Of a DNA stretch of 64,000 nt, positions 1-64,000 are shown one piece after another; the first letter of the stretch is position 1, and every line of letters begins with the position of its first letter. The position numbers and the translations under genes were made by a program. The stretch comes from Candidatus Babeliales bacterium (GTDB lineage: Bacteria > Babelota > Babeliae > Babelales > Vermiphilaceae), in NCBI GenBank assembly GCA_963743635.1, contig CAVUQO010000003.1:480001-544000 (forward strand), read 5' to 3'. The notes beneath the pieces are model-generated. The model did no database searches, was not told the DNA's origin, and saw only the letters and a program-made list of their open reading frames with translations.

Positions 1-577
1 ATCACGCGCGTAGCCTTGAGTACATTGGTAAATCCATGGGGAGCAAAGGGAACTAAATTGTTGAAATCAGCTTTGGTGAAACACATAATGGTGGTGGCAA
101 TGAGTGGAAACACGGTGCACACAATTAAAATATGTTGTCCCATTTCAGAAAGCACCACACCAAAAGTATTTAAAATAACCAAGGCGAGCAGCGCAGCGAG
201 TCCGAGCGTATATGCTGAATAGGAGGAAAGAGGTATGTAAATAGGTGCCAGCCATTTGCGAGAGCAAGCCCATCGCAATAAGAAGTCCGACAAAATATGC
301 AGTGCTTGCAATCATGCCTCCGATATGTCCGCTCCATTGTTTTGCATAGGTGTAAAAGGCGCCTTCTTCAGGATAGAGTTCTGCAACGCGCGCAAGGGAT
401 TGAGCCATAAACCAGACCGCGAACATCACAAAAATAAAAGCCAAAATGCCTGCGGGGCCAACATTGGCTGCTAAAGCAGCCGGGGTCAGTGAAAATACCA
501 GAACCGATCATGGCATTCATGCCAATAATGGTGGCGGTTGCTACTCCTATTTTTGTGCCGGGTGTTTGTTGCGACAT
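1..577 (-). CDS. APC-family amino acid permease, partial (runs off window start), split by apparent indels
   Basis: N-terminal GMNAMIGSGIF TM1 motif (368..577), then AELYPEEGAFYTYA (145..444) in another frame; hydrophobic coding continues to base 1. Confidence 0.8.
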
Positions 578-674
578 GTGGGAAATCCTTTATGGAATGC
601 GGTAAATGTGATAGAATGCTGTAATAATGTTCTATTTTTACATATTAGATTTCATTTAACAAGAAAAAGCACGT

Positions 675-914
675 ATGCAATATTGTATGTATTATCAAGC
701 GCATATTCCTCGTGAATATTGTTGGTTTCTGACCGCCACGCTCAGAAGCTATGAGCATGTGGCCTTCGATCGCACTCTCGATAAAGAGCGCAGCATTTTC
801 GAATTTTTCGTCCCTGAACCCATGGAACCCCTCTTTTCTAAAGGTCATGGCCGCTTTGAAAAAGAAGGCGTCGTCCAAGATCTTAAGAAACTTCCCAATC
901 GGTTCATTGCCTAG
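675..914 (+). CDS. Small hypothetical protein, DUF4911-like by recall
   Basis: LRSYEHVAFDRTLDKERSIFEFFVP resembles small alpha/beta DUF4911 proteins; 3' end may carry an indel. Confidence 0.45.
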   Translation: MQYCMYYQAHIPREYCWFLTATLRSYEHVAFDRTLDKERSIFEFFVPEPMEPLFSKGHGRFEKEGVVQDLKKLPNRFIA

Positions 915-981
915 TGTTTATAGTTGTGCAAAACTTCTCTTCGACGTTTAAAATAAGTAATCGTTGTAAAAGGATTTTTGT

Positions 982-1830
982 ATGAAGAATATCATTGCAT
1001 GCATAGTACTGGTGCTTTATATCCCTTGCATAAGCGCTATGGATCTCTTGCTGCATGCCGCTATAAATGCAAAAAATGGTTACGGCATGGCATTAATGCA
1101 GGGTCGTCGTAAAACGATGGAAGATCGGGCTGAATGTCATTGGGAGTATAATGATAATGATCGCGATCATGAATTCTATGCCGTGTATGATGGCCATGGT
1201 GGTTCCGGGTTGCTCTTATAGCGCAATATATGATGCGCAAAGTGTGTCGCCTTGATCAAGCCGAAACGGATGAGCGATTAAGGATGCATTGCAAACAGGT
1301 TTTTTGACGTTGCATAATAATCTTGGACCTAGGGTAAACACTATGGGTTCTACCGCAACGGTAGCTGTCATCAAAAATGCAAAAATATTTGTTGCCAATG
1401 CTGGTGATTCTCGTGCCGTCCTCTGCCGGGACGGAGAAGCGATACCACTTTCAAAAGATCATAAGCCATCGAGGCAGATGAAGTGGCAGCGTATCATAAA
1501 AGCATTTGGGCTATGTGACGTGGTTCTTGGAGATCGTGTTCAGGGCGTCTTAGCGGTTTCTCGTGCTTTAGGCGATAAAGTATTAAATCCTTACGTAATT
1601 CCAGAGCCAGAGATTACGCAGACAAGAGTAGATCCGCAGCATGAATTTTTGATTCTTGCATGCGATGGTGTATGGGATGTTTTTCTAGTCAAGAAGCAGT
1701 GAATAATGTAAGAGAGCACTCAAAGTAAAGCCAGGTGATTGTGAAATGCGGCTACAAGCATTAATAGAATGCGGCATTAAGCACTACAAGGCAGCAGGAT
1801 AATATTAGTGTTATTGTTGTCGGATCTTAA
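982..1830 (+). CDS. Secreted PP2C/PPM-type Ser/Thr phosphatase, eukaryote-like, frameshifted in this assembly
   Basis: Signal peptide, then QGRRKTMED, VYDGHGG, GSTA, ANAGDSRAVL, DHKP, LAVSRALGD, ILACDGVWDV and terminal DNISVIVV, spread over at least three frames. Confidence 0.88.
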
Positions 1831-1860
1831 GCACAATAACAGTCATAGCTAATAATATAA

Positions 1861-1900
1861 AAAAGGCGGCCTCAGACATTAATCTGAGGGCGCCTTAATT
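1861..1900. terminator. Bidirectional intrinsic terminator between PP2C and gltX
   Basis: AAGGCGgCCTCAGA-loop-TCTGAGGgCGCCTT hairpin between convergent genes. Confidence 0.65.
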
Positions 1901-1912
1901 ATTTTGATAAGG

Positions 1913-3349
1913 TTATGCAACCATCTTCAATCGCTTGCGCGCTTCATCGGTACCAAGCATGGTGATCAGTTCAAGAATCCCAGGGCCTTGTGGGGCATCC
2001 ATCAATGCAATACGCAGATACGTAAAAAATGTTTGATTGAGATGCTGGTGAGCTTTGCTTCACGTTTAATGTTTTCAACAAACAGTTTCGCATCATCAAT
2101 TTCAGGAAGATGTTTTGCAACCAATGCATTGAGCTCAGCCATCACTTCATGCGGAATGTGTTCTTTGAGCAGTGCGGCAGTGTTTTGCGGCGCATTGAAA
2201 TAGAAGTTCAGCAAATGCACTACGTCTTTCAAGCAGATGATATCAGTCTTGATCGTTTGAATGAGTGTGGTTAGTGTTTCATCGCTGAGCGTAGCTGCTT
2301 GCGGGATATGCGGCAAAGATAAATGGTTTGCGTATGCGGTGAGCGTGCAGGCTCAAGACGTTCAATCCATTTATGATTGATCCAGCGCAATTTTTCAACG
2401 TCGTATCTAATATGGCCAGTGCTGCTGATATTATCAAAATTATATGCCTGTGCGAGTTCAGGCAAGTGGACATAATTTCTTCTGCAAAAACGCCGCCACC
2501 AATAATCGTTAGATAATTTAAAATTGCTTCAGGCAAATATCCAGCATTTTGCAAATCATCGAGTGCAAATCCAAAATCACGTTTTGATAGTTTCTTGCCA
2601 TCGATATTACATATGATCGGTAAATGATAGTAGATCGGCAGTTTGAGTTTATAGATTGTATAGAGCGCTGCTTGACCAGCAGTGTTACTCAAATGATCTT
2701 CACCGCGGAATATGTGCGTAATTTTCATAAGCATATCATCGACGAAGTTGGCAAACATGAAGGTAAAGCTGCCATCTTGGCGAGTGATTGCAAAATCAGA
2801 AAAGTTTTTAAGTTCGAAGTTAATGTCGCCATGGCCGAGATCATGAATGGTGATCGTTTGGTCATGATCCAGCTTTACGCGCCAAATAAATGGCACTTTT
2901 TCTGCAAGCAGTTCCGTAATCTCTTCTTTAGATTTATGAAGGCAGGTGCGATCATAGCGTGGCGGTTGCTTGAGTGTGATTTGGCGTTGACGCTTTTTTT
3001 CAAGATCTTCGGTGGTGCAAAAGCAACGATATATTGCGCCTAGATCTTCAAGGTGATGAATTTGCTCTTGATAGAGATCAGTACGTTGGGATTGGAAGTA
3101 TGGCGCATAGGGTCCGCCTTGAATGGGGCCTTCATCGGGTGTTAAGCCAAGCCAGTTAAGATCATGAATAATTTTCTGTGCATTAGGATCGCAGTTGCGT
3201 TCTACATCGGTATCTTCAATGCGAAGTACAAAAGTACCATGATTTTTATGGGCAAACAGATAATTCATTAATGCAGCGCGGACGTTTCCAAGATGCATGA
3301 GGCCTGTTGGCGAGGGAGCAAAACGAACACGAGGGACAATAGGGTCCAT
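1913..3349 (-). CDS. gltX: Glutamate--tRNA ligase (frameshifted about three times in the 3' third)
   Basis: RVRFAPSPTG, HLGN (HIGH), LRIEDTD, KLSKR (KMSKS); C-terminus YLRIALM..QGPGI in a further frame; GGAG SD before ATG 3349. Confidence 0.93.
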
Positions 3350-3505
3350 TGCGATCTCCAATGATAATCAGATAATTCAGATAGATTATAGAGATAGTGT
3401 AACCGTAAAGGATTTATACGTCCAGTGCATGACTTTTTTGACACATGCCGGGATGTTTTGATAAGGTGTGGTTTATTAAAAAAAGAGAGTAGATAAGGAG
3501 CTTTC

Positions 3506-3784
3506 ATGAATAAGTGTCTAAAAATCACGTTTGTAGCAGAATTACCTGATAATTTTTTGCGGGATTTTGTCCAAAAATATGCAAAAAAATATAATATCGA
3601 GGGGACCGTTCAGGTTGCCTCCGATGATTCTATTAAAATCATTGCCTGCGGCAAGAAGGAAAACGTCGAATCTTTTCTTGATGATATCCATAAGGGCACC
3701 GCAGAAGTTCAGTTCGATGACCTGGTGGTCGAGCCTTTTCTCAAGGATAAAGATTACCGCGGCGTCTTTCGCGTCATCGAGTGA
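3506..3784 (+). CDS. acyP: Acylphosphatase-family protein
   Basis: 92 aa; RDFVQKYAKKYNIEGTVQ..DDSIKIIACG pattern; the GxVQGV motif is degenerate. Confidence 0.7.
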   Translation: MNKCLKITFVAELPDNFLRDFVQKYAKKYNIEGTVQVASDDSIKIIACGKKENVESFLDDIHKGTAEVQFDDLVVEPFLKDKDYRGVFRVIE

Positions 3785-3807
3785 GGCATTAGTCGCCACG
3801 AAATCAA

Positions 3808-3848
3808 ACCAGGGCTCCTGACGAATAATCAGGGGCCTTTTTTGTTTT
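3808..3848. terminator. Intrinsic terminator
   Basis: GGGCTCCTGA-loop-TCAGGGGCCT followed by T tract. Confidence 0.6.
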
Positions 3849-4300
3849 TATTCGCTCTTAATATCTTTAATGAAATGCACCAGCTTATTATAGATCTTAA
3901 AGCCTAAACGGTGATGCGCATCAATGCTTGTGGCATTGGCTTGCTCAGCGTCTGAGGCGATTTGGGTGCATCCGTGTTCACGTGCCCATTGCTCCGCAGC
4001 ATGCATAAGAATCCTTCCAACGCCTTTGCGGCGATATGCCTCATCGACAAACCAGCCTTCAATATACCCAACGGGGCTTTGTGTACAGCCTTCTGCATAG
4101 TCGCGCAGCGATACTTCAATAAAACCAACGGGGGTGCCGTCATCGGCGTACGCTATGAAGGCGTGTTTTTTCTTCGAGGTGAGATACTCTTGGATTTCAC
4201 GTAAATGTTTTTCTTCGGGGCATGTATGCCAGAGTTTTTTTCTGAGCGCGAGCCATGTTGGGATCGTCTTAGGCGTCGGGGATTGGATTGAAATATTCAT
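3848..4300 (-). CDS. GNAT acetyltransferase, AAC(6')-I-like
   Basis: WLALRKKLW, GFIEVSLRDYAEGCTQSPVGYIEGWFV, RRKGVG, IASDA, SIDAHHRLGF match the AAC(6')-I pattern. Confidence 0.85.
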   Translation of the reverse strand: MNISIQSPTPKTIPTWLALRKKLWHTCPEEKHLREIQEYLTSKKKHAFIAYADDGTPVGFIEVSLRDYAEGCTQSPVGYIEGWFVDEAYRRKGVGRILMHAAEQWAREHGCTQIASDAEQANATSIDAHHRLGFKIYNKLVHFIKDIKSE

Positions 4301-4400
4301 CTTTTACCACATCTTTTTTATCTAATCATGGCCATTTATGTTATAATGATCAACAATTCTATTAAAAACTAACGATTTTATTATCCTACTGCGTGGTCAC

Positions 4401-7334
4401 GTGAAGAGACGTTTCATATCATATCTGCTGTGTGCCGGAGGCATACTTCTGACTACTCTCACGATGAGTGTCAGGGGGATGGATGAGCATGACGTCGACC
4501 AATCACAGTTCATTGAATTTACGATTGATGCAAATCATACCGATTACGCCGAAATTATTGATCACGCGTTCACGGAACCGTTCTTTCTTAAAACTCTGAC
4601 CTATGAAAGTGATGTACTTTTCCAGGAAGTAGAATTTCGCTATTTAATGGATATGCCTGAAAATACGGAGGTAACGCCCGCGCAGCTCAAGCAGGGATTA
4701 TCCTATCTTATGAAAAAGCGCCAGTTTGAGGAGGTCACCGTTTCTTTAAGGCGGGGGACAGAGGGTTGTCATGTGCATGTGCAGATCAAAGGCGGCTGGA
4801 TCTTATACAAATTAGTCCTCCATGGCATTTTGCTCGGCAAGGATCGCTATCGTCAATATTACACCATGGAGTCGGGCGAATTATTTGATAATGCAGCGCA
4901 TCAACGATCATTACAAAAAATGAAAGAGGCGTTTGCGCAGCAAGGTTATTTTGATGCGCGGGTAGAAAGTCGTCTTGATTATGATGAGCCAGCTAAAGCG
5001 GTTACCGTGCATGTATGGCTCGGGCATAATAAGCAATTCACGATTCAGGGTGTTGCGCTTGATATACAGGGTGAGGTGTACGTCGATGCAGAGGAAAAAG
5101 AGCTTTTACAGACAAAAATTAAGAAACAGTTTTTGCAAAAATTGGAAAAAGCAGCATACACCAAGCAGCTGATTAATGATCAGTGCGCTGAGCTGAAACG
5201 ATATCTGGCGCGTGAAGGGTATGTGAATGTTGATATTGAGTTGACGGAAAAGATAGAGCGAGATCATCATGCTATTGCGCTGACCTTGATCATTCGTTTG
5301 CATAAAAAACGATTATTTGTGTTTGTGGGTAACTCATTCTTTTCACATGATCAGCTTCTTGATAGCACGTTAGTCTTTGGACGCTCTTCTTCTTTATTAC
5401 CTGCATCGTTTTTATCTGAAGAGATTATAAAAATGTATAAAAATAAGGGGTTTTGGGATGTAACGGTTGAATCGCGCGAAGAGCAAGATCGTTATTTTTT
5501 CATCATTCAAGAGGGGCAGCGCGCTCGTATAACGGACGTGCACTGCTCTGGTATATCTCATATTTCAAATCTTGATCTGAATAAACGCTACTTTACCGAG
5601 TTGCTTAAAGCAGGCTGGTATGATGAAGAGATGATTAAACATGCGCTCGACGATTTGGTTGATTGGTATATTAAAGAAGGATTTCTTGAATGCCGCATTG
5701 TAAAGCGTGACTATGTTCCGCGCGATGATCATTGCTATCAGTTGGCAATAGTGCTTGATGAAGGAACGCGCAGTTATTTTCATGACGTGATTATTGAGGG
5801 ATATCCTGCATTGCATGATATGCTTCCTTTTCGTGCAATCACGAGTAAAAAAGAGCGTATTCCTTTCAATATGCAACTGGTGCAGGCACAGCGAGTTTGG
5901 CTGCTGAATTATTTTCGTGCACAAGGATATCTCACGATAGATTTAAATCCGGATATCACGAGAGATGGCGATGCAGTGACATTGCGATGGCGGGTTGATA
6001 CTGGTGCGGAAGAAGCGGTACGCTTTGGTAAGGTTGTGGTGCAAGGTGCTGGTAACTTCCCGTTCAATTATCTGTTGCGAGAAATGAATTTTAAACAGGG
6101 CGAACTCTGGGATCGCAATAAAATTAAAAATTCATCAGAAAAAATTAAAAAATTAAATGCTTTTGACTCAGTGCATATGCAGCCGTATGACGTTGTAAAA
6201 CATGAGCGTGAAAAGGCGATCATGGTAAAAGTGCAGCCAGATGAACGCTATGAGATTCGTACGCGTGCCGGGTTTGCAATGCAGCAAGTGAGTAAAGAGT
6301 TTAGTTTTTATAAAATGACCTATCGAGCGGGTGGATCATTCTGGATAAAAAATCCATTCAATTGCGGTGACCGCCTAGGATTGGATGTTGATGCCTCGTT
6401 TGCCGAGCGTAAGCTCGTAGCGGAGTATCGTAGGCCATGGTTAGGATCGGTACCGATAGAAACCGTCGTGCAGGCTTATAGTAACCAGTTTCAGCAGCCA
6501 GGTGCTGTGGGTAATCGTAAAAACCTCTATCAAGTGAATCAAACTGGCAGTCTGTTTGGACTGCGCAAGGAATATGAGCATATTAATGGGGGTGGCAATA
6601 TCGGTTTTGAATGGATGGAAACCAAAATTAGCAAAAGCGAGCAGTTTGCTGATCGAGTAGCAGTTGCTATTAATTTTGAGCCGGACTTGGTTGATAAAAG
6701 AATTCCCTATTTCACGTTTGAGCCAACCGTAACCGTTGATTACGTGGATAATCGCCTGACTCCAAGAAAGGGGGTATTTATGCTGTATAGCATTAAAGGG
6801 ATGATTCCCGTAGATCGGTTAGGTTTGCAGGGTTATTTTGTGCGCATGCTGCTTGAGCAGTCATTTTATGTGCCCTATGATCCGATTGTATTCGCGTTTC
6901 GCGTGCGGCTTGGCCACATCTTCCATAAAGATTTTAGCAGTATTATGCCGTCAGAACGTTTTTATTTGGGGGGGGGCAATTCGATTCGTGGCTATGAATG
7001 GTACATGGCGCCGCCATTGGGGGTCTATCATGATGAAAAGCGAGGGCCGCAATATGTCCCGCAAGGGGGAAAATCGATGTTTAATATTATTCTCGAGGCG
7101 CGATTTCCTTTGTATAAGAAATTGGGCTTGGTGATATTTGAGGATATTGGTGCGCTCAGTGCGAATGCCTTTCGTGATATTCAGGAGCGCGGCGTCCTTT
7201 CGGCGACCGGCTTTGGCTTGCGCTATGAGACGCCGATGGGTCCACTTCGTTTTGATATTGGCTGGCGTTGGAAAGCTACCGATCCAGTACGGCCATCCTA
7301 TGCCTGGTTTGTAACCCTCGGACAAGCATTTTAA
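4401..7334 (+). CDS. Omp85-family (BamA/TamA-like) outer membrane protein
   Basis: Signal peptide, several POTRA-like GY/GF repeats, ERFYLGGGNSIRGY, GFGLRYETPMGPLRFDIG, C-terminal LGQAF. Confidence 0.9.
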   Translation: MKRRFISYLLCAGGILLTTLTMSVRGMDEHDVDQSQFIEFTIDANHTDYAEIIDHAFTEPFFLKTLTYESDVLFQEVEFRYLMDMPENTEVTPAQLKQGLSYLMKKRQFEEVTVSLRRGTEGCHVHVQIKGGWILYKLVLHGILLGKDRYRQYYTMESGELFDNAAHQRSLQKMKEAFAQQGYFDARVESRLDYDEPAKAVTVHVWLGHNKQFTIQGVALDIQGEVYVDAEEKELLQTKIKKQFLQKLEKAAYTKQLINDQCAELKRYLAREGYVNVDIELTEKIERDHHAIALTLIIRLHKKRLFVFVGNSFFSHDQLLDSTLVFGRSSSLLPASFLSEEIIKMYKNKGFWDVTVESREEQDRYFFIIQEGQRARITDVHCSGISHISNLDLNKRYFTELLKAGWYDEEMIKHALDDLVDWYIKEGFLECRIVKRDYVPRDDHCYQLAIVLDEGTRSYFHDVIIEGYPALHDMLPFRAITSKKERIPFNMQLVQAQRVWLLNYFRAQGYLTIDLNPDITRDGDAVTLRWRVDTGAEEAVRFGKVVVQGAGNFPFNYLLREMNFKQGELWDRNKIKNSSEKIKKLNAFDSVHMQPYDVVKHEREKAIMVKVQPDERYEIRTRAGFAMQQVSKEFSFYKMTYRAGGSFWIKNPFNCGDRLGLDVDASFAERKLVAEYRRPWLGSVPIETVVQAYSNQFQQPGAVGNRKNLYQVNQTGSLFGLRKEYEHINGGGNIGFEWMETKISKSEQFADRVAVAINFEPDLVDKRIPYFTFEPTVTVDYVDNRLTPRKGVFMLYSIKGMIPVDRLGLQGYFVRMLLEQSFYVPYDPIVFAFRVRLGHIFHKDFSSIMPSERFYLGGGNSIRGYEWYMAPPLGVYHDEKRGPQYVPQGGKSMFNIILEARFPLYKKLGLVIFEDIGALSANAFRDIQERGVLSATGFGLRYETPMGPLRFDIGWRWKATDPVRPSYAWFVTLGQAF

Positions 7335-7411
7335 CCCCTCCTGACGGCCTGACGGCACTCCTGGGGATGAGCGGAATGTCTTTTTTCGTTTATCTGCAAC
7401 TGGGTGAAGGC
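7335..7411. repeat. Degenerate REP-like palindromic doublet
   Basis: GGATGAGCGGAA ... TTCGTTTATCT ... GAAGG; related to copies at 17088, 38986, 49944, 51374. Confidence 0.45.
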
Positions 7412-7550
7412 ATATCAGAATGAATTAGGTTGTATTATATAGGTGATTAATTGCATATATACCATAAAGTCGCTATTATTAGGAAATAATCAAATCATGC
7501 CCTTAAATGGAGCATTTTCAAATATTAGTCGCGGGGTTAAAGGAGACATT

Positions 7551-8261
7551 ATGAAGGATCATAATTCAATGATTCAAAAAAATACTTTAGAACATCAGCA
7601 TGGTCATAGTTGCGGAGAAAATGGCAATATCATAGACGAGCTCGCATTTCATTTTCCCTATGCGGTCTACGCAGTAGCGCTTACCATAGCGATCACAAGC
7701 TTTGTAGTTCTAGGCGGCAATGAGGTTTCTCATCGTAACCTGGATTTCTTATTCCATAGCTTTCACTTCATGCATATCGTATTTGCGGCTACCGGAACGC
7801 TCATTACCTATTTCAGATTCTCGCGTAATATGCTGGGCGCATTAGTAGTCGGACTTATTGTACCGAGCATCTTTTGTATACTTTCAGACGTGGTGATGCC
7901 TTATTATGGCGGAAAAATGCTGGGCCTCGACATGGACTGGCATATTTGCTTTCAATCGGAATGGCATAATGTACTTCCCTTTCTTTTTATGGGGATGCTC
8001 AACGGGTTTGTGTTGAGCCGTAATGGTGCCGATCATCAAGAGATGTATTCAATCACTTCTCATTTTACTCATATTTTAGTTAGTTCTCTTGCTTCCGCAT
8101 TTTATTTGATTGCACACGGGTTTGATACGTGGTATTTGAATATTGGAAGCTTTTTTCTTTTTTTAATTATTGTTGTTGTAGTACCATGTACGCTCGGTGA
8201 TGTAGTAGTGCCGATGTTTTTTGCGAGGATGAAACAAAATAATGAGGAGCATACGGCTTGA
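7551..8261 (+). CDS. Hypothetical multi-pass membrane protein with His-rich N-terminus
   Basis: AGGAG SD before ATG 7551; HQHGHSC N-terminus; about 6-7 hydrophobic segments with intramembrane His; overlaps potA. Confidence 0.7.
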   Translation: MKDHNSMIQKNTLEHQHGHSCGENGNIIDELAFHFPYAVYAVALTIAITSFVVLGGNEVSHRNLDFLFHSFHFMHIVFAATGTLITYFRFSRNMLGALVVGLIVPSIFCILSDVVMPYYGGKMLGLDMDWHICFQSEWHNVLPFLFMGMLNGFVLSRNGADHQEMYSITSHFTHILVSSLASAFYLIAHGFDTWYLNIGSFFLFLIIVVVVPCTLGDVVVPMFFARMKQNNEEHTA

Positions 8262-9318
8262 TAATGTTACTAAATCATATGATGGTGACATTGTTATTGA
8301 GAACCTTTCGTTAACGATTCCTTCGGGTAAATTTTTTGCATTGCTTGGACCCAGTGGGAGTGGCAAGACAAGTTTGCTGCGTCTTATTGCGGGCTTTGAA
8401 ACTGCCGATTCGGGATCAATCTTTCTTGGTAATGAAGATATTACGCATATGCCCATTCATAAGCGTAATATCAATACCGTATTTCAAAACTATGCACTGT
8501 TTCCACACATGGATGTGTTTGATAATGTGGCATATGGGTTGACCATTCGCCGCGTGCCAAAGGATATTATCGAGCAAAAAGTTATTAAAATTTTAAAAGC
8601 CGTTGATCTTGAAAAGCAGATTTATAAATCGATTCATCAACTTTCTGGTGGGCAGCAGCAGCGTGTAGCGCTTGCGCGCGCGATCATTACTGAGCCAGAT
8701 GTTTTACTCCTTGATGAGCCGTTGGCAGCGCTTGATCTTAAATTGCGTGAAAAGATGTTAATCGAGCTTATTGAACTGCAAGACAATCTCAAAACAACGT
8801 TCGTCTACGTTACACACGATCAATTTGAAGCACTGACCGTCGCTGATTACATGGCAATCATGAATCATGAAGGTCTCATTGAGCAAATTGGTACTCCCAA
8901 AGAAATTTATGAATTTCCTACTTCATCATTCGTTGCTCAATTTGTTGGGTCGACCAACATTTTCTCGGGCGTAATAAAAGCAGGTGGATTTGAAGTCCAA
9001 GATCTTGGTTTGCTGCAAGCAGCAATTCCGGATAAATCATGGGCTGTTGAAGGTGCGCAAGCACTCATGAGTGTACGCCCTGAAAAAATTGAAATCAGCA
9101 AAACTAAGCTCGAAGGCTTTGCAAATGAGCTTCAGGCAAAAGTTGAAGCGATTGTATATCATGGACGTTCAACTCAATATAACGTGCGACTTGCAAATAA
9201 TATGCTGTTGCAGGTGTTTGAACAAAATGAAGAACATTTTCCTCACGAAGTGATCGACTATGATGATATCGTGTATTTGTATTGGCAGAAAGAAAACGTG
9301 GTGATGTTAGAACAATGA
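8242..9318 (+). CDS. potA: Spermidine/putrescine ABC transporter ATPase
   Basis: GPSGSGKT, VFQNYALFPH, LSGGQQQR, LLLDEP, C-terminal TOBE domain. Confidence 0.93.
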   Translation: MRSIRLDNVTKSYDGDIVIENLSLTIPSGKFFALLGPSGSGKTSLLRLIAGFETADSGSIFLGNEDITHMPIHKRNINTVFQNYALFPHMDVFDNVAYGLTIRRVPKDIIEQKVIKILKAVDLEKQIYKSIHQLSGGQQQRVALARAIITEPDVLLLDEPLAALDLKLREKMLIELIELQDNLKTTFVYVTHDQFEALTVADYMAIMNHEGLIEQIGTPKEIYEFPTSSFVAQFVGSTNIFSGVIKAGGFEVQDLGLLQAAIPDKSWAVEGAQALMSVRPEKIEISKTKLEGFANELQAKVEAIVYHGRSTQYNVRLANNMLLQVFEQNEEHFPHEVIDYDDIVYLYWQKENVVMLEQ

Positions 9319-10226
9319 AACAGTGGCAAGAGCATAAAAAGCTTTCTCAGTTACGCTCATTTTTTTGGGCAGTTCCCGCATTAGTGTGGCAAGTATTGCT
9401 GCTCTATATTCCACTTTTTTTTGTGCTTATGAGCAGTTTTGTCGATAAAAGCAATCAGTTCACCTTGAGCCATTATCTTGAGCTTCTTGATGCAACGCAT
9501 GGTATCATTCTCTTGCGTTCATTATTGCTTGCGACTACAACGGCCATTGTCTGTTTATTGATTGCCTATCCCGTGGCCTACTTTCTTGCATCATATGTGA
9601 GCCGTTTTAAAAACGTGTTTCTGTTTTTTTTAATTATACCATTCTGGACGAGCTTATTAGTGCAGCTTTATGCATGGTTCTCCATTCTTGATAAGCATGG
9701 ATTTCTCAATGTGCTTTTGCAGAAATTGGGCATTTTGAGTGAGCCATATCATCTTTTAAATACGCCATTTGCGATCTATTTGGTATCGATCTATTGTTAT
9801 ATTCCATTCATGATCATGCCGATCTATTCGATTCTTGAAAAACTTGATGTTCGTCTGCGTGAAGCATCGCTTGATTTGGGCGCAACACGCTGGGAAACCT
9901 TCATGCGCGTGACCGTTCCGCTTTCGATGCCAGGCATTAAAACCGGATTTTTTCTAGTATTTATTCCGGCATTTGGCGAATTTGTAATCCCGGTATTATT
10001 GGGTGGGGGCAAGCAACTTTACGTTGGTTCTTTAATTACCCATTACTTCTTAGTTTCTCGATCGCCTGGATTGGGCGCTGCATTTACTTGGTTGAGCAGT
10101 GCGATATTGATCGTATCAACCGTGGTGATGCAATGGTTGTTTATTCGTGCAATTACACCTCGTAGAAAAAGGCGGGCAGCTCTTCGTCTCTTCGTCAATA
10201 ACTCCGAGCTCAGGGGACCTCTATGA
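9315..10226 (+). CDS. potB: Spermidine/putrescine ABC transporter permease
   Basis: ATGA overlap with potA; EASLDLGA EAA loop; PAFGEFVIPVLLGG. Confidence 0.92.
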   Translation: MKQWQEHKKLSQLRSFFWAVPALVWQVLLLYIPLFFVLMSSFVDKSNQFTLSHYLELLDATHGIILLRSLLLATTTAIVCLLIAYPVAYFLASYVSRFKNVFLFFLIIPFWTSLLVQLYAWFSILDKHGFLNVLLQKLGILSEPYHLLNTPFAIYLVSIYCYIPFMIMPIYSILEKLDVRLREASLDLGATRWETFMRVTVPLSMPGIKTGFFLVFIPAFGEFVIPVLLGGGKQLYVGSLITHYFLVSRSPGLGAAFTWLSSAILIVSTVVMQWLFIRAITPRRKRRAALRLFVNNSELRGPL

Positions 10227-11008
10227 AACAAAGTAATTCATCAGTCTCATATCTCTTTCCGTGCATGGTTGCCGCTTTCTATATGTTCCTCTATGTGCCG
10301 ATTATTATTTTGATTGTCTCATCCTTTAATGCGTCAGCCTATTCCTATGAATGGCGCGGATTTTCACTTACCTGGTATCACCAGCTTTTGGAATCGGTCG
10401 AAGTGTGGGAAGCATTACGTAACTCATGCATCGTTGCTACTACGTCAGTCGTACTCAGCTTAGTGCTCGGTTTGATGTTTGTGGTTTTTGCGGCAAATAC
10501 ATGGCTCGATCGCATGCTGCTAACCTTTTATGGCAGTCTTGCGGCACCAGAAATAGTGCTTGCGGTTGGATTACTCAGTTTCTTCTCATTTTTTTCAGTA
10601 CCACTTGGATTGACGACGCTCATTGCGGGACACACGCTTATTGGGCTTGGCTACATGGTGCCGTTATTGCATAGTCGATTTCACGAGCTGAACTATGCGC
10701 TGACCGAAGCGTCACTCGATCTTGGTGCTGATTATCGCACCACCTTTTTCCGCGTTATCTTGCCGCTGCTTTCACCGGCATTAGTAGCGGGTGCATTATT
10801 GACGTTCATTTTATCATTCGATGATTTTATTATTTCATTCTTTTGTACCGGCGGTACCACGCAAACATTGCCGCTTTACTTTTTTTCCGTAATTCGTTCG
10901 GGCGCTTCGCCAATTATTAATGCACTTTCATCAGTGTTTTTGTTGGTCAGTAGTATTGTGGTGCTGCTCTTTTCATCACTCAAAATACGCAACATAGATT
11001 TTTTTTAG
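10223..11008 (+). CDS. potC: Spermidine/putrescine ABC transporter permease
   Basis: FLYVPI, FSLTWY, EASLDLGA, SFDDFIISFF, TLPL. Confidence 0.92.
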   Translation: MKQSNSSVSYLFPCMVAAFYMFLYVPIIILIVSSFNASAYSYEWRGFSLTWYHQLLESVEVWEALRNSCIVATTSVVLSLVLGLMFVVFAANTWLDRMLLTFYGSLAAPEIVLAVGLLSFFSFFSVPLGLTTLIAGHTLIGLGYMVPLLHSRFHELNYALTEASLDLGADYRTTFFRVILPLLSPALVAGALLTFILSFDDFIISFFCTGGTTQTLPLYFFSVIRSGASPIINALSSVFLLVSSIVVLLFSSLKIRNIDFF

Positions 11009-11014
11009 GAGTGC

Positions 11015-12085
11015 ATGTATATGATCAAATTTCTTATTAAACGTCTAACCGTCGTCTGTTTTTGGACCTTTGTTTTATTTACGTTTTTATATAGCCCTGT
11101 GATTATGCGTTGGTTTCGTGAACGGGAAAAAAGCATTACGGTATTTACATGGCCATTAATTATTGATGCGAATTATATTGCGGCCTTCGAAAAAGAAACC
11201 GGCATCAAAGTGTATCTCAGTTATTATGAGAGCAATGAAGAATTGCTCACTAAGCTAAAAGCAACGCAAGGCGGAGGCTATGACTTGGTGATTCCTTCTG
11301 ATTACACCGTGGAACAGCTCATCAAAGAGCAATTGGTTAAAAAAATTGATATGAGCAAACTTGATTTTGTCGATCGTATTTATCCCTTTTTAAAAAATAA
11401 TTATTATGATCCGAATAACGAATATTCACTTGCTTATTTTTGGAGTGTGTACGGTTTAGGAATTGATCTCAGCACCTTTGACGGTCAAATCCCGGAAGCA
11501 TCGTGGTCACTCATATTCGATAAAAAATACATCAAGCCTGGCACGCGCATCGGCATGACCGATAGTGCACGTGAAGCGATTATGATTGCAACGCAGTATC
11601 TCTATGGATCGATTGACGCGCTTTCAAACCCAGGTGCACTTGAAGCCGTGCAACAGCTTTTGCTCAAACAAAAACCGTGGGTAGAAGTATATAGTGATGT
11701 CCGTTCGGGCGATTTACTGGCATCAAAAAGTTGTGCCGTGGTGGCCGCGTTGAGCCCTGATATTACGCGCCTTAAGAAAGAGTATCCCAATATTGTATTC
11801 GTGCTGCCCAAAGAGGGAAGCTTTATGCTGATTGATGCGTTTCTTATTCCTAAACATTCCCATAAAGAAGATCTGACCTATCAGTTCTTAAACTATTTGT
11901 ATCGCCCTGAAGTAGTGAAACATAATATTGAACGGTACGGATTCTGTTCTCCCGTCATTGACGTTACTGCCGATGGAGATATGGAATGCCCAATCGGCAA
12001 TCATGCCAAAAATCTTGAATTCTTCAGGAGCGTTATTCCTGAAGCGATGATCAATGATATCTGGATTTCTCTAATGGCTCATTAA
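11015..12085 (+). CDS. potD: Spermidine/putrescine ABC transporter substrate-binding protein
   Basis: FEKETGIKV, YESNEEL, GYDLVIPSDY, PKEG. Confidence 0.9.
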   Translation: MYMIKFLIKRLTVVCFWTFVLFTFLYSPVIMRWFREREKSITVFTWPLIIDANYIAAFEKETGIKVYLSYYESNEELLTKLKATQGGGYDLVIPSDYTVEQLIKEQLVKKIDMSKLDFVDRIYPFLKNNYYDPNNEYSLAYFWSVYGLGIDLSTFDGQIPEASWSLIFDKKYIKPGTRIGMTDSAREAIMIATQYLYGSIDALSNPGALEAVQQLLLKQKPWVEVYSDVRSGDLLASKSCAVVAALSPDITRLKKEYPNIVFVLPKEGSFMLIDAFLIPKHSHKEDLTYQFLNYLYRPEVVKHNIERYGFCSPVIDVTADGDMECPIGNHAKNLEFFRSVIPEAMINDIWISLMAH

Positions 12086-12088
12086 AAG

Positions 12089-12161
12089 TCCAGGGAACGC
12101 AACCTGTGCTAAGCCTGTGATCTTATAAGCCCCACTTGATTGGCCTTTCTGATGAATCTGA
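12089..12161. repeat. Repeat A copy 1 (second copy 14460-14532)
   Basis: TCCAGGGAACG...AAGCCTG...TATAAG..CCACTTGATTG.CCTTTCT.AT.AATCTGA aligned by eye. Confidence 0.85.
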
Positions 12162-12288
12162 CACGCGCTGAAGCACGTGGTATTCTGCGAAATAGAAATA
12201 ATGTTTTTGAGTATTGATTTTTATATTCATATTTTTTTAATCTTGGCCTGATAATAGTTAATTTTCATACCAATAAGGAAAAAAGCAT

Positions 12289-13152
12289 ATGAAGCTGTTA
12301 AGAAATATGATGATCGTGGCACTGGTGTGCTATGGGCAATCAGTGCTGGCCATGGATTTGAAAAAACTACAAAAGGATGTGAAAAGCGCATTGGGCATAG
12401 ACTCAAAAATGTCGCGTGAAGAGGTAGACAACATAAAAAAAATAGGCGAAGAGTTAAAGCTGCGCGTCGATGCAATAAAGAGCGATGGCCTCAAGAATGA
12501 GATAAAGAATATGACCGGGCCGAACCAACAATATCAGCTTGAACAGCTGGATATTCAAAGGATCGAGGATTACATCAAAACATATTTTAGTCGATTCGAT
12601 ACTGCTCTTAAAAACTTTAATGATGCTATTGTAATGCTTAAAGAAAAAAAGAACGAAAAAGCCGCAGAAAATATGCGGACACTTCTTTATAATCAGATAA
12701 AAATTGTGCTTGATGCAAAAAAACAAGAATTTAATGAGATTAAAAATGCATCTATAGCCAAATCTGAGGAAGCTAAGCAAAAACAACAAGAACTAGCGCA
12801 AAGAAATATAGAGGCTGCAAAACTAAAAAAAGAAGAACAGAAGAAACGAAGAGAAGAAGAACTAAAAATAAAAATGGCAAAAGAAGAAGAAGAACTAAAA
12901 ATCAGAGAAGAAGAAGAACAAAGACTCAGAGAAGCAGCAGAAAAGAATAAAACGCCAGAAGAAAAAGCAAAAGAGAAACAAGCACTTGAGGAAAAAATAC
13001 GTGAAAAGCAAGAATTGATTAATCGCTTGTCTGGCGCTCATGATTATATGTCGGAGCAACGTAGAAGAGATGCACAAGACACCTTAGAAAGACATAAAAG
13101 AAAGTTCCGTGAGAAATATGGCACTGATTGGGTGGAAAATACAAAAAACTAA
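12289..13152 (+). CDS. Secreted coiled-coil protein (tandem paralog 1)
   Basis: Signal peptide MKLLRNMMIVALVCYGQSVLA|MD; E/K-rich helices; promoter and 5' part closely similar to 13370 gene. Confidence 0.85.
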   Translation: MKLLRNMMIVALVCYGQSVLAMDLKKLQKDVKSALGIDSKMSREEVDNIKKIGEELKLRVDAIKSDGLKNEIKNMTGPNQQYQLEQLDIQRIEDYIKTYFSRFDTALKNFNDAIVMLKEKKNEKAAENMRTLLYNQIKIVLDAKKQEFNEIKNASIAKSEEAKQKQQELAQRNIEAAKLKKEEQKKRREEELKIKMAKEEEELKIREEEEQRLREAAEKNKTPEEKAKEKQALEEKIREKQELINRLSGAHDYMSEQRRRDAQDTLERHKRKFREKYGTDWVENTKN

Positions 13153-13170
13153 AGCAATCAGAACTCGCAC

Positions 13171-13236
13171 AATAAACTTTTAACGGTGTAATCAAAAACA
13201 GGTGGCCTTGGCTGCCTGTTTTGCATTTAAGGCATT
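13171..13236. terminator. Repeat B hairpin terminator (copies near 14380-14440, 15121-15160, 15381-15426)
   Basis: AAAACAGGTGGC-CTTG-GCTGCCTGTTTT after each gene of the array. Confidence 0.8.
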
Positions 13237-13369
13237 TTTCTTTATTGAATCGTGTTTTGTTCATAATATAAACGTGAAATAATGTTTTTGAGTATTGCTT
13301 TTCATATTCATATTTTTTTAATCTTGGCATATAAGAGTTAATTTTCATACCAATGGAGGAAAAAAGAAT

Positions 13370-14215
13370 ATGAAGCTGTTAAGAAATATGCTGATTGTGG
13401 CGCTGGTGTGTTATGGGCAATTAGTGTTGGCCATGGATTTGAAAAAACTACAAAAGGATGTGAAAGGCGCATTGGGCATAGACTCAAAAATGTCGCGTGA
13501 AGATGTAGAAAAAATAAAAAATTACGGCGAAAAGTTAAAGCTGCAGGTCGATGCAATAAAGAGCGATGGCCTCAATAATGAGATAAAGAATATGATCGGG
13601 CCGAACCAAATATATGACTTTGATAGGGTGGATATTCAAAGGATCGAGAATTATATAACAACATATTTTAGTCAATTCGATGTTGCGCTTAAAAACTTTG
13701 ATGACCATATTATAATGCTTAAGGAAAAAAAGAATGAAAAAGCCGCAGAAAACATGCGGACACTTCTTTATAATCAGATAAAGCTTGTGCTTGATGCAAA
13801 AAAACAAGAATTTAATGCGATAAAAAATGCAGCTATAGCCAAATCTGAGGAAGCTAAGCAAAAAAAACGAGAACTAGCGCAAAAAGATATAGAGGCTGCA
13901 AAACTAAAAGAAGAAGAACAGAAGAAACGAAGAGAAGAAGAACTAAAAATAGAAATGAAAAAAGAAGAAGAGAAAGAACAAATCAGAGAAGAAAAAAGAC
14001 GAAAAAACAGAGAAGAAAAAGAAAAAAATAAAACGCCAGAAATAAGAGCAAAAGAGAAACAAAAACTTGAGAAAAAAATACGTAAAGCGGAAGAAATTAT
14101 TGGGGCCTTGTCTAGGGCTACTGATTATCCATCAGAGCTACGTAGAAGAATCGTACAAGAAGAGTTAGAAGAAGATCTAGAAAAGTTCAACGAGAGATAT
14201 GGGACTGATAAATGA
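13370..14215 (+). CDS. Secreted coiled-coil protein (tandem paralog 2); likely continues into 14199..14384 after a frameshift
   Basis: Collinear with 12289; its ERYGTD end aligns with EKYGTD, and ENRKK of the next ORF aligns with ENTKN of paralog 1. Confidence 0.85.
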   Translation: MKLLRNMLIVALVCYGQLVLAMDLKKLQKDVKGALGIDSKMSREDVEKIKNYGEKLKLQVDAIKSDGLNNEIKNMIGPNQIYDFDRVDIQRIENYITTYFSQFDVALKNFDDHIIMLKEKKNEKAAENMRTLLYNQIKLVLDAKKQEFNAIKNAAIAKSEEAKQKKRELAQKDIEAAKLKEEEQKKRREEELKIEMKKEEEKEQIREEKRRKNREEKEKNKTPEIRAKEKQKLEKKIRKAEEIIGALSRATDYPSELRRRIVQEELEEDLEKFNERYGTDK

Positions 14216-14384
14216 AAATAGAAAAAAGGTGAAAGATATAGAATCATCTCTAAGATCTATAGTGGAAGACGCTCCTCATGGTGATATATTTCAAATAAGA
14301 CCATTGCAGGAAGAGTACAACAAGAAAGACTCTGAGATAAAAGCGCTTGAAAAACAACTACAGCAATTAAATATCGCAGAATAA
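14199..14384 (+). pseudogene. Out-of-frame C-terminal tail of paralog 2
   Basis: Ends KQLQQLNIAE*, echoed by out-of-frame KKLKQSELAQ* at 13143-13175. Confidence 0.6.
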
Positions 14385-14459
14385 ACTTTTAACGGTGTAA
14401 TCAAAAACAGGTGGCCTTGGCTGCCTGTTTTGCGTTTAATGCATATGTAACTAAGCGCC

Positions 14460-14532
14460 TCCAGGGAACGTACTCTGTGTTAAGCCTGCGGTCCTATAAG
14501 TGCCACTTGATTGACCTTTCTCATAAATCTGA
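14460..14532. repeat. Repeat A copy 2
   Basis: Aligns with 12089-12161. Confidence 0.85.
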
Positions 14533-14673
14533 TCTGTTAAATCGGCTCTAGTTGCCTGATTTGAATCAGGAATGGCCAGAATATGCCCTAAATCATTGAC
14601 TTTCGGCTTGCCGTTGTTGTAGGCTGGTAAATAATAATAGTATTAATCTTCATGCAATAAGGAGAAAAAGAAT

Positions 14674-15048
14674 ATGAAGATGTTAAGAAATATGATGATT
14701 GTGGCACTGGTGTGCTCAGGTGCATCGGCAATGGCGATGAGTGAAGAGGATAAGAGAGTGCAAGAACTTACTCATCAGATCGAGCAGGATGAACAAACTC
14801 TAGCCTCTTTGGGATATGGTGGTGAAGGGAGTTGGTCAAAGAACATTATCAAAAAGGCAATTGAAGAGCGTACGCCCGAGTTAAAGAAGCAGCTGAAACA
14901 AGCAATACAACAAGCAATCGCAGTAAAAGAAACTAGGATACAATCTTTGGGATATGGTGGTGAAGAGAGTTGGTCAAAGAACATCATTAAAGAACAAATG
15001 CAAAAGGATATAGCTGGCTTACAAAAGCAGCTTGCTGAACTTGAATAA
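14674..15048 (+). CDS. Small secreted protein with internal tandem repeat, same leader family as 12289/13370
   Basis: MKMLRNMMIVALVCSGASAMA|MSE; SLGYGGE(G/E)SWSKNIIK occurs twice. Confidence 0.85.
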   Translation: MKMLRNMMIVALVCSGASAMAMSEEDKRVQELTHQIEQDEQTLASLGYGGEGSWSKNIIKKAIEERTPELKKQLKQAIQQAIAVKETRIQSLGYGGEESWSKNIIKEQMQKDIAGLQKQLAELE

Positions 15049-15180
15049 GAATTATTTGGTGTAATATGTAAGGTCATTAATAAGCATTGAATTACGACTT
15101 TAGATTATATAAAGAATATAAAGACAGGTGGCTTTGGCTGCCTGTTTTGCGTTTAATGCATATGTAACTAAGCGCCTCCA

Positions 15181-15294
15181 GGGATCAATTACAATTTACG
15201 CTCGGAAGAATCCTCTAGATCACGAGAAAAGCGGAAACAAGCTCTCACTCAAAGATCAGCAGCGATCAACAAGGAGTTAGAAAAGCTCCAATAA
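15181..15294 (+). pseudogene. Orphan 3' remnant of a coiled-coil gene
   Basis: Start-less reading frame GINYNLRSEESSRSREKRKQALTQRSAAINKELEKLQ* followed by a repeat B terminator. Confidence 0.45.
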
Positions 15295-15514
15295 TCATTG
15301 CAATATAACAGGGTTCCATTAACCATTATTGACGTTGGCAATAGATACTGAAATTTCAAATGTGTATAGATTGTTACGAAGAAGCAGGTGGTCCAATCGA
15401 CTGCCTGTCTTGCGTTTAAGGCATTTATCGTCCATTTTATTGATTTTGGTACGAGCATTCCATTAGGTTTGTAACGTTAATATAATAATAATGCTTTTTC
15501 ATTAAGGAGTAACG

Positions 15515-16372
15515 ATGAAGAAAAGCATACTATTGGTGGCGCTGTTGAGCGTCAGTGGAATCGAAGCAATAACCTTTTTAAACATTTCGCGCCATGAGTG
15601 CAACGTTGAAAATACTGCAACCGGCAGGAGCTATACCATTGAACCCAAGAGCAGGCAAGAAATTCCAGGAACGGAATTCTCTGTGGTAGACTTAGCTTCG
15701 GCTCAATCAAGTGACCCGCTTGCAGGCATTACGGGTGTGGTTACCGTCATAACAAATGCAGAAGAACCTACAGCTGGCAAAAAATATCCGAATGTTGTGT
15801 ATGCAAGACCAGCGCAAACGGTCCTGGTTGTGGACATAGGTAATATTAGTGGGGGCAAAACGTATCTTAAAAAAACAACGACCGTTACACCCGTAACTCG
15901 TGAAGAAGCAAAACAAAAATATCCTGCCATGTTTGTACATGCAGAAGAAAAAACGGTCTCAGAAGAAAAAGCGGTATCAGCAGAAAAAAATATGAGAGAG
16001 TCAAAGAAAGACGTGGCAACGTTTTTGAATATTTCTAAAGATAAATCTATACGGGTACAGCCATTGCAAGAAGAGACAAAAGCTACGTGGGGGCATAGGG
16101 CATTAACGCTCATCTCTCCGCTCGGCCGGGAAAAAGGTACAGGTATTGCTCAAATTCAAGCTCCTGAAGAAGGAGGATCAGTTACTATAACTGCTGCTAC
16201 AAAAGATGGCGATATGATTGGTCGCATCGAAACATTCATACTTGAGGATGTAAGGCCTGGTGTTGCATATATAGTAGATGTAAAAGATGATGTAATTACT
16301 GCTACACCTATGATGGAAGTTCACGCTAAAAGACAGTATGGCAAATACTATAAAAATCTCTCTCAGGAATAA
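15515..16372 (+). CDS. Secreted protein with two internal homologous domains
   Basis: AGGAG SD, signal peptide; TFLNIS..VVDI..TPVTREEAKQKY repeated as TFLNIS..IVDV..TPMMEVHAKRQY. Confidence 0.8.
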   Translation: MKKSILLVALLSVSGIEAITFLNISRHECNVENTATGRSYTIEPKSRQEIPGTEFSVVDLASAQSSDPLAGITGVVTVITNAEEPTAGKKYPNVVYARPAQTVLVVDIGNISGGKTYLKKTTTVTPVTREEAKQKYPAMFVHAEEKTVSEEKAVSAEKNMRESKKDVATFLNISKDKSIRVQPLQEETKATWGHRALTLISPLGREKGTGIAQIQAPEEGGSVTITAATKDGDMIGRIETFILEDVRPGVAYIVDVKDDVITATPMMEVHAKRQYGKYYKNLSQE

Positions 16373-16424
16373 GCAAATTGAAGCACACAACAGGTTGAAC
16401 CCGTTGTGTCGCACAGAATTAATT

Positions 16425-16540
16425 GGACCCAGGCTACGCTAATACTTCGAAGTAATACCTCAGGAAGTGTTTTGCTTCGTCGGGTTCTATTCGCTTCCAT
16501 CCACACGCTAAAGCATGTGGTTTTTCGCGAATAGATAAAA
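16425..16540. repeat. REP-like nested palindromes upstream of metG
   Basis: GACCCAGGCTACGC...GCTTCGTCGGGTTC and CTATTCGC-CCACACGC TAAA GCATGTGG-GCGAATAG stems. Confidence 0.5.
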
Positions 16541-16543
16541 CCA

Positions 16544-16576
16544 GAAACGGGGGCTTCGATGAGGCCCCCGTTTCAT
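16544..16576. terminator. Intrinsic terminator
   Basis: GAAACGGGGGCTTC-GAT-GAGGCCCCCGTTTC. Confidence 0.7.
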
Positions 16577-16658
16577 TCTTTCGTCCGTATAGCAAAAAAG
16601 TCGTGCTCATGTTATTATGTTATGAACGATTTTTTGTTTCGAATTCAGGGATATTCTC

Positions 16659-18620
16659 ATGGCTGCAGAGCACAAATGGTATGTAACCACGCCGATTTAT
16701 TATGTTACGGCACGTCCTCATCTTGGTTCACTTTATTCAACCCTTATTGCTGACGTTATTACTCGTTATCATAGGCTTAAGGGCGACAAAGTCTTTTTCC
16801 TTACCGGTACCGATGAGCATGGGCAAAAGGTTGCGCAGGCTGCTGAAAAAGCAGGTAAAGCCCCCAAGGCCTTTGTGGATAGCTTCATAAATGCCTATAC
16901 CGATACCTGGAAATCCTATCATATTGAATACAATAAATTTATTCGCACCACCGATGATTATCACGTGCGAGCAGTGCAAGAGTGGCTCAAAGTATTAAAA
17001 GATAAGGGCGATATTTATAAGGCTCGCTATGAAGGTTGGTATTGCACGCCGTGCGAAACATTTCTGACCGAGACTGAAGTCCGCGAACATACTCCGACCC
17101 ATTCGCTACGCTCCGCTACTCAGGGCGAGCGGGGAGAAGTCCCCGTCTGCCCCTCATGTAGCCGCGCAACATCGTATGTGTCAGAAGAAACCTATTTCTT
17201 CAAACTCTCTGCATATCAAGATGCGCTTCTTGCATTCTATGAAGAGCATCCTGATTTTATTGTGCCTAAAGAGCGCTTTAAAGAAGTGATCAACTTTGTC
17301 AAAAAGGGTTTAAAAGATCTCAGTATCTCACGCACAACCGTGACGTGGGGTATTCCATTTTCGGATGATGAACATCACGTTACCTATGTCTGGGCTGATG
17401 CGCTCAACAACTATATTACCGGTGTTGGATACGGTCAGAAAGATCGAGAAAAAGAGTTCAATTTCTGGTGGCCGGCAGATGTGCATGTTATGGGCAAGGA
17501 TATTGTGCGTTTTCATGCAATATATTGGCCTGCATTTTTAATGGCATCTGGATTAGCATTGCCAAAACAGCTCCTCGTGCATGGCTGGATAAAAATGGAC
17601 GAACAAAAAATGTCTAAATCCCTTGGTAACGTCGTTGATCCGCAAGATTTATTACAGCGCTATGGCGCCGATCCGGTGCGTTATTATTTGATGCGTCAGA
17701 TGGCGATCACGCACGATGGCAATTTTAGTATCAAAGATCTTGAGCAGTCGATTTCGTCTGATTTGGCAAATGATTTGGGTAACTTACTCAATCGTATGGT
17801 GAGTCTTGCGCAGAAGAATGATCTCATGATCGTTCCGAAGGAAGCCGTCTGGTCAGAAGAGGCGCTTGGTTTGCGTGATGAGTGTTTGAACATGCTTGAA
17901 GATACGCAAAGTTATATGGATGAATACCTCTTTCATATGGCGCTTGCGCGTGTCTGGAAATTCATTCACCAAACGAACGTGTTTTTCCATTCTCGAGAAC
18001 CATGGAAATTGGTTAAAGAAGATCGTGCTGCCTTTAATCAGATCATTGCTGCAACGTGTCATGCGCTGCGCGCCGTTGCATACATATTGTGGCCGTTCAT
18101 GCCAGAAAAAATGGCTATCCTACTTTCTAGCTTAGGTCAATCTGCGGATTTGCATAATAATACGCTTGAACAGCTTGAACTCGGCTATTGGAATCAATCA
18201 TTCACTCTTACGCACATTGAGCCATTATTTCAAAAACCAGAACCTATAGAGGAAAACGTGGAACCAGTTAAAGAAATCGTCCCGGCGGTCGATGAAATCA
18301 CCATTGATGACGTGGTCAAAGTACATCTCGTCGTTGGTACTATTGAAGCATGTGAGCCGGTAGAAAAATCGGATAAGCTCTATAAAATGCAAGTTAATTT
18401 TGGCGATAAAGGTACGCGCCAAATTCTTGCAGGTATTCAAAAATATTATAAGCAAGAAGATCTGATCGGTAAGCAGGGCGTGTTTGTGTACAATCTCAAA
18501 CCACGCAAAATGGTTGGCTTAGAATCGCAAGGCATGATGCTCCTGGCTGAAGGTGCTGATGGCAATCTCCAAATGACCACCGTTGCCCACCCAGTACCGA
18601 ACGGTACTCGCCTGCGGTAA
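16659..18620 (+). CDS. metG: Methionine--tRNA ligase with C-terminal tRNA-binding OB domain
   Basis: YVTTPIYY, HLGS, TGTDEHGQK, YVWADAL, KMSKS, C-terminal NLKPRKMVGLESQGM. Confidence 0.97.
   Translation: MAAEHKWYVTTPIYYVTARPHLGSLYSTLIADVITRYHRLKGDKVFFLTGTDEHGQKVAQAAEKAGKAPKAFVDSFINAYTDTWKSYHIEYNKFIRTTDDYHVRAVQEWLKVLKDKGDIYKARYEGWYCTPCETFLTETEVREHTPTHSLRSATQGERGEVPVCPSCSRATSYVSEETYFFKLSAYQDALLAFYEEHPDFIVPKERFKEVINFVKKGLKDLSISRTTVTWGIPFSDDEHHVTYVWADALNNYITGVGYGQKDREKEFNFWWPADVHVMGKDIVRFHAIYWPAFLMASGLALPKQLLVHGWIKMDEQKMSKSLGNVVDPQDLLQRYGADPVRYYLMRQMAITHDGNFSIKDLEQSISSDLANDLGNLLNRMVSLAQKNDLMIVPKEAVWSEEALGLRDECLNMLEDTQSYMDEYLFHMALARVWKFIHQTNVFFHSREPWKLVKEDRAAFNQIIAATCHALRAVAYILWPFMPEKMAILLSSLGQSADLHNNTLEQLELGYWNQSFTLTHIEPLFQKPEPIEENVEPVKEIVPAVDEITIDDVVKVHLVVGTIEACEPVEKSDKLYKMQVNFGDKGTRQILAGIQKYYKQEDLIGKQGVFVYNLKPRKMVGLESQGMMLLAEGADGNLQMTTVAHPVPNGTRLR
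17088..17133 (+). repeat. REP-like palindrome inserted in frame in metG zinc knuckle
   Basis: CATACTCCGACCCATTCGCTACGCTCCGCTACTCAGGGCGAGCGGG encodes HTPTHSLRSATQGER between the two CxxC pairs. Confidence 0.7.
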
Positions 18621-18703
18621 GATTCCGATCATTGCGTATTATTCTTGAACTATTTTATAATATCCCAAAATAGTTGAGGCATGTACGTAATGGGGGGATC
18701 ATT

Positions 18704-20284
18704 ATGAAGTCCGTAAAAAGAATAAAATTGCTTTGTCTCTTATTGCTTGCGAATCACGGTCACGTGATGTACGCAGACAATTTGGTATTCACGGTCACAG
18801 CGCTGTGTGATGATGAATGCGAAGAAAATCTGCATGATACCTCTGCTCGTAAGAGCGATAGCGCATTATGCAGATCACGCAAGTCTGATGAACAGGCTGA
18901 ACGTCGTTATATCAATACGGTCACCGTTAAGAGCGTTGAGGCTCCTACGCTTGATTCCAATGGGAATTTAACCGAAGAATCGGCCAAAATTCTTTTAGCG
19001 CAAGCGTATAACGAAGGAAAATTGCAAAATTCCGCTTTTAAGGATATCAATTCTTTAAAGGTCACCGATATCAAGAGCCGGGAACAAGGTAATTTTACCG
19101 AACAACTTTTCCTGGTGGAATCTACTTGCGGCAATCCCGCAGAAAAAACATTTATTTTTAAGGGCATCGGTGAAGCTGATGAAATTGAGATGCTGGTGAA
19201 AGGATCTCGTTATGAAGATTTTCAGCCGCTTGTCTATCCGAATGCACAAGATGGGTATCCTCAAATAGTTTTCCCGTTGGCCTACTTCTCATACAAAGAT
19301 CAGCACGGCCGAATTCGATCTCTTTCTTTAATGAATGTTGCATCAGGGAAGAAAGTGTTAGCGCTTATGGGACACTTTGGCAGCATTTCGAGCGCTCAAG
19401 AACGTGAGTCTATGCATGGCATGATCAGCGCTGCCTATTTTCAGTTTGGTTCTCAAATGGCAAGATTCTATAGAAGGTATGCGAGATTCTGGCCTGGCGC
19501 GATTCCTATGGGTATACGGCATGGCGATCTGCATATCGGTAATGTTTTTTACGATCACGATAGCAAGCAAATAACGCTTATTGATAATAACCGTATCGCA
19601 AAAACCATAGGGCAACCAGAGAATGTGTGGCGAGATTTTGTGCCGTTATTAATAAGAAGAGAGCCTCGCGTAAAAATTGATGACGCGGTGTATGGAGAGT
19701 GGCTTTCTTTGTCAGTGCCAGGCTTTATGATTGGTTTTTTGAGTGCGTATCCGGCATCTGAGCAGCTGAAGGTTTTTGACGAAATTGAAAAGGGTATCTC
19801 ATCGTATCAAAAATATGAAAATACAAAAATGCGCTATCAAGTGGGCGTTGTGCATCAAGCATTGTATGCACTGGGTAAGAATATCAAGTCATGCTTGTAT
19901 GAAGGCGATATGCTTAAAAGGGTCAAAAAGTGGATGATCAAAAGACCCTTGGTAGCCAATGATGTTGGGGTGAATGCAAAAGGTGAGCATGGCGCAACGG
20001 TATTGCATGAGGCAGTTGAAGCGCATGAACGATTGATCGTGTGGCCGCTCATTGCAGCAGGAGCAGATCTGAATATGCGGGACAACAATGGTCATACACC
20101 ATTGCATATCGCAGCACGATGTAATAATACTGACGCCATAAAAATATTAGTTGCTGCAGGCGCTGATATGAATGCGCGAACGCGCAATGGCCATACGCCG
20201 CATGATGTGGCGGTAAGTAGCAAGAGCAAGGATGCGATTGCTGCATTGCGCGCCTTTGGAGCAAAAAAGGGCGCCGGGCGGTGA
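18704..20284 (+). CDS. Secreted kinase-like (APH/PKc fold) protein with C-terminal ankyrin repeats
   Basis: Signal peptide; FIFK, HGDLHIGN, LIDN; ankyrin motifs GATVLHEA, GHTPLHIAA, GHTPHDVA. Confidence 0.85.
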   Translation: MKSVKRIKLLCLLLLANHGHVMYADNLVFTVTALCDDECEENLHDTSARKSDSALCRSRKSDEQAERRYINTVTVKSVEAPTLDSNGNLTEESAKILLAQAYNEGKLQNSAFKDINSLKVTDIKSREQGNFTEQLFLVESTCGNPAEKTFIFKGIGEADEIEMLVKGSRYEDFQPLVYPNAQDGYPQIVFPLAYFSYKDQHGRIRSLSLMNVASGKKVLALMGHFGSISSAQERESMHGMISAAYFQFGSQMARFYRRYARFWPGAIPMGIRHGDLHIGNVFYDHDSKQITLIDNNRIAKTIGQPENVWRDFVPLLIRREPRVKIDDAVYGEWLSLSVPGFMIGFLSAYPASEQLKVFDEIEKGISSYQKYENTKMRYQVGVVHQALYALGKNIKSCLYEGDMLKRVKKWMIKRPLVANDVGVNAKGEHGATVLHEAVEAHERLIVWPLIAAGADLNMRDNNGHTPLHIAARCNNTDAIKILVAAGADMNARTRNGHTPHDVAVSSKSKDAIAALRAFGAKKGAGR

Positions 20285-20364
20285 GCTGAGACTCATAAAC
20301 TCTTGTAATTTGAACTCCTAATACTTTATACTCCCCAATAGAACTTACTATCTTCGGGGGGAGT

Positions 20365-30140: not shown

Positions 30141-31202
30141 ATGAAAAATAGACTGTATGGGATTGTCTTATTGTTGGCGTGGTCTGGGCAGAGTGAGGCC
30201 ATGGAGTCACATTCGAATGCCCATGATCTCGTTGCACTTACGAACATTGGCTTATCAAAAGCAAAAAGGCGTCTTGCGAGCATGCGTCGCCACGAAAAAA
30301 CTCCTGAGAATATTAAGCAGCTTTTTGAAAGCGCATTTACTGATAGCATTCAAGAACGTGGAGTGACCTCTGATGTGCTTCCCGCTATGCGTGCCATCAT
30401 AGAGGAAGAATTTAAAATTGGTCCGCGGATATATGATACGATTACGCTTGACGAGTGCAATGATGTGGTGACTGCAGTTGATATGAGCTCAGATGGAGGA
30501 ACTATTCTTGCCAGTGTTGGCAATACGGCATACTTATGGACTAAGGGTGATTCATGGATAAAGCATGAAGATGCGATACGGCATGGATCACGTATTGCTG
30601 CAGTGTGTTTGGCGGCGAACAGGAGAGTAGTAACGCTGGGTAATAACGGAACTGTCTTTGTACAGAGTTATAATGATTGGGAGATAACGCAAGAAACAGC
30701 TTTTTGTGTATTTGAGCGAGATATAAACATAATCGCGCTCAATGATGCAGGGGATCGATTAGTTTGTGGAAATGCGAACGATGGTACAGCAACGCCGTTA
30801 TCTATTTACAAGCGCACTGCTGCGCATTGGCATAAAGAGGAAGCGGTAATACCGGCCTATAAAAAAATGAGCGCACAATCGTTATACTGGGGAAGGGATG
30901 ATACGATTGTTGTCTATGGAAAGCCAAATGATGCTGGGCAAGATGATAGGGGTATGCTTACCGAATGGAAACGTATTGCGGATCGTTGGTATTGTATTAA
31001 AAATCATGAATGGCTCCGTGATGATGAGCATGAGATTCTGGCGATTTATGGGATTACGCTTACGCGCAGAGAAGCAAGAAAAGCATTCGATGCCTGGGGA
31101 GAATCGTTCGTTACATCTTCAGGCCATATGATTTCAATAGGCAAGCAACGTGCGCCCACCTATGATAACATCATTAAGTATTATGCAGAAAAATGGGATT
31201 GA
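30141..31202 (+). CDS. Secreted WD40-like beta-propeller protein
   Basis: Signal peptide SEA|MES; VTAVDMSSDG..AYLWT, IAAVCL, INIIALNDAGDRLV. Confidence 0.7.
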   Translation: MKNRLYGIVLLLAWSGQSEAMESHSNAHDLVALTNIGLSKAKRRLASMRRHEKTPENIKQLFESAFTDSIQERGVTSDVLPAMRAIIEEEFKIGPRIYDTITLDECNDVVTAVDMSSDGGTILASVGNTAYLWTKGDSWIKHEDAIRHGSRIAAVCLAANRRVVTLGNNGTVFVQSYNDWEITQETAFCVFERDINIIALNDAGDRLVCGNANDGTATPLSIYKRTAAHWHKEEAVIPAYKKMSAQSLYWGRDDTIVVYGKPNDAGQDDRGMLTEWKRIADRWYCIKNHEWLRDDEHEILAIYGITLTRREARKAFDAWGESFVTSSGHMISIGKQRAPTYDNIIKYYAEKWD

Positions 31203-31228
31203 TTGAATACATGAAACGCTAAAAAATT

Positions 31229-31265
31229 GGGCCTCTGATTATGAGTCAGAGGCCCTTGCTTTTTT
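31229..31265. terminator. Bidirectional terminator
   Basis: GGGCCTCTGAT-loop-GTCAGAGGCCC between convergent genes. Confidence 0.7.
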
Positions 31266-31289
31266 AAACAACTAAAAGTCAGCGTTGTG

Positions 31290-31856
31290 TTAGTTTTTTT
31301 CTTCTTTTTCAAATGAATCTAAAATGGCTTTGAACCATTGTAATTCGTATGCTATCGAACAAGTAACGGTACTGCTGCCATCATCGTGCACCGCTCGCGT
31401 ACATTGCGTCAGTGCGTGTTTATCCGGATTAGTTGCTTGTCTGATGATGACGTATTCTTTGATTCGTTCACTGAGTTTTTCTTCAAATGAGGCAAGAGAT
31501 GTTGTGCCAACTAAAAGCGACCCTTCCTTAGGGTATTCGGTAGTGCTCGTTACGATTACCGCTTGAGGCGTTGCAGTGAGCCGCAGTAAGCGCCCGATAC
31601 GGGTGAAAATACCGATGCCGCCAATTTCACTTTTAAAACTGGTATTCCATGAGGGTATGGTTACTTGTGCACTGAGTGGGTCTGCAGATTGTGCTGCGCA
31701 TTGCAGGGCGAAGGCTGCAAGAAATGCTTTGTCAATTGTGTGCAATGGGCGTGGTGTTGTTGTATCAGAATTCGGTTGAACATTATTTGCATGAGTGATG
31801 TGCGCGATAGAAAGGAGTGATAGAAGGCTGTAGGTAAATAAACTGGATCGTAACAT
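31290..31856 (-). CDS. Hypothetical secreted protein
   Basis: AAGGG SD, signal peptide ending THA. Confidence 0.65.
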   Translation of the reverse strand: MLRSSLFTYSLLSLLSIAHITHANNVQPNSDTTTPRPLHTIDKAFLAAFALQCAAQSADPLSAQVTIPSWNTSFKSEIGGIGIFTRIGRLLRLTATPQAVIVTSTTEYPKEGSLLVGTTSLASFEEKLSERIKEYVIIRQATNPDKHALTQCTRAVHDDGSSTVTCSIAYELQWFKAILDSFEKEEKN

Positions 31857-31944
31857 AGAGATTTCCCTTTTTGATTAAAAATAATAATATTTCGCTTACA
31901 TAGCATTCCCATTTACGATCACTGTTGTAAAGATTTGAGGTTTT

Positions 31945-32241
31945 ATGAAACGTAAGAGTCTGTTAATAAGCGCATTCTGTATGGCGACGATAAGCTACTA
32001 TTGCTGTGCGATGAATGCACAAGATACTCAAAAAAGATCATGGGCTGATGTGGTGCGCGGTGGTCCGTCTAAAGAAAAGGCTCCACGCTGCGCTGGGTGT
32101 GATCAGTTAGCAGGTGAAGCACACGATGGTCGTTTGTGCGATCTGATTATGCTGAGCGCTATGGTTGAAGAAATACGTACCACGGGAAATATAACCGATG
32201 TTGTTGACATTCGGATACTGCATGGATTTGTGCCTAAATGA
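31945..32241 (+). CDS. Small secreted hypothetical protein
   Basis: GAGG SD; signal peptide CCA|MN; CxxC..H..C cluster. Confidence 0.6.
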   Translation: MKRKSLLISAFCMATISYYCCAMNAQDTQKRSWADVVRGGPSKEKAPRCAGCDQLAGEAHDGRLCDLIMLSAMVEEIRTTGNITDVVDIRILHGFVPK

Positions 32242-32261
32242 TGCATGCCACTTTACTTCCA

Positions 32262-32306
32262 TCCTTCCGTCTTCGCTTTCAGCTACGCTCGGACGCAGTC
32301 GGCACA
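32262..32306. repeat. REP-like palindrome (family seen after tRNA-Leu)
   Basis: CCGTCTTCGCTTTCAGCTACGCTCGGACG resembles GTCTTCGCT..AGCTACGTCTGAC at 45895-45925. Confidence 0.55.
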
Positions 32307-32362
32307 TTTTTCGTGTTCATGCTTGCGTGACAGCAGGATGCTGAGTAAAATAATTTACAATC

Positions 32363-34610
32363 TTATGCTTTATATCCGCAGTTCTTATCTGAGCAAAAGA
32401 GGCTGACATTTCCTTGTCGATCTGTTTTCTTAGCAAGGAATGGACGTTTACATTTTGGACATGGCTTTTCTTCAATGTCGGCAAAGACTGCAAACTTACA
32501 TTTCGGATAGTTTGCGCAACCCCAGAACTTGCCGCCTTTCCAGCGACGTTCAACGAGATCGCCCTTGCATTCAGGACATTTCACTTTAGCAACATTTTTA
32601 TGAATGTATTTGCACTCAGGGTATCCAGAGCAGGCAATGAACGGACCAAATTTACCAATGACTTCACGTAATGGCTTTCCGCATTGTGGGCATTTTTCAT
32701 TCAGCATTTTAGGTTCCTCGAATTTAGTAAGTATAATGTTGCCTTCTTCGTCACGTTTGAAGTTGGAGGTAAAGTCGCAATCAGGATAACCTAAGCATCC
32801 TAAAAATTCACCACTTTTACCAAAGCGAATAGCTAATTTGTGTTTTCCACATTTTGGACAGGTAATTTCGGTTGGTTCAGCAACCTTTTTACCTTTGCCA
32901 TCCACTTCTTTAAATGCCTCGAGATCTTTTTGGAAATCTTTATAGAAGGACCTCAGTAGTTTATCACGATCCAGATCGCCTTCTGCAATCTTATCAAGAT
33001 CTTCTTCCATATTAGCGGTGAACTTGTAGTCCATAATGTTCGCCATATGTTCTTTTAATATCTTGGTAACGGTCATACCCAGCTCAGTGGGAACAAAACG
33101 TTTTTTCTCATCAAGATCGGTATAAGCCCGCGCACGAATGGTGCTTAAAATAGAAGCGTAGGTACTCGGTCGGCCGATTCCTTCTTTTTCGAGATCTTTT
33201 ACGAGAGATGCTTCGGTAAATCGTGGAGGTGGTTGTGTAAAGTGTTGTTTTGGTAACACTTGTAGTAAATCAACTGGATCTTTTTCTTTGAGTGTTTTTG
33301 GTAACACTACTTTTTGTTCTTTTTCATCGGATTCATCGTTATATACTTTGAGAAAACCATCAAAGATCAGGGTTGAGCCCGTTACCTTGAAGGTAAATTC
33401 GCCACCCTTTAAAACAACTTGACGTTGCGCATATTCTGCTGGTTTCATTTGGCAGGCAACAAACCGTTTCCAAATCAACTCGTACAGCTTTGCTAAATCT
33501 TTTGAGAGATGCGCTTTGACTTTTGCAGGAGAAAGATCGACGTCAATGGGACGCACTGCTTCGTGGGCATCTTGTGATTTGCCTTTAGAAGCGCCATACA
33601 CGTTTGCTTTTGACGGTAAATATTCCTTATCAAAATGCTTGCTGATATAATCGCGCGCTTGTTTGATGGCCGTATCTGAAATACGCAATGAGTCAGTACG
33701 CATATAGGTAATGAGTGCAACAGGTGATGATGCATCATCGAGTGGTACACCTTCATAAAGTTGCTGCGCAAGTTGCATAGTCTTTTTAACGGAGAAACCA
33801 AGCTGGTTTACGGCTGCTTGCTGCAAAGTACTGGTCATAAACGGTGCAGATGGATTTTTGATGCGCGTTTTATCGGTGATAGAATCGATCGTGAACTGTG
33901 CTTTTTTGATTCCGGTCACCGCTTTAGTGGCATCTTTCTCATTCGTGATTTCTGCTTTGTCTTTCCCGATATGGGTCAGTTCAGCTTCGAATTTTGATTT
34001 TCCATGGCCGAACTCGCCCGTGATACTCCAGTATTCTTCTGGCTTAAAATCACGAATCGCTTGTTCTCGTTCACAAATCATGCGCAAGGCAACTGATTGT
34101 ACGCGGCCTGCAGAAAGCCCAGGGGCAATTTTTTTCCAAAGAACGGGAGACACTTCATAACCCACCCAACGATCAAGGATACGGCGTGCTTGCTGAGCGG
34201 CTACTTTTTTCATATCCACTTTACTGGTATGCTCAAGCGCTTCTAAGAATTGCCGGCTTGGTGATTTCGTTAAAGGTGATCCGGTGAATGTTCTTTTTAT
34301 TTTTAATAACTTTTTCTATTTCACGCCCAATATGCCAGGAAATAATTTCCCCTTCGCGGTCAGGGTCAGACGCAAGGTAGACTTCATCAGATTTTGAAGC
34401 TTCTTTACAGATATCGGCAATGACCTTTTCCTTATCGTCCATAACCACATAATCAAGGTCAATAGAGTCCTTATTAATGGTTATGCCGAGCTTTTTCTTA
34501 GGGAGATCCATGATATGCCCAACAGTGGACATAATCTTGAAGTCTTTTCCCAAAATCTTGGAAATAGTCTTAATTTTAGCCGGTGATTCGACGATAACTA
34601 ATTTTTTCAT
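32363..34610 (-). CDS. topA: DNA topoisomerase I with C-terminal zinc ribbons (one apparent indel near 34235)
   Basis: KLVIVESPAK, ASDPDREGE, SAGRVQS, ITYMRTDS, GIGRPSTYA, three CxxC ribbons. Confidence 0.96.
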
Positions 34611-34860
34611 ATACCTTATCCGTTATATAACGCTCCATATTATAATGTATATTGTAATGCCGAGGCGAGCAAGTCTTAATCCTGCTACTGTTCATAATAA
34701 ATCAAATATTTTCTAAAAGTCAAATAACTTGAGTAAAATTCCCCCAGAAAGCTATGGGAGCCTAGCTTTTAGCAACTATTTGGTTATAGTAGGAAGAAAT
34801 AGTAAAGTACTATTAATTGTCCCGGGTTGTCAAAAAATTCGTTTAATTAAAGGATATTTC

Positions 34861-35706
34861 ATGAATTTATTCGTTGCATGGCGCGATTCGCTGACCATTT
34901 TACAGCCAAAAAATCTTAAGCTTTTTCTCCTGGTTACCCTGAAATCGATGGTTGATGCCATCAAGGTATGGATCAAATATTTCTTCTGGATCCCCGTTTA
35001 TATTATGGGAAAAATAGCTTTATACTCTTATTTCTATCAAAATCCAACGCCTGAAAAGACGGATTTGTTGATTTCACTACAATCGATGTTGGCTTCGATA
35101 CCTTGGCCTGTTCTGTTCTTTCTCATTCCTTCATTGGTCTGTGTTTCTCGAGCAACCATGCTGCTTTCCACCCGTCCTTCAACGGCAATTAAAAATTGTG
35201 CCTACTTTCGTTCTTACTTTGTGCGTGCTGCTATCAGCATTCTGCTCTTTCATGGACTGATGGATGTAATGGGACGGTGGGTTGGAGTATTTATTGTGCA
35301 ACAATATCCGGCATGCGTTGTATCAGTGTTCTGCGGATGTTGCATCTCGGCCATTGGACTTTTGTTAGCTATATATGCCATTAACTATGCATTATTCTTT
35401 TTTGATGGCGATGGCTCGGTGGGTAGTTTCTTGAAGTCATGGATCTATGCTGCTAAAATGACCCTTTATAATTTGCCATTTTATGGTCTATTCATCTTAT
35501 TTCATGTGCTGGCCAGTTTGACCAAGACATTTATATTTTTGTACTCCGTAAAGTATGTGGGAGGTCAGTCAGTGATGTTGGTGATAGCCATCCCATTAAC
35601 GTTGATGTTTGCCTTTTTAGAGGTATTCACCATTTGCTTCCTGACCAATTTCTATGTCAAAAAATTGCATGATCAGTTCACACTCTATTTTGGGAAAAAC
35701 GATTAA
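34861..35706 (+). CDS. Hypothetical multi-pass membrane protein
   Basis: AAGGA SD before ATG 34861; about six hydrophobic segments. Confidence 0.7.
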   Translation: MNLFVAWRDSLTILQPKNLKLFLLVTLKSMVDAIKVWIKYFFWIPVYIMGKIALYSYFYQNPTPEKTDLLISLQSMLASIPWPVLFFLIPSLVCVSRATMLLSTRPSTAIKNCAYFRSYFVRAAISILLFHGLMDVMGRWVGVFIVQQYPACVVSVFCGCCISAIGLLLAIYAINYALFFFDGDGSVGSFLKSWIYAAKMTLYNLPFYGLFILFHVLASLTKTFIFLYSVKYVGGQSVMLVIAIPLTLMFAFLEVFTICFLTNFYVKKLHDQFTLYFGKND

Positions 35707-35779
35707 TCTGAGAGAAGACTACTTGTCCTAAACAAGAGCCATGATAAAATAATTAAAATTACTAAAGCAGTGAGATGTT

Positions 35780-36499
35780 ATGCAGTTTTCTATCATTATT
35801 CGAACGCTTATTACTCGATTCTTAATCGGGCTTATTTTGCTCGTTAGTGCCGTTCCAGCATTTATTTTTATGATGCTCCCAGAACGATGGCGCTACGATA
35901 ATCCGCTTTATTATTGGTTTGAGAGCTTTGTATATTGGGCATGCCTGAAAGTGATATTCGTGCCTATCACTTATAAAGGACTTGAAAATGTGCCGAAGAA
36001 ACCGGCGGTCATTGTCGGTAACCATCAATCATCATTAGACATTCCATTAATTGGATCGCTCGTTGATGCGCATCCGCATATTTGGCTTGCGACGGTGACG
36101 TTGCTGGATTCTCCGGTGCTTGGTTTTGTGTTGCGTCGTATGGCGGCATTAATAGATATGTCTTCTCCGCAAAAAGGTATGCGTTCATTGATCAATGCGA
36201 TGCGCTTAATCAACACCAATAAACATGCAATTATATTTCCTGAAGGGGGCCGTTTCACTGATGGTACTGTTCATCCCTTCTATGGAGGATTTGTAATCCT
36301 CGCTAAAAAAACAGGTCGGCCAGTTGTGCCGGTATATCTGCGTAACGCGCAGAAAGTATATCCGCCTGAAAATTTCTGGGTCTATTGGTATCCACTTGAA
36401 GTTGTTGTGGGTAAGCCGTTCGAGTATCTAAAGACGGATACGGATGAGACTTTCAAACAAAGAGTATACGATTGGTTTCTGGTGCAGCAAAAGGGGTAA
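35780..36499 (+). CDS. plsC: 1-acyl-sn-glycerol-3-phosphate acyltransferase
   Basis: NHQSSLD and IFPEGGR motifs. Confidence 0.9.
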   Translation: MQFSIIIRTLITRFLIGLILLVSAVPAFIFMMLPERWRYDNPLYYWFESFVYWACLKVIFVPITYKGLENVPKKPAVIVGNHQSSLDIPLIGSLVDAHPHIWLATVTLLDSPVLGFVLRRMAALIDMSSPQKGMRSLINAMRLINTNKHAIIFPEGGRFTDGTVHPFYGGFVILAKKTGRPVVPVYLRNAQKVYPPENFWVYWYPLEVVVGKPFEYLKTDTDETFKQRVYDWFLVQQKG

Positions 36500-36502
36500 T
36501 GC

Positions 36503-37486
36503 GTGGAATCTGTTCTGCGATTCGCTCATAATTGGGCTTTGTTCATTTTAATTCCGTTGGTTATCATACTCGCGTACATTCGTTGGAAATGGCGCTCTGG
36601 TTCTCGGTATCGCTATGCAATGACGCAAACATTAAAAGAGCGTGGTGCAACAACGCGCCATCCGTATCGCACGATACTTGCAGCCTTGCGACTCGCAACC
36701 TTATTGCTCCTGGTAGTGCTCATTGCAAAACCACAATGGGTTGATTTCCGTTCAAAAGTAACGGTAGAAGGGATCGATATCATCGTGGTTTTGGACGTAT
36801 CAGGCAGTATGGATGCGCCGCATGATGAGCATGATGAGCGTTCGCGCTTAAAGATTGCCAAAGAAGAAGCAATTCGCTTTGTAGAAAAACGGCATAATGA
36901 TGCAATCGGGTTGGTGCTCTTTGGTAAAGATGCGCTCTCTCGCTGCCCGTTAACTGCCGATAAACAAACGCTCAAAGAGATTATTGATGCTACGCATATT
37001 GGGCTTTTAAATCCTGAAGGCACCGTGCTTGCGCGTGGTATCATTACGGGCGCAAATAGGTTGCGTCATTCGCATGCAAAAAGTAAAATTATGATCGTGC
37101 TTACTGATGGTGAACCAAGCGAAGATGACGTTGCACCGGAAATTGCGATCGATGTTGCCAAGGAATTGGGTATTAAAATTTATACGGTTGGTATTGGTGA
37201 GGAGTTGGTAAGGCCAGACATATTTGGACGCTTGCATCGAATAGGGCGCGTTAATACCGTCCTTCTACAAAAAATTGCGCGCGAAACAGGCGGTAATTAT
37301 TTCGAAGCAAAACGTGCAAACGATATGCGTGAAATTTATAACACGATCGATGCTTTGGAAAAAACAAAAATCGAAACTCCTATTTTTACGCATTACCAAG
37401 ATTGGTTCATGCCTCTTTTATGGATTGCGTGTATACTCATGTTAATTGAAATTATAGCATCTTCATTAGTGTGGTTTAGTATATGA
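36503..37486 (+). CDS. batA: BatA-like VWA membrane protein
   Basis: N-terminal TM, LDVSGSM MIDAS, CPLT, LTDGE, IKIYTVGIG, IARETGGNYF. Confidence 0.88.
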   Translation: MESVLRFAHNWALFILIPLVIILAYIRWKWRSGSRYRYAMTQTLKERGATTRHPYRTILAALRLATLLLLVVLIAKPQWVDFRSKVTVEGIDIIVVLDVSGSMDAPHDEHDERSRLKIAKEEAIRFVEKRHNDAIGLVLFGKDALSRCPLTADKQTLKEIIDATHIGLLNPEGTVLARGIITGANRLRHSHAKSKIMIVLTDGEPSEDDVAPEIAIDVAKELGIKIYTVGIGEELVRPDIFGRLHRIGRVNTVLLQKIARETGGNYFEAKRANDMREIYNTIDALEKTKIETPIFTHYQDWFMPLLWIACILMLIEIIASSLVWFSI

Positions 37487-38496
37487 GTTCTATAGCCTTT
37501 GCGGGTGTTCAATGGGCATCATCGCAAAATCTTATCTATGTTCCCGTACTGATAATCGTCATCGGTTTATTGGTGTATACGGTTATCCGTCGCCGGCGCA
37601 TTATCGCCATGTTGTCAGCATCACAATGGTCTCGCCTGATTATGCATGCCGCATCTCCTGCGCGTAGTATTTTTAAAATGATACTCATGATTATTGGGTG
37701 TTGCAGCTTATTTCTCGCATTATTGCAGCCTCAGTGGGACAAAAAAGAAGAAACCGTTGAGCAAGAAGGACGTGATCTTTTTATTGGGCTTGATATATCG
37801 CGCAGCATGCTTGCGCAAGATTTTTCTCCTGATCGTCTCTCATTTGCAAAACAAAAAATTAAAAAATTATTAAAAAAATTATCATGCGAACGCGTTGGAC
37901 TCATACTGTTCTCCGGTTCAACCTTTGTGCAATGTCCGTTGACTGATGATTACGGCGCATTCTATCTCTTTCTTGATCAAATAGACGCTGAAACGATTTC
38001 GTCTGGTTCTACGGCACTTGATGCGGCAATTAAGGAAGCATTGAGTTCTTTCGAGCGCGGGGTCCAGCGCAAACATAAATTGATCGTACTTTTCACCGAC
38101 GGTGAAGATTTTTCAAGTAATTTAACGAATGTGAAACAGGAAGCGATTGATGCCGGTATGCACATTTTCACGATCGGCGTGGGAACGCCTGAAGGTGCAC
38201 CGATTCCTTTGCGTGATGCACGTGGCGCACAGCAGGGCCATCAAATGGATAAAAAAGGGAATGTCATTATTAGTCGATTGAATGAAGGTATTTTATCCAA
38301 TCTTGCGCATGATTCAGGCGGCATCTACTTGCGTGCACAGCCCGATAATGATCAGGATCTTGATACGCTCGTGCGCAGCGTCGAGCTTTTTGAAAAAGAG
38401 CGCATGGGCGATAAGAAGGTATCGAAGTTTCACGAACAATATCCGTACTTTGTGGGTGTCAGTTTTATCTGTTTTGCACTTGAGTGGTTACTATGA
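37483..38496 (+). CDS. batB: BatB-like VWA membrane protein
   Basis: LDISRSMLAQDFSPDRL, CPLTDD, FTDGED, GVGTPEGAPIP, SRLNE. Confidence 0.88.
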   Translation: MSSIAFAGVQWASSQNLIYVPVLIIVIGLLVYTVIRRRRIIAMLSASQWSRLIMHAASPARSIFKMILMIIGCCSLFLALLQPQWDKKEETVEQEGRDLFIGLDISRSMLAQDFSPDRLSFAKQKIKKLLKKLSCERVGLILFSGSTFVQCPLTDDYGAFYLFLDQIDAETISSGSTALDAAIKEALSSFERGVQRKHKLIVLFTDGEDFSSNLTNVKQEAIDAGMHIFTIGVGTPEGAPIPLRDARGAQQGHQMDKKGNVIISRLNEGILSNLAHDSGGIYLRAQPDNDQDLDTLVRSVELFEKERMGDKKVSKFHEQYPYFVGVSFICFALEWLL

Positions 38497-39629
38497 AAAT
38501 CTGGTATATAATTGGTCTGCTCATGGTATCGCATGAGTCAGCACACGCATTTAATTGGTTTAAACATGATCGTGCGGCCTATGCAGCGCAGCAAGGATCA
38601 TGGGACACAGCGGAATCATTACTCAAAGAAGTGATACGTGATAATCCCGATGATGCATCATCGCTGTATGATGCGGGCGTAGCATCCTATAAATCGGGCG
38701 ATATCGCACAAGCACGCGCTTATTTTAATCAAGTCAATGAATCTCAAAAGGCAGATCCGCAACTCAAAGCACAGTCATATTTTAATCTTGGTAATAGTTA
38801 CATGCATGATGAAGACTACAAACAAGCTATTGAGGCGTATAACAATACATTGCAGATAACGCCAGAAGATGAACGCGCATTGCATAATAAAAAAATTGCA
38901 GAAGAAAAGCAGCGGCAAAAAGAGCAGAAACAAAAGCAGGATCAAAAAAACAAAGATCAAAAGAAGCAAGACAAAAAACAGGACTCCGATCATCCTGAGC
39001 CTGATGAAGGAAAGCAATCAGATAATAATGATGAGCAGTCTGATCAAGACGAAAAACAAGATAAGCAGCAAGATAAGCAACAGGGCGGAGGATCGGGATC
39101 TGATGATAACGATGAATCATCCGATAATAACGATTCAGATGAAGGATCATCAGAAAAAGATCAGGGTGATAAAAAGAATAACGGCAAAGGCGGATCAGGA
39201 TCTGATGATGCGCAAAATGATCAGCAATCAGATTCAGATAAAAACGAACGAGAACAAGATGCTGGTCAACAAAAAAAACAACAAGAAAAAGGCGGTGGTC
39301 AAAAAACACCAAAAGAACAGCAAAAAGAGCCTGATCAAAAAGGCAACAATGATGCACAGCAAAAAGAAGATAAGAAAAAAGAAGATAAAGGTAAGTCTGA
39401 AAAGCCAGAGCCAAAACAGGATAAAAAATCAGCTGCAAAGGAAGGTGCTGAAAAAGGCAAAGCATCGGCAGCACAAGAGGTTGGTGATGAATCCTTCAAA
39501 GATATGAATCCTCAGTTAGCCGGTATTTTAAAGGCACAAGAGGCATCCGATGCACAGTTGCAAAAACAGTTAATTCGAGCACAAGTAAGTAACGAAATGG
39601 GAGCACGCAATGGAGAAAATTGTTGGTAA
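38493..39629 (+). CDS. batC: BatC-like TPR protein with Q/D/K-rich low-complexity tail
   Basis: Signal peptide, SYFNLGNSY..YKQAIEAY TPR, C-terminal NCW; operon position. Confidence 0.8.
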   Translation: MKIWYIIGLLMVSHESAHAFNWFKHDRAAYAAQQGSWDTAESLLKEVIRDNPDDASSLYDAGVASYKSGDIAQARAYFNQVNESQKADPQLKAQSYFNLGNSYMHDEDYKQAIEAYNNTLQITPEDERALHNKKIAEEKQRQKEQKQKQDQKNKDQKKQDKKQDSDHPEPDEGKQSDNNDEQSDQDEKQDKQQDKQQGGGSGSDDNDESSDNNDSDEGSSEKDQGDKKNNGKGGSGSDDAQNDQQSDSDKNEREQDAGQQKKQQEKGGGQKTPKEQQKEPDQKGNNDAQQKEDKKKEDKGKSEKPEPKQDKKSAAKEGAEKGKASAAQEVGDESFKDMNPQLAGILKAQEASDAQLQKQLIRAQVSNEMGARNGENCW

Positions 39630-41331
39630 GATAGTGGTGATACTGTTGAGTATTGCACATATTTCTTGCGCGGCGATATCATTACGCGTAACTGATTATC
39701 AGGGGGTTCCTCTCAGGGAAGTAGTGGTAGGTGAAACATTTAAGATAGAAGTAGTTGCTGCGGGAGATATGCGTGATTTTCAGATCGAGGATCTCAATTC
39801 AGCCATTACGCTTTTGGGGCAGCAAACAAAAAACACACAATATGTAAATGGCGTAACGACGGTGAGATATAGTTTTGCAGCGCGAGGTGATAAGCCTGGC
39901 TCTTATACTATCGGTCCTGTTTGCGCACAGGTTAGTGGAAATGCTGAACGATCAAATACCGTAACACTTACGGTTGTTAGCGAACAAAATGCATCAAAAA
40001 AAACAGTGAACGAAGCTTTTTTACGCCTCGCGGTGAGCAAGAAAAAGGCAATGGTTGGCGAAGAAGTGATAGGATCGGTACGTTTCTATTCCTGTAAAGA
40101 TGATGTAATGCCCGATCAATTTATACAATCAGACCTTTCTGCATTCGCATTAGGACCTATGAGTGAACCATCCTATGGCAAAGAAACTATTGATGGTATC
40201 GAGTACAGTTTCCTAGAAGTGAGTTGGTATATGGCTGCAAAAGAGCCAGGGACTATCACCATTGCTGCATGGAGCGCATCATATTCAGTGCCGTTAGCAC
40301 AAGATACTTTTGGACCGTTTCGTTTGATGCAAGGTCTGCATCGTCAACAAAAACGGGTCTATTCAAATGCACTCTCATTGGATATTGCGCCGTTGCCGCC
40401 TTATGATGGCGTGATTAACGGAGTCGGTTCTTTTGATGATGTCACCATTCATGCAACGAGTCAGACAACCAAGGTTGGTGAGGCGAATGTAATACGTATT
40501 GATATCATAGGAAATGGCAATCTCGATACGTATGAGCAGATGCAATTGCTTGGTATTCCTGAAGGGCTCAAAAGTTATGAATCAAAACAATATATTGATC
40601 AGCTTCCAGATGGAAGAAAAAAAGCATCCTATGAATATGTAGTTCAAGGTTTAAAGGAAGGCAGTTGGGAAATTCCACCCCAAAAATTTACCTATTTTGA
40701 TGTGGTGCGTAAACAATATAGCACTCATAAAACAATTCCTTTATTGATCACCGTGTTGCCGCAATATGGGGTAAAAGCCGCTCCAGGCATCAGCACCAAT
40801 GTTGATCTGTCTACACCAAATTCTGTGGTGCCCGCGAGTAGTAGTGACGATATACAGTTAAATAAATATGGCTCTTGGTATCCGCAGGAGTATCGAGAAA
40901 TTCCCTTTCATTGGTTTGTATTCTTTCTTGCGCTTCCTTTGATAGGTATGGGCATTCAAGCAGCACGTAATTCATATACTGCATATCAATCATCTCATGA
41001 GCCCTTAGCACGCAAGAAATATGCGCATGCACGTGCATATAAAGCAGTTGCTGACGTTGAAAAGCGCAAAACATACCATGAACTCTATCCGATTTTTGTG
41101 GAATTATTTGCATCGCGCAGTGAAAGTTCTATTCCAGAATGTTCCGATGATGCGATCATAACCATATTGCGTGAACGAGGATTGTCGCAAGATGATATTG
41201 CATCATGGCAACGATTTTTTACCGATATTATGCGTCTGGCATATGCTGGTCCCGGCCAGCAGAGCAAGGTAACGCATGATATCATCAAGCGTTCATATGA
41301 CTGGTTGAATCGTTTAAAGGGGGTATTATGA
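39610..41331 (+). CDS. batD: BatD-like protein
   Basis: Signal peptide, Ig-like beta domains (PGSYTIGP, NGVGSF, GNGNL, FTYFD), C-terminal TM. Confidence 0.82.
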   Translation: MEKIVGKIVVILLSIAHISCAAISLRVTDYQGVPLREVVVGETFKIEVVAAGDMRDFQIEDLNSAITLLGQQTKNTQYVNGVTTVRYSFAARGDKPGSYTIGPVCAQVSGNAERSNTVTLTVVSEQNASKKTVNEAFLRLAVSKKKAMVGEEVIGSVRFYSCKDDVMPDQFIQSDLSAFALGPMSEPSYGKETIDGIEYSFLEVSWYMAAKEPGTITIAAWSASYSVPLAQDTFGPFRLMQGLHRQQKRVYSNALSLDIAPLPPYDGVINGVGSFDDVTIHATSQTTKVGEANVIRIDIIGNGNLDTYEQMQLLGIPEGLKSYESKQYIDQLPDGRKKASYEYVVQGLKEGSWEIPPQKFTYFDVVRKQYSTHKTIPLLITVLPQYGVKAAPGISTNVDLSTPNSVVPASSSDDIQLNKYGSWYPQEYREIPFHWFVFFLALPLIGMGIQAARNSYTAYQSSHEPLARKKYAHARAYKAVADVEKRKTYHELYPIFVELFASRSESSIPECSDDAIITILRERGLSQDDIASWQRFFTDIMRLAYAGPGQQSKVTHDIIKRSYDWLNRLKGVL

Positions 41332-42038
41332 TGAATCGTTTTGTATTTATTATCGTCATGATCTGGTCTGCAGCATCATATAGCGCGACGAATCAAGAAC
41401 TTTTTTTACGCGGGAACAAAGCATATCAAGAACAAGCATATCAAGATGCATTGCATTGTTATGAAGAAATTGCGGATAAAGGTGAAGCCGTTTGGCATCA
41501 TATGGGCAACTGCTGCTATTATCTAGGAAAACCCATCGAAGCTCGTGTGTATTGGCAACGAGCAAAACGGCATGCCGCATATCATGACTACGTTGCATTA
41601 GAAACACAGCTTGCGTTATTGGATGCAGAGGAGCAAGATGTAACGCCATCAATGTTCAGTTCATGGATTTCGTGGATGAGAGCGCATACGGCATCATGGT
41701 CGCTCTTGCTGATACAACTGCTGGCGCTCATTTTTTGGTTTGCTCTTTTTATTTCAGTACGCAAAGATACGCATTGGAGCATAATGCTCACATTAGCACT
41801 TTTAAGCGGCTTTTTTATTTGGTTGAGTCTTGATTTACATGACCAACGATGTCGTATCTATGGAGTGACAATAGAAGAAATTCCGGTTTATATTGGGCCC
41901 CATAGTTCCTATCATGAGCAGGGCGTTGTGCAGTATGCGCGCACGGTGCACATCACTGATGAGCGGGAAGGATGGTACAAAATTGCATATAAAGGGTTGG
42001 CGGGATGGGTTCAAGCTGATAAACTAGTCAAAGTTTAA
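41328..42038 (+). CDS. batE: BatE-like TPR + SH3b protein
   Basis: GNKAYQEQAYQDA TPR, two TM segments, EGWYKI...GWV SH3b. Confidence 0.8.
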   Translation: MMNRFVFIIVMIWSAASYSATNQELFLRGNKAYQEQAYQDALHCYEEIADKGEAVWHHMGNCCYYLGKPIEARVYWQRAKRHAAYHDYVALETQLALLDAEEQDVTPSMFSSWISWMRAHTASWSLLLIQLLALIFWFALFISVRKDTHWSIMLTLALLSGFFIWLSLDLHDQRCRIYGVTIEEIPVYIGPHSSYHEQGVVQYARTVHITDEREGWYKIAYKGLAGWVQADKLVKV

Positions 42039-43043
42039 TGAATTCACACCCTCACGAAATTAAAAAAAGGTCTCATCATTAAGTACCGCATTCATCAAGT
42101 CAGTAAGCACATAATTCCGTTTCTTTTTGTTGCAATGAGCGTGATTCTTGGTCTACTCGTGACCGAATATTACCTCTTTAAAAAACAAGCAGTACGGATG
42201 TCTGAGCTGAAAGAAGACTACCGGAGTCATTTGACAGCAGTAAAACGCGTGTTAACTGAATATTATAAAATTAAAGAACGACTGGCTTTACTAGAGGATC
42301 AAACTTCCGACGAAAAAAAAAACGACTTAATGCTTAATGATTCTGTGTTTCCTGAGGATGCGCGAGTATACTCGAGTGATGATGTAGAAGACGTTGAATT
42401 TATGGTCGTGAACCGTGATCTTGCATATTTAAAGCAATCAACGATCGATTATATACAATCGGTTAAGCTCGATTCATTGATGACCTCATTGGATGTGAGT
42501 AGCTGGCAAGAGTACACGGATGAGGTAGCTGATTCGCATCATAAGAAATCAAGAAAGAGACGTTCAAAATCGACTATTCCAAAAAAATCGTCATCAGCGC
42601 GTAAGGATATATCGCCTGCATATCAAAAAATTAAAAAAGATCTTTCGTTGACATGGCCAGTGGATCGTTCTCAATGTTGGTTGAGTTCTCATTATGGCCC
42701 ACGCAGAAAACAGGATGGAAGCTTGGGCTTTCATTATGGGCTTGATATGGCAGCAGTGCGTGGAACACCGGTGTGTGCCGCTGCAGCCGGCGTGGTCGTA
42801 CAAGCAGGGTATGTGAGTGGGTATGGCAATGCGATCGTGATCGAACACAATCGTAAATACCGTACGCGTTATGCGCATCTTGATAAAATATTGGTAAAAG
42901 TTGGAAAAAAGGTATCACAAAATCAATGTATTGGAAAAGTGGGAGACACTGGATTTATTCGTAAAAAAGGACGAGATGGTTCGCATTTGCATTTTGAAGT
43001 ATTAGCGTTTGGCAAACAAATGAATCCGTTATATGTGCTTTAG
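42038..43043 (+). CDS. M23 family peptidase (true start probably 42038, one extra A in run 42062-42068)
   Basis: HYGLD, GYGN, YAHL, HLHFE; ATG overlapping the batE stop joins the frame if one A is removed. Confidence 0.88.
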
Positions 43044-43051
43044 GGGCCACT

Positions 43052-44050
43052 ATGGAAACGACACGTCCATCATATGCGCGCAGCGCATATGAAACGATAA
43101 AAGAAATTACGATACTCCTATTGATTGTGTTTATGATACGAACCTATGTTTTTGGGTTATATCAAGTGCCCAGCGGCTCTATGGAAAAAACAATGTTCGT
43201 AGGAGAACGATTTTTGGGTGAGAAATTTTCATATTTGTTGAGAAAGCCTTGCGCTGGAGAAGTGGTTGCATTCAATGCACCGACGTATCCTTATGCGTCA
43301 AATCCGATTCATCGATTATTTCAAGAATATGTATTGGGGCCCGATAACTGGACAAAGCGTGTGATTGGGGTTCCAGGAGATCATCTTAAGGGGGTCATTG
43401 AAAACGGATGTCCGGTTATTTATCGCAATGGTGAAAAACTGCATGAGCCTTATGTCAATGATTCGCCGTTGGTATATGTGTTGCCGGCAGGCGATCATGC
43501 ATTGCGCGCACAAATTGCCGCGGAATTATTACGGCAAGACTCTCCCGTTGCCCATTACAGTCCAGATAAAATTGATGAACTCGTTACGCAATTGATCAAA
43601 GAGCATATACATATTCTCAAGGATCATTGCACTCCAAAAAGTTATAATCCAGACTATTCAATCGAAGCACAACCATGGTATCGCATGAAAGATCTAACAT
43701 TGTTAGCGGATGCCCAGGGAAACATTGTGTATGAAATGCCCAATACGCCCCTTACTCATCATGATATGGAAATCAATACCAATAATCCAAACCAAAAATT
43801 TAATGGTTCCGATGAATTTGACATACATCTGGGCGCAGATGAATATTGGTTGATGGGCGACAATCGTTTAGGAAGTACCGATTCGAGATTTATTGGGCCG
43901 ATTGCAGGAAGGTTGATCCATGGTAGAATTGTATTTAGAATTTGGTCGATAGATAGTGATGCATCCTGGTGGTTGCTCGATTTAATACGAAATCCGATAG
44001 ATTTCTGGTCTCGTATTCGATGGAATAGATTTTTTCAAATAATTACATAA
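43052..44050 (+). CDS. lepB: Signal peptidase I (paralog 1)
   Basis: VPSGSME (Ser), KRVIG (Lys), GDNR..STDSR. Confidence 0.93.
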   Translation: METTRPSYARSAYETIKEITILLLIVFMIRTYVFGLYQVPSGSMEKTMFVGERFLGEKFSYLLRKPCAGEVVAFNAPTYPYASNPIHRLFQEYVLGPDNWTKRVIGVPGDHLKGVIENGCPVIYRNGEKLHEPYVNDSPLVYVLPAGDHALRAQIAAELLRQDSPVAHYSPDKIDELVTQLIKEHIHILKDHCTPKSYNPDYSIEAQPWYRMKDLTLLADAQGNIVYEMPNTPLTHHDMEINTNNPNQKFNGSDEFDIHLGADEYWLMGDNRLGSTDSRFIGPIAGRLIHGRIVFRIWSIDSDASWWLLDLIRNPIDFWSRIRWNRFFQIIT

Positions 44051-44065
44051 AAAGAGGATTGCGCA

Positions 44066-45004
44066 ATGAGCAGAGTAAAAGTTACCCGTTCAAAATTAAC
44101 TTCGGATATTATAGAATTGGCCTTCTTATTGGCGATTGTATTTCTAGTGCGAACCTATGGATTTGGCTTATACCAAGTGCCGAGCGGTTCAATGGAAACA
44201 ACGATGTTGGTTGGAGAACGGTTTTATGCGGACAAATTTTCATATGCATTTTTAAATAAGCCGCAAGTGGGAGATGTTATCGCATTCAATGATCCCCGAT
44301 TTGTCTACTCAAAAAATCCGATAAAGCGATGGTTCGAATATTATTGCCCTATGCCCTTCGGTATAGTTCCTGGTCCTGCTAATTTCACCAAACGTATTAT
44401 CGGCGGACCCGGCGATCATATCAAGGGTGTTGTCGAAGATGGCAAGCCGGTCATCTATCGCAATGAGCAGAAAATGGACGAACCATATTTGAATAAATAT
44501 CCGATTATTCTCGTGTTTAAAAATAAATCTGCTTCATTGATGGCACAACTTGATACGTTGGCTCGCTGTGGATTTGAAGGATGTGATGAAGATAAAATGC
44601 CATTCAGATCATATGATCCTAGTGTGTCTTGGGAAAAACAAAAATTTTATCACATTGATCCGGCAAATATCGTGATAGCACCAGAGACGGGCGCACCGGT
44701 CATCAGAAACCCTGGAGAGCCAGTCTTTGCCGGCACGATGCATGGCCCGCGCAATATGGATGAATTTGATATCAAGCTCGGTGATGATGAATATTGGGTT
44801 ATGGGCGATAATAGACGCGGGAGCGGTGATAGTCGGTTCTTTGGTCCAATCCATCGCACCAAGACCTATATTCATGCAAAAATCCTCTACCGCATTTGGT
44901 CTATAGATAGCGATGCCTGGTTCTGGGTATTTGATCTTATCCAACATCCGATCGATTTCTTTAAGCGCGTTCGCTGGGATCGCTTCTTCCAACGGGTAGT
45001 ATAA
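44066..45004 (+). CDS. lepB: Signal peptidase I (paralog 2)
   Basis: VPSGSME, KRIIG, GDNR..SGDSR. Confidence 0.93.
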   Translation: MSRVKVTRSKLTSDIIELAFLLAIVFLVRTYGFGLYQVPSGSMETTMLVGERFYADKFSYAFLNKPQVGDVIAFNDPRFVYSKNPIKRWFEYYCPMPFGIVPGPANFTKRIIGGPGDHIKGVVEDGKPVIYRNEQKMDEPYLNKYPIILVFKNKSASLMAQLDTLARCGFEGCDEDKMPFRSYDPSVSWEKQKFYHIDPANIVIAPETGAPVIRNPGEPVFAGTMHGPRNMDEFDIKLGDDEYWVMGDNRRGSGDSRFFGPIHRTKTYIHAKILYRIWSIDSDAWFWVFDLIQHPIDFFKRVRWDRFFQRVV

Positions 45005-45105
45005 GGTAGTTTAAAGCTGATAAAGAGCCAAAAGATGTTGCAGCTTTCTTAATTTATGCTACATTAAAGGTTCTTAAAACACTGTCATAATTCGATTGAA
45101 ATCAT

Positions 45106-45627
45106 ATGTTTAGAAAAATATCACACACAGCAGTTTATTCTTGGGTTTTAGCGTTGGCTCTTTTGCCGGGCTGTTTCTGGGATAAAAACAAAGAAACTCC
45201 TGCCCAAGAAGAGCAGCCAACAGTGATGGCTCTGAAAGAAGGCTTATTCGTGGTGAACGTTACTGATAAAAATCAGTACGATGATTGCCATATTAAAAAT
45301 TCGATTCGGGTAAATCTTGATGAACTTCATGATTTTGCCAACACCCTGGACAAAGAAAAAACAGACCTTGTTTTTTACTGCAGCAACTATCGATGTTCAG
45401 CAAGTGGCATGGCAGCGCAAAAGTTTATAAAGCTTGGCTTTAAGAATGTAGCGGCGTATGAAGGTGGCATCACTGAATGGTACCAAAAAGGGTTACCAGT
45501 TGAGGGTCCAGCGCAAGAGCCCTACCTGAAGAAAGAAAATAAAGCGATACCGCATGAAGATGCAATGATACCAGTGATCGACGCAGATACACTTGCTGAG
45601 AAAATGGGATTATCCTTACCTGCGTAA
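45106..45627 (+). CDS. Rhodanese-like lipoprotein
   Basis: Lipobox LPGC; CHIKNSI, VFYC, YEGGITEW. Confidence 0.85.
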   Translation: MFRKISHTAVYSWVLALALLPGCFWDKNKETPAQEEQPTVMALKEGLFVVNVTDKNQYDDCHIKNSIRVNLDELHDFANTLDKEKTDLVFYCSNYRCSASGMAAQKFIKLGFKNVAAYEGGITEWYQKGLPVEGPAQEPYLKKENKAIPHEDAMIPVIDADTLAEKMGLSLPA

Positions 45628-45635
45628 AAGAATAC

Positions 45636-45706
45636 GGCGGCATAGCCAAGTGGTAAGGCATGGGTCTGCAAAACCCTGATCCCCGGTTCGAGTCCGGGTG
45701 CCGCCT
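45636..45706 (+). tRNA. tRNA-Cys(GCA), CCA not encoded
   Basis: GGCGGCA/TGCCGCC acceptor stem, CTGCAAA anticodon loop, GGTTCGAGTCC T-arm. Confidence 0.95.
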
Positions 45707-45791
45707 CGTAAATTTTACTTTCATTAGTAAAAAACAGATCAACCAGAATCTTTAAAAAATTGAATTCTCCAGTATAATGGATTTATGGTGT

Positions 45792-45879
45792 GCCGGGATG
45801 GCGGAATTGGTAGACGCAAAGGACTTAAAATCCTTCGGGCTTAATGCCTGTGCCGGTTCGAGTCCGGCTCTCGGCACCA
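45792..45879 (+). tRNA. tRNA-Leu(TAA)
   Basis: GCCGGGA/TCTCGGC stem, CTTAAAA anticodon loop, long variable arm, encoded CCA. Confidence 0.95.
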
Positions 45880-46280
45880 GTCTTCGCTTATTCAGTCTTC
45901 GCTCCTTTTTGGAGCTACGTCTGACAGGCCGGGCCTGTCTTCATGAATCCGGCAGCGTCCGACATAGCCGTAGGCGACGACGGAGCCTTCCTGCTCGGCA
46001 AGCTTCGTCTGGCTTCGCCATTTTTCCACAGAATTTACATTAATAGTAAAGAAGGATAAAGCGAAGACTGTCCGACCGAAGCCGAAGGCGTAGACGGACC
46101 TCCGTATAGAAAAACTTGCTGACTTGGTTGTGCATAGTCGTAGCATTTAAAATACATGCGTGGACGAAGAAAGCTTTCAGCTGACGAGGATTGAAAAATG
46201 AATGGCAGGCCAATTCCCCCTAGGCGGACCTCCATATAAAAAGCTTTAGCAAATTCATTGCTTTCAGCTGAAGAGAATTA
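45880..46280. repeat. Cluster of REP-like palindromes downstream of tRNA-Leu
   Basis: Repeated CTTCGCT..GCTACG, GCTTCGTCTGGCTTCGCCA, GCCG(T/A)AGGCG, CGGACCTCC.TATA (x2), GCTTTCAGCTGA (x2). Confidence 0.65.
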
Positions 46281-46392
46281 AAATAAAGAACTTCTGTGAA
46301 AATATTGTTTGAATAGAGGCAATAACATGCTGATCTGATCAAAAAACAATCCCCCCAAAAAATAAAATTTTCTGAATTAAAACAACTTGAGC

Positions 46393-46438
46393 TTGACAAA
46401 AAAACTGTATTTTCTAATGTACAAACTAGTACTAGTTT
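46393..46438 (+). promoter_or_regulatory. Sigma70-like promoter of HU with adjacent perfect 16-bp palindrome
   Basis: TTGACA-16 nt-TAATGT, then AAACTAGTACTAGTTT (46423-46438). Confidence 0.5.
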
Positions 46439-46471
46439 TGTTTGCTTTCAAGAACTATCAAAGGAATTTGT

Positions 46472-46744
46472 ATGAATAAAGCAAAACTCGTTGAGCACAT
46501 GGCCAAAGTAACTAAGCTACCTAAGTCAACGTGCAAAGAGTGCTTGGAAGCTTTTATTACAACAGTTGGAGGATCTCTTAAGCAGGGTAAGCCCGTTGTG
46601 CTGACCGGCTTTGGAACTTTCACAGTTCTAAAAAGAAAAAGTAGAATCGGTGTGAATCCCGTAACTGGCAAGAAAATGACCATTCCTGCCAAGAAGGTTC
46701 CGAAATTCCGTCCAGGAAAAGCTCTACAATTATTGGTAAAATAA
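46472..46744 (+). CDS. hup: HU family DNA-binding protein
   Basis: MNKAKLV, GFGTF, RIGVNPVTG, IPAKKVPKFRPGKAL. Confidence 0.95.
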   Translation: MNKAKLVEHMAKVTKLPKSTCKECLEAFITTVGGSLKQGKPVVLTGFGTFTVLKRKSRIGVNPVTGKKMTIPAKKVPKFRPGKALQLLVK

Positions 46745-46772
46745 GTCGCGTAAAAGCGAACTGAACTATTCC

Positions 46773-46806
46773 CAAAGGGCATCAGCAGTAGCTGGTGCCC
46801 TTTGTA
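46773..46806 (+). terminator. Intrinsic terminator after hup
   Basis: CAAAGGGCATCAGC-AGTA-GCTGGTGCCCTTTG. Confidence 0.7.
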
Positions 46807-46926
46807 TTTAATGCGTGTACGAACTAAAAGTTTCATCGCGCGTGCCCAAGAGTTGATTTTTATTCATAACGCTGTCTATACTTCTTTACATAAATGATAT
46901 CTATTCAATAAAAAGGAGTATTCGTA

Positions 46927-47343
46927 ATGAATGAAGAATTACTGATCGAGGATGACGTGGTAGTTAATCAACAAGGGTTGTTGGATACTCTTAAGGAATA
47001 TCTCAATCCAAATACGTGGGTGAAAAAATTAGATCTTTCAAAACAAAAATTGTTCGAGCTTGCGATATATTTAGCTATCGGTTTTACGCTCGGATTTCTT
47101 GTTAAAAAATATGCAGACTTTTTGGTTTCGGCTGCCATTGTTATCGCTTGCTTTGTTGCCCTCCATTATTTTGGTTTTCTTGATATCGTGGTGCATATGG
47201 ATAAGGTGCAATCAGTGCTCGGTATTAAAGTTCCTGCATTTCAATCAGATTTGCTCGCGCATATTTGGGATTGGATCAAGATGAATGTTGCCATTGCGGT
47301 AACGCTTGTGGTTGGTTTTTTGATTGGCCTCAGGGTTGCTTAA
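46927..47343 (+). CDS. Small membrane protein, FUN14-like
   Basis: GFTLGFLVKK, two to three TM segments, C-terminal GFLIG. Confidence 0.6.
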   Translation: MNEELLIEDDVVVNQQGLLDTLKEYLNPNTWVKKLDLSKQKLFELAIYLAIGFTLGFLVKKYADFLVSAAIVIACFVALHYFGFLDIVVHMDKVQSVLGIKVPAFQSDLLAHIWDWIKMNVAIAVTLVVGFLIGLRVA

Positions 47344-47357
47344 CATAAGGAAGTGGT

Positions 47358-47963
47358 ATGGCAAGTACGCATACATTTGTAGATGGTTTTCTGGATGTGC
47401 TCGTTCGTATGAACGTGATGAAAAAAGATGAAGCGCAGGCAGCAGATAAAGCATTTCATGATGCAGCAAAAGAAAATTTCGTCGATTTCTTGCTTGAAGA
47501 AGGGCTCGTTGATCGGGATGACATTCTCGTTGCATTGAGCCAGTTTTATCAAGTGCCATACTTTGATGTAGTAGGACATTTCTTTGAATTGCACTTATTG
47601 CATCAGTTTCCCAAAGATGTATTGCTCCGTAATGCATTCATTCCTTTGGAAGTGGATGAAAACATGCTCATAGTCGTTGCGAGTGAGCCAGATAATCCAG
47701 AACTTCTCAATATTATTGGTGAGTATGTTTCGTATGATGTTCAGTTGGATGTCGGTATTCGTCTTGATATTACCGATGCGATCAAAGAATATTATGAAAA
47801 ATCAATTACTGAGGTTGATGAAGATCTTGATTTGCGTGAAGAACGTCGGTTAGGTAATCAAGAGCACCAGCAAGAACTGCATGAGCAAGAGATTTTCTAT
47901 GGCGAAGATGAGATCGCCGAAGGATTTCAAGAAGTAGTATTTGATGACTCTGATGAAGACTAA
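47358..47963 (+). CDS. Stand-alone GspE/PilB N-terminal (MshEN/T2SSE_N-like) protein with acidic tail
   Basis: FLLEEGLV..DILVALSQFYQVPYFD, FIPL, LIVVASEP, ITDAIKEYY. Confidence 0.8.
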   Translation: MASTHTFVDGFLDVLVRMNVMKKDEAQAADKAFHDAAKENFVDFLLEEGLVDRDDILVALSQFYQVPYFDVVGHFFELHLLHQFPKDVLLRNAFIPLEVDENMLIVVASEPDNPELLNIIGEYVSYDVQLDVGIRLDITDAIKEYYEKSITEVDEDLDLREERRLGNQEHQQELHEQEIFYGEDEIAEGFQEVVFDDSDED

Positions 47964-47975
47964 TAAATAAGGTGA

Positions 47976-49148
47976 GTGCCATTCATGACATCGCGTGATG
48001 AAGAATCGATCGTTGATTTAGTTGATGCGCTCATAGAACGTGCGGTTCTATCGGGCGCATCTGATATTCATATCGAGCCATATAGAACCGAAGCAAAGAT
48101 TCGCTATCGTCATGACGGCGTGTTGCATGATCAAAATTCAATTCCCTATCGCTGTATGCAGCAGGTTATTGCGCGATGCAAGGTGCTCGGTGCTATGAAT
48201 ATTGCAGAGCGCCGCATTCCTCAAGATGGTAAATTCAATAAAAACATTAAAGGTAACTTCATCGACTTTCGCGTCTCCACATTCCCCGGGATGTACGGAG
48301 AAAAAGTCGTAATTCGTATTCTCGATCGTTCACACAATATGATCACACTCGATCATGTAGGACTATCTCCAGCGCTTTGCAGTTCATTTCGCGAACTGCT
48401 GCATAAATCAAGCGGCTTTCTTTTAGTTGCCGGACCAACCGGTTCCGGTAAAACTACCACCCTCTATGCAGGGCTTGCAGAACTTAATAATCATGAACGC
48501 AATATCATAACGCTTGAAGATCCGGTGGAATATGATTTGCCGGGCATTACGCAAGGGCAGATTCGTGCCGATGTTGGGTTCACCTTTGAGAAAGGTATTC
48601 GCGCGATTTTGCGCCAAGATCCTGACATCATCATGATCGGCGAAATGCGTGATACAGAGACGGCTCAAATTGCCATTCAGGCAGCATTAACGGGACATGG
48701 TGTTTTAAGCACGGTACACACCAATGATGCGCCGAGCGTCATTATGCGTTTGATTGATATGGGTATTGAACCCTTTCTCATCAATGCGGCCGTGAGCGGC
48801 GTACTGGCGCAGCGGCTTGCGCGTACCATCTGCACTGCGTGCAAAGAATCGTATCAACCATCAGCCGATGAAAAGGCCATGCTTGAACGGCTTGGTTCAT
48901 CGATTTCAACGCTCTTTAAAGGAGTTGGATGCACTGCATGCGATGGGCATGGCTATAAAGGCCGTATCGGCATCTTTGAGTTGCTCATTATCGATAGTGG
49001 ACTGCGTGCACTTATCATGCGCGATCCATCACGAGACGTGTTATATAAACATGCATATGCACAAGGATTCCGATCGTTAATGCATGATGGTCTTGAAAAG
49101 GTTGAGCAGGGCATTATTACCTTGCAGGAATTGGTACGGGTTGCATAA
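47976..49148 (+). CDS. PilB/GspE-type secretion/pilus ATPase lacking its N-terminal domain
   Basis: ASDIHIEP, ERRIPQDG, GPTGSGKTT, LEDPVE, LRQDPDIIMIGEMRD, AALTGH, CxxC..CxxC. Confidence 0.93.
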   Translation: MPFMTSRDEESIVDLVDALIERAVLSGASDIHIEPYRTEAKIRYRHDGVLHDQNSIPYRCMQQVIARCKVLGAMNIAERRIPQDGKFNKNIKGNFIDFRVSTFPGMYGEKVVIRILDRSHNMITLDHVGLSPALCSSFRELLHKSSGFLLVAGPTGSGKTTTLYAGLAELNNHERNIITLEDPVEYDLPGITQGQIRADVGFTFEKGIRAILRQDPDIIMIGEMRDTETAQIAIQAALTGHGVLSTVHTNDAPSVIMRLIDMGIEPFLINAAVSGVLAQRLARTICTACKESYQPSADEKAMLERLGSSISTLFKGVGCTACDGHGYKGRIGIFELLIIDSGLRALIMRDPSRDVLYKHAYAQGFRSLMHDGLEKVEQGIITLQELVRVA

Positions 49149-49213
49149 GCCTTATCTAGCGCTTATCACCCAACCTGGTATACTGAAAAATATCAATTTA
49201 ATAAGGGTTTTTC

Positions 49214-49996
49214 ATGTTGCAGGTTACCAACCTTTGCGTCACTCATAACGAGCAGATTATTCTCCATGATATTTCGCTGACCGTTCAGCCGGGAAGCATT
49301 CATGCGATCATGGGCCCCAATGGGTCAGGAAAAAGTACGTTCGCAATAGCCCTTATGGGGCATCCGCTATATGCCGTGAAACATGGTTCCATTATCTATA
49401 ATGGTGAAGATATCACCGCATTATCCCCGCATCTACGTGCCAAAAAAGGCATATTTCTTTCATTCCAGCATCCGATTGCCATTCCGGGCGTAACGCTTGC
49501 AACGATGCTCAAAGAAGCGCAGCAGGCGATTACGGGTATTGCGCTTGAGGTTATTGCATTTCGTACGCAACTTTACGCAGCGATGGATCTTTTAGATATT
49601 CCGCACGCATTTGCCGATCGCCCGATCAATGAAGGCTGTTCAGGTGGTGAGCGTAAACGGCTTGAAATGCTGCAACTTTTGATCTTAAAACCATCGCTCG
49701 TGATTCTCGATGAAATCGACTCGGGATTGGATGTGGATGCATTGCAGTTGGTTGCCAAAGCACTCATGACCGTGCACGCAGCAAATCCTTCCATGAGTAT
49801 TCTTATGATTACTCACTATAATCGCATCATCCAATACATTGCGCCTGACGCGGTGCATATGCTCGTCGATGGACGCATTGTGCAATCAGGCGATCGTACG
49901 CTCGTTGATACCATTGAACAACGCGGCTATTCCTCGAAGGCGTCCGTTCATGGTGACCCATCGACTAGCACAGCAGAACGGTGTATCGAACCATGA
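49214..49996 (+). CDS. sufC: Fe-S assembly ATPase
   Basis: [41 protein letters not shown]. Confidence 0.93.
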
Positions 49997-51373
49997 GGCA
50001 CAGCAAGAAAACAGCTAAGCAGCATGCGTATAGCTATGTGGCCGAAAAGGGCCTTAATAGAATGCTGGTTGCTCAAATTTCGGAACAAAAAAATGAACCG
50101 GGTTGGATGACCGATTTTCGTCTTGCGGCGCTTGGAACTTTTGAACGTTTGCCGATGCCAACATGGGGCGCTGATCTTTCTGCATTTCGATCCGTATGAT
50201 ATTTATTACTATGTAAAGCCAATTGAAGGGCAGCATAATTCCTGGGAACTGAAGTGCCTCGATGCATATTAAAACTACCTTTGAAAAACTGGGCATTCCG
50301 CAAGCAGAACAAAAATTTTTGGCCGGTGTTGGCGCGCAATATGAATCGGAAGTGATTTATAAAAGATTGCAAAAAAATGGGCAGATACAGGGTGTTATTT
50401 TTCTGGATATTAGCGCAGGCATTCAAGAATATCCTGAGATAGTAAAAAAATATTTTGCCACCGTTATTCCGCCACATGATAATAAATTTGCTGCACTCAA
50501 TTCTGCCGTGTGGAGTGGCGGCAGTTTTGTCTATGTGCCGCAGGGCGTGCATATTGATATGCCATTGCAGGCATATTTTCGAATCAATGCGCCGAGCATG
50601 GGGCAATTTGAGCGAACGCTAATCATCGCTGAGCCGGGCAGCTTTGTGCATTATGTGGAAGGTTGCAGCGCGCCGCTATATCGCAAAAATTCATTGCATA
50701 GTGCGGTGGTGGAATTAATTGCGCTGAATGATGCGCATATTCGATATACCACAATCCAAAATTGGTCAAATAATGTGTATAATTTGGTCACAAAGCGTGC
50801 TATTGCTCATAAGAATGCCACCGTTGAATGGGTTGATGGAAATTTTGGCAGCAAAGTGACCATGAAATATCCGTGCGTCATTTTAAAAGAAGAGCGCGCA
50901 AAAGCGCAAATTATTTCAATTGCCGTTGCCGGCAAAGGCCAACATCAAGATGCGGGCGGAAAAGTGATTCATCTTGCGCCGCATACCACATCCAATATTG
51001 TTTCAAAATCAATTTCACAAAGATGGTGGCCGATCGAGTTATCGTGGATTATTAAAGATTGCTAAAAGGAGCAGCATGCCCATGCGCGCGGTGCAATGTG
51101 ATGCGCTTATTCTTGATGACGATTCCCGCTCCGATACTTATCCACGGTTGATAGTGAATAATGAAACGTCGATATTGGGCATGAGGCAACGGTGAGCAAA
51201 ATTAATGATGAGCAAATTTTTTATCTGATGAGCCGCGGCCTTAGCTGAAGCAGCTGCGCGCGCACATGATTGTGAATGGCTTTATTGATGCATTTGTCAA
51301 AGAATTGCCGATGGAATATGCGGTTGAGATCAATCGGCTGATTGCGCATGAAATGGAAGGATCAATCGGCTAA
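49993..51373 (+). CDS. sufB: Fe-S assembly protein SufB, split by several apparent indels
   Basis: [44 protein letters not shown], terminal [15 protein letters not shown]. Confidence 0.92.
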
Positions 51374-51410
51374 TTCCTCGACGCGTTGCACTTGCTCAGG
51401 GCGAATGGGA
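51374..51410 (+). repeat. REP-like copy directly after sufB
   Basis: CCTCGAC...GCTCAGGGCGAATGG matches CTCAGGGCGAGCGG in metG. Confidence 0.55.
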
Positions 51411-51499
51411 GAGGGATTTACATCAAAGAAATATATAGTATGATCTCCCGATGATATTAAAGTGAACCATTAATAAAATTCATACATAAAGGTTTGATC

Positions 51500-51790
51500 A
51501 TGATAATGCAATGTCGTAAATGTAAAAGAACTATGGATTTGTGGGAGTTTTTAACCTACATTGAAGCATTTTTCATAAAAATAATATCTGTGGCAGCGGT
51601 ACCTTTCCTAATTGATGCTATAAAAAATAAACTTTCGACCAGAGGAATAATTGATAGTAAGATGGCGGGACTTGCTAATAATTTTGAGATAATTTGTCCC
51701 AATTGCAAAAAGTATGTTTGTTGGGATTCTGCTGCGGAAATAGAGTCAATTCAATTGAATCAAGAACGGGAGTCAGAGTCATGCAAATGA
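51500..51790 (+). CDS. Small split zinc-ribbon protein
   Basis: CRKC..DLWEF ... CPNC..CW. Confidence 0.65.
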   Translation: MIMQCRKCKRTMDLWEFLTYIEAFFIKIISVAAVPFLIDAIKNKLSTRGIIDSKMAGLANNFEIICPNCKKYVCWDSAAEIESIQLNQERESESCK

Positions 51791-52233
51791 ACAAAAAAGC
51801 ATTTTATTTTTTGATACCAGCAATCATGGTTGTTAGTTCTTTGCAGAGCAAGCATGTTATGCATGATGATACGCAAGTGTATACACGTTCTGTAGTAGGC
51901 GATGCATTGAGAGCTATTTATTATCTATCCCTATTTGCTAGTGCCCATGAAGAATATCTTGCAAAAGGCAATGCTGAGCCTGCGATCATATGTAATCAGT
52001 GTGGAACAAAAATATTAGATTTGGGTGAATTTGAAGGAGGTCTCGTAGGAATTGCTTTGAGAGATTTAACTAAATATCAAGAGATGCAGTTGCTTTTTGA
52101 TGATTATCTGAAGATATTATCCAAAGGAATTCCTGCGGATATAATCTGTTATATGGTTCGCACATCAAATGATCTTAAGCAAGCTTGTTCTCATTGCGGG
52201 GAGCGGAGCTGTTCATGGAAAGAACTGGATTAA
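51787..52233 (+). CDS. Secreted split zinc-ribbon protein, related to upstream gene
   Basis: ATGA coupling; signal peptide; CNQC..DLGEF ... CSHC..CSW. Confidence 0.65.
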   Translation: MNKKAFYFLIPAIMVVSSLQSKHVMHDDTQVYTRSVVGDALRAIYYLSLFASAHEEYLAKGNAEPAIICNQCGTKILDLGEFEGGLVGIALRDLTKYQEMQLLFDDYLKILSKGIPADIICYMVRTSNDLKQACSHCGERSCSWKELD

Positions 52234-52248
52234 CCCATATAAAAAATT

Positions 52249-53019
52249 ATGATCATAGATTCCTCAGTCCAAACAATCATCATTCTCCGTGGCCAACAAC
52301 TCATTGAGCCCATCGATCTACGCACCCATGATGCGCAGGAGATACTCATCATCCTTGAACCCTCATCATCAGCAACGATCATCCATGGCAGCAATCCACA
52401 CGCTCGTGATATCACCATTACGCGCAACATCCACTGCATCGTGCATGAAAATGCATCATTAACCCTACAGTATGATGAATCATGGGATGATACTGTGCAT
52501 GCGATAACTGAAGTTTTTATTGAGCAAAAAGCATCAAGTAGTCTATACTATAAGCATTGCGTGACTGGTGGGGCGCGCGTGACGCAACGCCTTACGCTCA
52601 GAGCAGCAGGGAGTGATTCATACGCAGATATTCGCGGCAGATATGCACTCACTGGCAATGGATTAGCGGATATGACCACCCTCCAACATCATGATGCCCC
52701 GCACACCAAAAGTAATCTGCTTTTTAAAAGCATTGTGCGCGATACCGCGCAAATGATGCATAATGGTACCATTGTGATCACGAAAAATGGTGCGCATACC
52801 GAAAGTGCACAACACACGCATACATTGCTTTTAAGTAATGGTGCGCGGGCAATCTCAGTGCCTAACATTGAAGTGTTAACGCATGAAGTGCAGTGTGGGC
52901 ACGGCAGTGCAATCGGGCGGCTCGATGAAGAACAGGTCTGGTATCTGCAAGCGCGTGGATTATCGTATGCGCAGGCAGAAGAATGTTTAATCAATGGATT
53001 TTTTTACGACGTTTTATAG
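52249..53019 (+). CDS. sufD: Fe-S assembly protein SufD (short form)
   Basis: QHHDAPHTKS, TLLLS, SVPNIEV, VQCGHGSAIG, YLQARG, LINGF. Confidence 0.9.
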   Translation: MIIDSSVQTIIILRGQQLIEPIDLRTHDAQEILIILEPSSSATIIHGSNPHARDITITRNIHCIVHENASLTLQYDESWDDTVHAITEVFIEQKASSSLYYKHCVTGGARVTQRLTLRAAGSDSYADIRGRYALTGNGLADMTTLQHHDAPHTKSNLLFKSIVRDTAQMMHNGTIVITKNGAHTESAQHTHTLLLSNGARAISVPNIEVLTHEVQCGHGSAIGRLDEEQVWYLQARGLSYAQAEECLINGFFYDVL

Positions 53020-53030
53020 GGAACAAAATC

Positions 53031-53909
53031 ATGCAAAATAAGAAATACATACTACTACTCAGCTCACTCATCGCATGCACCGGCATGGCTATGGACAATT
53101 CAGAAAACTCATTGCCTAAATGGGTCACATATTATAACAAATTTAACGCTCAACGTAGGGTGTGCGACCAGATATACGATGCAGTGCAAAATCTTAAAAA
53201 TAGAGGCCAATTGACGCCCGAAATGTTGTTGCCAAAAATGCAGGATGCATTGACATCGGGAGGGAGTGAGGAATTTAGACGTCTATTCCGTGCGCTTAGG
53301 AGGGTAGAATTGGAGATACAACCATTCCTTCAAATGAGGATTGATGATGCAGGTGGGCGAATAGCAACGATAGAAAAGACTCAAGAGCAATCGAGGTTAT
53401 TGAGTGTATGGACAGAAATGCCTGCAGTTTCCATCTGGTCCAAAATTTCGCTTGACGCATATAAAGAATGCAAATCAATAGTTATAACGGGAGACTCGGC
53501 ATGGGCAAAACAGGAGACAGATCTTGGTTCTTCTTTGCGCAATAAAGAAATTGAATGCATGAAGTGGAATGAGAATGCTACGAAATTGTTTTTATACATT
53601 AAAAATGGATATTCGCCGCTTACAAGTGAGTATTCGCCGCATGCATTTGATGGTGCAACTCTCGCGCCTGTTGATGTACATGAAACTGAACGAGTAACTA
53701 TTGACAAAATAGGAGAAATCACCAAGGGAAGCTTGGTTCCGACTTTTCAGGGTTATTTGCATACGTATTTTGGTCCTAGCAAATATAATGTCGATAGATG
53801 GATTACCATAGACCAAAGGGCGAACTCAAAGGCCGCAGAAATAACCATCGAAGATTGTCCCTCCTTAGAGCACATTGCGCACCATTTATGCGCAGAAGCT
53901 CAAAATTAG
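53031..53909 (+). CDS. Secreted hypothetical protein (degenerate propeller-like)
   Basis: Leader KYILLLSSLIACTGMA|MD; shares TIEK, VSIWS and C-terminal P..E.IA..L with the next gene. Confidence 0.7.
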   Translation: MQNKKYILLLSSLIACTGMAMDNSENSLPKWVTYYNKFNAQRRVCDQIYDAVQNLKNRGQLTPEMLLPKMQDALTSGGSEEFRRLFRALRRVELEIQPFLQMRIDDAGGRIATIEKTQEQSRLLSVWTEMPAVSIWSKISLDAYKECKSIVITGDSAWAKQETDLGSSLRNKEIECMKWNENATKLFLYIKNGYSPLTSEYSPHAFDGATLAPVDVHETERVTIDKIGEITKGSLVPTFQGYLHTYFGPSKYNVDRWITIDQRANSKAAEITIEDCPSLEHIAHHLCAEAQN

Positions 53910-54051
53910 AGCACATAATGTGTGCATAATGGCTCAAAAGCCGAGCTTCTTTATGAGCTCATGGTAAAATAATTTAAAAATTGCGAGCATTAAAAGACGT
54001 GCATCGACGATGTGAGCAAGTTCAGAAAGGAGAATAAAAGGAGAGGAAGGT

Positions 54052-55068
54052 ATGAGTGCTCAGAAATATAGAGTATTACTCAGCTTATTCATTGCATGCA
54101 CCAGCATGGGCATGTCAGAAGATCTCGTAATATGTCCCAGCATGGTACGCAACTGCATTGAAGAGTCGATTCAATGTGGCAGGTTAACGACGTATGATGA
54201 AATATATAATGCCTTAAACCGCTATTCTGCGCTTAAAGATGCAATCTGCGCATCGTATAAAAATGAACTTCATCAATCCTTAAATCCGCATGATGGCGCT
54301 CACATTGAATCAGTGACCATCGAAAAATCTGCAGAAGATACTGCCCAAACGTTATGTTTTGCGAGTGCTCAACAAGTTTCTATATGGAGCCAGGATAGTG
54401 AGCACGGAAAATGGGAAAAAGATTCTTTTTTCAAGATCAATGTACCATCGATACATTTAACGTATGCGCGACTTTTGAATGATTATCGTCTCATGGTTGG
54501 TGCGTATAATGAAAAAGGAAAATTCGCAAAATTATTATTTTTCAACAAAGATCAGAAGGCACAAAATCCCAAAGAGCCATGGCTGGGCGATCAAAAAATC
54601 ATAATTCCGGTCGTCGGTAAAATTATTGCTGCAGCCTTTTCCCCTCGTGGCCTGCGTTGTGCGATAAGTAGTCAGGATTCATGGAATGAAAGCGCCTATC
54701 ACATTCATTTTTTTCAAAAACAATATGCACTGTTACCGGATCCCAGCGAAGTATATCAGCACGAAGGTACATTTCCCCTCGATGAGCGCGTTGAGGATTT
54801 GGCATGGAAGGGAGAGGATAATTTGGTTATGCGGAAAGATGCCAATGAGTATCGGCACGTGCGCTGGCAGCATAACACTATATCTGAGCCATGTGACATC
54901 GTTTCACCGGATTTGAAAGCAGTTGTAGATCAAAAACCATTCCGATTGGGATGGCATTATTCAAAACAAGGTTCTTCTGTGGGGGTAGGGTATATAGCGC
55001 CCACGGTCGAAACGATTGCAGATTACTTGTATCACACGTATTTGGCATTCAAAGACTGTGATGAATAA
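54052..55068 (+). CDS. Secreted WD40-like protein, paralog of 53031
   Basis: Leader KYRVLLSLFIACTSMG|MSE; AAAFSPRG, VEDLAWKG. Confidence 0.7.
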   Translation: MSAQKYRVLLSLFIACTSMGMSEDLVICPSMVRNCIEESIQCGRLTTYDEIYNALNRYSALKDAICASYKNELHQSLNPHDGAHIESVTIEKSAEDTAQTLCFASAQQVSIWSQDSEHGKWEKDSFFKINVPSIHLTYARLLNDYRLMVGAYNEKGKFAKLLFFNKDQKAQNPKEPWLGDQKIIIPVVGKIIAAAFSPRGLRCAISSQDSWNESAYHIHFFQKQYALLPDPSEVYQHEGTFPLDERVEDLAWKGEDNLVMRKDANEYRHVRWQHNTISEPCDIVSPDLKAVVDQKPFRLGWHYSKQGSSVGVGYIAPTVETIADYLYHTYLAFKDCDE

Positions 55069-55107
55069 GGCCTCCTCATAGGCCCTTTTTTATGCTATAC
55101 TAGGGAC

Positions 55108-56370
55108 ATGAAGACTATAAAAAACGATTTTCCTATCTTTCATAATCGATCCAAAAAAGATCGTCTGGTCTACCTGGATAACGCTGCCACTACCCATAAG
55201 CCGTATGCCGTGCTCAATGCTGAGCGGGATTTTTACGAAAACGGGTATGCAAGCGTTAAACGAGGCATCTATAAGAGTGGCGAACGGGCAACCGAAGCCT
55301 TTGAGGCTGCGCGTAACCGTGTGGCATCCTTTATAGGGGCTGAATATCCATCTGAGGTGGTCTTTACCTCGGGGGCTACTGAGAGCATTAACCTGATAGC
55401 AAAAGCGTGGGGTGAGCTGAATATAGGGCCTGGCGATGAGATTGTAATCAGTGAGCTCGAGCATCATGCGAATCTCTTGCCTTGGCAACGGCTGGCTGCC
55501 GATCGGGGAGCCTTCTTGCGCTACATACCGGTCAGCTTTGATGGCACACTTAGTTTAGCTGCAATCGACGATATCATTTCACCACGCACCAAATTGGTAG
55601 CAATTACTGCCACATCAAATGTCGTTGGTACGCAAACCGATATCATGCGCATTATGCAACGAGCGCGCGAAGTAGGCGCTAAAGTGCTTATCGATGCTGC
55701 GCAAGCAGTACCACATCAAAAAATTAACGTGCAAGAATTGGATTGTGATTTTCTCGTGTTTTCAGGACACAAAATGTTTGGGCCGACTGGTATCGGTATT
55801 GCCTATATCAACAAAAAAATTCACCATCAACTCCAACCCTATCGTTTGGGTGGCGGAATGGTGCACAGCGTGCATATGTATGATGCTGAATGGCTTTCGA
55901 TGCCTCATATGCTTGAAGCAGGCACTCCGCCTATCGCGCAAGCAATTGGGCTTGTTGCCGCAATCGATTATCTTGAACATACCATTGGCTATGCAGCATT
56001 AGCACGTCATGAACGCGCCTTAATGCATATGCTCATTGATGAATTAGAAACCATTACTGGAATTACAATTTTAGGTCCGGTGGACGAATTGCGCGAATCT
56101 GCGCATTTATTAAGTTTTATTGTAGATGGCATTCATGCGCATGACGTTGCGGCATATTTAGATTGCCATGGCATTGCAGTGCGCGCTGGCCATCATTGTG
56201 CACAACCATTGGCACAAAAATTGGGCATTACCGCATCAGTCCGCGTGAGTCTGTATGCGTATAACACCCATGATGATATTCAGGCATTGCTGAATGCATT
56301 AAAGCAGTTGGTTATGACATTTCCAAAGAGCTTCACGCTTTCCTGTGATGATAACAGTCCATATGCGTAA
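55108..56370 (+). CDS. sufS: Cysteine desulfurase
   Basis: YLDNAATT, EHHAN, DAAQ, FSGHKMFGPTG, RAGHHCAQP. Confidence 0.95.
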   Translation: MKTIKNDFPIFHNRSKKDRLVYLDNAATTHKPYAVLNAERDFYENGYASVKRGIYKSGERATEAFEAARNRVASFIGAEYPSEVVFTSGATESINLIAKAWGELNIGPGDEIVISELEHHANLLPWQRLAADRGAFLRYIPVSFDGTLSLAAIDDIISPRTKLVAITATSNVVGTQTDIMRIMQRAREVGAKVLIDAAQAVPHQKINVQELDCDFLVFSGHKMFGPTGIGIAYINKKIHHQLQPYRLGGGMVHSVHMYDAEWLSMPHMLEAGTPPIAQAIGLVAAIDYLEHTIGYAALARHERALMHMLIDELETITGITILGPVDELRESAHLLSFIVDGIHAHDVAAYLDCHGIAVRAGHHCAQPLAQKLGITASVRVSLYAYNTHDDIQALLNALKQLVMTFPKSFTLSCDDNSPYA

Positions 56371-56372
56371 AT

Positions 56373-56404
56373 AAAAAGGCGCCCTTTTTGGGAGCGCCTT
56401 TTTT
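56373..56404. terminator. Bidirectional terminator
   Basis: AAAAAGGCGC-loop-GCGCCTTTTTT. Confidence 0.75.
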
Positions 56405-56433
56405 GCTTTATACAATCTTATTTCTTAATTGTT

Positions 56434-57618
56434 TTAGTTTAATGTTTGCAGGTGCTGAGTAAGCTTTTCAAGTTTCGCATCAACAGTGCTCAATTGCTTA
56501 TCAACGTTGTTAATTTCAGATTTAGCAAGACCAATATTGTTGCGGCAGGTTACGAGTTCAACGATGCGTGATGGATCAACCTGCAAAGATTTCAAGTTGT
56601 TTTCGCCGCCACTGATATATGCGTCGAATGCTTCTTTTCTAAATGGATCACCGATTATGTATTCTATCTGGCGTACACACATTAGATCTTTTTCATTAGT
56701 TGTGGCTGTGCGTTTTGCAGCAAGACGTTTTAGGCATTCCGCATGCGATAGCATTACGCCGTCTTCATTATTAGAATCAAGATATGCATAGATTTGTTGA
56801 GGATCTTTAATATCACATTTTTTCAAATTTTCCGTAATCGTTTGATCTATAAAACGTCGCTCAAAATTTTCTGCTGCACGTTCCATATAGCAGGTGTACG
56901 TTGTGCTAATAGCTTCAAGCGTTTTAATCGGATCAAGACCATCAAGGTTAGCATTGATAATTTTTCGTAAATTTTCAGGTAATGATTGTTGAGCCTCTTC
57001 AAGTGCTTTAGATGCATCCATAATACGCGCTACGCGAATCTTATTAAGTGTTGAGCGTTTATCATTGAGGGCCTTAAGGAGCTCATTGATAGTGTCTTTA
57101 TCATGATAGAGATCTTGCCATGCATCGTTATCTTGTTCGGGATTATCTTGCCCTGAAATTTCTTTGATAGAGCCATGAATTTTTTTGGTTAAGAACTCAA
57201 GGATTGCAGGGTCTGTGGTAATTTCTTCCCAAGTCTGCAAGTCATGAGCATTATTATTATTGTTGTTTTGAGCTTGATTATCTGATTGCGTAAAAGCTTT
57301 TTCTAGATCAGCTCGGAGCCGATTTGAAAGAGCGGCGATACGTGTAGCGATTGTAGCAGATATGTCTGAAGCAATAGCAATAGCATTGTTAGCAGTAGTT
57401 GCTGCAAGCGCGATCCCCATTGAAATAGTGGGCGCTGTTTGGATTATTTGATGTGTAGTACGCGTTACAATTCCTGACGAGAGAGATGCTTCAGGGGCTA
57501 TACTAGCCGAGAGACTACCGGTATCGAATTTTTTCTTAATAAGTTGGCTGTTGTCTTGCATGGCATTAAGAGCACATGCATAAAGCACGGTTAACATGCA
57601 CAATAATAATTTTTTCAT
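56434..57618 (-). CDS. Secreted helical/coiled-coil protein
   Basis: GGAGG SD; signal peptide LNA|MQD; Ala/Thr-rich helix, poly-Asn, C-terminal heptads. Confidence 0.8.
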   Translation of the reverse strand: MKKLLLCMLTVLYACALNAMQDNSQLIKKKFDTGSLSASIAPEASLSSGIVTRTTHQIIQTAPTISMGIALAATTANNAIAIASDISATIATRIAALSNRLRADLEKAFTQSDNQAQNNNNNNAHDLQTWEEITTDPAILEFLTKKIHGSIKEISGQDNPEQDNDAWQDLYHDKDTINELLKALNDKRSTLNKIRVARIMDASKALEEAQQSLPENLRKIINANLDGLDPIKTLEAISTTYTCYMERAAENFERRFIDQTITENLKKCDIKDPQQIYAYLDSNNEDGVMLSHAECLKRLAAKRTATTNEKDLMCVRQIEYIIGDPFRKEAFDAYISGGENNLKSLQVDPSRIVELVTCRNNIGLAKSEINNVDKQLSTVDAKLEKLTQHLQTLN

Positions 57619-57841
57619 AGTAATAACCTCCTTGGGGTGAATCAGATTGGACAGTGCAATCTTGATTATATTACTATATTAACATATTTGATATTATTCG
57701 CAACCGGGTTAATTTCTACCTGTAATGGAAGGGTTTGCGGGTATGGGCGCTGATTTTGGGATTTGAGGGGTATAAATAGATAAGGCGTCCTCTGGAGATA
57801 TTGCCAGAGAACGCCTATTTTTTTAGCTGAATAAGGTACGT

Positions 57842-58192
57842 TTACTTAGTAGTAGCTGTGCCTAAGCTTTGAATGCCGATAGTAACGCCAGCCCAGAATG
57901 TTACTCCGCCTAATGCAGCGAGAGATAGCCATTTTGCAATGTGTTTAGTGTTATCAGCTTTAATTGCAGTATTTTCTTCTTTTGGGGTCTCGCAGAAGAG
58001 ATTTTTACATCCAAGGGTATACAAATATGCGCCCCCAAGTGCAAGTCCAGTTCCGCTCGCTGCATATACGAGTGATTTTGAAATTTCTTTTGCAAGTAAC
58101 GCTATTGCCTCATCATCAACATTAAATATCGCTGCTTGAGAAACAGGGGTATATAATGCGAATGCAATTATAAAAATACGCAATGATTTCAT
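57842..58192 (-). CDS. Small exported/membrane protein
   Basis: AGGAG SD; signal peptide plus two Gly-rich TM segments. Confidence 0.7.
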   Translation of the reverse strand: MKSLRIFIIAFALYTPVSQAAIFNVDDEAIALLAKEISKSLVYAASGTGLALGGAYLYTLGCKNLFCETPKEENTAIKADNTKHIAKWLSLAALGGVTFWAGVTIGIQSLGTATTK

Positions 58193-58334
58193 GTGGTCTC
58201 CTTGGTTACCTATAGTTTAAAGAGTATGTTTGAAATTCAGGGTAAGATTGTTTTTCCGTACAGTAGTATAACAAATAAAAATTCTAAAGCTACAGTTACA
58301 GGTTAAAATTAGCCAAGGCATTCGCTATGCAGAC

Positions 58335-58982
58335 TCACTCAATTTGTTTTTCTAAGTGCCTAATGATTACAAAAATAATGAGGCTCAAAATGGCAGCAAA
58401 GAAGCACCAGACGGAAAGCAAGCATACTCGATAGAATATATAGCTTATTGCGTATGAAGCTATGATGGTACCACCGAGAATATTCATGCCCCATAAAGAG
58501 CTGACAAAGAAGGGCAGTACTGCAGGAATCAAATAGAGCACCCCAAGGAAAGAATAAATTTCGCCGGGTATGGTTAGCGCATAGTAGATGTGATGACCTT
58601 CGATAGAAGGAGTTGCGCCATAGGTATAGAGGCACATGACCATAACAATAGAAAAAAAGCAGCCGAAGGTGAGCAGATTGACTAGGATCTTTTTCTGCAA
58701 GATGTGGGGTTCAAGAAGCGCAAGGCTTAACGGAATCCAAAGGGGCCACCAGATCAATGCGCAAAAGAGGAAGAAATAAGAGGCATACCATTGAATGCTT
58801 TCCCAGGCGGGATAGGTGAGAGATAGCCATACAAAGCCCTCAGATGCTTGCTGCAGAGCAAACATTAATGGTGAGCAGGCAAGTAGTAACATGGTGCGAT
58901 GTTTGGCTTCTTTGAAGCTAAGTAAACTTAAGACTGCGAGGATAGCGCTGGCGGCAAAGCTGGCGGTAGCTGAAAAACACAT
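58335..58982 (-). CDS. Membrane protein of the MCFSATASF (DUF6629-like) family
   Basis: MCFSATASF, QQASEGFVW, SVWCFFAA. Confidence 0.8.
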   Translation of the reverse strand: MCFSATASFAASAILAVLSLLSFKEAKHRTMLLLACSPLMFALQQASEGFVWLSLTYPAWESIQWYASYFFLFCALIWWPLWIPLSLALLEPHILQKKILVNLLTFGCFFSIVMVMCLYTYGATPSIEGHHIYYALTIPGEIYSFLGVLYLIPAVLPFFVSSLWGMNILGGTIIASYAISYIFYRVCLLSVWCFFAAILSLIIFVIIRHLEKQIE

Positions 58983-59254
58983 AATGGGGCTCCTTAAAGT
59001 GGGGGTGATTTGGGGACTTTTCTCTCGTGATGCATTTAAAGCAGTATCATAATTTTCTCTCTCAGGACAAGATTTTCATAATTATTGCGCATTCGATCTA
59101 AGAAAACTAAAAACTTCTCCGCGCCCCAATTTACTATTTCAGATAGATAATATATTACTTAAAAGCCCTTTGTATTGAATAAAAAGGGCTTCGTGGTATA
59201 ATTGTGTATAAGAAAAATTTATACTGTTTTTACTCAGGAAATGGAGTCTCTACT

Positions 59255-59983
59255 GTGAATCTCAAGCAATTATTATATGCAGCAATAACTGGTTTTTGTA
59301 TCGCTATGCCGTCCGCTATTCATGCCAATGAAGGTATGATGGAAGATATTCTTGCGATGCGTGATGGTGATACGGTTTTAACCTATGGTCAATTTAAAAG
59401 AACCGTTCAAGCGGCTGCTCTCGTGGGTATTTGTGGCTATGCAGCATTTCGTTATCATAAGAGTATTAAGCAAAGCCTTGTTCGTTTAGAAAATGGTCTG
59501 GCGCGCGTAGAGCATACACAGGGTAAACATACTAGTATGCTTGCTGATCTTCGAACTTATTTGCAACGGGTAGTGAACACTCAAGGTGCGCATACACAAC
59601 AGCTCAGTGCTATTCAGAAGGGCCAAAACACCTTGCTCGAGCGTTTAGAATCACATGCTAATCTTACTAAAGAACAGCTTGAGCAGATTTTTTCGCACAA
59701 TAAAACAGTAGAAAAGACACTTACGGGCATACACCAGGAAATGGGTACTATAAACCAAACCGTTGGTCGCCTTGGTACCGAATTAAATGGCATGCGCCAA
59801 GAAATGGGTAAACAAATCAGCGAAATCAGCACAGTAGGCGCCGAAAATACAAAAACGTTAAACGAGATCTTAAAGGAAGTAATGGCTCATCGCACTGAGG
59901 CCCAACAGGGGACCAATGCGTTGGGGCAAGGACTTAATGCCGTGTATAGTGCCGTACAAAAAAGATTGCAAAACGGTATCTAA
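59255..59983 (+). CDS. Exported coiled-coil protein
   Basis: GGAG SD before GTG 59255; signal peptide, TM segment, long heptad repeat. Confidence 0.75.
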   Translation: MNLKQLLYAAITGFCIAMPSAIHANEGMMEDILAMRDGDTVLTYGQFKRTVQAAALVGICGYAAFRYHKSIKQSLVRLENGLARVEHTQGKHTSMLADLRTYLQRVVNTQGAHTQQLSAIQKGQNTLLERLESHANLTKEQLEQIFSHNKTVEKTLTGIHQEMGTINQTVGRLGTELNGMRQEMGKQISEISTVGAENTKTLNEILKEVMAHRTEAQQGTNALGQGLNAVYSAVQKRLQNGI

Positions 59984-60198
59984 TAATCATTAGCCCAGGT
60001 TAACTCCGGTACAAAAAATATAAGAACAGCCGCTGGCGCCTAAAAGCTCCGGCGGCTGTTTTAATGTAAAAAAACTATATTGAAAATTTCCAGGTAGAGA
60101 CTTGCAGGTTCGAAGTGTGGGCGGTTGAATATAAGCCTAATTCATGTATAATTGTCTATAAGAAAATATTTAATGAATTATTAACCCAAAGGGACGGT

Positions 60199-60912
60199 AT
60201 GAATAAAAAATCAGGAATCTTGGCTATTATGCTTTCGCTTTCAATAGTTGGCTCAGCTCGTGCGGGTCTGGATAACTGGCTATTGGGCTCGATTGTGGTG
60301 ACCAACGTAGGACCATATGTGGGCGCGGCTGTTAATATGGCCACCAATATGGGCAACTTGTATCTGAACTATCGTAACGGTCAGAGAATTGAAACAGTTG
60401 GGCAAGAAATTAAGGCTGTCGGAACCAAAGTTGATGCAGTTGGTGCGAATGTAGTGAAGGTTGGCAACAAAGTTGATCGCACAAATACGCTCATGGGCGC
60501 GCTTCATCAAGAGACGAGAATAGGATTTGGAAATGTTAATGCGCAACTTGCAGAAAACAGTAACCAGATTCAGATCGTACACCGAAACATTGCGAATCTA
60601 GCAAGAGAACAACAAGCCAACATGGAAACTTTGACTGGGCAGTATGAAACAATCAGTGGCAGGCTTAGTCTTGTAGAAGCAGGTGTGCTTGGCGTGCATG
60701 ACCGTTTGGATGCGAATGCAAGAGATATGCAGGCATTGACGCGGAATGCAGCAGAAACACAATCAACTCTTAGAACGTTAAATGCAAGTGTTACTGAGTT
60801 CAAGGAATTTGTTCCAGCAGTGATGCGACAAATGGCCGCTCTTGAGGCATTAATGCAGACCATAGCTGCAAGACTCCCCGATAATACCGCGAAAAAAGAA
60901 TCGAATAACTAA
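60199..60912 (+). CDS. Exported coiled-coil protein
   Basis: Signal peptide ARA|G; V..VG.KV heptads; promoter and terminator resemble those of the 59255 gene. Confidence 0.75.
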   Translation: MNKKSGILAIMLSLSIVGSARAGLDNWLLGSIVVTNVGPYVGAAVNMATNMGNLYLNYRNGQRIETVGQEIKAVGTKVDAVGANVVKVGNKVDRTNTLMGALHQETRIGFGNVNAQLAENSNQIQIVHRNIANLAREQQANMETLTGQYETISGRLSLVEAGVLGVHDRLDANARDMQALTRNAAETQSTLRTLNASVTEFKEFVPAVMRQMAALEALMQTIAARLPDNTAKKESNN

Positions 60913-61119
60913 TTATTGAGCCTTAAAGGCTTATAGAAAAGACCGCTGGTGGGTACAAACTCTGGCGGTCTTTTTTTTGCCTGGTTGGTGCCTGATAGAT
61001 AAGAACTCCGCGTGGTTTGTGCTTGCGTACGGACGTGCTAGTATGGGTAGTAACTATTGAATGGTTGCAGTTGGTTGCTCCAGATAGTTCAGGCCAAAGT
61101 AATTCAGATAGGAGCGCCC

Positions 61120-64000: not shown

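What the first reader, a model, noticed from the sequence alone, without database searches (positions are those of the whole stretch)
982..57618. Signal peptides that expose a new eukaryote-style Met-[DENQS] N-terminus on 14 exported proteins
Seen: the signal peptide ends A/G immediately before a Met in 982 (ISA|MD), 4401 (VRG|MD), 12289 and 13370 (VLA|MD), 14674 (AMA|MS), 20939 (ILA|MS), 22088 and 28125 (MLA|MS), 24621 (IGA|ME), 30141 (SEA|ME), 31945 (CCA|MN), 53031 (GMA|MD), 54052 (SMG|MS) and 57618 (LNA|MQ). This is about half of the secreted proteins here, spans many unrelated families, and includes most of the eukaryote-like ones (PP2C, RING, WD40). Established: Met is uncommon at +1 of SPase I substrates; MD/ME/MN/MQ are eukaryotic NatB substrates and MS is a MetAP/NatA substrate. 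Inference: the +1 Met is a sorting tag for host-delivered effectors, or lets them be processed like host proteins and avoid destabilising N-degron residues. A neutral alternative is that whole genes were captured behind a leader with their start codon intact. The Omp85 case is an exception to the effector reading.
Basis: partly seen in the sequence, partly recalled or inferred. Interest (0 to 1): 0.85.

Follow-up and report, generated by a model that had tools for sequence, protein, structure and literature searches.

The report
Methionine right after effector signal peptides
In this amoeba-parasite-type bacterium, and more weakly across its whole phylum, the export signal of many lineage-specific secreted proteins is followed directly by a methionine plus an acidic or polar residue, a conserved mark that ordinary periplasmic proteins lack and whose reader is unknown.

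Summary
All 14 starts encode a Sec-type leader ending [A/G] directly before Met-[D/E/S/N/Q]. That is about half of the roughly 27 leader-bearing proteins I counted by eye. The 14 reduce to 9 independent leaders.

- **Real starts:** Shine-Dalgarno-like motifs precede 11 of 14 leader starts and 0 of 14 internal Met codons.
- **Phylum-wide:** in 80 loci from other Dependentiae species the motif occurs in 25 of 361 leader-like proteins.
- **Class-specific:** it occurs in 19 of 139 locus-unique proteins but only 2 of 143 widely conserved ones.
- **Position-specific:** Met peaks sharply at +1.
- **Control:** an E. coli sample gave 0 of 30.
- **Distinct +2 residue:** it is D/E in 13 of 21, against 51 of 340 for other leaders.
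- **Conservation:** the Met is kept in 8 of 8 members of the 30141 family at 22-41% identity and in 3 of 3 orthologues of 57618. It is not kept in BamA.
- **Spread:** 5' leader modules are swapped between genes, and one module ends exactly on the ATG.

Best reading: a selected, cleavage-adjacent mark of effector-type exported proteins. Who reads it is untested. Two cases may be lipoproteins, and no trained predictor was available.

The parts
982..1044 (+). Leader (982-1038), Met codon 1039-1041, then Asp. N-terminus of a PP2C phosphatase gene that is broken into 982-1221 and 1289-1702.
4401..4484 (+). GTG-started leader (4401-4478), Met 4479-4481, then Asp. Omp85/BamA. The Met is not conserved in orthologues, and the public gene call starts at this Met.
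12289..12357 (+). Leader, Met 12352-12354, then Asp. Coiled-coil protein with no Pfam match. Part of repeat D6 (12258-12354), which ends on the ATG.
13370..13438 (+). Leader, Met 13433-13435, then Asp. A 75% identical paralogue of 12289. Repeat D6 copy 13339-13435.
14674..14742 (+). Same leader module as 12289, Met 14737-14739, then Ser, joined to an unrelated body. Repeat D6 copy 14643-14739.
20939..21013 (+). Leader, Met 21008-21010, then Ser. RING plus ankyrin protein. Repeat D2 copy 20903-21065.
22088..22162 (+). Leader, Met 22157-22159, then Ser. 791-aa protein with no Pfam match whose body is paralogous to the WD40 gene. Repeat D2 copy 22052-22214.
24621..24689 (+). Leader, Met 24684-24686, then Glu. 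This ORF (24621-24812) is out of frame with the WD40 ORF 24788-28096.
28125..28199 (+). Leader, Met 28194-28196, then Ser. HAD-type phosphatase family. The N-terminal module is shared with 20939 and 22088 and differs from that of its closest orthologues. Repeat D2 copy 28089-28251.
30141..30206 (+). Leader, Met 30201-30203, then Glu. In this family 8 of 8 members keep [A/T] then Met-[E/D/N].
31945..32016 (+). Leader, Met 32011-32013, then Asn. 98-aa protein with no Pfam match.
53031..53096 (+). Leader, Met 53091-53093, then Asp. The leader also holds L-I-A-C, a lipobox-like string, so cleavage before the Cys by signal peptidase II is an alternative.
54052..54117 (+). Leader, Met 54112-54114, then Ser. 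The leader is 73% identical in DNA to that of 53031, while the rest is at random level. It holds the lipobox-like string F-I-A-C.
57556..57618 (-). Leader (57562-57618), Met 57559-57561, then Gln. N-A-M-Q is invariant in 3 of 3 orthologues at 59-61% identity.
21775..22053 (+). 279-nt repeat D3, 92% identical to 24253-24531. It lies upstream of two different leaders (22088 and 24621) and marks the 5' edge of the swapped module.
24253..24531 (+). Second copy of repeat D3.
43052..44050 (+). Signal peptidase I paralogue 1 (Peptidase_S26). Candidate processing enzyme.
44066..45004 (+). Signal peptidase I paralogue 2, 46% identical to paralogue 1.
47358..49148 (+). MshEN domain plus T2SSE ATPase (two ORFs) of a type II secretion / type IV pilus machine. 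This is the only kind of outer-membrane secretion system reported for the phylum and a candidate reader of the exposed N-terminus (inference only).
   Evidence: for the literature

Best explanation
The 14 proteins carry ordinary Sec-type signal peptides. Their signal peptidase I site is followed directly by Met plus an acidic or small polar residue, so export exposes a Met-Asp/Glu/Gln/Asn/Ser N-terminus.

This is a selected motif, not a chance feature or a start-codon mis-call. It marks lineage-specific, often eukaryote-like ('effector-type') exported proteins of Dependentiae and is almost absent from conserved envelope proteins.

It spreads partly because the 5' module (ribosome site, leader, Met and sometimes a further ~20 codons) is copied between neighbouring genes.

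**Shown:** the sequence pattern, its enrichment, its class bias, its conservation in two families, and the module exchange.

**Inferred:** cleavage happens exactly before the Met, and the exposed Met-acidic end is read after Sec export. Which of these applies is open.
For: **Pattern and real start**
- All 14 leaders end [A/G] then M-[DESNQ].
- Shine-Dalgarno-like motifs precede 11 of 14 leader starts and 0 of 14 internal Met codons. In other species the figures are 14 of 22 and 0 of 22.

**Enrichment**
- Window: 13 of 28 leader-like proteins, 22 times the Met background.
- 80 other Dependentiae loci: 25 of 361, 4.3 times background and the highest of all residues.
- E. coli K-12, 150 kb: 0 of 30, with the cleavage sites I remember for OmpA, DegP, Skp and AppA recovered.

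**Class bias**
- 19 of 139 proteins unique to one locus.
- 3 of 56 with homologues in 2-4 loci.
- 1 of 23 with homologues in 5-19 loci.
- 2 of 143 with homologues in 20 or more loci.
- Fisher p = 6e-5 for unique against conserved.

**Position**
- In locus-unique proteins Met occurs 15 times at +1 and 0-5 times at each of +2 to +12 (p = 2e-7).

**Residue after the Met**
- D/E in 13 of 21, against 51 of 340 at +2 of other leaders and 29 of 284 second residues of non-exported proteins.

**Conservation**
- 30141 family: 8 of 8 members at 22-41% identity.
- 57618: N-A-M-Q invariant in 3 of 3 while neighbouring residues vary.

**Module exchange**
- 12289 against 14674: 73% identity upstream, 81% in the leader, 48% after the Met. 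Random pairs give 48 ± 5%.
- Repeat D6 ends on the ATG.
- The window's HAD phosphatase carries its neighbours' leader module, not the leader of its 62% identical orthologue.

**Domains**
- PP2C, RING-ankyrin and WD40 in the window.
- WD40 in 4 and ankyrin in 1 among 23 motif proteins elsewhere.
Against: - Cleavage sites come from my own crude heuristic. Its best site is not before the listed Met in 4 of 14, and its '+1' lists contain many hydrophobic residues, which signals false positives.
- Being unique to one locus is only a proxy for being an effector. It was judged within about 20 kb around bamA in each species.
- The Met is not conserved in BamA (1 of 9 orthologues).
- In the HAD family it is present in 4 of 12 and scattered on an unresolved tree.
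- Effector-like proteins without it exist, for example the ankyrin protein at 18704 and several WD40 and ankyrin proteins in other loci.
- 53031 and 54052 may be lipoproteins.
- Nothing tested identifies a reader of the motif. General avoidance of destabilising N-terminal residues was not robust.
- Only two families gave a conservation test, with 3 and 8 sequences.
Confidence: 0.5

Rival explanations
1. Neutral footprint of gene birth. Complete ORFs, some acquired from elsewhere, were joined behind an existing leader at their own start codon. The Met is a leftover that decays with age.
For: - Repeat D6 (ribosome site plus leader) ends exactly on the ATG and is joined to unrelated bodies.
- The 53031 and 54052 leaders are 73% identical in DNA while both flanks are at random level.
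- Motif frequency falls with breadth of conservation: 13.7%, 5.4%, 4.3%, 1.4%.
- In the HAD family the Met lies about 15 residues before the DxDD motif. By recall, that is where a cytosolic HAD protein would start.
- In BamA the Met is not conserved.
Against: - The Met is kept in 8 of 8 members at 22-41% identity, in an otherwise poorly conserved N-terminal region, and in 3 of 3 for 57618.
- The residue after the Met is D/E in 13 of 21, against 29 of 284 second residues of non-exported proteins, so these ends do not look like native bacterial starts.
- Module D2 carries the Met inside it rather than at its edge.
- A neutral join gives no reason for the cleavage site to abut the Met so sharply: 15 at +1 against 0-5 at later positions.
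Confidence: 0.2
2. The Met is a conserved second start codon. Each gene would make an exported form from the upstream start and a leaderless cytoplasmic form identical to the mature protein.
For: - This would explain conservation and the exact +1 position.
- The public gene call for the window's BamA starts at this Met (951 against 977 aa).
Against: - No Shine-Dalgarno-like motif precedes the Met in 0 of 14 window genes and 0 of 22 genes elsewhere. Random internal codons score 166 of 1805, and leader starts score 11 of 14 and 14 of 22.
- A cytoplasmic copy of eukaryote-like effectors has no obvious use in a bacterium whose only reported secretion route is Sec plus type II (passages read).
Confidence: 0.1
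3. Substrate preference of a specialised signal peptidase. One of the two tandem LepB paralogues would cut a sub-class of precursors with Met-acidic on the primed side. The Met would then serve cleavage, not later sorting.
For: - Two intact-looking S26 peptidases, 46% identical, sit side by side.
- Only one copy was seen where a related locus covered the gene fully (L063).
- A dedicated peptidase for substrates with unusual primed-side residues is known in Bacillus subtilis (SipW and TasA; start of the abstract of PMC10269814 in the listing).
Against: - No link between paralogue number and motif frequency could be tested. lepB lay inside only 3 of 80 loci, and two of those were cut at the locus end.
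- Conserved envelope proteins of the same genomes are processed without Met.
- No residue of either enzyme was tied to the primed-side pocket.
Confidence: 0.1
4. Inflated or mis-assigned pattern. Paralogy, lipoprotein processing and wrong cleavage sites would together create an apparent rule where there is none.
For: - 14 cases collapse to 9 leader lineages.
- Two have lipobox-like strings.
- My heuristic prefers another site in 4 of 14.
Against: - 9 of 22 independent leaders is still p = 3e-10 against Met background, and p = 8e-6 against the 6.9% seen in other Dependentiae.
- The same sharp +1 peak appears independently in 80 other species.
- Orthologues and paralogues support the site before Met where the heuristic wavers.
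Confidence: 0.05

Closest known systems
Canonical bacterial Sec signal peptide with an Ala-x-Ala signal peptidase I site
   Same: Positively charged start, hydrophobic core, and small residues at -1 and -3 in all 14. Two S26 signal peptidases are encoded in the window.
   Different: - Met at +1 in about half of the leaders here.
- My E. coli sample had 0 of 30 and conserved Dependentiae proteins 1 of 143 at the top-scoring site.
- The published frequency matrix (PMC2638155, additional file 2) could not be read, so the statement that Met is rare at +1 in curated sets is recalled, not seen.
[quoted passage not shown]
   Same: A signal lying directly after the signal-peptide cleavage site that governs the second step, out of the periplasm, through a type IV pilus / type II secretion-type machine. 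That is the only kind of secretion machine reported for this phylum (passages read).
   Different: - The TcpF signal is a longer segment specific to one substrate.
- Here the common element is two residues shared by many unrelated proteins.
- No binding partner or export dependence has been shown.
Lipoprotein export signal of Bacteroidetes, K-(D/E)2 or Q-A-(D/E)2 next to the +1 Cys (PMC5080379, abstract read)
   Same: A short motif rich in acidic residues immediately after the cleavage site, found by comparing surface-exposed with periplasmic proteins, which sorts proteins across the outer membrane.
   Different: - That signal follows signal peptidase II cleavage and a lipidated Cys.
- Here the site is signal peptidase I-type and the first residue is Met.
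- Only 53031 and 54052 might be lipoproteins.
Mature N-termini of Plasmodium PEXEL effectors (PMC10653839, title and start of abstract seen in the listing) and the Y/F/WxC motif just after the signal peptide of powdery-mildew effector candidates (PMC2886064, listing)
   Same: Intracellular parasites whose host-directed proteins are marked by what proteolytic maturation leaves at the new N-terminus, or just behind it.
   Different: Those are eukaryotic parasites with ER-based processing and different residues. This would be a bacterial counterpart if it proves functional.
Eukaryotic NatB substrate class (Met-Asp/Glu/Asn/Gln) and host modification of newly exposed effector N-termini. Recalled; no paper read for this.
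   Same: - 9 of 14 window cases have a NatB-type dipeptide.
- So do 8 of 8 members of the 30141 family and 3 of 3 of 57618.
   Different: - 5 of 14 are Met-Ser.
- By recall, NatB acts mainly on nascent chains.
- No evidence here that these proteins reach host cytosol or are acetylated.

Membership tests
Sec-type signal peptide cut by signal peptidase I | Positively charged n-region directly after a real start codon | tested here: met
   K/R within the first 7 residues in 14 of 14. Shine-Dalgarno-like motif upstream of 11 of 14 leader starts.
Sec-type signal peptide cut by signal peptidase I | Uncharged hydrophobic core of at least 7 residues | tested here: met
   All 14 pass the core test of my script (mean Kyte-Doolittle hydropathy at least 1.7, no D/E/K/R).
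Sec-type signal peptide cut by signal peptidase I | Small residue at -1, small or aliphatic residue at -3, no Pro at +1, relative to the proposed site before the Met | tested here: met
   -1 is A in 12 and G in 2. -3 is I, V, V, V, A, I, M, I, M, S, C, G, S, L. Met at -3 in 22088 and 28125 is unusual.
Sec-type signal peptide cut by signal peptidase I | Cleavage actually occurs at that bond | not testable with these tools
   No trained predictor and no proteomics. My heuristic, which ignores +1, puts its best site there in 10 of 14.
Lipoprotein signal peptide (signal peptidase II) | Lipobox [LVI]-[ASTVI]-[GAS]-C at the end of the hydrophobic core (consensus recalled) | tested here: inconclusive
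   53031 has L-I-A-C (fits). 54052 has F-I-A-C (near fit). The other 12 have no fitting Cys context, and Cys-free paralogues or orthologues exist for 22088 and 57618.
Second (internal) translation start giving a leaderless isoform | Ribosome-binding motif 5-17 nt upstream of the internal ATG | tested here: not met
   0 of 14 in the window and 0 of 22 in other loci. Random internal codons score 166 of 1805.
NatB-type N-terminus | Met followed by Asp, Glu, Asn or Gln | tested here: inconclusive
   9 of 14 in the window; 5 of 14 are Met-Ser. In other loci D/E follows the Met in 13 of 21.
NatB-type N-terminus | N-terminal acetylation by the host enzyme after delivery | not testable with these tools
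   Needs N-terminal proteomics of infected host cells.
Post-cleavage N-terminal export or sorting signal (TcpF signal, Bacteroidetes lipoprotein signal, PEXEL-type) | Motif lies at the N-terminus of the mature protein and separates exported from periplasmic proteins | tested here: met
   By proxy only: 19 of 139 locus-unique against 2 of 143 widely conserved leader-like proteins. Sharp peak at +1.
Post-cleavage N-terminal export or sorting signal (TcpF signal, Bacteroidetes lipoprotein signal, PEXEL-type) | Motif is necessary and sufficient for the second export step | not testable with these tools
   Needs reporter fusions and mutants in a cultivable Dependentiae-host pair.

The most novel reading that the evidence does not exclude
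The Met-acidic end exposed by signal peptidase is a short linear address tag. It would tell a bacterium that has only Sec plus a type II secretion / type IV pilus machine which periplasmic proteins to pass on to the host. Alternatively, it would make them look like freshly made host proteins to N-terminal enzymes such as NatB. On this reading a two-residue rule would pick out the effector set of a whole phylum of protist parasites. It would also give the long-sought substrate signal of a type II-like system in linear form.
Probability: 0.3. Interest if true: 0.85.

Novelty: new variant of a known kind. Interest (0 to 1): 0.72.

Why it matters
Dependentiae are obligate parasites of amoebae and other protists. 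A very large share of their proteins carry signal peptides: 44% of coding sequences in Chromulinavorax, and 79 of 126 ankyrin proteins in Babela (passages read). How host-directed proteins are told apart from periplasmic ones is unknown.

A two-residue mark at the cleavage site is enriched about tenfold in lineage-specific proteins and conserved within families. It would give a cheap way to list candidate effectors in hundreds of uncultured genomes. It would also give a concrete, mutable handle for asking how proteins leave the periplasm in a phylum with only a type II-like system.

There is a practical warning as well. Gene callers can start such genes at the internal Met, as happened for this BamA, which hides the leader.

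I found no report of the pattern. Seven literature searches were answered. I read passages of the three Dependentiae genome papers. Their supplements were not examined.

Tried and rejected
- **Curated background frequency of Met at +1.** The frequency matrix of PMC2638155 is a PDF/old .xls and could not be read. I used E. coli (150 kb only, 30 leaders) and conserved Dependentiae proteins as controls. The 6.9% in other Dependentiae against 0 of 30 in E. coli is not significant on its own (p = 0.24).
- **Orthologues of the window's motif proteins in the 80 bamA loci.** None were found for 982, 12289, 13370, 14674, 30141, 31945, 53031, 54052 or 57618. These genes are insertions into conserved synteny, so conservation had to be tested with protein databases.
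- **General N-degron avoidance.** Stabilising residues at +1 made up 52% against 30% (p = 0.001) at a lenient score. The difference vanished at a strict score (48% against 45%) and without Met. I rejected it as unsupported. D/E at +1 is rarer in locus-unique proteins (6 of 126 against 27 of 182, p = 0.005), but this test was chosen after seeing the data.
- **Tree of the HAD family to count gains of the Met.** It was unresolved, with 5 of 9 inner branches open.
- **Similarity of the mature parts of 14674 and 12289.** E = 0.014 on low-complexity sequence, treated as unrelated.
- **Retained eukaryotic start context (Ala codon plus ATG plus G).** Considered and set aside. By recall, D/E after the start is only about a fifth in eukaryotes, against 13 of 21 here.
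- **Hits not examined.** The long repeat proteins P0055-P0091 match only internal repeats, so their N-termini were not examined.
- **Closed collections.** The genome context of the window's close relatives (72-78% BamA identity, known only as proteins) stayed unchecked.

Full report
**What is in the window**

The window is 42% G+C. It encodes a mix of housekeeping genes and leader-bearing proteins with no Pfam match or with eukaryote-like domains.
- Housekeeping genes include gltX, bamA, a pot-type ABC transporter, metG, topA, a BatA-E-like operon, two lepB genes, a T2SSE-type ATPase, and suf genes.
- Eukaryote-like domains include PP2C, RING plus ankyrin, WD40, and ankyrin plus a kinase-like region.

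A scan of species-representative genomes with a BamA alignment returned 80 loci, all titled Dependentiae, Babeliales or TM6, or untitled MAGs. The best reached 46% identity, so the organism belongs to that phylum but has no close representative in that collection. Closer relatives (72-78% BamA identity) exist only as database proteins.

**Check of the observation**

Translating from the 14 coordinates gives the stated pattern in every case: start codon, K/R, hydrophobic core, [A/G] at -1, then Met-[D/E/S/N/Q].

The leader start is the real start. A Shine-Dalgarno-like tetramer precedes 11 of 14 leader starts and 0 of 14 internal Met codons, against 166 of 1805 random internal codons.

No trained predictor was on hand, so I wrote a crude leader finder that ignores the +1 residue except to bar Pro.
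- On 150 kb of E. coli K-12 it accepted 30 of 142 ORFs. It reproduced the cleavage sites I remember for OmpA, DegP, Skp and AppA. None of the 30 had Met at +1.
- In the window it accepted 28 leader-like proteins, several of them false (an ABC ATPase, a SufB piece, two VTT membrane proteins). 13 carry the motif, and the 14th (54052) was lost to a filter.
- Its best site is directly before the listed Met in 10 of 14.

By eye there are 14 Met-type leaders and about 13 others.

The 14 are not independent.
- 12289, 13370 and 14674 share one leader.
- 20939, 22088 and 28125 share another.
- 53031 and 54052 share a third.
- Nine independent leaders among 22 still gives p = 3e-10 against the Met background.

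53031 and 54052 hold lipobox-like strings and could be lipoproteins.

**Is it peculiar to this window?**

No, but it is much stronger here. In the 80 loci (1.49 Mb, 1282 ORFs of at least 80 aa):
- 361 proteins passed the leader filters and 25 carry the motif. Met is the most over-represented residue in that context, at 4.3 times its background; no other residue exceeds 1.7 times.
- I split the 361 by how many of the 80 loci hold a homologue. The motif is in 19 of 139 proteins unique to their locus, 3 of 56, 1 of 23, and 2 of 143 with homologues in 20 or more loci. Both of the last two are BamA, and in one of them (L010) the true site probably lies upstream.
- In the locus-unique class Met occurs 15 times at +1 of the best site and 0-5 times at each of +2 to +12. 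In the conserved class it occurs once at +1.
- Of 23 motif proteins scanned against Pfam, 4 are WD40, 1 is ankyrin, 1 is an MlaE permease (a false leader call) and 17 match nothing.
- The window's own motif proteins have no homologues in the syntenic flanks of other species. The block 12289-16372 sits between potD and metG, genes whose homologues lie within the bamA-flanking loci of other species.

**The residue after the Met**

It is D/E in 13 of 21 Met+1 cases in the other loci. The comparison figures are:
- 51 of 340 at +2 of other leaders;
- 28 of 124 at +2 among locus-unique ones;
- 29 of 284 second residues of non-exported proteins with a supported ATG start, where S, N and K dominate.

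So these N-termini do not look like ordinary bacterial starts placed behind a leader.

**Conservation**

- **30141 family.** A full HMMER search of cluster representatives found 7 homologues with intact N-termini (22-41% identity). With the window, 8 of 8 have [A/T] then Met-[E/D/N], although the leaders differ widely. The remaining hits are long repeat proteins matched internally and were not examined.
- **57618.** Its two orthologues (59-61%) keep N-A-M-Q while the core before it and the residues after it vary.
- **BamA.** Only 1 of 9 close orthologues with a visible N-terminus keeps the Met; the others have P, Q or D there.
- **HAD phosphatase family of 28125.** The Met follows the leader in 4 of 12, scattered on an unresolved tree.

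The Met is therefore strongly held in some effector-type families and incidental in a housekeeping one.

**Leader modules move**

- 14674 shares with 12289 the 60 nt upstream (73%) and the leader (81%), but is at random level after the Met (48%; random pairs 48 ± 5%). The repeat finder ends this three-copy family exactly on the ATG (D6). The mature parts are not significantly similar.
- 20939, 22088 and 28125 share a 163-nt module: about 36 nt upstream, the leader, the Met and about 20 further codons. Beyond it they diverge.
- The HAD body of 28125 has 62% identical orthologues whose leaders are quite different.
- 22088 and the WD40 gene share a 92% identical 279-nt upstream repeat and 70-73% identical bodies, yet carry different leaders. 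Both leaders end in A then Met.

Exchange of 5' modules is thus one way the pattern spreads. It fits both a neutral join at a start codon and selection for keeping leader and Met together.

**Weighing the explanations**

- **Chance, paralogy or a mis-called start.** Excluded.
- **Second start codon.** Lacks a ribosome site.
- **Purely neutral leftover start codon.** Explains the module edge at the ATG and the decline with conservation breadth. It does not explain 8 of 8 retention at 22-41% identity, the D/E bias, or the sharpness at +1.
- **Specialised signal peptidase.** Possible, since there are two 46% identical LepB paralogues. It could not be tested, because lepB lay inside only 3 of 80 loci.
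- **Selected cleavage-adjacent motif of effector-type exported proteins.** This is my preferred reading.

Who reads the motif is inference. Two precedents exist for signals sitting right after the cleavage site and governing the step out of the periplasm:
- the TcpF export signal, read by a type IV pilus (PMC10120004, abstract);
- the acidic lipoprotein export signal of Bacteroidetes (PMC5080379, abstract).

Babela is reported to have only a type II secretion system (PMC4378268, passages), and TM6 genomes share type II and type IV pilus genes (PMC4776705, passage).

The host-side reading fits the dipeptides: NatB-type Met-Asp/Glu/Asn/Gln in 9 of 14 here, 8 of 8 and 3 of 3 in the two families. 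It rests on recalled enzymology. The one test I could run, general avoidance of destabilising N-terminal residues, was not robust.

**Novelty**

The three Dependentiae genome papers report many signal peptides. In the passages I read they say nothing about the residue after them; their supplements were not examined. Seven answered literature searches found no report of the pattern.

I class it as a new variant of a known kind: N-terminal motifs exposed by maturation that mark exported proteins.

**Limits**

- Cleavage sites are heuristic.
- 'Unique to one locus' is a proxy for effector status and was judged on about 20 kb per species.
- Two families carry the conservation argument.
- The E. 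coli control is small.
- The published +1 frequency matrix could not be read.

Noticed in passing
2002-3361 (-), 32363-34610 (-), 47358-49148 (+), 50262-51065 (+), 982-1702 (+), 24621-28096 (+): Several genes, including essential ones, are split into adjacent ORFs by frame changes: gltX, topA, a MshEN plus T2SSE ATPase, a SufB-like gene, the PP2C gene and the WD40 gene. In topA the reading frame shifts near 34225. A 99% identical public variant of the 30141 protein is itself split (286 plus 86 aa). This looks like single-base indel errors of the assembly, or ongoing decay.
   Followed up: partly
43052-44050 and 44066-45004 (+): Two tandem signal peptidase I genes, 46% identical. Both have the SGSM and GDNR-type boxes. 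Only one copy was seen in the one related locus that covers the gene fully (L063).
   Followed up: partly
29125-29994 (+): A class-II glutamine amidotransferase domain is preceded by a leader-like segment that ends directly before the Cys of C-G-V-V-G. Removing the leader would expose what is, by recall, the catalytic N-terminal Cys.
   Followed up: no
18704, 31856 (-), 38484, 59255, 61120, 63674: Six of the leaders that are not followed by Met end in x-His-Ala. This may be a second, distinct cleavage-site habit in the same genome.
   Followed up: no
13194-13258, 14403-14467, 15120-15184 (+): A 65-nt element containing an inverted repeat (CAGGTGGCC...GGCTGCCTG) recurs downstream of the 12289-family genes (repeats D10 and D13). 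It may be a shared terminator.
   Followed up: no
4401-7334 (+): The public protein for this BamA begins at the internal Met (951 aa) and so lacks the leader. Several orthologues in the database are also called from internal Met residues. Gene callers therefore under-report leaders in this lineage.
   Followed up: partly
36503-42038 (+): A complete BatA-BatE-like operon: two VWA proteins, a TPR protein, BatD, and a TPR/SH3 protein. The three exported members have ordinary leaders without Met.
   Followed up: no
45636-45707 and 45792-45879 (+); 45880-46926: tRNA-Cys (GCA) and tRNA-Leu (TAA), followed by about 1 kb with no Pfam or Rfam match.
   Followed up: no
L005:5001-7969: In another Dependentiae MAG, three adjacent genes all have leaders ending in A then Met-Asp. 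Two of them are WD40 proteins. This is a small cluster like those in the window.
   Followed up: partly
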